This document shows, piece by piece, positions 1 through 64,000 of a stretch of DNA of 64,000 nt (position 1 is its first letter; the number at the start of each line of letters is the position of its first letter). The position numbers and the translations under genes are program-made. The stretch lies in assembly GCF_030684315.1 (NCBI RefSeq), contig NC_081361.1, positions 41,337,045-41,401,044 of the forward strand, in the 5' to 3' direction. The notes under the pieces are model-generated. The model saw nothing but the letters and a program-made list of their open reading frames with translations, was not told the origin of the DNA and did not search any database. Source of the stretch: Stegostoma tigrinum. Lineage: Eukaryota.

Positions 1-585
1 AGCTGGGATCAAGTATAAACAATACAGCACAGTATATCACAAAACTTTTGATAATAACATTTTAAATACAAATTCAGCCTATACTCTCGTATCTTGGGTT
101 TCACCCTACAGACTTTACATTACATTACAAAACATGAAAAATTGATATACCAACCAAAGCAAAGTCAGCAACCTTTGGACAAATGAATCTTGTTAGAGTT
201 CAATGTCAGGCTACACGTAGGCATTTGAGTGGAACAGGGAAACTGCAAAAAGTTAAGGGATTTTCATGTAGCACAATCTTTGTAAAACTCAACTTCCAGA
301 TTTTCGATTATTTTATCTGTATATAATCGTCCAGAGATTCCACCAAACCATCCACTTCAGAATTAACCTACACTTCAAACATGTTACAGCAGGAATTATG
401 TTTTCAAGTTTTTTTTTCTTTCCTCCCTTGAAGGTGCTGCCTCATTGCAGAATTAAATAATTCTTCAGAGTGGAAGTTTTCAAAATAGTATTGGGAATCT
501 CTTTCATTTTCCCATGCAGAATTTCTCAATAACTGCACAACTAAAATTACAGCTTTAATGCTAATGACAAAATATGTCTGCTTAC

Positions 586-769
586 CAAAATCGATTTCTT
601 TTAGGACGAATTTCAGTGGTGGTCCAAAAACGAGCTTGACTGATAGCCGCCTTAACTCGCTCATCCTGATCTTCAAAATAATTTGCAGAATCTGCAGCAA
701 TCTGTAGTATCTGCTTTGGTAGACCCTCTATTAATTTAGATTTGGTTAGCCAAAGAGCTTGTTTAACAC
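586..769 (-). CDS. MRPL37: Mitochondrial ribosomal protein L37 (mL37), coding exon 2; gene continues off the left edge
   Basis: Acceptor cccag|GT at 770/769, donor TG|gtaag at 586/585. The 184-nt exon translates (G)VKQALWLTKSKLIEGLPKQILQIAADSANYFEDQDERVKAAISQARFWTTTEIRPKRNRF, matching vertebrate mL37 (GVKQALWLTKTKLIEGLP). Phase fits exon 1. Confidence 0.95.
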
Positions 770-1589
770 CTGGGAAATAGAAATAAACCCTAGTAAGTGC
801 AAACTTAAAAGGAACACCATTTCAGTAAGCAAAAGTGGTTTCATTTATATACTAGTAAATTTCCTCACGCTATTACTCACTCAGTTATTGGATAAAATCT
901 TTTCACAGATGAATTAGAAATAGGGTTCACAAAAATTTGACAAATTGCTTTACAAAGCCATGTGGTGGACTCAGCCTGCAAGTACAGAATGTTTACAGCA
1001 GAGCTAATGGGAAACAGTCACACAGATGAAGCGATCTGACAGCAAACTGACCAGATCTAAGCTCCGCACTCCAGTCATGCACAGTGGTAGACAGTTAAAC
1101 AACTAGCAGGACACCTCACAAATATCCCTATCCTCAAAACTTGGGGAACCCAACACATAATCACAAAAGACAAGCCAAGTATTGCGGCAATCTTTTAGCC
1201 AAAAGTGTCCAATAAATGATCCATCTTGGCCCCTCCTGTAGGCCTTCAGCCAATTTGATTCACTTTACATGATATCAATAAAGTGCCTGACAATGGATAC
1301 TACAAAGTCTATAGGCTCTGAAAACATTCCTTCAATGTTAATGAAGACTTGTACTCAGAACTAGCAATGCCCCTAGTCAAGCTCTTCCAGCACAGCTACA
1401 TTTCTGGCAACCACCTGACGAGTAAAATTATCCGGGTATGTCTTGTACACAAAACTGAGGTCAATGAGTTGGGTGGAAGTTCTCCATTGGTTGGAGTCAT
1501 GCCTAGCAGAACAGAAGATGGTTGGGGTTATTAGAGGTCAATTATCCAAACACTAGGACATCACTTCAAGAGTTCCTCAGGGTAGTGGC

Positions 1590-1925
1590 TATGGAAGTCG
1601 CGGACTAGTGGTAACATAACTGGACTTGTAATCCATAATCACAAGTTAATGTACTGGGACATGGTTCTGTATTTCATCAAGGCAGATGTTGGAATTTAAA
1701 TTTCACAAAAGTGCAGAATAAAAATTTGGCCTAATAGTGATCATGCAACCATTATTGATGATGCAAGTCACTCATTTATTTCACTGATGTCTTTTAGGCA
1801 AGGAAATCTGCCATCCTTAGCTGGTCTGGCCTACATACGATTCCAGAGTGACAGAAGTGTGGATAATTGCGTTGGGCAATAAATACTGCCCTAGCCAGAG
1901 ATGCCTACATGCCATGGATGTATAG
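1590..1925 (+). mobile_element. tRNA-derived SINE (second family)
   Basis: Homologous to the reverse complement of 11255-11590; tail GGGCAATAAATACTGCCCTAGCCAG. Confidence 0.6.
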
Positions 1926-2870
1926 GGAAAAAAAAAAATCAGGCCACACAAATACCAGGCAATGACCATCTCCAACAAAAGCAAGTCTAGCCATCAATTC
2001 TTGACATTCAAAATATCATTATTATTGGTGAATTCCCCCATGATCAACAGCGGTAGTGATCATTGAGCAGAAAATTAAACTGGACCAAACATACAAATAC
2101 TCTAAGAGTTGGATCAAAATCCTGGAACTCCTTTCCTAACTACGATGGGTGTCTAAGGACTAGGGCAGTTCAAGATTGCAGATCACCACTTTTTGCACAA
2201 GGACACTTAATTGATCATAATTTTTACAACAGGAATGGAGGTTCATGGATGTCCAGTATATCCCCAACAAGATTTTTAATGATCCATACCAGCAGCTATA
2301 CAAAATGTTTTGTTTTACTGCTAAATTTGAACTAGGATTTCATTGATGGAATTCTTCATATAGCTCTGCATAGCTACTTTAAGTCCTGATTAATCATAAA
2401 AATCAGGCCAAAGTATTTGCCCAAAATCACAATAACATTTCTAGATGGACAATTTATTATTAGTATTCTCTCTTTGGCTCCAACCAATGGGACATCAATA
2501 TCAACATAGCGCTTATGTCCAAATATCTGAGAAGCAATGAGACAGGATGACGTAAGTAATAAGCAAGGACAGATTCTACATTCATAAAAAGCCCTAACTA
2601 ATCTCTCTCAAGATTAATATTCATTCAACGAGTAACATAAAAATCCTATTTCCTTCAGAATAAACAGCTTAACAAGGTCATATTCTTAGAAACAGAATTT
2701 TCCAAAGTATATGTCTCACTGATTGCTGGCAAATCATCACCTAAAGAAAAGCCAGCATTCTCCAATATTTAATTAGATGAATTTCTTTTTAAGGTAACTA
2801 GCGGTCTTTATTTCCCCAACCTATTCCACGGTGGTATTTAAATTACAAAAAAAGTGCACAATAATAAATG

Positions 2871-3034
2871 GCATCAGAGAAGCAGGAAAGTTTGACGTTT
2901 TGGGTCGTGACCCTTCTTCAACCCGAAACGTCAAACTTTCCTGCTCCTTTGATGCTGCTTGCCTGTTGTGTTCATCCAGCTTCACAGCTGTTATCTCAGG
3001 TTCTCCAGCATCAGCAGTTCCTACTATCTCTGTA
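2871..3034 (+). mobile_element. Mini Penelope pLTR/hammerhead fold-back insertion (family 1)
   Basis: An inverted hammerhead fragment (2871-2920) precedes a forward GAAACGTC...tail (2921-3030). TSD ACAATRATAAATGGCAT at 2858-2874 and 3035-3051. Confidence 0.85.
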
Positions 3035-3168
3035 ACAATGATAAATGGCATTGAATTGAAATTGATTTAAGCATTCAAAGTACTACATTAATATCACAAT
3101 TCAGCAACCCCCTACTTTAATTACTGTAAATCAAAAATATTGCTGAAAGCTACAAACTTTGATTTTGA

Positions 3169-3299
3169 GATAGCGATAATAGGAACTGCAGATGCTGGAG
3201 AATCCTAAATAACAAAGTGTGGAGCTGGATGAACACAGCAGGCCAAGCAGTTGCTTGGCCTGCTGTGTTCATCCAGCTCCACACTTGGTTATCTTTTAC
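3169..3299 (-). mobile_element. Mini Penelope pLTR fold-back (family 1)
   Basis: Tail plus 41-bp arms 3209-3249 / 3252-3292 (1 mismatch, 2-nt loop). TTGATTTTGA is duplicated at 3159-3168 and 3300-3309. Confidence 0.85.
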
Positions 3300-6099
3300 T
3301 TGATTTTGATTCATCTACACAAAATGTAGATAGATGACAAAAACAATTAACATGTAAAGCATTTTCCGCATGAAACATGAATTATCCCTATCGACCCAAA
3401 TAGTGGGCCTATGAAATCAAAATTACAACATTAGGCTATGAATTATTATCTGCAGTAAGACAAAGAACATATTATTGCACTTTATACAGTGCCAGTATAC
3501 TCTACACTGATCCTGTGATGTTCAGAAAAAAAAAGGAAGGAATGCTTCCAAGATATGTATAAATGGTTTGCTTACATTTTCAGAATAAAAACAGGCATCC
3601 CACAAAAGACAATAAAGTTCAAAGTTGATAAAAAAGTGGAGAGTTTCAATCATGGTAAGATCTGAAACTAATGGTAAAATATAAGTTTTTGTTCCAACTA
3701 ACACTAATGCGCACACCGTATAAAAATTGTGCCCACTTAGAACAGGATGTGTGCTTACATAAAAAAAACTTCTAGGGATAGTTTACAATTAAGTTTCGTT
3801 TCCTCATCAATTCCTATTCATCTTTCTCTAGTGTCATTTCATTTTGTCAGCTGTTAGATTTCTACCTCTACCCAAATGATTGGTTCTTTAATCAAGACTT
3901 AAATTTTCATATCTGGCATCACTTCCAGGCACATCTTTTGCACTTGTAGCTTCTAGTTCTACAAATTACAGTAGTCCTGAAATGACTCGCATACATTATC
4001 ATTTAATCATATAAACATTTAACATTCCTGAATCAGATTTCCCAATTACTTGAAACCTTAAGTCCTGGGATCAAATCGTGTTGCTCTTATCTGAATATTG
4101 TTATGACCCCAGACCAGGCTAAGCATTTTGTTATGATCCCACATGAGATCATATTACATTATGATCTGGTTAGGGACTAATAACCTCGTAAAAAGTGAGT
4201 TCCAGGAGACTCAAGAAAATAGTGCCACAAAATTCCATGGTTTTGATCATAGAAGAATGAGTTAGAACAGTAATACAATTTGCAGTTAATATGCAATGTA
4301 TTTCTAACACCCAGAATTAACATGTAATAAACACAGATAATATACTGTGATCAAATACCCGACAGTAGAGAGCAAATGTGATCAAGACAGATGCCAACGA
4401 TTTCTCAGGAACTCCTTCCAAACACACATGACACAATGGGTCATCAAATCTTGTTAAACTTCGTGAGTTTACAAGTCTTCAATTTTATCAATCCACCTTT
4501 GAAACTCCCTCCAAAGAACAGTTCTGCCTGTCTCAACAACAGTTCCAGTTCTACTTCATCACCTTTCTTTCCTGGGTTTATGCTTCCGTGGATTCTGAAA
4601 ACTGCACTCCAGCACTTATTCACAGGCACAACTCCAGTGGGTCCTGAGGAATTTTTTGGATTTACCTTGTCCACAAGATCCACAGCTATTCCTTCAAGAC
4701 TATTCCCTCTAAGCTGCTGATTTCCCAGATTCTCTTCTGGCCTCCATGTTAGTTGATATTGTACAGTTCTTGGGCTTCAGGTGTTGACCCTTTCTCTTTC
4801 AAATTTGTTGTCAATACTCCTGTAAATAAACAATTTCTTGATCTCTCCATCTTTGCCAACAACCATCCCATATCCAAATTCCTTCTCTTTTCTAATGTAA
4901 CATACTTTAAAATTCTCTAACACAAATTAAACATGAGGAATGAGAACACCCGCTACACAAAATTAAGTTTGAGGTCAGAGGGATTGCTTGCCAATAATTA
5001 TCAATTGCTGCAATGAAAATCCTTGTTGTGTTGACACTTCCAAATACATTACCATTCTTGAACTTATTTGTTCATGGGACATGAAAACTACTAGCTAGCT
5101 AGTCTGTATTGTTCATCTCAACTGCTAGGTGGTGGTAAGCTGCCTTTTCGAAACACTGCGAACCTAGGTGCAGAGACACACACAATGCTGTGAAAAAAGG
5201 AATTCGGGATTTTGAACCAGTGATAGTTAGGGAACAAAGATATAGTTCTAAATAAGAATGATGCTTGGTTGGAGGAGTATATAAAGGTGGTGGTGCTCTC
5301 ATTCATCTACTGCCCTTGTCCTCTTCGATGGTAGTGATCATAGGTACGGAACGAGCCTGGAGGAGTTACGACAGTGCATCTTATACATGGTATACACTAC
5401 TGCCACCATACATCAGTGGTGAAAGGAATGGATATTGGATGCCAATCAACCACGTTATTTTGTCCTGGATGGTGTCAAGCTTGAACGTTGTTGGACTTGC
5501 ATTCAGCCAGGACAGTGGAGAGTCTGCGTCACAAACCTGCCATGCCCTGTAGACGACAGAATTCCTAGTCTCTGACCTGCTCTTGTAGACACTGTATTTA
5601 GAAAGCTGGTCCAGTTTAGTTTTTGCTAAACAGTAACACCAGAATGTTCCTAATGAGAAATTCAGTAATGGTGATGGGCTTGCATATCAAAAGGTGATGG
5701 TTACATACGTGTTGGTGATGGTCTTTTCCTGCCATTTTTATGGTGCAAATATTACTTGCCACTAAAATATTCCAAGTCTAGATGCTGTACAAGTCTTGCT
5801 ACATTTAGCTATAAATTGTAGTTACAAACATAGCCATTTTAATTTCTCCAATCATAGTTCCACCCCAACCATAGTACCAAAATGGCTCTTATCAACGTCA
5901 CAAATGGCATCTTAGGTAATGTTGATGAAGGAAAACTTTCCCTCCTCACCCTTCTTGACTGTGGCATTTAACATAGCTGACCACACCAACTCCCTCCAGC
6001 TGCTCCACATTATCAACCAGAAGGGAGGGATTACTCTCACATGGTTCCAATTCTACACAGCTAATCATAACCAGAAAAATCACTTGCAATGGTTTCTTG

Positions 6100-6220
6100 G
6101 ATAGTAGGAACTGCAGATGCTGGAGAATCTGAGATAACAAGGTGTACAGCTGGATGAACACTGCAGGCCAAGCAGAATCAGAGGAGCAGGAAAGCTGACA
6201 TTTTGGGCCTTGACCTTTCT
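6100..6220 (-). mobile_element. Mini Penelope pLTR fragment (family 1) inserted in an L2-like LINE
   Basis: Tail-to-hammerhead segment homologous to 58258-58380; it ends in stem II. Confidence 0.8.
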
Positions 6221-6912
6221 TTTCCTATTCTCACACTATTACCCCCAGAGATCCCCAAGATTCAATCCTTGGTCCCCTGCTATTTCTGATCTACATGCTT
6301 CCCCTTAGTGACAACACAAATACACCTTGTTTTCACATGCACACTAATGAAAACTGGCCCTATATTACCACCATCTCAATTGACTCTTCCACCAGCATTA
6401 AATTATTAACTGCTATCCAATACCCAATAACAAATGACAAAAATTTCTTCCAGTTAAATACTGGGAGTAATATTGCTCTTTGCTCCTTGCTCCAAACTTG
6501 TGTCCCTAACTACAAGCTCCAGCATTCTCCCTTGCAAATTAAACCAGTCTTTTCCCACCTTTAATGTCACATTTGATCAAAGATCATTTCCAAGATTGCT
6601 TGTTGGTATCTCAATAAGTGGCTTCACTCATTTTTAACTCACCTGCTAATGAAACCTTCATCCATGCTTTTGCTAACTAAAATTGTATATTCTAAAGTAC
6701 TCCCAGCTGGTCTTCCACATTCTATCCTGCGGCCAGCCACCTAACACACAATAAGTACAGTTTCCCCTTTCACCAATATGCTCACTAGCTTACACTGACT
6801 CCTGGGAAAGCAGTAGCCTAATTTTACAATTCTCATTCTTTTCAAAATCTCTCAAAACTTTGCTCCCCACATCTCTGTAATCTCCTCCAACCCCACACCT
6901 TCAAATATAATC

Positions 6913-9685
6913 AGACGATAAGATATGGAGCAGAATTAGGCCATTCAGCCCATTGGGTCTACTCCAGCATATGATAATGCCTGACGTGCTTCTCAATGCC
7001 ATTCTCCTGTTTTCTTTCCACAAACTTTGATCCCCTTATTAATTAAGAACCTATCCCGGTCTTAAAGACATTCAATGACTTGGTCTCCACAGATGTCTGT
7101 GACAATGGGTTTCACAAATTCATCACCCTCTGACTGAAGAAATTCCTCAGTTTTAAAGGACTGTCTCTTCTACCAGTGTAATGATCTTTTCCATGTCCAG
7201 TTGATCTAGGCCTCTCAGTATTTTGTAAGTTTCAATGAGGTCTCCCTCCTCATCCTTCTGAACTTGATTATAGACCTAGCCACTCCTCATGACAAGCCTT
7301 TCATCCCTGGGATCATCCTTGTAAGCCTCCTCTGGAGTCCCTCCAAGCCAGCAAATCCTTCCATGGAACAGGGCCCAAACTGTTTACAATATTCCATAAG
7401 CGGTCTGACCACGTGGCTTTTCATAACCTCAGCAGCACATTCCTACTCTTGGATTCTAGCCCACTCAATGAATGCTAACATTGCATTTGCATTTCTAACT
7501 GCCAAGTGAATCTACATGTTAACCTTAAAAGAATTTAAAGTAGGACCCCTAAGGCCTCTAGTGCTTCAAATTTCCAAAGCTTTTCTCAATTAGAAAATAA
7601 TCTACATCTCTACTCCTCTTACTGAAGTGCATGACCTCAGCCACTTCTTCACTCACTCACCTAGCTTGTTCTTCTGTAGCCTCCCCAGCTCCTCAACACT
7701 ACCTGTCCCTTTCTACTTGTATTATCTGCAAATAGAGTAAATGTCCTCAGTTCCTTCATCCAGTTCGTTAACGTACAACACAAATAGTTGTGACCCCAAT
7801 ACTGACCCTTGCAGAACTCCACTAGTCACCAGCTGCTATCCTGGAAAAAAGAACTTTTTATCCCCACTCCTTGCCTTCTGCCAGTTAGCCAATCCTCTAA
7901 CTATGCCAGTATCTTGTCCCCAACACCATGGGCTCTTAAACTTATTTAGCAGCCTCCTGTGCAGCACCTTGTCAAATGCCTTCTAGAAGTCTAAATAGAT
8001 CACATCCATCAGCTCTCCTTTGTCTAAGATGCTTAATACCTTCTTAAATAATTCTAACAGATTTGTCAGGTATGACCCCTCCTTGAAGCCACGCTGACTC
8101 AGCCCTACTTTATCATGCACTTCCAAATATTCTGCAATTTCATCCTTAATAATGGACTCTAAATTCTAAGGTCAGGCTAACAGGACAGTAATTTCCCATC
8201 TTCTGCCTCCCTCCCTTTTTAAACAAGGGTGTTATGTTAGCCATTTTTCAGTCCTCTGGGACCCTCCAGAGATTCCTGAAAGATCAGCACCAATACCTCC
8301 ACAATCTCCTCAGCTATCTCCTTCAGAACCCTGGGGTATAGTCCAGCCAGTCTGGGTGATTTATCCACCTTCAAACTTATCAACTTGGCCAGCATCTTCT
8401 CCTCAGTGATGGCCACTACACTCTCCTCTGTTCCAACTCTCGAAGTTCTGATATGTTACTGGCGTTGTTCACCTTGAACACTGATGCAAAGTACCTATTC
8501 AGTTCCTCTAACTTTTCTTTGTTCCTTATTATTCCTTATTACTTCTTCAGCCTCATTTTCCAGTGATCTAATGTCCACTCTTGCCTCTTTCTTCTCTTGC
8601 TACTACTGTTCCACTGTCTTGCCTGCTAGACTCATCTTCCAACCCTTTCTGGCCATCATGTCTTTTTGTTGTTACTTTTACCCAATTGTTATTCCATTAA
8701 TCGGATTCTAGCTTTTCCCTCTCAAACTACAGAGTGTATTCTATTACACTGTGGTCACTGCTCCCAGGGTTCCTTCACTTTAAGCTCTTTAATCGAGTCT
8801 GCCTTGTCACACATAAAATCCATAACTGTCTGTTCCCTAGTGGGATCTACCACAAACTATCTCATAAATGCTCCATGAATTACCTTTCATGGGATCCATT
8901 ACCAACCTGATTTTCCTAGTCTACCTGAATACTGAAGACCCCATGATATTTGCAACAGTACCTTGCTAATTTATTTTCTGTCCCTCATCTTGCTGACTGC
9001 TTGGACACCTGTACATAACTCCAATTAGAATTTTTTTTAAAAATTGTGGTTCCTCAATTCTACCCACACAGATTCTATGCCTTCTGGCCCAATATCACTT
9101 CTTGCTATCAATTTAATTTCACCTCCTACTAACAAGGCAACCCTAGTCCCCTCTGCCTGTCCTTTTGATAAGATGTGTATTCTTGGATATTTAGTTCCCA
9201 GCTGTGATCCCCTTACAACCATGTCCTTGTGATACCCACAACATACCCACTAATTTCAATCTGTGCTACAAACCATTTACTTTGTTTCATACACTGCGCA
9301 CATTTAAGTGCAACACCTTCAATCCTGCCTTAATCACCCCTCTTCTCATAGGTTAACCTGCCCACCCACCCCCATCTGCTGTGCCTGACATTAGATTCCT
9401 GACTCTCTCAATATCCTTTGTACTTGTTCAGGAAACTTTAATAACTTTTCCTTCTAGAAATCAACCTCATCATCAACCAGCAATTCCTACATTCTCCTTT
9501 ACCTTCAATTTTATAGTCTTCAAATGTAACTGAACCTACTCCTCTACTATTTAAAGCCCTAGTTATGGGATTTTCTAGGACTCTGGTCTCAGCACGATTC
9601 AAGTGGAAGCTATCCCAACGGAACAGCACCCTCCTTCCCAGTATTGGTGTTAGTGGTCCCATTAATTCAAACATCTTTTTCCACA
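6913..9685 (-). mobile_element. Decayed long CR1 LINE (ORF1 esterase remnant, endonuclease, RT, 3' end)
   Basis: Minus-strand remnants GRRVLFRWDSFHLN (ORF1 SGNH-like), GIESVWVELRN (APE endonuclease), DF*KAFDKV and VTSGVLQGSVLG (RT). Confidence 0.78.
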
Positions 9686-9698
9686 CATCTGCACTCCT

Positions 9699-9826
9699 GA
9701 TTTCTGAAGAAGGGTCTAGGTCTGAAACGTCAAACTTTCCTGCTCCTCTGATGCTGCTTGGCCTGCTGTGTTCATCCAGCTGTACACCTTATCTCAGATT
9801 CTCCAGCATCTGCAGTCCCTACTATC
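9699..9826 (+). mobile_element. Mini Penelope element with complete hammerhead core (family 1)
   Basis: UUU-CUGAAGA-AGGGUCUAGGUCU-GAAACGUC^AAA (core 9704-9731) followed by the pLTR end and tail. 11-bp TSD TCTGCACTCCT at 9688-9698 and 9827-9837. Confidence 0.87.
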
Positions 9827-10882
9827 TCTGCACTCCTCTAATGTTAGGCTCTTTTGCGTTTCCAAACATAAATTCACCACTATTGGTGGTTCAACCTTCA
9901 GTTGCTTAGGTCTTAAGCTCTGGAATTTTATCTCTCAGCTCACTTATCCTTTTTACAACAGTTCTTTAAGTCAAATTCTTTGAGCAAGCTTTTGGACGTT
10001 GACTTAATACCTCATTATGTAGCTCAGTGCCACAACTTTTTACAGCACTCGTGAAACATGTTGGGACATATCACTATTTTAAAAGCACCATAACTGAAAG
10101 GGAAATTGAACTTAACTAATTTACTAGTGACCTTTGTAACAAGTGGAGTGCCAATAGGGACCAGTATTGGGTCTGAACTATTTTCAGTCTATATTAATAA
10201 GATGGATGATGATATTGAATGCACTGTTGATATATTTCTTGATGACATGAAGGGTCAGTAGCCTGCAAAGACAAAGATAAATTAAGCGAGCGAAGATTTA
10301 GCAGAAAATGGAGCTTGAGCTTGCCCACTTTGACAGGAAAAATAGTAAAGGAACAGATTATTTAAATGGAGATAGATAGCAGAATAAGAATGGTGCCATT
10401 TACAGCAAGGTGAATGGAATATAAACATATGGCTGTTCTTCTACACTTGTAAAGGGTATGGATGAGATCACATAAAATATGGTGAACAACATCAGTGGTC
10501 TTATTTAAGAATGAACATAATTGCATGACAAGGAGTGCAGAGAATGTCTACAGATTGATTTCTGAAATTAGGGCGTTACAAAGGAAAGGTTAGACAAACT
10601 GGGTCTGCATCCATCTGAGTTTAGAAGACCGAGGGGGTCACCAGATTAAAACATACGAGACTTTAACAGGACTTGACAGGTGAGATGCTGAAACGAGTTT
10701 CTGCTTGTGCGAAAGACTAGAAGGAGGAGTCACAGTTGAAACATAAAGGACCTCCCATTTAAGATGGAGATGACAATTTGGACCTCAGTGCTTAAACCAC
10801 CTAAAATCTGGTGCACATTGCCACCAAAAATTGCTAATAATTGTCACGATTTTCTCTAGGGGACATCTGGCAAATAATAATA

Positions 10883-11231
10883 TTCATAGACTCAGAATCC
10901 TAACAGTATGGAAGCAGACCATTCAGCCAATCAAGTCCAAATCAACCCATTGAATAGCATCTCACCCAGAACCACGTCCCTACCCTGTCCCTGCATGGGT
11001 AATCCACCCAGCCTGTGCATCCCTGGAAACAATGGACAATTCAGTTTGGCCAATCCAACTAATCCACATAACACTTTGACAGAGAGGAAACCAGAACACC
11101 CAGAGAAAATCCATGCAGACATGGGGAGAACGTGTAAACCCTGCACAGGCAGTCACCCGAGGGTGGAATCAAACCTGGGTCCGTGACACTGAGAGGCAGT
11201 AGTGCTAACCACTGAGCTACCATGCTGCCCC
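10883..11231 (-). mobile_element. HE1-like tRNA-derived V-SINE
   Basis: tRNA head with A/B boxes (GTAGCTCAGTGGTTAGCACT...CAGGTTTGATTCC), central CTGTCTGTGxxGxGTTTxCAC domain and CR1-like tail. Confidence 0.8.
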
Positions 11232-11254
11232 AAAACTGAAAAAGAAGGGAAATT

Positions 11255-11590
11255 TTCTTTTCTTTATTCCTAGGACGAGGGTGTTGCTGGCCAGGCAGCA
11301 TTTATTGCCCATCCCTAACTACCCAGAGGGCAGTTAAGTGTCAACCACATTGCTGTGGGTTGAAATCACATGTAGGCCAAACCAGGTAAGGAAGGCAGTT
11401 TCCTTCCCTACAGGACATGAGGGAACCAGTTTTTCCAACAATCGACAATGGATTCATGGTCATCATTAGACTCTTCATTCCAGATATTTATTAGATTCAG
11501 ATTCCACTATCTGCCAAGGCAGGACTCAGAACTTTATCGGAGTGTCTGGATTAACAGTCCAGCAACAATGCCACAAGGCCATCCCCTCCC
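11255..11590 (-). mobile_element. tRNA-derived SINE (second family)
   Basis: tRNA-like head at the right end; its tail GATGGGCAATAAATGCTGCCTGGCCAGC is shared with the LINE 3' end at about 53235-53285. Confidence 0.65.
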
Positions 11591-11948
11591 ATAACAGTCA
11601 ATGATAAACATACGTTACTGGAGAAAATGTCAGCAAATTGAACTAAAGATATTGAAAAGAAAGAAAATAGGTGAATAAATCTTAAGAAATATTAAACAGC
11701 AGATGGTTTAGAGTACAAAGTTTCACACTATCACATTTACACGTGACAGGGTTACACTAGTGCAGAGAAATGCTATAAGTTAACAAGCCATACACATACA
11801 TTTAAAAATAAAAAATTAATTTAAAACATTAAAAATTAATTTTCACAGCCCAGTAATTTCAGAGATACATTAGTTTAAAAGACTAAAACACAAATGCATT
11901 TATAGGAAGATAAATCTTCCCCTCACTGCCCAAATCCAGCAGGTGATG

Positions 11949-12037
11949 TGAAGAGTCTAGGCCTGAAACATCAGCTTTTGTGCTCCTAAGATGCTGCTTG
12001 GCCTGCTGTGTTCATCCAGCTCCACACTTTGTTATCT
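11949..12037 (+). mobile_element. Mini Penelope pLTR fragment (family 1), no tail
   Basis: Degenerate hammerhead followed by AGCTTTTGTGCTCCTAAGATGCTGCTTGGCCTGCTGTGTTCATCCAGC, matching 60608-60655. Confidence 0.8.
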
Positions 12038-13987
12038 ATGTTCTACATTTGGTGTTTTTAGTTGCAGGGTCCTTGGCCAATAAGAGAACGTGGCATTTGA
12101 ACCCTTTGTCTTAGGTGCAGCCATGATCATACTGAAAATAATTAGAAAGGGTTTTAAAAATCATTGAGAAACTTTAATATTATTTATAGATTCATAGAAT
12201 CCTTATGGTGTGGAAGCAGGCCCTTCGGCCCAACAAGTCCACACCGACCCTCAGAGCACGCCACCCAAGACCCATCCTGACTAATTTGAAATTAAAGACG
12301 CTTTTGGAGTTTGAAAAACATCTGCAAATCCATGTTGCTTCAACTTGGAAACAAGATCCATTCGTGACTTTATACTAAGATTCTTGATCTTAGGATCTGT
12401 CTCATGCTTTGTGACACGGGGTGTTGGCATCACTGGATGTGAGTAGTGTCGTGGAAGGAAACAGTGCAAGTGATAAGTCTCACAATACGCACCATTTGGT
12501 TCATCCTGTGCAAAGAGTATAATCCATGGCAAACTTTACAGCAGTGGACTGAGAAGGATACCATTGATCAGTCTTACATACAATTTTTTTTAATGCCTGT
12601 AATTCTGAAACATTATCCTCTGTATTGAATAGTTAGAAATAGACTACTCCAACATATTCAGTTTCTTTGTCGGCCCCCTTTCTCTCTCAAAAGTTCACAG
12701 ATTGCTTATAAAGAAGGCCTCTTGATCAAAATCATGTGGAAACATCTGCAAATTGAATGGTGCAGGCTGGACTGGCAATCTTTGTTTCCCAACATGTATT
12801 AAATGGCCAGTTAGGGTAGTGGAACCTGAACTAATCAAGACAGTAAAAGCTGTCCCATTGAGGAATGGTTAAGGAGGGTCAAAAAAGTTGTATGCTGGAG
12901 GAAGTACTGCAAAAGTTCATTAAATGAATCTCTTAGATTGGGGGAGAAAGCCTGAACAAATTAGGTCTATATTCTCTGAAGTTTAGAAACGTGCGAAGTG
13001 ATCTTATTCAAACATACAAAATACTGAAGGATCTTGACGGGGTAGACGCCAAGCGGTTGCTTCTGCTAGTCGTGGAATCTAACATGCAGAGGGCACAATC
13101 TCAGGATGAGCAATTGAACATAAAACTAAGGAAGTTACCCTTCAGTTACACAGGACACTGATAACCATATCTTGAATACCATCTGCAGTTTTGAGTCTCC
13201 TTATTTACCAAAGGATATTAATCAGTTGGGAGCAATTCAAAGGAAGTTTACTAACTTGAGTTTTGGAATAGGTATGGGGTCTTATGAGGAAAAGTTGGAC
13301 AGACAGGGCTTGTTTCCTTTGGAGTTTAGATGATTGAGGAGTGACTTGATTAAAGTATAAAAAATCCTGTACAGTCTTGGTAATGTTTATATGGGGGAAA
13401 AAAAGACTACCCTCTTATGGATGCGTGCAGAACTAGGGATCACCCCTTTTAGAACAGAGTCAAAGAGAAAATCTTTCCCTCAGAGGGTTGAGACACAAGA
13501 ACTCACTTCCTCAGAAGGCAGTGAAGATGGAATCATTGAATACTTTTGAAGCAGAGGTGAGATTGATTTTAGCTCAGTAAGGAAGTCAGGCATTATAAGG
13601 AATCGATGGAAATATGTAATTCAAAACACAAACAAATCTACCACGATGTTACTGAATAGAGGAGGCCAGAATGACATACTTCCATTCCCAATTCGTGTTT
13701 CCATACGAGGGAATCGATTATCTACGACTGAGATGGGGCTAGGTTTCTTCACTCAGTGTTGCGAATATTTGCAGTGATTTTTTCTGAAATTAGCAAAGTT
13801 TCCATTGTGGAATACGTTAAAAGCTGGGGCAGACATATTTATCGTGTCTCAGGAAATCGAGGGATAAGGGAAATAAACAAAAAAGTAGAGTTAAAACCCC
13901 AAATTAGCCATGGTTGTATTGACACGGGCCATATAGCTTACTCTTGCTCCCATCTCTTGTGTTGTGTTCAAACCGTCTTGCCCTTAC

Positions 13988-14312
13988 CCTCTAACATCTT
14001 GGTTCTCTGGTGGAACGTGTAACACGGCTTCTCTTTATACAGCGGCATTTCCTCATATTTGGGCCCCCGGCGATGGAACGGGTCTTCCCATCCTCTATCC
14101 CATTTAGGGCATTTGGGGTCGGCAAGGCCTGGCACATAGTGCATCCTGTCCCAGTAAGTAATGGGTTCCAGCCCAGGAATTTCCACCGGCTCCGGCCTTT
14201 TCTGCGGCCGTTGGGCCTGGACGGACAACCCGGCGGCGATATGGAGGGAACGGCAACCTGAAAAAGCAGGGACTAAATTTCCCGCTCGGACATGCGAGGC
14301 TCCACTCCACAT
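13988..14312 (-). CDS. MRPL37: MRPL37 coding exon 1 (with probable mitochondrial targeting peptide)
   Basis: ATG at 14312. Reads MWSGASHVRAG...EIPGLEPITYWDRMHYVPGLA...WDRGWEDP...PLYKEKPCYTFHQRTKMLE, which matches mL37 motifs. Donor GAG G|gtaagg at 13988/13987, phase 1. The N-terminus is Arg/Ser/Ala-rich and lacks acidic residues. Confidence 0.95.
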
Positions 14313-14600
14313 CACGACAAATTAAGAGGGAAAGAAATCCACCAGTTATTCCGAAGCTTCAGGACCAAAAGAAAATCAAGCTCGGCCGCGTTACTTTGAC
14401 AACGAGCTTCCGAAGGACATGACGCGTCTTGAACCTTGACCTCAAAGCGCCAGATTTGACTGACATTGGAAGTAGCCATACAGATAGACAGTACTGCGAC
14501 ATTTCGCCAATGACAAGAGTGTCCGTCCAGTAGGCGGGGTCAGCGGTGACGGTTGATGACGGTGCGAGGTGTTCGGGTTGACCTGGTCGTTGAGTGGATT
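14313..14600. promoter_or_regulatory. CpG-rich putative bidirectional promoter shared by MRPL37 and CYB5RL
   Basis: CpG density is locally high against a CpG-poor background, between divergent genes. Contains a DR1-type repeat TGAACC-T-TGACCT (14430-14442), a TGACG half-CRE (14420-14424) and a GC box AGGCGGGG (14532-14539). Confidence 0.65.
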
Positions 14601-15169
14601 GTTTCTTGAGCCCAGACCAATAAGTTCAGATGGGATCTGCAGATCTACTTTTGTGCCAGCTGAGACCTGTTCATTAGTGAGCTCCTGTCTTACTTTAAAA
14701 TAACGATTTCCTTTTTTTCTCCGTTCGCTGTGTATAATTAGAACACCAGCTTCGGTCATGTGAGGCTTGGATGTTTTGCTCAGTTATTTTCGTAAAGGAG
14801 AAATTGAAAGAAGAATGAGTGCGCTTTTGTTAAAACTCTCGTGTTCTCAGGCCACCCATGCGTGCCAACGAACTTCTTTTGAAGAGTAATCACTTTATTC
14901 TGCCTGGTTTCAAACACGGTTTGCCAGTTTGCAAACAGCGACGTAGTAGCAGAGGCAAGTACAATTGCAACATTGGAAAGGCATTTGGAGAGGTTCACGA
15001 ATAGGAAGTAGATGCCTATGACTCTATTACCTACACAGGGATCAAGAATACATGTCGACCAGGATATCAGGAATACTCACGCCTCTTTGAGTAACAATTA
15101 AGGTCGACTTGAGGAGGCCGATTCTTTTCTCTATTAAAGTAAAACAAAGAACTGCAGATTTGGAAGATA

Positions 15170-15740
15170 AGAGTCTTAGAGATATACAGCACGGAAACAG
15201 ACCCTTCAGTCCCACGTATCTATGCCAACCAGATATACTGAATTAATTTGGCTACATTTGGCCCATGTCCCTCTAAACCCTTCTAACTCGTACACCTACT
15301 CCAATGACTTTTAAGTGTTGTATTTGTACCAGCCTCCACTGTTTCCTGTGACAGATCATTCCATACACACACCACCCTCTGTCTCTCAAATCTGTCCTTT
15401 AGGCCCCTTCTAAATCTTTCCCCTCTCACCTTAAACCCTTGCCCTCTAGTTTTGGACTCCCCCACTCCAGGGAAAAGACTTTATCTATTTATCTTATCCA
15501 TGCCCCTCGTGATTTTACAAATCTCTATAAGGTCACCCCTCAGCCTCCAGTGCTCCAGGGAAAATAGCCCCAATCTATTCAGCCTCTCCATATAGCTCAA
15601 AACCTCCAACTCTGGCAATATCCTTGTAAATCTTTTCTGAATCCTTTCAAGTTTCACAACATCCTCCCAACAGCAAGGAGACCAAAATTGCATGCAGTAT
15701 TCCAATAGTGGCCTAACCAATGTACTGTGCAGCCTCCCAG
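15170..15740 (-). mobile_element. CR1 LINE 3' fragment
   Basis: VRPLLEYCMQFWSP...LERIQKRFTRILP...LRGDLIEICKI. Confidence 0.85.
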
Positions 15741-15932
15741 CTGAAACAGAAGTTGCTGATGAAATTCAGCAGGTTTCTGTGGGAAGAAAGCAGAGTTAAC
15801 GTTTCAAGTCCAGTGTTCAGAAGTTCTGATAAGTTCTAATGAAGAGTCACTGGATCTGAAACATTAAATCTACCTTGTTCCCACAGATGCTGCCAGAGCT
15901 GCTGAATTTTGCCAGCGATTGTTATTGTTTTT
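15741..15932. mobile_element. Mini Penelope fold-back (family 2); its tail (about 15141-15168) is separated from it by a CR1 insertion
   Basis: Inverted arms meet at TTCAGAAG/TTCTAATGAAGAGTCACTGGATCTGAAAC; homologous to 54860-55050. Confidence 0.7.
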
Positions 15933-16229
15933 TTATTGTCGGGTGTTGGTGTTGCTGACATTTATTGCACATCCCTAGAAGGCTTTCAGAAGATGATGAA
16001 GACAAACTTGCTAGACAGTTCAGCGCACAGTTGAGAGTCAATACATTAACTTGAATGGATGTGACACATTGATTAGACATGGTAATGAACGCAGGTTTTC
16101 TTCACTAAATGAAGTTCACTAAACTAGTGAACCAGTCAGGAGTCACTTTTACTGATGGCAGTTTTATTTTCTTTACTTTAAAATGCTGATATACTCTGAT
16201 CACTGACACCATTCCTCTACATGACATCT

Positions 16230-17145
16230 ATCTGCTGCTGAACCAAATTGTTTGAAACCTTGGTGTCATATTTGATCTCAAGATGTGCTATCTGTAAGAC
16301 TGCCTACCATAACTATTATTGCATCTTGCTCTGTGCTGACCTGAGTTCACCTACTGTTGAATCCTTCATCCATGCATTTACCCTCTTCAGACTTGACAAG
16401 GTACTGTGGCCAGCTTGTCGCGTTTTCCCACCATTGTTCATGATGCTTTCCCATTGTTCACCTTCCATTGTTGCCAATACCAGACTCTGACTGCAGCTTT
16501 TCTAGTGGTTCTGTGTTCTCAGCTCAACTTCAAGTCCATAAAATGCTGGTGTTCCCTGTTTCCCTTTGGACAAATTCATTGGCTTTTTGCTCTGTCCACC
16601 TGATCCTTAGAACTGTTTGTCAGAATATCATTTCAAAAGCTGCAACTTCTTCTCCTCAGTCTTATTTTCAGTTCACACATCAGTCCAGCTCTGCTGCTTG
16701 TGTCATTCGTTATTCACACTAAGTTCTATTTGCCATCAACTGTGTAATTGCTGATTGGTATTAGCTCCCAAATGCCTCAATTTTAAAATTTACATTCTTG
16801 TTTTCAAATCCTTCTGTAACCTCCCTTACTTTTTCAGCCTCACAATCCTCTGTGATATTTGTATTCCTCTAAGTTCTGATCTCTTGAACATCTCCGAGTT
16901 TAATTTCTCCATCATTGGTGGAAATGCCTTTGGCTGCCTTGGCCCTTAGTGCTAGAATTCTATCCTCATAAGTCTCTCAATTTCTCTACTTCACTTACCT
17001 CTTTCAAAATACTTCTTAAAACCTACCTCATTGACCAAGCTTTTTGTCATTTGCTGTCATGCCTCACCATCAAATTTTGCTTAATAGTGGCATTGTGAAG
17101 GGCCTTGAGTTTTTTTTTACAGTAAAGGTGCTATATAAAAACTTC
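16230..17145 (+). mobile_element. L2-like LINE 3' fragment
   Basis: Degenerate ESFIHAFTLFRLD and NFKIYILVFKS remnants; ends AAAGGTGCTATATAAA. Confidence 0.55.
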
Positions 17146-17647
17146 GTTGAATTTCTCAAATTGCTGCAGTGCTGACTGGTTCTATAGGAAATTCTTCCAA
17201 TGCAAGTTGTTCTGAAATGTGGAATCGACTTGATAAACGCAAATCATTAGCTCTGGTGTACTCCGGTGTGAAATATTGAGACACTTATGTGTCACTTATG
17301 ATTTTGCCCATGTTTCTCAACTGTGGATGTGATAATAAGCTTGCCTAACCACTACCACAGTAATTCCAGTAAAGAAAGCGAATATTTATTCAGTTTGCAC
17401 AATTATTTCAGTATACTTCTCGCTCACGTATGATGGTAAATTACTGCAGAATCTAAAAATAAATGTGGTAATGCAATTCAATGTTTTCTTTAAAAATTAT
17501 CTTCAAAATTCTTTGCTGTTGAAAATACAAGTCAAGATATAATTTGTAAAATCTGCGATGAATTTTTATGTTCTGTTCTCAAAAATTTAAGGATAAGAGC
17601 TATAGGCACTCAGGTTTTGTTTTTATTTCTAATGTATTTCGCAGGTG

Positions 17648-17821
17648 ATGGCAGACAATGAGGATGAATGGCTTTCTCTTCAGCCCCAAGAGCCCCTGCC
17701 CTCCCAGTGTTGTGGTAGTGGATGTAAACCATGTGTATTTGATATTTATGAGCGGGAACTCAACCAATGGAAACAGGCAAAAGCAAAAGGAGATCAAAGT
17801 TTTTTGAGTCAGAGCTCTGAG
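17648..17821 (+). CDS. CYB5RL: NADH-cytochrome b5 reductase-like, coding exon 1 (N-terminal CCGSGCxPCVFD oxidoreductase-like domain)
   Basis: Acceptor ttcgcag at 17644, ATG 17648. Reads MADNEDEWLSLQPQEPLPSQCCGSGCKPCVFDIYERELNQWKQ... Donor GAG|gtgaat, phase 0. Confidence 0.93.
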
Positions 17822-18872
17822 GTGAATATAGTTGAGAGATTTTTTTCAAGGTTGTGTTGTAAGTCAAAAATCAGCCTTTTAACTGATGAAAACAAAGATT
17901 CTCACCATGCTTTCCCCTTCTGCCTCTGGCCTCCCTATTGCATGTCCTGATGGACAAATGGGTAAATGAGCCATGTTCCTGGACTGTGCAAACCAGAAAG
18001 TTCTGAATCAATATTGAGGTAAACCTTAATGAAGTTTGTGTGCCTGATGAAATCTGGATCAGGTTTATCATTGATCCCATATATTGTGACAACCTGTTGT
18101 GAGTTGTCTGAGTCATATTCAACAAATTCCCATTTGGCTGTTAAAGCGCATTAGGAATTTAGAGTATGTTCCCCTTTGAAATTTAGCACCTGAGGACAGA
18201 AAGTGAGATTGACATCCCCTCAATCTTCATGTCTAAAATAAAATGATTTGTATATTGTAGACCTGAGTATAGTTATTAATTTTAATAAGTATCACTTGAA
18301 CATATGTCAGGCCCTTGATAAGTTGTGCAACACCTGGAGATCCAAACTGTGCCAAAAGAAGAAGAACATAAGTGAGACAGATACATACTGAATGTAATGC
18401 AGATTTGACAAGGCTTAAAGCCAACAATTCCAAAATTCTTTGGTGACTACATCGTGGAATAGTTTATTGGGTCCTGGGACAGGTTAGACAGGGAGTAGAG
18501 TTCAATGATACTGACCCTGGAAAATGTGTCAATGCGTGTCCAAACATAAGTCCAAAACCTGTGTATAAAGCACACATTCTAACACAATGACAAGTCTACA
18601 AATAGGACACTGACATATTTTTAATATTTGGGACAGTCAATAGTAAACTATTTTGGAACTGAAACTAAAAGGTTTCTATGTCTACTAACCCTTCACACCA
18701 ATTATTACAAACTTGCAGTTGCACAGAATGCTGTTGTAAAATCATACAGTTTATAAAGGAACATTCCACTTTGACTACAATAGTCTTATTTTGATAAATG
18801 ACACTGCTTTTCATCAGGACCATTTTTTTAAAGTAAAGAACAAAGTTTACTTTGCCAGATTACAATAACAAT

Positions 18873-19015
18873 GTCAGAAATCACACCTGAGTGTTACTCA
18901 GAAAAAATGAGGCTCCGAAAGCTTGTGTTTTCGAATAAACCTGTTGGACTATAACTTGGGGTCGTGTGATTTCTGACCTTGTCCATCCCTGTCCCAAAAC
19001 CGGCACCTCCACATC
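18873..19015 (+). mobile_element. Mini Penelope pLTR fragment (family 3)
   Basis: GCTCC-GAAAGCTT-GTG (3' half of a hammerhead, AGCU palindrome) plus AATAAACCTGTTGGACT, with a short inverted 5' piece GTCAGAAATCACAC. Homologous to 33205-33322. Confidence 0.65.
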
Positions 19016-19211
19016 GTAGAATATTAATGACATGGATGATAGAAGGTGAAATCCAAACACTGGATTGTGGTAGTTATCTCAAAACCATCTTAATTTGAGC
19101 ACAAATGAAAGGATTCATGGATCTTAGTCTTCCTTGTTTCAGTTTTGAACAGAAATCTGATAACATTGGCCATTATTAATTAGAAATATCTTATTTCTTC
19201 TCTTGTTTCAG

Positions 19212-19369
19212 CCAACTCAAAATGACTTGCAGTTAATTGGACGTGAGAAATGGAGTGTTTTTCAGATAGAGTCTGTGGAGCAGCAGACAGCTGATGCTTA
19301 TCTGTACAGATTCCAACTGCCCAGTGGTTGCTGTCTTGGGTTAACTGTAGGACAGCACATTGTAGCCAG
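19212..19369 (+). CDS. CYB5RL: CYB5RL coding exon 2
   Basis: tttcag|CCA...GCC AG|gtaag. Reads PTQNDLQLIGREKWSVFQIESVEQQTADAYLYRFQLPSGCCLGLTVGQHIVA (FAD-binding domain, LGLxxGQH motif). Confidence 0.9.
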
Positions 19370-19439
19370 GTAAGAGATTTGCAGAGTATTTATGCGTATG
19401 TAAGGTTTTAGATATTCAGAATAATTCTATGGAAAAGGT

Positions 19440-19820
19440 AAAAAATAATTTAGATTGTATAGCAGGTTTCACGACTGCTAACATTTCAAATGGCTAGTAA
19501 AATACTTTTTAAATGTGAGTCACTGGTGTAGGAAATGCTACAACTAGTTTGCACACAGCATTTTGTTAATGATTAGATGTTACATGTGATGTTGATTGGA
19601 ACACAGTTATTGGCTAGTACATTGAGGATGACTCTTCCATTCTTTTTCAAAATAGTGCAATGGGATCATTTATGTCATCCAAACAGGATCTTTATTTAGC
19701 TTCTCATGCAAAGGAGAACATCTCCAACAGTGCAATATTGTCTTGATACTAGAGTGTCAGCTTTGAATTTTGTGCTCGAGCCTTGGATTTGAAAACTTCT
19801 TTGAAGGATAATGAGAGTTA
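19440..19820 (-). mobile_element. DeuSINE (SacSINE1/AmnSINE1-like) remnant; related pieces at 41070-41320 (-) and 63870-63990 (+)
   Basis: Reverse complement GATCCCATTGCACTATTTTGAAAAAGAATGGAAGAGTCATCCTCAATGTACTAGCCAATA resembles the Deu-domain as recalled. Confidence 0.5.
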
Positions 19821-21557
19821 CCAGAGTTTATTACCAGGATAAAACGCAGCTGTAACCGGAGATGCTGCACCTGATTTTAACTCTGTGCAAGTAGAGGAGC
19901 TTTGCGCATTTTAAAATTTCACACATTTTACAAACAGATTACTTTGTTGAAAATGACATTTATGATTGTGACTCACTTACAAGTTATTGACTGCATTTTT
20001 CAAATGCAGACTTTTTGTCCTTCTCCCTGTTTATTGATACCCACTGGTATAATCAAATTAAAAAATATTATGACAAACTGATCTTCAGCAACGTAACAGG
20101 AAGAGTTTATTGAATATTTTAATCAAGTTTTAAATGGTAGCTGTTCCAGTGAAGAGATGTTTGGGGCTAATTTTATCTAAACTAGATTGTTTGCAGAATT
20201 TAAGAATATTTTACTGGACTTGTTTTCATTATAGAAATGCTGCTGATATTTCAGTGGTACTACAAGGTTTTTTGACCTACAAGAGGGTTTCTTCCATGTA
20301 GAAATGGTAAAAGTAGCGGAACTGGGGAGAATGGGAGTCAGGGATCGCTGTATCAGTGATTGAGATACACACACAGAGGGAGGGGGCCATTGGAGATGCT
20401 GAGGCTAAAGGGTCAACTTTTAAATCCCAAAATGACCAAGTACCTGATCTGGAAAGTTTATAGGATGTGTGAAATTGAGAAAAGGAGGGGGGGTTTGTGG
20501 CAAATAACTTGAGGAAAAAATGGGCAAGCAGGGATTACTTGAGATTAGTATGGCTGAGGCCTTATTCAGATTATTTGGACAAATAATTAGCCAATAATTG
20601 CAATTTTATTTCTCATGTTGCATCCTCTTTAAATGAACTTCACAAGTATGCAGGCAAAATCATCCTTACTGGACTGGACACTGGCCAAAAAGCATCTCTG
20701 CCACCAAGTTATGTTTTCTCAACTCTCAAATGGCCAACCTTTGTATTTCAAAGACACATTCCAATGCAGCTGTATTGACATTAGTGAATGGGAGGAACTT
20801 GATATCTATAGTTCAAAATGATCAATAACTTGTCCATTAAACTACATCACATCAGAAGTTTGATGCCTTGATGATGAGACAGAGCGGTAACAGCAAAGGA
20901 GAGAAAACGAAAAAAAAACAGATCCCTGTACTGCATAGAACATTCTGCCAATGTCCCCAGCAGCTGTGGGTCAAGAAACAATTGGCTCAGTCACATGAAG
21001 GCTCATGTTAGAAACTTATAACCCTGAGTAGTCATCCTCAAATTGAAGGATAGCTAGCAATGATAGTGCGAATTGAAGGTGTTTGGAGTACTGTTGCTAG
21101 AATAAACCAGTGTTCCATGGAGGGAAAAACTGAGTCAGGTCTAAAGACACCACCTCTGGGTGTGGAGGTTCGTGCACAAGAGCCAGAGGAGCAAAAGAAC
21201 AGCAAGGGTAGTAGTTATACAAGTTAAATTGTTACAACCAATGGTTAAAAAGTTACAAGTTTGGGATACAAGATGAGAGAATAAAATTGACTTTGAAATA
21301 TTGAAAATTTTACTGATTTGCACTAAAACATGAGCAATAAAAAAGAGGAGACAGGGAAAAAAAAGTGAATATAGCTGTAACATCATTGAAAAAGGGCATT
21401 AGTTGTTTGAAAAGAACCTTAAATGTTAAAAGTTTAACAGATTTCCCCAGGCCACACATGTTATTTTACATAGTGGAATTTCTCCAATGTTTTAATGAAC
21501 ATAAATTTGATTATTAGCCAAAGATTTTAATTTAATTGATTTCTGATTAATTGAAAG

Positions 21558-21645
21558 GGGAATTATCAATGGTATGGAAGTTCAGAGAGCGTACACTCCA
21601 GTGAACCCTGTGGATGCAGAAGGTTACTTCGAGGTTCTCATAAAG
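21558..21645 (+). CDS. CYB5RL: CYB5RL coding exon 3
   Basis: gaaag|G GGA...AAG|gtact. Reads (R)GIINGMEVQRAYTPVNPVDAEGYFEVLIK with the RxYTP FAD-binding motif. Confidence 0.93.
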
Positions 21646-21899
21646 GTACTGTGTCTTTGCTGCACTGTAGTCAGAATATTACATTTTCATTACTGTAATT
21701 GAGCGATTAATCGGGTAACAGATGCTACAGTGCTAAATTTTAAAGTTTAGCATGTTTCATCTATAACTTAATAATACTCTAAAAGTAATTCATTGCGTGA
21801 AGCATTTTGTGAGTCTTGAAAATGTTGTTATTTCGAACATTCTTGAGTATGTTATTATGTATTGTACAAAGCAATCGTTTCATTTTGTCTTTACAATAG

Positions 21900-22004
21900 A
21901 TTTATGAAGACGGATTAATGTCTCAGTATGTGAAAACTTGGAAGGAGTTTGATAGTGTGTGCTGGCGGGGCCCTTTTGGAGGTTTCCCATACAAATCAAA
22001 TCAG
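21900..22004 (+). CDS. CYB5RL: CYB5RL coding exon 4
   Basis: aatag|ATT...CAG|gtcaat. Reads IYEDGLMSQYVKTWKEFDSVCWRGPFGGFPYKSNQ (GxMS and RGPFG motifs). Confidence 0.93.
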
Positions 22005-22235
22005 GTCAATTACTCAGCAGAAGTATTCGCAATTTAGAATTTTAATAATAATTGTAAAATTTGATAGTACACAATGATGTAATTCAAATACTTGTTGTGA
22101 TTAGCTAGAAACAGAAATCAATAATTCCTGTAGACTTTTTTTTACAGCCCATCATTCCTAAAGACATTGCAGTGTAGTCTGTGAGAGTTCTTAATTCCAA
22201 TTGAGTCTTTTCTCACCAAAGATAACAGTAGAGAT

Positions 22236-22435
22236 GGTCAGTTAGCTCATTTGGCTAAATGGCTGGTTTGCAATGCAGAGTGACACCAACAGCATGGGTT
22301 CAACTCCAGCATCACCATGAAGGACTCTCTTTCTTAACTTCTTCCCTCACTTGAGGTTTGGGAACCCTAAGGTTAAACCACCACCAGTTGTCTGTTTATA
22401 ATAAGGGAGCAGTCCTGTGGTCCGACAGCAGAATC
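22236..22435 (+). mobile_element. tRNA-derived SINE-like repeat
   Basis: GTTAGCTCATTTGG (A box) ... GGGTTCAACTCC (B box), followed by a non-tRNA body. Confidence 0.5.
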
Positions 22436-22637
22436 ATAACTTTATTTTAATCCATGCACAAATATAACTGTTGTAAAGAAATAGTAGTATCAATCTCTAA
22501 TTAATAATCTGCAAACTTTCTTACTTTAACATTGACAGTTTAAAACAATAGATAAATTGTACAAAATTTATGAAGTTTATTAATGTAAAGATCAAGGTTT
22601 TACTGTGTATTGACACCATTTACTTTATATTTGGCAG

Positions 22638-22841
22638 TATGAGCAGCTGCTGCTATTTGCCTCAGGGACTGGTATAGCTCCGATGATATCTTTGATCCAA
22701 TATATTGTAGCAAATGAAGAAGATGAAACTTTTGTCACCTTGGTGGGCTGCTTCAGGACTTTCCAAGATATCTATATGAAGCCTCGACTTCAGGAACTGG
22801 CAGCTTATTGGAATGTAAAAATATTGTTTGTTCTCAGTCAG
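22638..22841 (+). CDS. CYB5RL: CYB5RL coding exon 5
   Basis: ggcag|TAT...CAG|gtaag. Reads YEQLLLFASGTGIAPMISLIQYIVANEEDETFVTLVGCFRTF...WNVKILFVLSQ (GTGIAP NAD-binding motif). Confidence 0.95.
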
Positions 22842-23164
22842 GTAAGATCACACAATAGCTTAGACATTGCAGCTGGCAGCAAAATGTGATTCTCTCCATT
22901 GATCTGAAGAAAATTCTCCTCAGTAATCTAGAAAACTCTGCTCTGGATTTTCTCTTTCCCTAAGTCAATTTAAAGAAGATACCATATCAACAACATCTTT
23001 AGGTGCATAACAATAGTGGTATCATCAAGTATGATAAGCAAAATTATTACATTGAAGAATTATCACACATAGCAAATGAAGTAACATTTAGAATTTAGAA
23101 ATTCTCCCTTCTTGTGCCTGCTTTGTGTCTACGTCGACTCGAAAGGCATCTATAGTGCATTTCT

Positions 23165-23945
23165 TAAAGTAAGATAAAGGACAGGGGCATGACAAATAAT
23201 GAAAAGCAGGACAATGAAAATAAATGTACAAATAAGAAGGTGGGTAGGGGAGAAATGACCAGTCATGAAGCAGGAAGAGAGAGAAATGCAAAGGGAAGAG
23301 GGAGAATGAAGCGAGTGAGGGAGGAATGGGAGAATGAGAGAAATAAGTGAACAGAGTGAAAGAGAAAAAAAACAGTGAAATAAGTTGGCAGAGAGAAACA
23401 GAAATGTAAAAGGCAAAGAAAAAGAACAAGACACAAGTGAAAGAAGGGAAATAGAAATGTAAACATTGTGGAGAATAGAGTATAGAGACAAGTACAGAGG
23501 AGGAGGTGAAAACAGACACAAAAGTGGAGGAAAGAGAACATGAGAAGCAAAAAAAATCCGGAAGGGATAATAAAAGTAATTAGGTTAGATTCCCTACAGT
23601 GTGGAAACAGGCCCTTTGGCCCAACAAGTCCACACCGCATCCCACCCAGACCCATCTCTCCATAACCCACACACCCCTGAACACTACGGGCAATTTAGCA
23701 TTGCCAATCCACCTAATCTGCTCATCTTTGGCCTGTGGGAGGAAACCGGAGCACCCGGAGGAAACCCACGCAGACAAGGGGAGAATGTGCAAACTCCACA
23801 CAGACAGTCGCCCGAGGTGGGAATCGAACCTGGGTCCCTGGCGGTGTGAGGCTGCAGTGCTAACCACCGAGCCACTGTGCCGCCTAAATGCAGGGAATTA
23901 AAAAAGAAGAAGTGAGAAAATGGGGATATATATAAGAGGAAGCAG
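23165..23945. repeat. Purine-rich low-complexity tract in the last CYB5RL intron (split by a SINE)
   Basis: Strong A/G bias on the + strand. Confidence 0.7.
23578..23884 (-). mobile_element. HE1-like tRNA-derived V-SINE (well preserved)
   Basis: GGCGGCACAGTGGCTCGGTGGTTAGCACTGC...GGTTCGATTCCC head, V-domain TGTGTGGAGTTTGCACATTCTCCCC, and a CR1-type tail GGGCCTGTTTCCACACTGTAGGGAATCTA. Confidence 0.87.
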
Positions 23946-24281
23946 AACGGAACTTGTTGCATATTTACTAGTCATTCCAGAATCTCAAACTAGAGATGAT
24001 GAGAAATATTTTGGTCCAACTAACAAAGACCATCCTCAATAAGAGACAATTATTGACAATCATCAACAGATATAAAAATATCACAGATTACTTCTGGTTT
24101 GTGATTGAACAAATGGATGATAGAGATGGAATCAGTCTGCTTTTGACAATTTTGTCCAATTAAAAACAACTTATTGCCTAAGAAATCAACTGAAGTTGTA
24201 ATGAGAACACAAGCAACCCAGTTATTAAGCACAAGCTTCATCCACATTTGTATTAATTATTGATAACTTAAATTATTTTAG

Positions 24282-24485
24282 GAGCATGATCTGGAAACTC
24301 TTCCCTGGAGTTATCGAGAAAAATCTTACTATGGACGTGTAAACGAAGATATGGTAAAGGACTTTGTTAATTTATGCAGACGAAAACCATTTGTCGTGGT
24401 TTGTGGCGCCATAGGTTTTAACAAAGACATCCTCAACTACCTCAATCGTATGGGCATCACAGAAGATTTGCAGTTTATGTTTTAG
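24282..24485 (+). CDS. CYB5RL: CYB5RL last coding exon
   Basis: tttag|GAG...TTT TAG. Reads EHDLETLPWSYREKSYYGRV...CRRKPFVVVCGAIGFNKDI...EDLQFMF*. The spliced CDS is 933 nt (310 aa) and ends in the aromatic residue typical of FNR-family reductases. Confidence 0.93.
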   Translation, partial: EHDLETLPWSYREKSYYGRVNEDMVKDFVNLCRRKPFVVVCGAIGFNKDILNYLNRMGITEDLQFMF

Positions 24486-25438
24486 ACAATTAGTAACTTC
24501 GTACCTACTGGCATTAAAACTTACTACTCTTTAAAATACGCAACAACCTCAAACATTATTGGAAGAATGCACTCTAAAGATTAGTCTGTGACTAAATTAA
24601 TTTTTGCTGAATCCTAAAACTGCAAGAGGAGCCTGTGTATTAACCACTGCAAAACAAAGCTGTTGAATGAGGGTTCAGAAGATTTCTCAATCAAAATCCA
24701 TCCATTTCAGTGGATGTTAGTCACAAGGAGGAGTAACAGTTACCTGCAAGATTTTTTTCCCTCCACATCACTACAAAGTTATCTGAAGCATGTATGTCAC
24801 TGTTCCATTTCATATCAGCTAATTCACCATAGACTGTAGGAATCAAACCTGGACCTACTGTGCCTGTGCAACTTTGACACTGCATTCATGCAATTAAACA
24901 GGTTTGATTCATTTTTACTGTTGAAATACAATAATGCTGTTGAAAGTGTTACATTGGCTTACTGCATTTTTAAAATATCTGTTATATGAGACCTCTGAAA
25001 GGAGTTGCAGTTGTTACAGAAGGAGAAGAGAGATTGTATATTATGGAAGCTTGCTTGAATCACTGTGACATGTGATCATGAAACAGGGACATGGTGCTTT
25101 AGTGATAAATAGGAAATCTTTACAAGCATGGAGTTTAAAACTGTTTAGTTTCAAGTGATAAGTCAGTGTTTACTGGTGCGGGCTTTTGTCCAGAGATAAT
25201 GTATTTTGTTGAAGTAAATTTCTAAATTTATAAGCTTTTAAATTATCTTCTACAATTCTTTCATTGTCCTGTTCAATGTTTACTTTTTCCACCATTGAAG
25301 GTAAGGATGTCAATACTGAAAAATAGGATCATCTTTTCTTATTTTGTAGTTGTTGTTTATTGCCTCCAGGGTAACAAAAGATCTCTATGCTGCCAGAACA
25401 GTTTGGAGAAGTGTGCCAAAGTAGCAATTGTATTTTTC

Positions 25439-25444
25439 AATAAA
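25439..25444 (+). terminator. Candidate polyadenylation signal of CYB5RL (alternative at 26089)
   Basis: AATAAA about 950 nt after the stop, followed by a T/GT-rich tract. Confidence 0.35.
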
Positions 25445-26204
25445 TATTTTGTTTTCTGAGTGTTCAAGCCCATTCATGCCAATTTATGGTCACTTAATGC
25501 TGTGAACATGTGCCAGTATAAAACTTAGTTCAAAATTATATAACTGCTTAAGGGTCATTGTAAAGTGTTTCTATTACACCCATCGTCTCCAGCTCTAATC
25601 TCAATGTCCTCAGAAAAAAGGCAAGTTTGTTTGCTGGATATAATTTATATCCTATTTTGAAGTTTAAGTAGAAGAAAAGACATTGACACACATCTACAAA
25701 GATTTGAAATGTCGAGGATGCATGCTGGCTTGTATTCTTACTGGCTTCTTATTTATTCTGATCAATAGGTTTCTTGCTTTCCTGTTCATTGATGAAACCT
25801 GGTGAGTTTGCTTTTCTTAAATAGTGGTTACAGCCATTTTAAACTGGTCATATTTCATGCTTGTGATGACCTGTGGAAAAGTGGGTTGTGATTTGCAGTG
25901 CACTGTTTTCCACCCGTGGTCATGACAAGAACGAAATTGATGCTTTTGTTTTGACAGCCTTGTTGATATTTGTATCAATAATTAGTTAATAATTAATCAT
26001 GACAATCCTGTGTTTGTGCTGTTGGACGTCCTTTTACATCTGCTTTTAATTTGTACATAAACTCAATTCATGCATTCCAACTACAGTCAATAAATTATAT
26101 ATTTTGCAGGTTTTAGTCTAGTTATAGAAGCATTGAAACTAGAAACAGAAGTAGAACATTGGGTGCCTCATGGTCATGGCTGATCCTATATCTCAATACT
26201 ATAT

Positions 26205-26414
26205 GTTTCAGAGATAGTAGGAACTGCAGATGCTGGAGAATCTAAGATAACAAGGTGTAGAGCTGGACGAACACAGCAGGCCAAGCAGCATCAGAGGAGC
26301 AGGAAAGCTGGTGTTTCAGGCCTAGAGAAAGGTCCAGGCCCGAAACGTCAATTTTCCTGCTCCTCTGATGCTGCTTGACATGTTGTGTTCATCCAGCTCT
26401 ACACCATGTTATCT
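26205..26414 (-). mobile_element. Mini Penelope fold-back (family 1) inserted in a CR1 3' end
   Basis: Tail plus about 82-bp inverted arms meeting in hammerhead stem II. TSD TATCTCAATRCTATAT at 26189-26204 and 26410-26425. Confidence 0.87.
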
Positions 26415-29400
26415 CAATGCTATATTCCCACTTTCTCCTCCTACCACTGATCCTTTGATATCCAATAATGTATCTATTTCTTTCTTGAATATATTCTGTG
26501 ATTTGGTGTCCACAGCCTTCTGTACCCTTTTGATTGAAAAATGCTTTCCTCATCTTGGTCCTTAATGGCCTAACCCATATCCGAGACTGTGACATCGGGT
26601 TTTAAGCTCCCCAGCCACAGAAAAAGCTACGGGGAGAATGCAGGTAAGTGGAGTTGAAATGCCCATCAGCCATGATTAAATGGTGGAGTGGACTCGATGG
26701 GCCAAATGGTCTTACTTCCATTCCTATGTCTTATGGTCTAAAAAACATCCTCCGAGCGTCTAGTTTATTGAGACTTGTTATGAAACACATATTTTTGCAT
26801 TAAGTGACCACATTCATATTTGAATAGCATCCTTTCTGCCCCAGGTATCTTCACCAATGCCGTTTGTGCCTTTCAGTTTGATTGCTACTCAAGGAATCTT
26901 CTTACTTGCCCTCCTGTATGTCTGTAGCTTTTTAAAAAAATTGATTTTTACAGATTTTAATCTAATATCAAATACAACAAACTTAAGTAATGTTAATGCC
27001 ATGCACATTTAAAGCTGCTTTTCTTATTCTCTTACTTCAAAATTATAATGTTGATATAATGCATGCATTGGAAGAGTTTCCAGAAGATAAGATGTGCAGT
27101 TGAGCCACTGACTTTAAACACAAATTGCCTCTTTGTCCATTGAATATACACATATGGAGAATTTAAAAGAAAATTGATCGATTTCTAATTTGGCAGAGAG
27201 TGAAGATGGGGTCCTAGGACAGGTTATAAAATGCAGACTAATAGAAGGTTTTTGCATTTGTCAGATGAAGTGAAATTGCTTCTTTGAAACAAGAGTGTTT
27301 AGCAATATTATTAAAATGGAAGACCAAGTTTATGTATGTGGAACAAATCAAAATCTGTCTTAACATTTAATAAGATCTTTACCTTTTTTATGTTTCTTTC
27401 AGCGTCACTTGTCTCTCCAAAGCTACTGAAGTAGTATCAGCTGTGAGAGCTGTATAGGAGTGAGGATAGTTGCGAACTGGCACATACATATTGAGAGAAA
27501 TTCCTCTGCAATTCGCCTTTTCTGTTTAGTAATATGGGATTGAGTGTAGGTTCCACTTATAGGATAAATTGATATGTGTCATTTCAACTTTAATTAACAG
27601 TATAGTTAATATGCATGCAGCACAAATAAATAATCATTTTCTGATTATATCTCTTATTCCAGACATAAGACCTGAATAATTAAGAAAAATATTCGTCAAA
27701 AGGATTAAGATACCAGTGTCACAAAGAGAATTCAAACATTTGATAAACAAATAAATTGCTCAATGGGTTATTCAAACTAGAATGTCTGCATTGATCTTAA
27801 TCAGGTCACAGTTGAAATGTTACAAATCCAAAAATCAGGCTGTGATTGGCTCATTTACTCCACTCCTCCCTCTCTGTCTACCTTCCTCCCTTCTCTACAA
27901 AGTAGAACGGATTACAAATTGGCAGCCCATTTTGAAATCTGTCCCAATTTTTACTTCCATTAAAGTGAATGAAAATAAAAGTGGAGACGTGTAAAATGAG
28001 CTGCCTTTTCGTGATCATTGATTTTCCACTTGGGCGCAGATAGAGACTTATCTGAAATGTGTGTCATCAAGTGAAGTAGGACGTTAAGACTAAGACTGTT
28101 TAAAGAAAGGCTGTGAGTGAGGTGGCAGAGATGTGCTCATGTTCTTTGAACTTTTGTACCAAAGCAAAATTCACTAACATCAGATGGAAGGACGAATTTG
28201 ACAAAAATACTGGTGTATGTGAACCGAGAACCGCAGTTCTATGACTCAGGTATCAGATGATAGTTATCCTTAATGGTTTATAGTTTGCAATCAGCTTGAA
28301 TAGCATGAAAAACAACTGATTTTGTACAAAATCCTTTAGTTGTAATAGAAAGTGTGTTCATTAACAGGAATCCAAATTGATTGGAAAGTTACCTTTATGC
28401 CAATTAGAATTAAAAGCAAGTATGACTGGTGCATAAATAAAGAACTATTTTCAGAGGTTCAGAAGCAAAACATTGGAGGCTGCCAGGTAGTTTTGGCACA
28501 AGAACCAAAGCTGAAAAATAATAATGTTTAATCAGTTATCTGTTTATTCCCTGTTTTGTTATAATAAAGCCTATCGAAGATGAGAGACATTTTGTATAAA
28601 TACAGACCGAGTTGGAACTTCCATTCAATGTTGAACTGGCAAAAAAGGGTCTTATTTTCCAGTGATGGCCTGACCTCAAAGCTCTGTACATCTGTTTATC
28701 TGCTTAGGCATGGGTAAATGTAAAATCCGCATGTTTTTACAAGTGTGCACCTCCAGAACTGCTGATAAGTGCACATGCTTTTACTTCTGCATGCCTAATC
28801 AGCTCTAGTCTGGATACAAGCTGGTGATCTTTGCAGCGTAGCACCAACTGCAATAGAATGCATGAAAGCTAGCTCAAAATAATACATGCAACAGAACAAC
28901 CAAGCTCCATAAATTTTGCTTCTCTAAAACTAACAATTACTAGAAGGACTTTGATCAGAAATATAACTTTCCAACATATCCTGACTATACCTCCAAGTTT
29001 AGCTCCTGAAAGACACTAAAGCTGATCAAAAAAGACATGACTAGACTTATTCTGCAGGTGTAAGCCTCATAGATGCTGCACCTAGCCACTGGAGAATACA
29101 GGCCCCACCAGCCCAAAAAGAAGTGTCACAGAATTATCATGGTGAAGTAGGCAGCCATTCAGTCTTTCATGTCTGCACCAGCTCTACATTCTAGAGTGGC
29201 TCTATAATCTAGTACCAATTTCCTACCTTTTCCTGATATCCCTGCCTACCATTACTATCCCCAAAAAAACCAATGCCTTCTTTAATGCCTTAAATGAACC
29301 TGCTTCCCACATTTCCAGACAGTACATTCCAGACCATAACAACTTGCTGGGTTTTGTTCTCATATCACATTTGCTTCACTTGCACATAATTTGAAATCTC

Positions 29401-30735
29401 TGCCCTCTTGTTCTTGTTTCCTTTACAAGCAGAAACAACTTCTCCCTATCTACTCTGTCTGGACCGCTCATGATTTTGAAAAACTCATTCATATCTCCTG
29501 TCAGCTGCCTTTTCTCCAGGGAGAACCATTCTTACAGAGATGTAGATTATCATGCACAATCCACAAATAGATAGGCAAAGGCAGCAAACCCAACCAAAGA
29601 AACATTAAAAGGCAAAACTGCCAGTTTCCTTAACCCAAATGAATCTCCAAACCAAGAAATCAGCTGTAATCAACTAAAAAATGCAAAAAGAACTATAATA
29701 TATAAATGTGCTCTTGCAGCCAAAATGCACAGTAACTTAATAGAATATGCGAACTTGAAGACTTTTGAAAAAAATACCTCATCCCTGAGGTTAGTTTTGA
29801 GTTTTGAATTGCTAGTAGCTGCATCTAATTATACATATATATTTCTCTCTGTCTAGGATGTTTCATTAATTGGTAATAGCCATTGATATAAGTATCAACT
29901 TTCCAGTAATCCATGCATTCTTCAGCTGATTGCCAGGAAGTGATCTGTCCTCTCTACTTTGTACTTTGTTACATAGCCTGACTGTTGCAGGCCATTAATC
30001 AATTCTGATTTATTGACATCGATTTTCCTGAAAATAGTTTTCATTGGAATAATCTTTCAATTAAATAGCCTCTGGGTTTGGAAAGTTGCTTTCCTCCAGT
30101 CATTAAAAGTACACCTTATTTTACAATTTACATTCAAAATCTACAAAATAAATGCATTTCTCTGATCAACATAATTAAACATTCCTTTTGTCATTGAACA
30201 CACATATATAATCAGGTTAGGAGTGGAAGTCATTTTGGTTCTGTTATTTAGCAAATCTGTTGCTTTGAACACCAGCCTTGCAATCTGGGCAGCAATGGAA
30301 TCCCATTAAGGGATAAAGTGTGGCAGATTTTGCCTTTCCAGAATTGGAATGTTCATGAAAAGAAGTCAAGCAGTTGATCTCATTTGTCGTTGTTGTTGGG
30401 CTGCATTCCCATCGTACATTGCAGATAAAAGTATGGCAATCAACAATTTCCAGTGGACTTACTTAGGAAAAGAAGCAATTATACAAGTGCTTATAACTAA
30501 TTTTATCTACAGCAGGAATAAAAGGAAATGGTTTGTTTCTGCACACTATGGCCATGCTGGGTCCTGTGATGTGCATTAAACTTATCAGGTCTATTTATGA
30601 AGCACATTCTGAGACCAATCTCCTTTGAAAGAACATCTTTATTTCTCCACAAAGAACCTACTGCTCCTTTCACACACACTCCCCCATCCTTCTGGCTGGC
30701 CTTTCTTTAGATACGTTTGAATATGTTTTAATCAA

Positions 30736-31192
30736 TATGTTTGGACATTTTATGACACAGCTCTACCATGGATGGGTCTCAAACCTAGATCCAGAGGTAG
30801 GGTCACTATTATTGTACCACAAGACCATTATAACTTTAAATTCTCTTGTGGTTAAAAAAAATAACAAAACCAAAATTGAATTGAATTAAGGTAATTATAA
30901 ATATGAATGTAAATGAAACATTTTGGACATGTAATAACACACCTCTGGAACAGTTGGGAATTGAGCCTTTTGAGCCAGAAAGTGACTCGACCGCTGTGCG
31001 ACAAAATCACCCTTTTATATATTTTAATACTCCTGGAAATTTGCATTTTAACATATATTTTTGATTCAGCCTGTTCAGAGATATTATGACACAGCTCTGG
31101 AACAGGCTAGACTTGAACCCAGACCTTCTGGTTCAGAGGTAGGGACGCTACCACTATGCTGTAAAAGTCGTCTTTTGTAAGTTTTAATTCTC
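30736..31192 (-). repeat. Three tandem diverged tRNA-like/SINE-head units (about 160-180-bp period)
   Basis: Recurring ATRACACASCTCT...GAACCCAG...CAGAGGTAGGG...TTAATTCTC units; a single homologue lies at about 38360-38460 (+). Confidence 0.6.
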
Positions 31193-32593
31193 CATAGTAA
31201 TTTGCATTCTAATACAATTAACTAATTCCCCACATCTATGGATTTGTTACCTTTTGCTCCTGGACATTTAGAATGTTGTTAGTAGATTTAGAATACTAAC
31301 AGTGTGATGGGTATGTTACAGGCCTAGCAGCTGTGAGGTTATGATTATCATTCCTATCATGACAAGCTGTAACATTTAATTCAGTAAAGCTGGCAGTTTG
31401 TAGGCTGGCGCTATGAAAATTGTCAGATCATACGGACCATGTTATTTCCATCAGTCTGTCCTGTGCATAACTCCAGTCCCACAATATGTAGCTAGCTCTC
31501 ATTGCCCTTTGAACTGGCCTTGCAAACTACAAGGGGAGATGAAGAAAACTTCTAGTGGTCAAAAGCCTTGAGAACTCTATATCACAAGTTCCTTCCAAGG
31601 TACACTTAGCATATGTCATGTCTCAAGTTACTCATATAATGTATCCTGAAATATTATTTAAGCAATATCTGTTCCCATAAATGTACCACTCACATACTGA
31701 AAAATCTTCCCACTGATTAGTTTTGAATTTACTCCCGAATCTCTTTAAATACAATTTATGTCCTGTATTTCTACTATTTTGGACACAGGGAAACAATTCA
31801 TCATGGTGTACTTTACCCAGTCTTTTAGAATCCTAAAAGAAGCTATGATATCACTTCAATCTATCAGGACAATTAGAAATATGTAGAGAATGTGACTTTG
31901 CTCCTGAGAATATGTAGAGAAAAGTGGGTTGTGCATACTTACATACATAAAAGAGTATAATTTTGGAGATTAAGTATTGGCTCAACCATCGTTAATAGTA
32001 AATCTCTGAGAATTAAATATTATCAGCAATATATTTTCCTCCAATGGCCCTGTAGTTTTCAGATTCTGTTTATGAGTGATATTGGCATATAATCCATCAT
32101 ATTTCTGTGCTATTAAAGTACAATGGACTCTAATTTTTCTTCAACCTAATATAGTTTCCTAAGGGGCCTGAGGGGCAACTTTTTCATGCAGTGGGAATTT
32201 CATATGTGGAATGAACTGCTACAGCAAGTGGTAAATGCAGGTACGGTTATAACATTAAAAAAAACATTTGGACAAGTACATGAATTGGAGGGGTTTAGAG
32301 GGATATGGGCCAAATGCAGGGACTAGCTTAGCTTAGACAACCTTTTGGCTTGGATGACTTGGACTGAAGGGTCAGTTTCTGTGCTGTATGACATGAAGAA
32401 ATGTTTCTTTAATGCACTAAGTTTCAGTGATCTAGAATGTACTGCCTGGCAATAGGGTGGAAGCAGGTTCTGCAATAACATTCAGAAGGGAATTGAATAA
32501 ATGTTTGAAGAAAATAAAACACTAGCAGGGCTGTGGGGTAAAGGATAAGAGAGTAGAACTATGCCAGTCTCAGTGCTACATACTACTATTACA

Positions 32594-32996
32594 GTAATCA
32601 GCTGCTGTATGTTGACCTCAGAAGAGTTTTTAATCCCTAATGAACAAATTGGAAGTTTGATAATGATGGCAGTGTGAGTTCTTTGAGAGTCTGAATTTCT
32701 GGCAGGGACTCTCCTCACAGTTATTTGCTGCATCACAAGCACTGTTGGTGAAAATTAAACAGGCAGCCATTCTTTGTAATCAGCTGTTTAATTAATGAAC
32801 CTGAAAATAGTTAGACATTTTGTTTGTTACCTTAAGATTCCTGGTAATTTAGCTATTCTCTACAGCTAAAGGCTGCTTGAGTTTCATCCCTCTTAGTGGG
32901 ATATAAGCAGCCTTTGTGTTTTGGCAGGGACCTTGTTGTCAAATGGAATACAGTAGTCTTCCTACCGGCCAATATCTTAACCACTTACTGTGGTAG
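32594..32996 (+). promoter_or_regulatory. Candidate CDCP2 promoter and non-coding first exon
   Basis: TATAAG at 32902-32907 and a perfect donor AG|GTGAGT at 32996/32997. Two identical GTAATCAGCTG 11-mers (32594, 32776). The CDCP2 ATG exon has an acceptor (ttcag, 36084) 2 nt before the ATG, which implies an upstream exon. Confidence 0.4.
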
Positions 32997-33186
32997 GTGA
33001 GTGTGGTATCTGCTGGAAGTGAGCAAGAGCCACATTTCTGGGATGTGTTAACAAATCCTGTTATCTCAACTAGAAGTGAATGTGAGAAATACCTTCATAG
33101 GAGATGCTTCAGCTGGGCCTTATAATTTGAACCATTATCTCAGAGCCTGTATTATGAATTAATCCTCATGCGCTAAATTTAATTTT

Positions 33187-33365
33187 ATGTTCAGATGAAG
33201 TCAGGCAAAGGAGCAGTGCTCAAAAAGCTTGTGATTTCAAATAAACCTGTTGGACTGTAACCTGTTGTCGTGTGACTTCTGACTTTGTCCACCCCAGTCC
33301 AGCACTGATACCTCTACATCATTGCTTCCTCTCCACAGATGCTGCCAGTCCTACTGAGTTTTCCT
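33187..33365 (+). mobile_element. Penelope pLTR fragments: family 3 (about 33205-33322) adjoining or nested in family 2
   Basis: AAGGAGCAGTGCTCAAAAGCTTGTG...AATAAACCTGTTGGACT, followed by CTCTCCACAGATGCTGCCAG (family 2). Confidence 0.6.
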
Positions 33366-33399
33366 AATAACTTAACTGAGTTAATTCCCAATGGGGTCC

Positions 33400-34345
33400 C
33401 CACGACCTCCACATGAATGGGTGTATTTTTCTCCAACCAGCTAGAGAATTTTCTGCTTATGTGCTCTGAGGAGCCTTGCGTCTGTTACAACCTTGAATAC
33501 TCCACTCCCACTGGCCAGTTTTGATCCTTTGACCCAGTGTGTATTTCCTGCAGTGAGACAAAGGAAGGGGATGATTATGATGGAAGTGATTGAAGGAGCC
33601 CTTGGTAATAGTAGAAGAGCAATACAGACGGTGAGATGTTCTAAGTAAGTGAAATGCAGAGGTGAGGAAGGTTTAGTAATTTGCGAGGATGGAATAAGTG
33701 AGAGTGTTGAGTGGATATATGTGCAACAGTGATATTTGTAGTCCAAGAGTCTTGGTAAGAGGCATGTGCAGTGGCTGGGTTAGAGTGAGTGGTGTCCCTG
33801 TAGGTGTGAGATAGAGTAAATTGAAAGACTTATCCTTGCAGAGTGGAAAAGATCATTCACCTCCATAGAATCCCTACAGTATAGAAGCGAGCCATTCAGC
33901 CACACCAACCCTACAAAAAGCATCCCACTCAGATCCTTCCCCTTACCCTACCCACATAACCCTGCAATTCCCTTGGTTAATCTTTAGCCTACACATCCCT
34001 AGATGCTATGGACAAATTTAGCATGGCTAATCCATCTAACCTGCACATCTTTAGATTGTGGGAGGAAACTGGAGCACCAGAGGAAACCCACTGACACAAG
34101 GAGAATGTGCAAACTCCACACAGACAATCACCTAAGCCTGGAATTGAACCCAGGCCCCTGGAACTCTGGGGCAGCATTGCTAACTACTGAGCCACCATGC
34201 CACCCCTGCAATTCTAGACTGCTGAACCCTGGCCACAACATTGACCGAGGCAGCTATCTTGGTACAGACTGGCTTGATAGGATGGTTTGACTGCCTTTGG
34301 TCGTCTGCTGTCCTCTTCACTACCCCATCCATCTACACCTTCAAT
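33400..34345 (-). pseudogene. Second decayed Myb/SANT-like (Harbinger-type) remnant, split by the SINE at 33862-34206
   Basis: Minus-strand remnants KIAASVNVVARVQ, EVNDLFHSAR and LASGSG...LLRAHKQKIL*LVG. Confidence 0.4.
33862..34206 (-). mobile_element. HE1-like tRNA-derived V-SINE
   Basis: Same head, V-domain and tail as 23578-23884. Confidence 0.82.
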
Positions 34346-35217
34346 AGTGCCCAAAGTCACACATTGCTTCCCAGAATGCAATGTATCATTAGATTAATAA
34401 TATCATTGGCCAATTGTACGGTACTCTTATACTTTGGTGCAACAAGATATGATTGATACACTTATTTGAGATTTCAGAAAAACAACCCTAAATTCTCACT
34501 ATCTGTGATAAAGTTCTGTCAAAACATGAACAGTTAAATAATGAGACAAATTGTAGGAGACTTGTTATACTCATAATAAGCCTAATGAAAATAAACTTAA
34601 CTTTAAAATAGACAGATTAATTTGATCAATATATTTGTTGTTTATCTATAATGGAGAAATATCAGTGTTCCGTTTTATTCCACATGTATGGAATGGAGAG
34701 TATAGCATGATGAATAGGGTAATGAGGAGTTATTTTATCATTAATGATTAGGGAAAATAAAGACTGCATCCTTTCCCCATAAGACAACCTTGAGGGGACA
34801 AGTAGTGTTATGAGGAAAGTTGAGCAGGCTATACTTATACCTGCTGAAGTTTAGAAGAGTCAGACGCAACTTGATTGAAACAGATAAGAACCTCAGGGAT
34901 CATGGCAGGGTGGATGTGAAATGGAGTTTTCCACTTGTGGCAGAATCTCGAACTAATAAGTGTCACTTTTTTTTAAAGAAAGGATCATCCATTTGTGGAG
35001 AGAACTTTTTTCTGACTTCCTTCCGCAAAAGGCAGTGGAAGCAGAGTCTTTGAGTATTTTTCAGGGAAAAGTAGTTAAGATTCTTGATAAGCAAGGAGGT
35101 GAAGATGATCGAGATTCTGAAGTAATCAGATAAGCCATGATGATAGTGAATGGCTGAGCAGGCGTGAGGAGATAATGTACCATGGGCACCAGCTGTTGAC
35201 TGGAACCATGCCTAAGT

Positions 35218-36628
35218 AGTTTTACGTGGAGTTGTATACTTGGTTACTGCCTGGTTGCGTCCTTTCTGACACAATGTACTTAGTCAGCCTTGAATGATGA
35301 TTTAATAATGAAGTTCTTTCTTACGTCCAATTGTAAGAAAGCGGTTGCATGGCTGAGATCAAGTAACTCAATCTGTACAGTATGAGCTTAGATATTGGTG
35401 TTGACAAGTTGTTCAACTATGAAGATCCTCACATCTGTGCCTGATAATATAATTTCCTGAATAGTCTCATATGCATATTTTTTGGGGTTACTCAAGAGGA
35501 GAAAACTTAATTGAATATTGCAAATAATTTCAAAAAAAAATTTTCAGAATGAACAAGTGAATACTTGATTTAAAAGGGACATTGCCACCAAGAGAGGTCA
35601 GAGGTGGGGTGGAGTCTCATTGACCTGATGTCTGTGAATTTCTAATTACAGTAATTAAAGCTTTCAATTCTAAGTCATTTCGGGACTTCTGTAAATACCA
35701 GTTTTGAACTGGTCTGGCACCTGTTAATGAATCAATTTTTAATGTTAATTATAACTCTTGCCATAAAGTATTCAATGAAGCTGGGATCATCCCTAAATTT
35801 ACAAAATAAAATTTATGACTTGAGTGAATTAAATATTTATATGATTGTTCCAAAGATTGTACAAGTTGTATAGTGCATTGTGGAAGCAGAGGACAGTGGA
35901 CCTAGCTTATTCATATTTAATGAAAGGAACCAGAGATGGATCATGTTACTAATGCAGACTACGATTGAATTATTAATGGCACTATTAATTCTACTACCAT
36001 TGTGTATTACTTCATATGTTGCTGTAAAGAATTATATAATTTTGCCTTTCCAGTCTGGGTTTTTAGTTTTCTTTATATGTTCAGCAATGCAAAATAGTGT
36101 AGTGCAGTTTGCCTTGGGTGCCTTACAATTGTGCATTGTCTGCAGAGTCACAGCCAGACCAGGTAAAACATCCTTTGTTTGTATGTTCTAAACTGTTACA
36201 TATAGATCATATGGGTTTAAGTAGATAAAATGCTGTTTTTCCTGCCTTGATTTTAGGAGATTATTTTCAAACTTAATAAGAAAGACGTGTGATTGAAGTC
36301 AATTTCCAGTGAACTGAGAGCCACGAGAGACAGAAGTACAAATTTCAGACAATGCTGACTATCCAGTTTATGATATTAACTGCTTTCTCAAAGCAGTGTT
36401 TGTACTCAGACTGAAATTGTGATTAGAATTTCAAAATCTGTAATTTTGGTGAAAACGAAAGTCTGGTGATTTTCAATCTATTGTTGAGTTTTACGTGGAG
36501 CTGTTTACTTGGTCACAGCCTTTGTTCTTTCTGACACGATGTACTTGGTCAGCCTTGAATGGTGATTTAAAAATGAAGTTCTTTCAATTGTAAAATAACA
36601 GTCTCCTTGCTGAGATCAGGTACTCAAT
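35218..36628 (+). repeat. Two diverged direct copies of a roughly 150-bp element (35218-35372 and 36487-36628)
   Basis: Shared AGTTTTACGTGGAG...TTTCTGACAC.ATGTACTT.GTCAGCCTTGAATG.TGATTTAA.AATGAAGTTCTTTC...GCTGAGATCA.GTA.CTCAAT. Confidence 0.85.
36087..36162 (+). CDS. CDCP2: CUB domain-containing protein 2, coding exon 1 (signal peptide)
   Basis: Reads MQNSVVQFALGALQLCIVCRVTARP, then G|gtaaaa (phase 1), and joins in frame to GVKCGG of the next exon. Confidence 0.8.
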
Positions 36629-36941
36629 ATAACGCTATTAGGAAGGTTACCAGTATTATTACAATAGGATTTGAGTACAGGAGTAGTGAAGTCTTGCTTC
36701 AATTGTATAGGAACTTGGCTCAACTACACCTAGACTACTGTGTGCAGTTTTGGTCTCCTTACCTCAGGAAAAATATTATTATCATATAGGGAGTTAAACG
36801 AAGGGTCAGCAGACTTGTTCCTTGGATTGTGGAAATGTCCTCCGAAGAGAGATTAGGTAAATTGGGCCTGTATTCTATAAAGTTTTGATCTCATAGAAAC
36901 CTACAAGTTCTGTAAAGGGATAAACAGCATAAACAGTAGGA

Positions 36942-37105
36942 AGCAGAAATAAATTGCTGGCAAAATTTAGTTCTGATGAAGAGTCATCGGACTTGCTTGA
37001 AATGTTAACTCTGCTTTCTCCCCACGATCCTTCCAGATCATGAGTGTCGTAAACCATTTCTGTTTTTATTTCAGATGTCCATCATTCACAGTTTTGTTTT
37101 GTTTT
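36942..37105 (+). mobile_element. Mini Penelope element (family 2) with hammerhead, inside a CR1 fragment
   Basis: GUU-CUGAUGA-A-GAGUC(AUCG)GACUU...GAAAUGUU-AAC at 36970-37009, plus a short inverted 5' piece. Confidence 0.7.
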
Positions 37106-37537
37106 AGTTGCAGGAAAGATGGTTCCCTTGGTTGGGGAGATTGGAACCAAGGGCACAATTTAAAAAGTGAGCAGAATTTTATTTAGAATTGAGATGAGAA
37201 TTTGTATTATTCAGAAAATTGTGCATCTTTGAAGATCTCTATCCTAGCTGTAGATGCTCAGTCTGAGTATGTTTTGATGTTTAATGTTTAACTGGGTATG
37301 TTTTTTTGGATAGATTTCTGATTACCAATGGCATAGAGGGTTATTGGGATAGTGTGGATATGTGTCCAGTCAACCATAGTGTAAGTGACTGATGGGATGA
37401 ATGGCCTACTCCTGCTCTTATGTTCATTTAAAAGGGATGAAATCTGCAGTCTTTCTGAATGGTTCTTTATTACACCAACTGCTATGTTGTCTCTTGAATT
37501 ATTGAATTTGTGACCCTTTTTTATGTGAAATTATTAA

Positions 37538-37975
<438 letters not shown>

Positions 37976-38707
37976 TAAAGTATATTTTTAAAAATTTAAT
38001 CAAATGCCTCTAATTGGTGAACAATTACTGACTTTGACATAATGTGATGCAGTTGAATTCTGATTTTGCTGGGCGGTGCTTTAACAGAAATTGTTGGAGC
38101 AATAATGGCCTAGAATTTCCAGTTAAATTAACAGCGTTTGACTTATGTGCACCAATATTCGTGTATAAATTGGCCACCAGTGTTTAATAAGGAAGAGCTG
38201 AATGGCAATGATCAGAGGTTACTGGTCAATATGTTCCACCCCTCTGTTGCCTTCCCAAAATACCTTCTCATTCTTAATCTCCAATTCAACTTCATTAAAA
38301 TGATGGATTTGCACTATATTTGCCAATTAATCTTGATATACAAAGTTAAGTCTGAAGACTCTTGTAGCACAGTAAAGATGTTCCTGTGTCTGAGCTACAA
38401 GGTTCTGGTTGAAGTCCCACTGCTCCAGACGGGTGTCATAACATGTTTGAACAGGTCGATTTAAAACTATCTACAATGTTGGCATACAATTAATAATATA
38501 ATTACTCTTACAAAAATGTGATAATTATGAATGACTAACAATCAGTCTCTTTTGCCAGAAAGTGAATAATTAAAAGTAGGGAGGTTTCATCTTCGAGGTT
38601 CTGAATTCTTGTAGACGATTTTAAAAATGTTAAATTTTTAAATGTTCTTTTTTTCTTACTTTTCCATTGTGTCTCTTGTTTCTCCTTTAAAGCACACTTT
38701 TATTTTT

Positions 38708-39291
38708 GGGCAGAACTTTATAGGATCGCACTGGCGATTTTGCAGAGGCTATGTCTGTAAAACTCGCCAGGGAACATGTCCAGGGCATGTGACTGATCTA
38801 CCACTGCTCACCTCAATGGAGATCCTTAAGTGGCCTACCATTAGCCACTTGCTGCTAAATTTTGAAAAGGAGTTAGTTCAAGGGCAGGAGAATCCTGGCA
38901 TGTCACCTTGCTCGGGCTTTGGGGCAGGAAGATGGAGTGCCTCCCACAAAACTCCCCTCTCCACGTTGGCCATCCATCCCCAAGATCTGTTCCAGCATTG
39001 CTTCCTCTTTTACCTGGAATATCCATCTGGAACCACACCCCAGGCCTAACTCACTCCCCCGTTGTAAGACTTCCTTGATTTAGATTCCGGGAACAACACA
39101 TAGTCCCAGTCCTGGCCACCACTGTCACTGGCACTACTTAAGTTACGGAATGAATCTAATGGCACTCTGAGTTGGGACTTCAGCCTGAGTGAAGAACAGA
39201 TGCCCATACTCAAGCAAAAGGCCCATCTCCAGCCCATTAATGCTGTTTGTAGTGGTGAGTGGGAAAATTTGCCATCTGAAAAATCCTGTCC
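38708..39291. mobile_element. Possible non-autonomous Harbinger-like DNA transposon
   Basis: Imperfect TIRs GGGCAGAACTTT / AAAATCCTGTCC around a GC-richer interior; the same terminus motif GGGCAGAATTTT occurs at 63393. Confidence 0.35.
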
Positions 39292-40382
39292 TTTTATTTC
39301 TCTTTCTGAACTTGATTTAATATTGAATTCACCCTCTTTAATTCCTCCTCTGTCTCAATTCCTTCTTTGTTTATTTCTTTTTCCTAAATCTCTTTGGTTA
39401 ATGAATGAGATGTTAATTCTATCATTCATCAATGTCTGATATGTTATCATTAGCTCAGACTTGCAATGACTGAGCAGAAATTATTTTGAGCTGAAGGATG
39501 CAGAGACAAATCTTACAGAACACATCTTGGGCTGTTTTATGAAGAAAGGTGAGAAGGATAAGGCTTATGTTGAGTGGAGATTAGCAGAGTAACCAAGCAA
39601 CTTGATTGAAATATATAAGATCCTGAGGGATCTTGACAGAGTAAATATGGAGGGGATGTTTCTTCTTATGAAAGAATTTAGAACTATGGTTCACTCTCTT
39701 AAAATAAGAGATTGCCCATTTAAAACAAAAATGAAACTTTTTTTTCTCAGGCAGTTACAAGTCTTCGGGACTCTCGTCCTCATTATTAGCCTCCCCAGTT
39801 TTAAATACTACACTGTTTGGTGACTGCACATTCAGTAGGCTCAGCCAGAGCTTCTGCACTTCCCACTGTTCACCTCTCTATCTTGTCCTTCTCCTCTGAA
39901 TTACTGTTTAAAACCTACCTCTTTGATCAAACTTTTGGTCAACTATCATGATATTTCCTTACATAGCTCAGCGACAAATCCTGTTTGATAATTGCTTCAT
40001 GATATTACTTTTGATACATAAATGCAAGTTGTTGCTTGTGGGCCTCCCCCCACAGACACACACATACATCTTCTGTTCTTTAGTCAAAGTCTACAAAATC
40101 TCCAGTGTGATTGGTACTAGAATTGGTAATATTGGATTCTTAGAAAAATCAATGCATTAAATAGGTGTTGTTCGTGAAATAGAGTCGGAAGGTACAATTT
40201 CATGCATGCTTTCTCCTGTTTTGTGGTCAGTCCTGTGCCCAGTAGTGAATTGAAGTGAAAATAAATTTGGTATTGTATACCTCTCAGAAAATGGCAAAAT
40301 GGGAGCATTGGAGCAGCTTTGAGATTTTGACAAAATGTGTGGGAAATGACTTAGATAAGGGAAAAATATATTTATTAAATAA

Positions 40383-40802
<420 letters not shown>

Positions 40803-42481
40803 TAACCAAGTTTCAATAAAAGAAAGTATAAGTTGAAATTGTTCTGAAAAAGCATCTACTTCAAAAATGACAGCTTTTTCAGATTTTCCTTGTGTTTACC
40901 AATTTCATTAATAAATCTAATTAAGTTCAGAATTATTCCCTATTGGAAGTTGTAGTCTTTGACTGTGAAATATCATGACTTTTTTTTTGTTCAATAATTA
41001 ACCATTCTTTAAGACCTAATTGACCATTTGTAATATGTGGTCTAATGTCAAACAAGCACAATATGTTTCTAACATAGTTCTACAGCCAACTAAGTACTTT
41101 TTGGACTGTCACTGTTATAATGCAAGAAATGCAGCAGCCCATAATCAGTCAGAAAACTGTCATAATGACAATGTCATAATGAACAGATAATCTGTCTTTT
41201 TTGTGCTGCTGAATGAGTTGAATATTAACCATTACAAAAGGGATAACTCTCTTGCTTTCCTTGATTATACTGCTTCAGAATCTTTCATATTCACCAAAAC
41301 AGGCTGATGGACTGTCAGGCTGAAGGATCCAAAAAAAATAGACACTTGGTCTCCTAGATTAGTGTAATTAAATAACACACTATACAATACATTTACAACA
41401 GGCGTTAGTGTAAAAATAAACTAGGAGGAATAGGCAGGATAGTACACCTTTCGATACCAGAGTAAATACTCAAATATTACTAAAAAGATAAAGGAAGTTA
41501 AAGTTTTTGTATTGCCTCTGACATAAGAAACCAAATTCAGAAAGGTAACATCAATTTACATACATGAGAATAGGAGACTGATTAATTTGGCAGAGTCGGT
41601 GTGGAGATGCAGCAGGAACTGCTAATTATTAATTCTAGTTTGCTGATTAGACTTAGAGCAGGTAGACTATGATTGGTCACAGTATTGCTATGGAGAATGC
41701 AGCAGGAACTGGCAGTCACCATAATCCTTCCCTCAATGATAAGGTACTATGTATGAACAAATTCTCTTGGCCTGCAAAGAACAGGGTGCCGTGCATAGAT
41801 ATATGTACATTCTAGCACACACAATTGAAGCTTACTGGAAGCCTGACTAATAATCTTAAATTGATTTCCAGTGTAATTCTTAGCACACTCAAGATTATTT
41901 AGTCAGTGTTGTCCAATAATGATCTGACCACAGTGTAAGCTTGGTGCTGAAATAGTGTACATCAAAACTATCCTGCATGATAATGGTTATCCTGATTAAA
42001 TAATTGTTTGATATAATGCAAAGTCAAAATAGTTAAAATGCTGCCTTTTTCAGCCCTGGAAGGTATCCAGTCTGGCTCAAATCACCCTGAGAAGAGAAGG
42101 TGCCTCAAAGATTTGAGAGGTGAAGTTAGCTGTCTTAAGCATACTATTTTGCTAGAGGATATCTGCAAATGTAATGTCCCATTAGTGCAATGCAGATCTG
42201 GCAGTCTGGAATCCAAAAATCCCTACATGTATGTTTCAACAAAATCTTCAGGATTCCTCTCTGGCTCACTGGGCTGATAGAACTATGGTCAGTATTACAG
42301 TTGTGGGAATAGGTTTAGTGTGTGATGGGTGAAGAATGGGATATCTGGCCTCCTGCTCAGTTGAGTGCCACAGGCCTATGCAAAGTTATGATCTTGCTTA
42401 CTTGTCCCATGCTAATTGGGTTGCCACTATCATTGCAAACTCTGTCAACAAAGGAGGAAGCTAGGTCTTGGAGGGGGTATC

Positions 42482-45454
42482 AAGGATACATAAGAAACAA
42501 ACGAGAGGCAAAAGTAGACATTGGGCCGCTCCAAATTGATGCTGAAAAGGCTTGTGATGGGAGATAAGGAAGTAGCTGAAGAACTTAACAAGTACTTTGC
42601 ATCAGTCTTCACAGTGGAAGACATGAGTAATATCCCAACAATTAAGGAGACTCCGGGGCAGAGTTGGGTATAGTAGGCATTACAAAAGAGAAAGTGCTAG
42701 AAAAACTAAAAGACCTAAAAACTGATTGATCTCCTGGCCCCGATGGGCTACATCCTAGAGTTCTGAGGAAGGTGGCTGAGGAAATAGTGGAGGCATTGGT
42801 TGTGATCTTTCAAAAGTCATTGGAGTCAGGAAAAGCCCCAGATGATTGGAAAATCGCTGTTGTAACCTCCTTGTTTAAGAAAGGATCAAGACAAAAGATG
42901 GAAAATTATAGGCCGATTAGCCTAACGTCGGTTGTTGATAAAATTCTAGAATCCATCGATAAGGCTGAGATTTCTAAATTCTTGGGAGCGCAGAGTCGGA
43001 TTAGAATAAATCAGCATGGATTTAGTAAGGGGAGGTCGTGCCTGATAAACCTGTTCGAATTCTTTGAAGAGGTAACAAGTAGGTTAGACAAGGTAAACCC
43101 AATGGATGTTATCTATCTAGACTTCCAAAAGGCCTTTGATAAGGTGCCTCACAGGAGGCTGCTGAGTAAGGTGAGGGTCCATGGTGTTCGAGGTGAGCTA
43201 CTGGCATAGATTGAGGATTGGCTGTCTGACAGAAGGCAGAGAGTTGGGATAAAAGGCTCTTTTTTGGAATGGCGACTGGTGACAAGTGGTGTCCCACAGG
43301 GCTCAGTGTTGGGGCTGCAGTTGTTCACTTTATATATTAATGATCTGGATGAAGGGACTGGGGGAATTCTGGTGAATTTTGCCAATGATACGAAGTTAGG
43401 TGGACAGGCAGGTAGTACTGAGGATGTAAGGAGGCTGCAGAAAAATTCAGACAGTTTAGGAGAGTGGTTCAGGAAATGGCTGATGAAATTCAACGTATAT
43501 GGATTTCAGCAAGGCGTCCGATAAGGTTCCCCACAGTAGGCTATTGTACAAAATGCGGAGGAATGGAATTGTGGGAGATATAGCAGTTTGGATCGGAAAT
43601 TGGCTTGCTGAAAGAAGACAGAGGGTGGTAGTTGATGGGAAATGTTCATCCTGGAGACCAGTTACTAGTGGTGTACCCCAAAGGTCGGTGTTGGGTCCAC
43701 TGCTGTTTGCCATTTTTATAAATGACCTGGATGAGGGCGTAGAAGGATGGGTTAGTAAATTTGCAGACGACACTAAGGTCGGTGGAGTTGTGGATAGTGA
43801 CGAAGGATGCTGTAGGTTGCAGAGAGACATAGATAAGCTGCAGAGCTGGGCTGAGAGGTGGCAAATGGAGTTTAATGCAGACAAGTGTGAGGTGATGCAC
43901 TTTGGTAGGAGTAACCGGAAGGCAAAGTACAGGGCTAATGGTAAGATTCTTAGCAGAGAGATCTTGGTGTCCATGTACACAGATCCTTGAAAGTTGCCAC
44001 CCAGGTTGACAGGGCTGTTAAGAAGACCATACAGTGTTTTAGCTTTTATTAATAGAGGATTCGAGTTCCGGAACCAAGAGGTTATGGTGAAGCTGTACAA
44101 AACTCTGGTGCGGCCGCACTTGGAGTATTGTGTACAGTTCTGGTCACCGCATTATAAGAAGGATGTGGAAGCTTTGGAAAGGGTGCAGAGGAGATTTACT
44201 AGGATGTTGCCTGGTATGGAGGGAAGGTGAAACGAGGAAAGGCTGAGGGACTTGAGGCTTTAGAGAGAATAAGGTTGAGAGGTGACTTAATTGAAACATA
44301 TAAAATAATCAGAGGGTTAGATAGGGTGGAGAGGGAGAGCCTGTTTCCTAGGATGGTGACGGCGAGCACGAGGGGGCATAGCTTTAAATTGAGGGGTGAA
44401 AGATGTAGGACAGATGTCAGAGGTAGTTTCTTTACTCAGAGAGTAGTAAGGGATTGGAACGCTTTGCTTGCAACGGTAGTAGATTCGCCAACTTTAGGTA
44501 CATTTAAGTCGTCATTGGATAAGCATATGGATGTACATGGAATAGTGTAGGTTAGATGGGCTTGAGATCGGTATGACAGGTCAGCACAACATCGAGGGCT
44601 AAAGGGCCTGTACTGTGCTGTAATGTTCTATGTTCTATGTGAGCAAATGCGAGGTCTTGCACTTTGGAAAAATGAATTCAGGCATGGACTATTTTATAAA
44701 TGGTGAGAAAATTCATAAAGCCGAAGTACAAAGGGATCTGGGAGTGCTAGTCCACAATTCTGTAAAGGTTAACTTGCAGGTTGCGTCCATGATTAAGTTT
44801 GCGAATGTAATGTTGTCATTTATCTCAAGAGGGTTGGAATTTAAAAGCAGCGATATGCTTCTGAGACTTTATAAACTCTAGTTAGGCCATATTTAGAATA
44901 CTGTGTCCTATTTTGGGCCCCACACCTCAGGAAGGACACACTGGCATTGGAGCGTGTCCGGCGGAGATTCACACGGATGATCCCTGGAATGGTAGCTTTA
45001 ATGTATGATGAACGGCTGAGGATCCTGGGATTGTATTCGTTAGAGTTTAGAAGGTTGAGGGGAGATCGAATAGAAACTTACAAGATAATGCATGGCTTAG
45101 AAAGGGTGGAAGCTGGGAAGTTGTTTCCATTAGGTGGGGAGACTAGGACCTGTGGGCACAGCCTTAGAATTAGAGGGGGTAAATTTGAATGGAAATGAGG
45201 AGACATTTCTTCAGCCAGAGAGTGGTGGGCCTGTCGAATTCACTGCCACGGAGCGCAGTGGAGGCCAGGACGTTAAATGTCTTCAAGGCAGAGATTGAGA
45301 AATTCTTGATCTCGCAAGGAATTAAGGGCTACGGGGAGAGTGCGGGTAAGTGGAGTTGAAATGCCCATTGGCCATGATTGAATGGTGGAGTGGACTCGAT
45401 AGGCCGAGTGGCCTTACTTCCACTTATGGAAGTATGGCGTCTTATGGTCTTATG
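42482..45454 (+). mobile_element. CR1 LINE (host; 42482-43496 and 44641-45454) in CDCP2 intron
   Basis: NYRPISLTSVV, YLDFQKAFDKVPH, VTSGVPQGSVLG and FANDTKLGG motifs; the frame resumes after the insert (MKFNV|SKCEVLHFG). (TATGGTCT)n tail. Confidence 0.92.
43497..44640 (+). mobile_element. Younger CR1 (second family) nested in the host CR1
   Basis: MDFSKASDKVPH...FADDTKVGG...LVRPHLEYCVQFWSP; (ATGTTCT)n tail. Confidence 0.92.
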
Positions 45455-45818
45455 GGTCCAGTAGAGTTAGATGAAATCCTGGTTTCACCACTTGAATCTG
45501 AGGAATTTAGAGACCATTTTAGGACAAATATCTGACTGCACCAATTTCTGATTTGTTACCCATAGGCTGACATCAGGAGTTCTTAAAAATGTTACATTTC
45601 CTGCCTTTAACATTCCCTTGACTTGGGGAGCACACAGCCTATCAACCAACATAACCAGCTTGAAAAACAATTCTTTCAAATTCACAGATTCACAACAAAT
45701 CACTGTCAATTCTAGGCAGAAGCCATTTTGTTTAGTAACTAACTTTACAAATACCCACTTATTTGCTGATCATATTTTTAAGGGTTAACATTGATATTTT
45801 GTGTCTCATTTTCCCCAG

Positions 45819-46172
45819 GTGAATGTCAGCAAGTATTCACAGCTATTAAAGGGAATTTCTCTAGCCCACGCTATCCAAATATTTACCCGAATAATATCAA
45901 CTGTCATTGGACAATCCAGCAACCTCTTGGTTACAGGATCAACGTTCACTTAAATGATTTTGAGCTGGAGGACAGAGACAGCCTGACAGATGCCTGTGAC
46001 TATGATTTTCTTGCGATCTTTGATGGAGAAAGTGAAACTGACACATTAATAGGGAAATGGTGTGGTCAGAACTCACCCTCTTCACTCCTGTCCAATGGGA
46101 ACAGACTTTTATTTGTGTTGTCTGCTGACAGGAATACAGCTTCTCGTGGCTTCCATGTATCATACGATGGTG
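45819..46172 (+). CDS. CDCP2: CDCP2 exon, CUB3
   Basis: cccag|GT...GGT G|gtaag, 354 nt. Reads ECQQVFTAIKGNFSSPRYPNIYPNNINCHWTI...CDYDFLAIFDG...WCG...RGFHVSYDG. Confidence 0.96.
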
Positions 46173-46646
46173 GTAAGTGGAGGGTTGATTGTGGCAAGCA
46201 GCCACTAAATGCTTGGATATGGGTGGTAATTTATCCAAAGGGATATCAAATGGACAAAGGAAGCATGATGGTGGGAATGAAAGTTTCAGTTATTGACATC
46301 CTTCAGTTAGGATGACATACCGTCCCTAAGTTAGAAAGAAAACTTTGGGTTCAAGTTCCACTTCTGAGACTTGAGTACAAAATTTAAGGCTAGCACTCTA
46401 TTGTGACATGTGAAAATCCATAATTTAGTGGCTCCACTATCTGCTGTTCCAATCTAAGCACTAGCATCATCAACATTGATAACTTGGAGCAGGCCATTTA
46501 CCAACTAAATGACCAACCGAGTATCACACTAGGAAGTGTATTTACCCACTGAGTCAACAGGTGCTGTGTGGTACAGCATTCTGTGTAATCGATGCAGCCA
46601 GAATTATTGACATTTAACTGTGCTTTATTTCTTTTACTTGTTTCAG

Positions 46647-46825
46647 TCATTCCAATGAACATCAGCTGCACAAGAACAGATTTCCAGATTCAGATTGCTG
46701 CACATGCTGTTCCGTCACTCAGTCGAAGCAACATTTATCTAGGAAACCAAGACTGTACTGCTCAGGTTTTTGGCTCTGTGTACAAAATTATCTCACGATT
46801 TGATGCATGTGGAACAAAGACCCAG
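46647..46825 (+). CDS. CDCP2: CDCP2 exon, first half of ZP-N-like domain
   Basis: ttcag|TC...CAG|gtaat. Reads (V)IPMNISCTRTDFQIQIAAHAVPSLSRSNIYLGNQDCTAQVFGSVYKIISRFDACGTKTQ. Confidence 0.92.
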
Positions 46826-47029
46826 GTAATTGGACGTCAGTCATGTCCTTTCACTAGAAAATCTAGTTGACCAACAAGACTTAAAAAGACCAAAAAACAA
46901 TGGGTGAAATTTTCTCTTCTGAGGCTTAATATCATGGCAGGCCCAAAAAACAGGAGGTTTTTCTACTTAGGAATGGGTTAAGTTTTCTTGTGCAATTACA
47001 TTCCTTAAAGCTTTTGTCATGTACGTGAG

Positions 47030-48850
47030 AAGACAAGAAATAGAAGCAGGAGTAGGCATTTCAGCCTGTCAAGCTTGACCCACCATTCAAGATCATGGTT
47101 GATCTGTCCCAGGCCTTAACTCCTCTTTACTGTAAACTTATCAGGGCCCTTAACTGCCTGATATTTTCAAAACTCTGTCTTCCTTCTCTTCACATAGTTA
47201 CAGTGATCTAGACTCCACAGATCAGAATTCCCTCCTCAAGAAATTTCTTTGCATCTCAGTTTTAAATTAGTATCTCCTTATTCTATCATTATGTTCTCCA
47301 GTATAAGATACCCTCACTGCTGGAAACACATTTTTTCAATATCTATCTTGTTAAGCTGTCAAGAATCTTTTATGTTTCAGTAATATCACCTCTCAATCTT
47401 TTAAATTCCAATAAATAAAAGTTTAACCCACTTAGCCAGACTTGACAAGTCAACCCCTTCATCACAGGAATCAGCCTAGTGAATCTTTATGAACTGCCCC
47501 CAGTACTGATATATGGGGAACAAACTGTACACAGCACTCCAGGGTGCAGCCTCACCAACACACTGTACAGTTGTAATACGACTTCTCTATTTTAAACTCC
47601 ACACCTTTAGCAATAAAGGGTAAAATTCCATTCGTCTTCTTAATTACTTGCTGTACCTGCACGCTAAGGTTTTGTGTTTCATGTCAAGAACACCCAGATT
47701 TTTCTGTGATGCACACTTTTGGAGTCTATCTCCATTCCCATTTCTGGTTGCAGCAGCAGCGGGAGCTTGGAGCAGGAGCCTGTCGGGAAGCCAGTGAGTC
47801 ACGGTTTTTGAAAATCGGTGTCCATGTACACAGATCCGTGAAAGTTGCCACCCAGGTTGACAGGGCTATTAAGAAGGCATACAGTGTTTTAGCTTTTATT
47901 AATAGAGGATTCGAGTTCCGGAACCAAGAGGTTATGGTGAAGCTGTACAAAACTCTGGTGCGGCCGCACTTGAAGTATTGTGTACAGTTCTGGTCACCGC
48001 ATTATAAGAAGGATGTGGAAGCTTTGGAAAGGGTGCAGTGGAGATTTACTAGGATGTTGCCTGGTATGGAGGGAAGGTCATACAAGGAAAGGCTGAGGGG
48101 CTTGAGGCTGTTTTCATTAGAGAGAAGAAGGTTGAGAGGTGACTTAATTGAAACATATAAAATAATCAGAGGGTTAGATAGGGTGGATAGGGAGAGCCTT
48201 TTTCCTAGGATGGTGACGGCGAGCATGAGGGGGCATAGCTTTAAATTGAGGGGTGAAAGATATAGGACAGATGTCAGAGGTAATTTCTTTACTCAGAGAG
48301 TAGTAAGGGAATGGAACGCTTTTCCTGCAACGATAGTAGATTCGCCAACTTTAGGTATATTTAAGTCGTCATTGGACAAGCATATGGACGTACATGGAAT
48401 AGTGTAGGACAAGATGGGCTTGAGATCGGTATGACAGGTCGGCACAACATCGAGGGCCGAAGGGCCTATACTGTGCTGTAATGTTCTATGTTCTATGTAA
48501 GTAATAGTCTGCCTTTTGATCTTTCTGTCAAAATGCATGACCTCACACCTTTCTCCTCTAAACTCCATCTGCCAAGTTTTTTTTACCAGTCATTAAACAT
48601 ATAAATTCCTCATGTCTCCATCATAAAATGCCCTGTCAGCTATTTTGTTTCATCATCAAATTTAGATTCATTAGACTCTTTCCCTCCTCTGTCATTAATT
48701 TGTTAGTAATTAATTGAGGCCCTAGGGTTCATGCTGGTGGGACTATTTATGTTTTACCAACTTGAAAGACATGCATTAATCCTACCCCTGTTGCTTCTGT
48801 GTTAAACCAATCCCCAATCCATGCTAATACATTATACCTAATATATCACC
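47030..48850 (-). mobile_element. Old CR1 fragment interrupted by a younger CR1
   Basis: CR1 3' end at about 47030; minus-strand RT remnants resume after 48498 (MEFRGERCEVMHFD). Confidence 0.7.
47745..48498 (+). mobile_element. Young CR1 3' fragment (same family as 43497-44640) with an extra CpG-rich 5' segment
   Basis: Near-identical to 43966-44640, open frame to TAG 48407, (ATGTTCT)n tail. Confidence 0.9.
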
Positions 48851-49339
48851 TACATGTTTACCTGTGTCATCACACTTCAGCTCTGACGGGTAGATACAAG
48901 TTAAAGAGGTTCTCTGCTGCTGGTATTTATTGTCTATCACTGCTAACTTTCTCACACAGGTCCACTCTCCCTCTGTTGGGCCTCCCTCTCCACCATTTGT
49001 TTTATTTCCCATTGTCACTGCCCTTTTCGTGTAGGTCTACTGGCTGCTGTTTGAGAAGTGCTGATCCCAATCTGTTTCTCATTCTTTATGTAGTTGTTCT
49101 CCCCACTCTGTCTCGTGCTATTTATGAAGCTACTGTTCAGGTTCTTGTATACTATTTCAGAAGCACGTGGTCCTCTTTTGTCTCATTTCAACTCTTTGTT
49201 AAAACACCGAATTTTATTGGTGGACAGCCAAGAAATTCTGCCTTTCTGTTGGGACTTTCCAAGATCCAACTTTCATATACTATATTTGATAGGCAACTTG
49301 ACCATTGTTGGGGCTTGCATTCTGGATCCCACCCAATAA

Positions 49340-51650
49340 TGAAGATGGCAGAAGGTAGCCCCAAAATTTAGCGATTGATCCCTAGAGCTGCTCCTGCAGG
49401 TTGAGCATTGGGACATCCAATTTTCCATCCTGAGGCAATCAGCACACTGTCCATCATGGAGGTACAACTGGATGTGGTGTTGCAAGAAAATTAATGATCT
49501 TTTGCGGTCTGCCAGTGGTAAATTCACTGTCTACTAAATTCTTGCTTCTCCTTTGACTGCGTCCATTGTAAGCCTGCCATGGTATGGAAATGTCACACAT
49601 CCTTGGATAACATCATATGCCTCATGTCTAATCAATCTTTCTCACTTCATTACATCCACCTTTATTGGATCAAGAGTGATTCTTCATTTCACACATTTGC
49701 CATAGTTTACATGGCAAACAGAAAGAGATCTACAGCACTACCTCCTCAGGCGACATATTCCAGGCACTCACCACCCTTTGTGTGAAAAACATGCCTCACA
49801 CATCTCTTTTAAACTTCTCCCCTTGCACCTTGAACCTGTGTCCCCTAACAATTGACCCTTCCATCCTGGGAAAAAGCCTTATACTTCCCACTCTATCCAT
49901 GCCGTTCACAATCTTATAGACTTCAATCAGGTCGTCCCTCACCCTCTTGCATTCCACTGAAAACAACTCCAGTCTATCCAACCTTTCCTCATAGTTAAAA
50001 CCCCCTTTACCAGGCAACATCCTGGTAAACCTTTTCTGTACCATCTCCAAAGCATCCACATCCTTCTGGTAGTGTAGTGACTGGATGTACAATATTCCAA
50101 ATATGGCCTAAATAAAATTCTATAAAGTCGCAGCACAATTTATGTATCTTTACACTTAATGCCCCTTCCAATGAAGGCAAATATGCCATAAGCCTTTTTT
50201 ACTACCTTACCTACCTGCGCTGCACCTTCAGTGATCTGTGGACTTGCACACCCAGATAACTCTGCATATCAGTACTCCTGAGTATTCGCAATTCATTGTA
50301 TAATCTGCACCTGTACTTGACCTTCCAAAATGCATCACTTCACATTTGTCCAGATTAAACTCCATCTGCCATTTTTCTTTCCATGCCTCCAACTGATCTA
50401 TATCCTGCTGTATCCTTTGACAATCTTCCTCACTATCCATAACTCTCCCAATCTTTGTATTATCTGCAAACTAACTAATTAGATATTCTGCAGGAGAACG
50501 TGCACAACTGCAGAGATACATGAACCATGTGCCCTTACCACATTCGAGGAACAGGCTGCTGAGCTGGCAGAGAGCATGGCAACAGCCCTGTGCAGAAGGC
50601 AAGGTTGAATATGTCCAGCTGTTTAATGAGAAAAACTCAAAGGCATTTCTCATAACTGCACAAGAAGCATGTAACCTCTGGTAAGGGTGACAGCTTTGCA
50701 ACCATTATGTTTTCCCCTGTAATATCAAGATCGCAATCACAGATCCATGGAATACAAGGAAGAGCCCCATCCCCCTGACCTCTCCCTCCCAACCCCCATT
50801 CAGCACACCTCTAAGAAGAAACAGCCTGAACTCTCCGAGGAAGCACCGTCATGGTATTCCAAACCATTCTACACCATTGCAGATACTTCCCCCTTGGTGA
50901 ATAACATATCTAGAATAGGTTCAGTATAACATTCTGGTTAGCACAGAACTGGCATGGACCTTCGGCAATAAACAGTGAAAACAGCTGTGGTCTCTAACAC
51001 TCAAAGGGCCCTTGAGAAACAGTCGCTTACTGAGTCTAGTACAGATTCTTGACTTGGTTGTAAATGAACTGACGAGATGGAGGTAAGTCATGGAATAGCT
51101 GACAGAGGTGCCAGAGATCACACAGACTGAAGCAAGGGATGGAGGAGTCTGCCCATGTTCCCACTGATGGTGTGACTTTGGCAAGTGACTTGGCTCAGTA
51201 TGGACTAAGAGATGATAGCCATGGAGAGCCAAGTGCAGCAGGACAGTCAGTATCTGCCCAAAATGGGCTCAAGCCTTAACTCCATCACTCAAGCAAAAGG
51301 TGCTTTCATTTGCTGGCTTGGCAAGAAGTAATCAAAGGACCTCCATCTGTCCTGTTTGTTCATCAGACAGACTCCCAGGAATTGTCTTCTGAGAACATTT
51401 CAGAGTAGCCTGCCGTATCAACTCCACTCTGTCAGAGACTCAGTGCCTCCAGCAGCTCAGGCTGAAATTGCACCTATACCTCTGCAAGAGACCCTGCAGC
51501 AGGTTGAGGCTCTCTGCCCCATCCCACCAGATTACACCTACCAAAGTTGTCTGTGGCAAAGCAAGTCAGCAAGCTTTTACCAGCTCAGCTGAAATTGCTC
51601 ATGAAGCACCCAGACAGAGTGCTAGAAAGAAAAAGATTAAAGAATGTTGT
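49340..51650 (+). pseudogene. Decayed Myb/SANT-like ORF of probable PIF/Harbinger origin, split by the CR1 at 49735-50480
   Basis: Frameshifted remnants KVAPKFSD*SLELLLQ, CKKINDLLRSA and LTTFEEQAAELA resemble Harbinger ORF2/NAIF1-type Myb-SANT motifs. Confidence 0.5.
49735..50480 (-). mobile_element. CR1 LINE 3' fragment
   Basis: WQMEFNLDKCEVMHFG and ALEMVQKRFTRMLPG remnants. Confidence 0.87.
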
Positions 51651-52449
51651 GGTGCCCAATGTTTGTATATTATAGAAAATTGAAATGATCAGGGGCCAAT
51701 TGTACTACCTGCACTGTAACAGAAAGGTTAGATGATGGTAATACTGTTGATGTGGTATAAATGGATTTCTAGAAGGCATTTGAGACAATGCCACACAACA
51801 ATTTGTGAGGAAAGCCATTTAGAGACAGTGGCAATGTGAATACAAAATTAGCTGAGTGATAAGAAACAGACAGTAATGGTCAATGGATCGATTTTGAGCT
51901 GGAGGAAGGTTTGAAGAAGAGTTTTGATTGAAATTTTCAAAATCATGAACTGGCTGGAAGCAGTGAATAGTGAGAAGCATTTCCTGCTCATAAAAGGAAC
52001 AAGAACTAGGTGGTATAGATTTAAAGTGATTTGCAAAAGAAACAAGGGCGGTAAGAGAGAAAATGTTTTGACTCAGTGAGTAGTCAGGTTCTGGAATGTA
52101 TTGCCTAGAAGTGTGGGAGAAGCAGGTTCAGCCTTCAATAGGGCATTGGATGATTATTTGGATAGAAATAGTATGCAGGGGAATGGGGAACAAGCGGAAG
52201 ATTGGCACTAGACAATAATGCTCATTTAACAAGTCAGGGGAGGCATGATAGGCCAAATGTTCTTCTGAAGTGTAACACTTCTGTGATTCTTGAGCTGTGA
52301 AACCTAGCCTTGCAACTGCTGCCATTTGAGTGAGGTTTGCCAGCTACCTGCTTTGTTTGATGTGCACCTTGTTTGGAAAATGTCTGGTCTCCATCTACGG
52401 TGTGTATCACTTGTCAACCTATATCAGAAAGGAAAACTTTGTTTAAAAT

Positions 52450-53290
52450 ATAGGCCGTGACAACATTCTGACAGTACTACTGAAGAGGTGCACCAGAACT
52501 TGCTACACCCTAGCCAACTGTTCTGGTACAGCTACAATGTTGTCATCTACCCAACAATTGCCCAGGGATGTCCTGTATACAAAAAGCAGGACAAATCCAA
52601 CCAAGCCAATAACTGTCCCATCAGTCTATTCTCAATCATCAGTAAAGCAGCTTGGGTGTTACCATTGATCAGGAATTCAACTAGGCTCGCTATATAAACA
52701 CAGTAGCTACATGGGAAGGTCAGAGGCTAGGTTTACCACAACAAGTAACTCATCTCCTCACTCCCCAAAGACTGTCCACCATTTACAAAGCCCAATTCAA
52801 GAGTTTAATAGGATATTCCCATTTGCCTGGATGAGTGCAGATGCAACAGCACTCAAGAAGCTTGACAATATCCAGGTCAAAGCAGCTTGCTGATTGGCAC
52901 TGTGTCCACAAGCGTCCACTCCTACTATCAACACTCAGTTGCAGCAGTATGTACTATCTACAAGATGCACTGCAGAATTTCACCAAAGATCGTGAGACAG
53001 TACTTTCCAAATCTGTGACCACTTCTAGAAGGACAAAGGCAGCAGATAATGTGGAAACACTACACCAAACCTGTGAGTTGATCATCCTGACTTGGAAATA
53101 TATTGTCACTCCTTCACTATTACTGTGTCAAATTACTGGAATTCACTCCCTAAAAGTACTGTGGGACTACCTAAAGCATGTGGACTGCAGCAATTTAAGA
53201 AGGCAGCTCATTATTATCTTCTCAAGGAGTAACCAGGGATGGGCAATAAAATGTTGGTCAATCAACAATGCCCACATCTCACAAGATAAT
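52450..53290 (+). mobile_element. LINE 3' fragment (CR1/L2 group); related pieces at 1060-1590 (+) and 5055-5810 (-)
   Basis: PVYKKQDKSNQANNCPISLFSIISK and AWMSADATALKKLDNIQVKA remnants; tail GGATGGGCAATAAA. Confidence 0.7.
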
Positions 53291-53597
53291 AAAAAAGGCC
53301 CAGGGTGGCACTACTCTTGGCCGAATGAGTGCTTCATGGAAGCAGAAATTAAGGTAATCAATGCAAATTGGTCATCCACTTGTAAGTAAGGTAAATTGCA
53401 ATTTTGAATAATATAGAGTACTTTCTTGTTGCAGTGATCGCCTTCAAAGATTGAGTATTCTGTCCCAATTCTTGGTTACTTACATTCTCACTTTTTATCA
53501 CTATCATTGTTGCTTTTTGGTCCCTATGTCTTTCAAAGTTAATCCATGTGCAATACATATTACAAATCTAAGTCACTATTTTGTCTTGGCTTTGCAG

Positions 53598-53918
53598 AGA
53601 AGAAGAAATGTTACCATCTTTGTGAATATTTTGTATGTAATGTTTTCTGATGGAACATGGGAAGACAACCAGGAATATGAGGTGCAATGTGACCTCAAGA
53701 GAAAAGCTGCTTCATACAACGTTATTACAGACACAGAACAGTATCAGCTCCAACAGCAGGCTGTTAATCTTGAGGATTCCAACTCTGATGAGTTGAAGGT
53801 GGAAGATGGATCAGATCTTTCCAGAACGCAAGATAGTAGCGACATTGTCTTCATTGGTATTTGTGTTTTGGCTGGAATTCTCATGTTGATTGCTATCATA
53901 GGGCTGGTCCTTCTGTAA
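53598..53918 (+). CDS. CDCP2: CDCP2 last coding exon (rest of ZP-N-like domain, acidic linker, C-terminal hydrophobic segment)
   Basis: tgcag|AGA. Reads RRRNVTIFVNILYV...EYEVQCDLKRK...QDSSDIVFIGICVLAGILMLIAIIGLVLL*. The spliced CDS is 1620 nt (539 aa). Confidence 0.92.
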   Translation, partial: RRRNVTIFVNILYVMFSDGTWEDNQEYEVQCDLKRKAASYNVITDTEQYQLQQQAVNLEDSNSDELKVEDGSDLSRTQDSSDIVFIGICVLAGILMLIAIIGLVLL

Positions 53919-54854
53919 GGACATGAGATGATTGTATGTTTATGGTTGTAATGGTGTATTTATCAGTTTGAAAAAAATGGCTTTTTGGAGGGTGGCTGTA
54001 ATGTAATTTAATTTTTTAATGCCTTTTTAGCAAGAAACTCTCAGTGCAGTGGTAAGTCTCAGTTTCCGTGAAATGTTTGTTTTGTTCATTTTCCTATCAT
54101 AGGACAGTACAGAATTCAAAGACCAATCTGCCCATCAAGTTTGCTCTGCTTCTTTCAAAGCACAATCCATTTAGTCCCACTTCCCTGCAATTTCTTTTAA
54201 AGTATTTATCAAATTCCTTCCTGAAAGCTACTGTGTTCCGTCGTGTTACTAAGCTGTACAATTCCAAATTCAAAGTACTCATTTTGTTAATAAGAAGGTT
54301 TTTTCTCATATTGCCCTTGTTCTTTTAATCACCTTAAGTCTGTAAGCGCTGATTAATGTCATTTTCATGTTTGGAAACAGATTCCCTTTACTTGCTGTAT
54401 TTACTGTAATTTTCTGCACTGAATGTAGCCTCTCTTAAACAAACCTGACAAAGGAATATACATATCATAAAATAAGTTGCAGTGATGTTATTTGGAGAAG
54501 GTGCACTTTTTCAACAGCACTGTTCCCATTACAAACATGTGATGGTCATGTTCCCAATGAGACCAATATACTTATTAAGACCATGAGCTGGGAGTATAGA
54601 AACACAGAATTAAAATTGTAACATGGTCGCACTAAATTGCACAATAGATTTTTAAAAAATCAGATATTGTGTTTTAACGGTATTAAATTAATACTAGTGA
54701 AATAATTGTTCACACATTGATGGTGCTGACTAGATAATATCTCCTTTAAGCCACAGTACATGGTAACTTTATTATGCTTATATTTCTGTTTAACTCATGT
54801 AAAGTTAGCCAAGAACCTTTGGTAAGTCTTGTTACTGGTATTAACCAACTTGAA

Positions 54855-55062
54855 CAAAGAACCAAAAAAAACTGCAGATACTGAAAATCAAAAACAGAAG
54901 TTGCTGGAAAAACTTAGTGATCTGGCAGCATCTGTGGAGAGAAATCAGAGTTAATGTTTCAGGTCCAGTGACCTTTCTTCAGAACAGTTGTTTCTGTCCA
55001 CAGATGCTGCTAGACCTGCTGAGTTTTTCCAGCAATTTCTGTTTTTATTCTTAATTTTCTTC
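54855..55062 (-). mobile_element. Mini Penelope fold-back (family 2) with hammerhead at 54950-54985
   Basis: Minus strand GUU-CUGAAGA-A-AGGUC(ACUG)GACCU-GAAACAUU-AAC; inverted arm 54991-55047. ACYAACTTGAA is duplicated at 54844-54854 and 55063-55073. Confidence 0.8.
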
Positions 55063-56220
55063 ACTAACTTGAAAGTACCCTTGTGGCAGAAACTTATAAT
55101 CACAGTTCTGGTCCACAAATGCAAATAGTTTCTGACACAAGGACCACAAAATTCTTTTTTGGCTTTCATGACGCTGGATTTTTGTTTGAAATGCATTCTT
55201 AGCTTCTTAGTTTAACTCTTAATTTCTTACAAGTAAATCCCATCTTCAATGTCTCCACTGTATTGCTAAACAAGTCTTTAGTTGTTGACTATGATTCTCT
55301 AGATAAACATAGGCTAGCTTTCATAAAATTTGCAAACATGTTCAAAGCATAAAAGTACTCTCCCTGTCTGGTTCCTCTATGAAAAGGAACAGCAATTAAA
55401 AACACAGCCATTCTATAGCCAACAGGCAAGGATAGAAAGGAGAAATGACGTTGATTTCGCTAGCAATTAGTATGTTAAAGCATTTTTATGCAAACATGAA
55501 TAATATTAGAAATTAAGTTGATGGAGTTACTGCTCTAAGCATCATTAGAGAATTTAAATATTGAATATTTTTAAAATGTGGCTAAACATTGATGACTGAC
55601 AAGGAAAAAGAGATAAGCTTCACAGCACAATCAAGGGTAACAAAAGTAATGATTAGAACAGTTTAGAGAACAATGGGAAAGAAAATTAATGATAATTACA
55701 GAAGTAATGATAAACGTTTTTCAAGACTATGAAGGCCTTGGTGGGATTACTGAAAGACACTTCAGGACAGATTGGAGTGGAATTTCAGGCGTGGAAAAGA
55801 TGTTCAATGACTATTTTACATCAGTCCAAATTCCTCTAGATGTCCAACAACTAGATGTGACTTGCACTGTAAAATGAATATTGGTAGTTTTACAATAGAG
55901 AGGAAGATGTCTCAAAACAAAGCATCTTAAATAAATGATCTGAGCACTGATTTGTAATCACCTTGTCTTTACCTTTAACTGCTTGTTGAATTCTGGGATC
56001 ATACACTTAGTATGGAAAGTTGCTCATGTGGTCGTGGTGCTGATTTTCATACGGTGTAGTAAATCAAACTCAAGAAACGCCAGGCTCATTAACCTGGTAT
56101 GGATTAGAAATTATTTCCATTCACATAGGTGGAAAATTGTAGTTAATGTCTATAAATCTACTTGGAGGTTGTTATCAGTGGTGTCCTCCATGAATCACTT
56201 TTTAATATCTTTATGAATGT

Positions 56221-57026
56221 TGTTATTACCACGAGGGGAAAATGAACTGTTTTGCTTTAGTTCCACTATTCCACAGATCACAACATAATTGTTTTACCTG
56301 GGTCCCAACACAGTCCAGTTCCCTTCTGGAGTTTTAAAATAAAAAGATCCATCAACCAGGTTCCTTTGATGAGCACAAATTTATTTATTTGTTATAAACA
56401 AAATTGTTCAATGATGATGCAAAACTGGTTTAACAAATTTAATTTGGAATACGAAAATATAAATGTTTACCCCTCTAAGTAACCTAAATAAACACTCATG
56501 CCTACGCTGAATGAAGAGAAAATAAAAAAGGATCTCTCGCTGTAGTTTGGGGAGAAAACATTTTTGGTGAATTTGTTTTAGTCCTTGAAGGCAGAAAGAG
56601 GATAAGACATGGAATGTTCAGATGTGGCTGTCACGCTGACATTTTGGCATACAGAGATGAATGTCATTAAACACAAGCAGATGTCTAGGATCTTTGCTGA
56701 TACATCTTGTCCAGGAAACACAATACTGAGGATTCCATGAAGGTAATCCGTTTCAAACCAGACTAAGGGTCCAGTTACCACAATGGATGCAGAAGAGATT
56801 CTTCAAAATCAGGAGAAGTGGGCCAGGAATCTTCTTTTCTTTCCTCAGGTTGGCCACCAATTTGCAACCTGACAGTCATAAACCCAGGCAGCAGGTCTGC
56901 AGAATGTTTGTTTTAAAAGAAAAGTTCTAATGTCCTTTCACTGACCATTTTTTAAAAAAAAGCCAAGTATCCAGTATCATTTAAAATCAAGACCACAATA
57001 ATTATTAATATGAATTCACCATAACA
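56221..57026. mobile_element. Solo LTR (806 bp) inserted in an old CR1
   Basis: Inverted termini TGTTAT...ATAACA with an exact 4-bp TSD ATGT (56217-56220 and 57027-57030). Confidence 0.75.
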
Positions 57027-58351
57027 ATGTCTTCTGTGTAAATGTGCAAATTTTCATAAGGCCCACAATTTGTGGATGTCAGAATTCTACAGTAGAACAA
57101 ATTTATGAAAGTTGGGTGATTTAAACCAGAATCTGGCAAACATTCTTTAAAATAGTTAAACATGTATAGTGTAATTGATCAGTATAGAAACCAAGCGTGT
57201 TTTCACAATGCATGATTCCTAATTAAACTCAGTTATGATTGCTCATAACTCTCCAAATCATAATGGCAAGAGCTGAGAAAAAGTAACTGAAGCAAATGGA
57301 ACATTTGGTAGCCTAGATTGAATTATTTAATGTAAAACAACTTGTCCTCTCCTGTCTAAACCGTGTTTGGAATGCTGCAACCAGTTTTGATCACTTTAGT
57401 GGACTATCCAGAAGTTCTGGAAAATTCTGAAGAAGGCTATTACAACTATTTAATTTGAAAGATCAAAGCTATTCTGAAAGATTTGAAAAGGTTGGTCTCT
57501 TCCCTTTATAAATGTACAGGGGATATTTTGAATATAAACAATTATTATATTGTTTGATATTTTTCCTTCCTAGGGACTATTTCAACTAAATAAGTTGGGG
57601 AGGACCACCGGTCATGTATTAAAGTTATGAAAGTGTAGATGTAGGTTAGATACTAGATGGTTCCACCTCTCCCAGAGATGAGTTGACATAGAAACATAAG
57701 ACTTTTGAGTATCAGGCCCTTCAAGCTTTTTCCACCATTCGATAAGATCCTGGGCAGTTGTATGTGGTCTCAATGGGTCGCATCATAAAAGATAGATAAA
57801 ATGTCAAGCACTAATTGGCTAGATGGCCTCTTCCTTCTGTGCTGTAATAATTCTTAGGCTACGTGTCTGATTTATGTGATCTCGTGTGGGTCATCTAAGA
57901 GAAAATTTTCACACTTTTTTCCTGATTGTTCTTGGAAATCTTTTCCCTTTTTTCTTTCCCAGCAGATTATATGAGCACAAGCAGGGGCAAATATATGTTT
58001 GTGAGTGTATGGCTGTCTGTGCAATGCCTATGCTAATGCCAGAGTCTGAGTTGGCTCAATGGAGCTGTTGGTCTTTTCCATTCTGATAATTTAATATGTT
58101 TATGTGTTCACATTTGTCTGCAGTGCCCGGCTTTGGAAAAGTGCCAGATGACAATGCTACTGTTATTTTCATGAGTGCAAAGTAGGCGTGGGTTGCAGCA
58201 AAGCAATTATAATTTGAAGAGAAGGGGTCCACAGTCAGTGACATATTGACATTTGAGATAATGGGAACTGCAGATGCTGGAGATTCCAAGATAATAAAAT
58301 GTGAGGCTGGATGAACACAGCAGGCCAAGCAGCATCTCAGGAGCACAAAAG

Positions 58352-58383
58352 CTGACGTTTCGGGCCTAGACCCTTCATCAGAG
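58352..58383 (-). ncRNA. Minimal hammerhead ribozyme, mirror copy in the left arm
   Basis: Exact reverse complement of 60578-60609. Confidence 0.78.
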
Positions 58384-58605
58384 AGGGGGATGGGGGGAGG
58401 GAACTGGAATAAATAGGGAGAGAGGGGGAGGCGGACCGAAGATGGAGAGTAAAGAAGATAGGTGGAGAGGGTGTAGGTGGGGAGGTAGGGAGGGGATAGG
58501 TCAGTCCAGGGAAGACGGACAGGTCAAGGAGGTGGGATGAGGTTAGTAGGTAGCTGGGGGTGCGGCTTGGGGTGGGAGGAAGGGATGGGTGAGAGGAAGA
58601 ACCGG

Positions 58606-59598
58606 TTAGGGAGGCAGAGACAGGTTGGACTGGTTTTGGGATGCAGTGGGTGGGGGGGAAGAGCTGGGCTGGTTGTGTGGTGCAGTGGGGGGAGGGGATG
58701 AACTGGGCTGGTTTAGGGATGCAGTGGGGGAAGGGGAGATTTTGAAACTGGTGAAGTCCACATTGATACCATATGGCTGCAGGGTTCCCAGGCGGAATAT
58801 GAGTTGCTGTTCCTGCAACCTTCGGGTGGCATCATTGTGGCAGTGCAGGAGGCCCATGATGGACATGTCATCAAGAGAATGGGAGGGGGAGTGGAAATGG
58901 TTTGCGACTGGGAGGTGCAGTTGTTTGTTGCGAACTGAGCGGAGGTGTTCTGCAAAGCGGTCCCCAAGCCTCCGCTTGGTTTCCCCAATGTAGAGGAAGC
59001 CGCACCGGGTACAGTGGATGCAGTATACTACATTGGCAGATGTGCAGGTGAACCTCTGCTTAATGTGGAATGTCATCTTGGGGCCTGGGATGGGGGTGAG
59101 GGAGGAGGTGTGGGGACAAGTGTAGCATTTCCTGCGGTTGCAGGGGAAGGTGCCGGGTGTGGTGGGGTTGGAGGGCAGTGTGGAGCGAACAAGGGAGTCA
59201 CGGAGAGAGTGGTCTCTCTGGAAAGCAGACAGGGGTGGGGATGGAAAAATGTCTTGGGTGGTGGGGTCGGATTGTAAATGGCGGAAGTGTCGGAGGATAA
59301 TGCGTTGTATCCGGAGGTTGGTAGGGTGGTGTGTGAGAACGAGGGGGATCCTCTTGGGGCGGTTGTGGCGGGGGCGGGGTGTGAGGGATGTGTCGCGGGA
59401 AATGCGGGAGACGCGGTCAAGGGCATTCTCAATCACCGTGGGGGGGAAGTTGCGGTCCTTAAAGAACTTGGACATCTGGGATGTGCGGGAGTGGAATGTC
59501 TTATCGTGGGAGCAGATGCGGCGGAGGCGGAGGAATTGGGAATAGGGGATGGAATTTTTGCAGGAGGGTGGGTGGGAGGAGGTGTATTCTAGGTAGCT
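58606..59598 (-). CDS. Penelope-like element ORF fragment: RT thumb, Cx4Cx2C linker, GIY-YIG endonuclease (5'-truncated, uninterrupted frame)
   Basis: Open frame of 330 codons: SYLEYTSSHPPSCKNSIPYSQFLRLRRICS (PLE RT C-terminus) ... PCNRRKCYTCPH ... NVVYCIHCTRCGFLYIGETKRRLGDRFAEH ... VANHF ... RRLQEQQLIFRLGTLQPYGIN. The RT palm is missing. Confidence 0.88.
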   Translation of the reverse strand, partial: SYLEYTSSHPPSCKNSIPYSQFLRLRRICSHDKTFHSRTSQMSKFFKDRNFPPTVIENALDRVSRISRDTSLTPRPRHNRPKRIPLVLTHHPTNLRIQRIILRHFRHLQSDPTTQDIFPSPPLSAFQRDHSLRDSLVRSTLPSNPTTPGTFPCNRRKCYTCPHTSSLTPIPGPKMTFHIKQRFTCTSANVVYCIHCTRCGFLYIGETKRRLGDRFAEHLRSVRNKQLHLPVANHFHSPSHSLDDMSIMGLLHCHNDATRRLQEQQLIFRLGTLQPYGINVDFTSFKISPSPTASLNQPSSSPPPTAPHNQPSSSPPPTASQNQSNLSLPP

Positions 59599-59617
59599 CT
59601 AGGTACGCTAGGTAGCC

Positions 59618-60355
59618 CTCGTTCTCACACACCACCCTACCAACCTCCGGATACAACGCATTATCCTCCGACACTTCCGCCATTTACAATCCGACCCCAC
59701 CACCCAAGACATTTTTCCATCCCCACCCCTGTCTGCTTTCCGGAGAGACCACTCTCTCCGTGACTCCCTTGTTCGCTCCACACTGCCCTCCAACCCCACC
59801 ACACCCGGCACCTTCCCCTGCAACCGCAGGAAATGCTACACTTGTCCCCACACCTCCTCCCTCACCCCCATCCCAGGCCCCAAGATGACATTCCACATTA
59901 AGCAGAGGTTCACCTGCACATCTGCCAATGTGGTATACTGCATCCACTGTACCCGGTGCGGCTTTCTCTACATTGGGGAAACCAAGCGGAGGCTTGGGGA
60001 CCGCTTTGCAGAACACCTCCGCTCAGTTCGCAACAAACAACTGCACCTCCCAGTCGCAAACCATTTCCACTCCCCCTCCCATTCTCTTGATGACATGTCC
60101 ATCATGGGCCTCCTGCACTGCCACAATGATGCCACCCGAAGGTTGCAGGAACAGCAACTCATATTCCGCCTGGGAACCCTGCAGCCATATGGTATCAATG
60201 TGGACTTCACCAGTTTCAAAATCTCCCCTTCCCCCACTGCATCCCTAAACCAGCCCAGTTCATCCCCTCCCCCCACTGCACCACACAACCAGCCCAGCTC
60301 TTCCCCCCCACCCACTGCATCCCAAAACCAGTCCAACCTGTCTCTGCCTCCCTAA
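59618..60355 (+). CDS. Inverted duplicate of the Penelope linker + GIY-YIG endonuclease frame
   Basis: Reverse complement of 58606-59343; only 3 substitutions found by eye. Confidence 0.8.
   Translation, partial: LVLTHHPTNLRIQRIILRHFRHLQSDPTTQDIFPSPPLSAFRRDHSLRDSLVRSTLPSNPTTPGTFPCNRRKCYTCPHTSSLTPIPGPKMTFHIKQRFTCTSANVVYCIHCTRCGFLYIGETKRRLGDRFAEHLRSVRNKQLHLPVANHFHSPSHSLDDMSIMGLLHCHNDATRRLQEQQLIFRLGTLQPYGINVDFTSFKISPSPTASLNQPSSSPPPTAPHNQPSSSPPPTASQNQSNLSLPP
60226..60340 (+). repeat. About 39-bp tandem repeat x3 encoding Pro/Ser-rich units at the ORF C-terminus (mirror copy 58621-58735)
   Basis: PSPTASLNQPSSS / PPPTAPHNQPSSS / PPPTASQNQSN. Confidence 0.8.
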
Positions 60356-60577
60356 CCGGTTCTTCCTCTCACCCATCCCTTCCTCCCACCCCAAGCCGCA
60401 CCCCCAGCTACCTACTAACCTCATCCCACCTCCTTGACCTGTCCGTCTTCCCTGGACTGACCTATCCCCTCCCTACCTCCCCACCTACACCCTCTCCACC
60501 TATCTTCTTTACTCTCCATCTTCGGTCCGCCTCCCCCTCTCTCCCTATTTATTCCAGTTCCCTCCCCCCATCCCCCT

Positions 60578-60609
60578 CTCTGATGAAGGGTCTAGGCCCG
60601 AAACGTCAG
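60578..60609 (+). ncRNA. Minimal type I hammerhead ribozyme in the Penelope pLTR
   Basis: CU-CUGAUGA-A-GGGUC(UA)GGCCC-GAA-ACGU-C^AG. The catalytic core and stem II are intact, and a palindromic ACGU replaces helix III. Predicted cleavage is after C60607. Stem I has only about 2 Watson-Crick pairs in this copy. Confidence 0.78.
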
Positions 60610-61189
60610 CTTTTGTGCTCCTGAGATGCTGCTTGGCCTGCTGTGTTCATCCAGCCTCACATTTTATTATATTGACATTTGAGTCATTTTTTATGTAAAA
60701 CTATTTTGTTCAACATTTAATTCAAAATCTATAGGTCACCAGTGACTCAGTTGGTGTTCTACCCTGGTGCTGAGCTATACAGATCAGGTTTGATCCCTCC
60801 TGACTGTCTAATCTTGGTAAGGGTGATGCAATAAGAAGAAAGTGATAATATTTAGTACAGGTACCAAATTCTGGTGATAGAAAATGATGGGTTTGATTAT
60901 CGAGACACAGATATGATCAGTGGTAACAGAAATAAATGCCTCATTGCTTTAATTGAACTTACGATATTTATTTTAGCATTGCCATGCCACAATCTGGCAC
61001 ATCAAAACAGGGCTAACGTTGACTGATAAATTTTAACTCTATTACCTGCATATTTACCATGTCCAACATCTATGGGTATTAAACTATAATATATCCTTCA
61101 CCTATCAGAACTAATATCGGTAGTACTTGTCTATCTCAGAAGATGATGGACTGCATTCAAGGTATATGCAGAAGCCCATTCATGAGTGG

Positions 61190-61560
61190 CTGTTCTTCAT
61201 TCAGCTGACATAATCAATAGTATTGTCTCAGAACTGGCTGACATTTATTCTTTCCAGTGAGTTCTCTTTTCCACAATCTGGTCATTTTTTCAAACTTCTG
61301 CTTTCTCCAATCCCTTCTTGGCTGATTTTTGGCAAGCATTTCCAGTCAGCAGTGTGACTTCCCACACATCAAGTCCAAGGTCATACTTGGGGACATCCTT
61401 GTATCACAGACATAGGCTCTCTGTTGGTCCCAAGCTGATTGCAAGCCCTACGTAGAGTATGTGGGGATATGGCCATCGACTTTTTGCTCATATGACCCAG
61501 TTTTTGGTGTCAGTGCTAACTCAAGTGGGCAAATTTGTTGGGGGTACCTGCATACTTGTT
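61190..61560 (-). mobile_element. RTE-type LINE 3' remnant
   Basis: Minus-strand L*YKDVPKYD resembles the RTE C-terminal LRYKDVxKxD motif. Confidence 0.45.
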
Positions 61561-61762
61561 TGGCTCAATGCTGCAGGTACAAAGCAATATGAAGAAAATT
61601 ATGGAGAGATGTTTAATGAAATATTTTAATTTAACCCTCCTTTTGCTTTTTTTCCTTTCTTGAAATGTCTAACTTATGCTGGTGCACGCTTACATTGTAG
61701 ATTGACCAGATAGCTTCCTGCATGTACCTAGACTGTAATTGTTATCCACTGACCCCTGCTGG

Positions 61763-61765
<3 letters not shown>

Positions 61766-61804
<39 letters not shown>

Positions 61805-61846
61805 TGGGTGTGTGTGTGGGAGAGAGAGAGAGAGAGAGAGAGAGAG
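61766..61846. repeat. Compound microsatellite (GT)n(GA)n
   Basis: Directly visible. Confidence 0.97.
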
Positions 61847-63220
61847 TGTATGACAACAAATAACCCATTTCCAAGGAAACTCAAAGTGGATGCCCTTCCC
61901 AACCAACCGTATCCCCAAAAGAAACAACATGCCTGTTATTTAGTATATTTAGATATTGTTAATTTTCATAGGAACAGGTCAATGCCTTTAGCCCCTCAAG
62001 CCTGTTGTGCCAGATTTGTAGCCTAACTCCATATTCCTGTCTTTGCCTTTCCATAAATTTGGGATTTTGAAAAACTGAGCTAGCATCAAATGCCATTTGC
62101 GATGTAACAGAGTGACAAACTTTTATAGTCCTTTGTGAGCAGAAATGTTTCCAAATTTCACACTTGAAAAGCTCTTATTTTTTCTGGTCCGAGATCTATA
62201 ACCATCAGAAATAGTTTATTCTTTATTGATTCCCCTTTGAATCTTGAAAATGCTGATAACTCAAAATATCCTTCCTAAGATATGGTGCCCAATATTAAAC
62301 ACAATAGTCCAGGCATTTAACTAGGGCATTGTATGTTATAGCATTTCTTCTATCTTTTTCATCTATAGTCCTGCAGATAAATACCATGTCTCTTTTTGTT
62401 TAAAATGTCATGGACAGGTATAATGATTAATGCACATAGATAACTAAGTGTCCATGGACTATTGACACCTCTAGCTTTTCACCTTTTAGAAAGTACTCTT
62501 GACATATCCTTTTTTGGATCCAATTGGATGATCTCACACTTGATATCAATTTGTCAGTTTTTTTTCCTCATTCATTTAGTCTATTACTATCTCTTTTTAC
62601 TTTTAATTCAGGAACCAGCATTTTCACCAGTGTCTCATCCATGTGGCCATTCTTCACATCTAAATTAAAGTCAAATAAAGTTATTTAACCTAATATTCAC
62701 ACATATATACTTGCTAAAAGGAGTCATGAAAAAGTAATCAAAACAATTTTGCTTTACTTCAGAGTGCTGACCAATTCAGCATGAAGCACGAAATTATCAC
62801 ACCTATGTAGCAGTTTCACATCAAGTAGGTATTGTACTCATTTACGGAAGTCATGGAGAGATGTATTTTGATGACAATCTGGGAAAATGCCCTATAGTCG
62901 ATGTACTTCTCTGGGTAACCACTTTTTCCTAAAATTGGTGATCCTTGTAGTCTTCGTAAAATCGCAGACTCTTGTTTCAAGCCTTTTTCAGTTTTCCAGT
63001 TTCAGCAGTATTCTTTTTTTTACTTTTTAATACTGAGAAGTGAATAATAAGAATGGAAGTCATATTTATTTGAAGCAGAGCATTGTTGGCTCATTCAGAT
63101 AGATTTTACAGTCAGATATTGGCCAAATAAACTTTTCTTGTCTCTCTTCATTCTTTCATAAACAAAAAGCTCTCTGATACTCATAAGCCTTGGCAGTAAG
63201 ACCAAACAAGTCTTTTCACA

Positions 63221-63320
63221 CAAACAGAAACCATAAATTGCTGGAGAAACTCTGCAGCAATGGCAGCATCTACGGAAACAAAAGAGAGTTAATGTTTGGA
63301 ATCTTGTGACCTGTCTTAAG
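63221..63320 (-). mobile_element. Degenerate Penelope pLTR fragment (family 2)
   Basis: AAATTGCTGGAGAAACTC...GGCAGCATCT...AGAGTTAATGTTT, matching 54895-54960. Confidence 0.6.
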
Positions 63321-64000
63321 GTCATTTTATCTTAGGGGGTGGTGCAGTGCTTGGAACGGGGGAAAACAGGAAGACAAATTGATGTTGGACATGGGCAGAA
63401 TTTTCCACCTGAGATCACTGTGAAATACCTGTTTTTCCACAATCTGTGGGCCAGTGCAAAAGGACTCAGTTGCAGCCCTTCAATGGGAGGAATGCACATT
63501 GAGGCCTGTGAAGAGAGGAAATAATTGATTTTTTGGGAAAGGTGGGATGTGTATTACACTGAAAATAATCTACCTTATAGGTTACTTTCCAAATCTATCA
63601 TTTGTGCAATGCAGGAATGAACCCATGTCTCACTAGTCAACAGCATTAAGGAGCACAAGTAAGGTCTAACAGTATTAATTGTTCAATCCGATCTGGCGTT
63701 CTTTGCTACAATTCTTTATCCTACCAATGTCTGAACGTCAGTTGGTATGAATTATTTTGAAAGTATTTCAAGCCAGAAGCAGGGGTATCTGGTAGAAATC
63801 TTTTTGTCCTACTCTAGAGCTTCAGCATGATAAACCCTATTTTCCTGTGGTACAAAAGAGAGAGAGTGGTGCATTGTCAGAGAACCTGCATTTCAGACGA
63901 GGTATTTGACTGAGGCTCCACCTGCCTTCTCAGGTGGGTTATAGAAGCTTCCACAGCGAGATTTTAAAGAAGATTACGAGAATTATTTTAGATATTCTGA

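Follow-up and report, generated by a model that had tools for sequence, protein, structure and literature searches.

Results

Hammerhead copies in the window

The window, i.e. the whole 64-kb stretch analysed here, holds an intact minimal hammerhead in the end repeat (pLTR) of a truncated Penelope-like element (PLE), an inverted partner of that element, and further copies of several families in various states of preservation:

2871..3037, both strands: family-1b head-to-head pair; core of the minus copy (2871-2921) broken
6126..6221, minus: decayed family-1b short copy
9701..9795, plus: short copy of family 1b that keeps its core; stem II weakened to three G-U pairs, helix I UUU/AAA
11949..12037, plus: decayed family-1 short copy
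15768..15932, both strands: older family-2 head-to-head pair, decayed
18896..19009, plus: second AGCU-group copy, the core without its 5' part
26204..26416, both strands: family-1b head-to-head pair, both copies beginning within the hammerhead
33198..33320, plus: family-3 (AGCU) copy, catalytic core broken
36970..37040, plus: copy of an older family-2 subfamily (A10.2-U11.2), broken by a 4-nt insertion ahead of GAAA
54900..55049, both strands: head-to-head pair of family 2; C3 of the minus copy at 54982, stem II closing pair and tetramer of that copy decayed
58249..59600, minus: inverted partner in head-to-head arrangement; GIY-YIG frame 58606-59598, 34-nt tail at about 58255-58288
59612..60674, plus: Neptune-type PLE copy, 5'-truncated; GIY-YIG frame 59612-60355, pLTR running to about +92, tail absent
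60546..60552, plus: TATA-like box, putative core promoter, 34 nt upstream of C3
60578..60609, plus: intact minimal type I hammerhead of family 1; C3 60580, extra A 60587, G12 60600, ACGU 60603-60606
60588-60599, plus: stem II of that hammerhead, the full CUGAUGA-A-stem II-GAAA-CGUC lying in 60580-60607
63236..63327, minus: family-2 copy, heavily decayed

Cleavage of the copy at 60580 is predicted after C60607, with a helix I of just 2 bp (CU/AG); the partner hammerhead (C3 at 58381, minus) is identical to it. A sequence-only reading of this DNA had cited five copies as variants of one conserved ribozyme. Its coordinates are correct, and the core CUGANGA...GAAA...UH is present at 60580 and in all 9 family consensuses, but the copy at 60580 is the only intact one of the five: those at 2921, 33202 and 36973 lack that core, and that at 54982 (minus) combines an intact core with a non-palindromic tetramer, ACAU. 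At 2902-2913 (minus) the stem is kept, but C3 has become U and G12 has become A, and the inverted partner occupies the place of the helix I 5' strand; at 33202-33230 (plus) the stem GGAGC/GCUC and AGCU are present, CUGANGA differs at 3 positions, and neither C11.1 nor G12 is left. The stem GAGUC/GACUU at 36981 does mark a real older subfamily through its A10.2-U11.2 pair, in a copy (36973, plus) with the tetramer AUGU that is broken by the insertion. The stem given as GGGUC/GGCCC at 60588 is there, yet is better drawn as 4 bp, GGGU/GCCC, closed by a CUAG loop. The helix I pairing UUU/AAA exists at 9704, while the family consensus there (22 copies) has 2 bp.

The motif genome-wide

A neutral descriptor returned 110 hammerhead matches in 97 genomic stretches of 10 kb each (0.97 Mb; 120 stretches were requested, 23 of which lay beyond contig ends), against 2, 8, 5, 8 and 7 in five dinucleotide shuffles of the same 0.97 Mb. 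The minimal PLE hammerhead proposed in the earlier reading is thus real, and it is sited in the pLTRs of Penelope-like elements. A palindromic tetramer at 15.1-16.1 occurs in 64/110 matches and in 0-1 matches per shuffled control; ACGT accounts for 62 of the 110 tetramers, and the non-ACGT ones are mostly products of CpG decay (ACAT 16, ATGT 13). Both palindromes that had been reported, ACGU in families 1-2 and AGCU in family 3, are found, the AGCT group likewise having no helix III. An unpaired nucleotide stands between positions 9 and 10.1 in 107 of the 110 matches; it had been described as an extra A, which holds for 86 of these 107, the others being U (11), C (5) or G (5), with U in 6/7 family-4 and 3/4 family-5 copies. 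An Rfam scan at E<=1 yielded 9 matches, none to a hammerhead, only hairpin-type chance matches.

Parent elements

One full-length element (L141) consists of a pLTR, a 1073-aa frame (RVT_1, Cys linker, GIY-YIG) and a second pLTR followed by an inverted copy, with the 5' and 3' pLTRs 3612 nt apart. The family-1 frame joins reverse transcriptase, Cys linker and C-terminal GIY-YIG, both Pfam matches being below the curated cut-offs, and the family shows pLTRs, the inverted 5' copy and a 30-40-bp tail. Judged from its sequence, family 1 is a young Neptune-type element, the choice of Neptune over Nematis resting on the linker and on vertebrate distribution. The claim that separate PLE lineages keep the ribozyme is borne out by GIY-YIG homology upstream of the motifs of family 2 (45-49% identity, about 200-240 nt upstream) and of families 4-5 (32-40% identity); the link is weaker for family 3 (2 loci).

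Head-to-head partners accompany 46/91 family-1 copies, and 2 tandem rows were seen; these counts do not fit non-LTR retrozymes, which form head-to-tail tandems of units that each carry a hammerhead. Within families the core is no more conserved than its flanks, and hence no selection on the stubs is apparent.

Covariation

Covariation between families is real at helix I, at ACGU/AGCU and at stem II; it amounts to few events, and some of what had been read as covariation is neutral decay. Own-family pairing of helix I scores 29 against a permutation mean of 10.4 across 9 groups, relatedness being ignored, and 14 against at most 9 when permuted (1/24) for 4 unrelated groups; the consensuses of groups F3b, F5 and F6 derive from 3-4 copies each. 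At pair 10.2-11.2 the genome-wide counts are G-C 13420, G-U 1143, A-C 945 and A-U 465, where about 80 A-U are expected (odds ratio 5.8 for the G-C/A-U change). G10.1-C11.1 is kept and stem II stays paired with compensatory change, in one event per subfamily; the A10.2 variant of family 2 shows as strong a link to two unpaired downstream columns as to its partner, and therefore marks one subfamily event. Among the first 100 listed cores without C15.2, 58 carry AGCT (counted by eye), a double change that preserves the palindrome.

An A-U pair at 10.1/11.1 was considered as a further instance and rejected, there being no association in family 1 (p=0.14) or family 2 (44/25/3/4, Fisher p=0.42). Since A10.1 and U11.1 are unassociated in family 2, the stem AGGUC/GACCU at 54961-54974, earlier offered as covariation, is read as two decay mutations, one of them at a CpG.

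Boundaries of the short copies

Stubs of family 1 begin at a preferred place: 25/93 start at -7..+1 against 5 at -99..-8, i.e. 1-7 nt ahead of the core and about 30 nt below the TATA-like box. An identical stub boundary is found in contigs of a second organism. The 3' ends cluster at +88..+96 and +124..+130. Two findings run counter to the account that follows: families 4-5 (17 and 7 copies) have an AT-rich box, yet no pile-up of stub starts, and the putative start of family 1 lacks an A.

The 5' boundary is likely the RNA start, and the template likely uncut RNA. A TATA-type promoter would give rise to an RNA whose first 30 or so nucleotides are the hammerhead; the element reverse transcriptase would prime within the RNA, at one of the two 3' ends seen (+92 or +126), and run off the RNA 5' end, thereby yielding stubs of 95-130 nt and head-to-head pairs. 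It is unlikely, though worth weighing, that the boundary instead reflects endonuclease cutting or structure at the hammerhead edge, or non-autonomous short masters. The helix I 5' strand indeed lies at -1..-4, within the pile-up; PLE endonucleases recognise their own pLTR (PMC11167929); and for Penelope of D. virilis PMC2377424 and PMC4209133 describe a TATA-less internal promoter with a start about 120 nt before the motif. However, families 2 and 3 share the same 4-bp helix I, and yet the starts of family-3 stubs are displaced upstream by about 4 nt (-9..-6, against -6..-1), a shift that tracks the TATA-like box of that family, itself 4-7 nt further up, and its TCACT initiator-like motif.

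Excess of copies at the predicted cut

Family-1 copies starting at +27/+28/+29/+30 number 469/3158/407/492, the peak being confined to a single base at the predicted scissile bond. Perfect head-to-head junctions number 727 at the cut-site palindrome, against 53 and 24 at two control palindromes. Among the first 100 listed cut-site starts, 65 are AGCT palindrome junctions and 10 show other microhomology; the remaining quarter (about 790, extrapolated) is less than twice the neighbouring positions. In the unbiased sample only 1/93 family-1 copies starts at +27..+29. For family 2 the starts at +29/+30/+31 are 48/99/19, and 12 inspected +30 loci comprise 6 internal deletions and 4 microhomology junctions.

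The family-1 excess may be a record of cleavage in cells, as judged from genomic copies: cut RNA would yield cDNAs with self-complementary AGCT ends, and annealing of these cDNAs would produce perfect palindromes. Folding predicts an inactive hairpin for the family-1 monomer and puts the active dimer 17 kcal/mol above two such hairpins (energies without tertiary terms; the representative of the older family 2, itself a decayed copy, was left out). For cleavage, two copies within a single RNA, from the 5' and 3' pLTRs, would have to pair via helices III and I, probably with the aid of the element's protein.

A competing account, less probable but with an appreciable chance of being right, holds that the motif is a PLE hammerhead by descent and that family 1 does not cut in cells: the reverse transcriptase would copy a U-run, melt two pairs of the inactive hairpin (the C3 region with CGUCAG) and stop, and the AGCT ends would anneal, so that the +28 excess would be an artefact of stalling and microhomology. 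The minimum-energy monomer, in which the core pairs with +24..+29, the 2-bp helix I, the microhomology in three quarters of the listed +28 starts and the want of a clean peak in family 2 all suit it. A stall at the hairpin base, however, predicts +30, which is not raised; junctions at the control palindromes, 4 and 26 nt off, are 14- and 30-fold fewer; and the peak falls, one base wide, on the predicted scissile bond.

Discussion

The motif itself is already known. Its core, extra nucleotide, palindrome and the dimer idea were all published by Cervera and de la Pena (2014, PMC4209133), in whose account the min-HHR of metazoan PLE pLTRs share with the present copies the unpaired nucleotide 9/10.1, G10.1-C11.1, the palindromic 15.2-16.2 and a short helix I, as well as numerous consensus families in each genome, with covariation among them, copies that are for the most part single and truncated, a number of opposite-strand pairs, and a proposed dimer action with low activity. 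Differences concern stem II (4-5 bp in families 1-3 here, 7-8 bp in Schistosoma) and copy number, an extrapolated 270,000 or so intact family-1 cores genome-wide here against 4,000-9,000 in coelacanth and Xenopus; the main text of that paper neither names this host group nor analyses stub boundaries. The present analysis adds those boundaries and the excess at the predicted cut.

Neptune-clade EN+ PLEs (Craig et al. 2021, PMC8557442) likewise have a reverse transcriptase with the DKG motif, a CX2-5CxxC linker, a C-terminal GIY-YIG, a partial tandem with pLTR, an inverted 5'-truncated copy and, at one end, a 30-40-bp tail. Weighing against the reading favoured below, Naiad PLEs are successful although they have no canonical hammerheads (PMC8557442). 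The anole Poseidon element PAc (Frangieh et al. 2024, PMC11167929) also combines a pLTR hammerhead with two internal reverse-transcription start sites bounding the tail; its main template is uncut RNA, and its cleavage needs the element protein. PAc is nonetheless a Poseidon, whereas family 1 is Neptune-type with a long frame starting at +166, not in stem II, and no RNA reads ending at the cut site were found in anole, a further point against that reading and a contrast to the genomic cut-site excess seen here. Non-LTR retrozymes (PMC7229834; bioRxiv 10.64898/2026.07.22.740005) are animal repeats with type I hammerheads linked to PLE pLTRs, those of vertebrates cutting better as dimers; they are head-to-tail tandems with canonical motifs, whereas the stubs here are single or head-to-head, without promoter.

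It had also been suggested that the two palindromes could make dimerisation family-specific. This is poorly supported: ACGU is common to 7/9 groups and so cannot separate most families, and families 1 and 2 are cross-compatible. A double hammerhead forms helix I between the copies too, and the 5' strand of family 2 and the 3' strand of family 1 pair over 4 bp. That ACGU and AGCU evolved for family-specific dimer cleavage between RNAs in trans is quite improbable. The AGCU group is orthogonal to every ACGU group (2/4 pairs in helix III, 0-1 bp in helix I), and the double change leaves self-complementarity intact; but families 1, 1b, 2 and 6 are all cross-compatible, families 4-5 are set apart only by helix I, and a 4-bp duplex is insufficiently strong for recognition in trans. 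As full elements hold two hammerheads in cis, the orthogonality is explained by drift under self-complementarity.

To sum up, motif, PLE context, family structure, stub boundaries and the family-1 excess at the predicted cut are direct observations. The reading that I consider probable, in agreement with PMC11167929 and PMC4209133, is that minimal type I hammerheads reside in the pLTRs of several PLE families, mostly as neutrally decaying stubs, with selection acting on transposing master elements and not on genomic stubs, and that transcription of the parent elements likely begins 1-7 nt ahead of the ribozyme, most of their RNA likely being copied in uncut form and a small share being cut. 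More tentatively, and with the balance slightly against it, the genome might be regarded as a fossil record of both RNA states, stubs that start at a TATA-driven cap site from uncut RNA and thousands of copies at the scissile bond from cut RNA, in which case germ-line cleavage would occur despite a helix I of only 2 bp and an inhibitory hairpin, the ribozyme most likely being switched on by the element's own protein. The cellular role of PLE hammerheads has been stated to be unclear (PMC8557442); that role can be tested directly in a young family whose full-length copies are identical and which offers a predicted start and a one-base-wide genomic peak at the predicted cut.

The hammerhead copies and their element

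The feature is real and of a known kind: in 97 evenly picked 10-kb stretches of the genome (0.97 Mb) the descriptor matches 110 times, against 2-8 in five shuffles, and an Rfam search at E<=1 returned no matching hammerhead model. The sequence-only reading had put five hammerheads at the right coordinates; a single one of them is complete, three are broken, and in the fifth the tetramer has decayed.

60580: the only complete motif of the five; its inverted partner at 58381 is identical
2902-2913: stem II present, C3 and G12 mutated
54982: core intact, tetramer ACAU, closing pair A-U
36973: four extra bases between stem II and GAAA
33210: three mismatches in the CUGANGA box, G12 lost
58249-59600, minus strand: 5'-truncated copy with GIY-YIG frame
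59612-60674, plus strand: 5'-truncated copy with GIY-YIG frame

The two truncated copies lie head to head, with 1059 nt identical, and all 40 of the 40 scored genomic matches to 60500-60680 are 99-100% identical; hence family 1 is very young. In this 3.2-Gb genome, extrapolation from 0.97 Mb gives about 680,000 copies of families 1/1b, 270,000 of family 2 and 26,000 of family 3, all 11 core bases being kept in 81/206, 20/83 and 1/8 sampled copies, respectively. A whole element was found at one locus, L141. It has end repeats (pLTRs, C3 of the core at 4203 and 7815) on either side of a 1073-aa frame that opens at +166 from C3 and carries RT, a DKG motif, a Cys linker and GIY-YIG; an inverted 5' copy is also present. 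By layout it agrees with the Neptune-type architecture in PMC8557442. GIY-YIG homologues end about 190-240 nt upstream of the motif in families 2, 4 and 5, with identities of 45-49% (family 2) and 32-40% to family 1 (families 4 and 5, which possibly represent another clade on this identity); two weaker links tie family 3 to PLEs. Families 4 and 5, seen in stretches L117, L111, L056, L073 and L090, are two further PLE hammerhead families with an extra U and a 6-7-bp stem II.

Three 39-nt repeats (60224-60340 and 58626-58737) close the family-1 frame; they encode a tail rich in Pro/Ser that follows the GIY-YIG domain. Within the family-1 core, N7=U makes an AUG (window 60583; L141:4206), from which an upstream frame of 13 codons runs; both this AUG and the cap would be lost on cleavage. 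Elsewhere in the window, two family-1b 3' ends form a palindrome at 3206-3292, their junction lying well downstream of the hammerhead, with chance microRNA-precursor matches in Rfam. The stretches 44028-44646 and 47878-48504, some 3.85 kb apart, are a duplication with 94-97% identity and probably represent the 3' ends of a LINE-type element.

Structure between and within families

The structure is kept between families, and it is at this level, and between subfamilies, that the proposed covariation holds; part of the evidence first offered for it is decay. Consensus helix I pairs are CU/AG, UU/AG, AGUU/AACU, AGUC/GACU, UCAC/GUGA and UCA/UGA; in family 5 the helix has 5 bp. Summed over nine groups, three of them built on 3-4 copies, own-family pairing reaches 29 against a permutation mean of 10.4, a significance overstated because the groups are related; four unrelated groups give 14 against at most 9 (1 of 24). 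The supposedly conserved extra A is an A in families 1-3 and 6 and a U in families 4-5.

Within families, the core decays as the flanks do, and CpGs are lost both at C11.1/G12 and within ACGU (ACAT in 16/110 and ATGT in 13/110 descriptor matches). The A-U closing pair at 54982, tried as covariation, was discarded as decay (Fisher p=0.42). Pair 10.2-11.2 of family 2 is genome-wide G-C 13420, G-U 1143, A-C 945 and A-U 465 times (odds ratio 5.8, by hand); the change is one subfamily event, equally linked to unpaired columns. For family 3, one strict pattern finds 65 intact cores, and AGCT accounts for 58 of the first 100 listed, by eye, among cores without C15.2 (2412 matches, reversed control 398). 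Stretches L225-L253 divide this AGCU group into several subfamilies, which differ in stem II and helix I (UCAC, ACAC) and share the downstream flank.

Dimer pairing

In the double hammerhead helix I, besides helix III, forms between copies, and three classes emerge from the pairing matrix. Families 1/1b/2/6 form one and the AGCU group another; the third, families 4/5, has ACGU in common with family 1 yet pairs with it by 0 bp in helix I. The palindrome alone thus separates only one group and leaves two of the three families first described cross-compatible, so that the idea of palindromes setting family specificity is weak. By nearest-neighbour energies the active homodimer lies above the monomers by 17 kcal/mol in family 1, whose monomer core is predicted to fold as an inactive hairpin, and by 2-4.5 kcal/mol in families 2, 3 and 5. 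The two intact motifs of the window, being on opposite strands, cannot meet as a dimer within a single transcript; a full element, with its two pLTRs, could supply both partners.

Copy boundaries and the predicted cut

Family-1 copies end 3' at about +92 or +126 from C3, a difference that is a 34-nt tail, and 46/91 have a head-to-head partner. The 5' ends of 93 copies fall beyond -100 (34), at -99 to -8 (5), -7 to +1 (25) and +2 to +55 (24), a distribution with binomial p of 5e-22 and 1e-9 when paired copies are counted separately. Unique flanks in a second organism's contigs end at this same stub boundary. A TATA-like box, judged, as were initiator-like sequences, against the consensus motifs, lies at -34 in family 1, -33 in family 2 and -37 to -41 in family 3, whose stubs start about 4 nt further upstream than those of family 2. 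Short stubs do not pile up in families 4 (17 copies) and 5 (7 copies). These boundaries point to transcription that would start at the ribozyme, the uncut RNA then being copied by run-off from priming at both tail sites. Such copying was seen in vitro for anole PAc (PMC11167929).

One full-length family-1 frame (L140:4549-7943) has a 5' pLTR beginning at +17, inside stem II, and lacks an upstream promoter. Just past the cut site, 54935-54953 (minus strand) and the family-2 consensus resemble a splice acceptor (branch-point-like sequence, pyrimidine tract, CAG, then ATG); family 1 has AG-ATG at +44, the start of a 27-codon upstream frame.

With three non-element bases required in front of the match, family 1 shows genome-wide 469, 3158, 407 and 492 starts at +27, +28, +29 and +30, +28 being the first base past the predicted cut. 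Among the first 100 starts in the +28 listing, 65 were judged by eye to be perfect head-to-head palindromes sharing AGCT and 10 to have other microhomology (contexts were inspected at 20 loci); palindromic junctions number 727 at the cut-site palindrome vs 53 and 24 at control palindromes of the same length. The same +28 position would be expected of a reverse transcriptase that has passed a U-run, opens two pairs of the inactive hairpin and stalls. The +28 starts without microhomology are less than twice those of neighbouring positions and just 1/93 copies in the unbiased sample starts at the cut site, which weighs against reading the excess as cleavage. In family 2 the starts at +29/+30/+31 number 48/99/19, with 6/12 inspected loci being deletions, and give no clear peak.

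The minimal core with its palindrome and a nucleotide between 9 and 10.1 is already in PMC4209133, as are covariation at the level of families and a weak cleavage of dimers; figures or supplements of that paper may list cartilaginous-fish motifs. PMC11167929 describes protein-assisted cleavage and insertion that does not need it. For D. virilis, PMC2377424 gives an internal promoter that lacks a TATA box, and PMC3846280 has a rotifer pLTR with putative TATA and initiator; bioRxiv 10.64898/2026.07.22.740005, on non-LTR retrozymes like PMC7229834, includes one chondrichthyan. No study of copy boundaries at a PLE hammerhead was found in literature whose coverage leaves out most subscription papers. 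The added value is modest and lies in a genomic signal, set against controls, at two places: the predicted cut and the likely RNA start.
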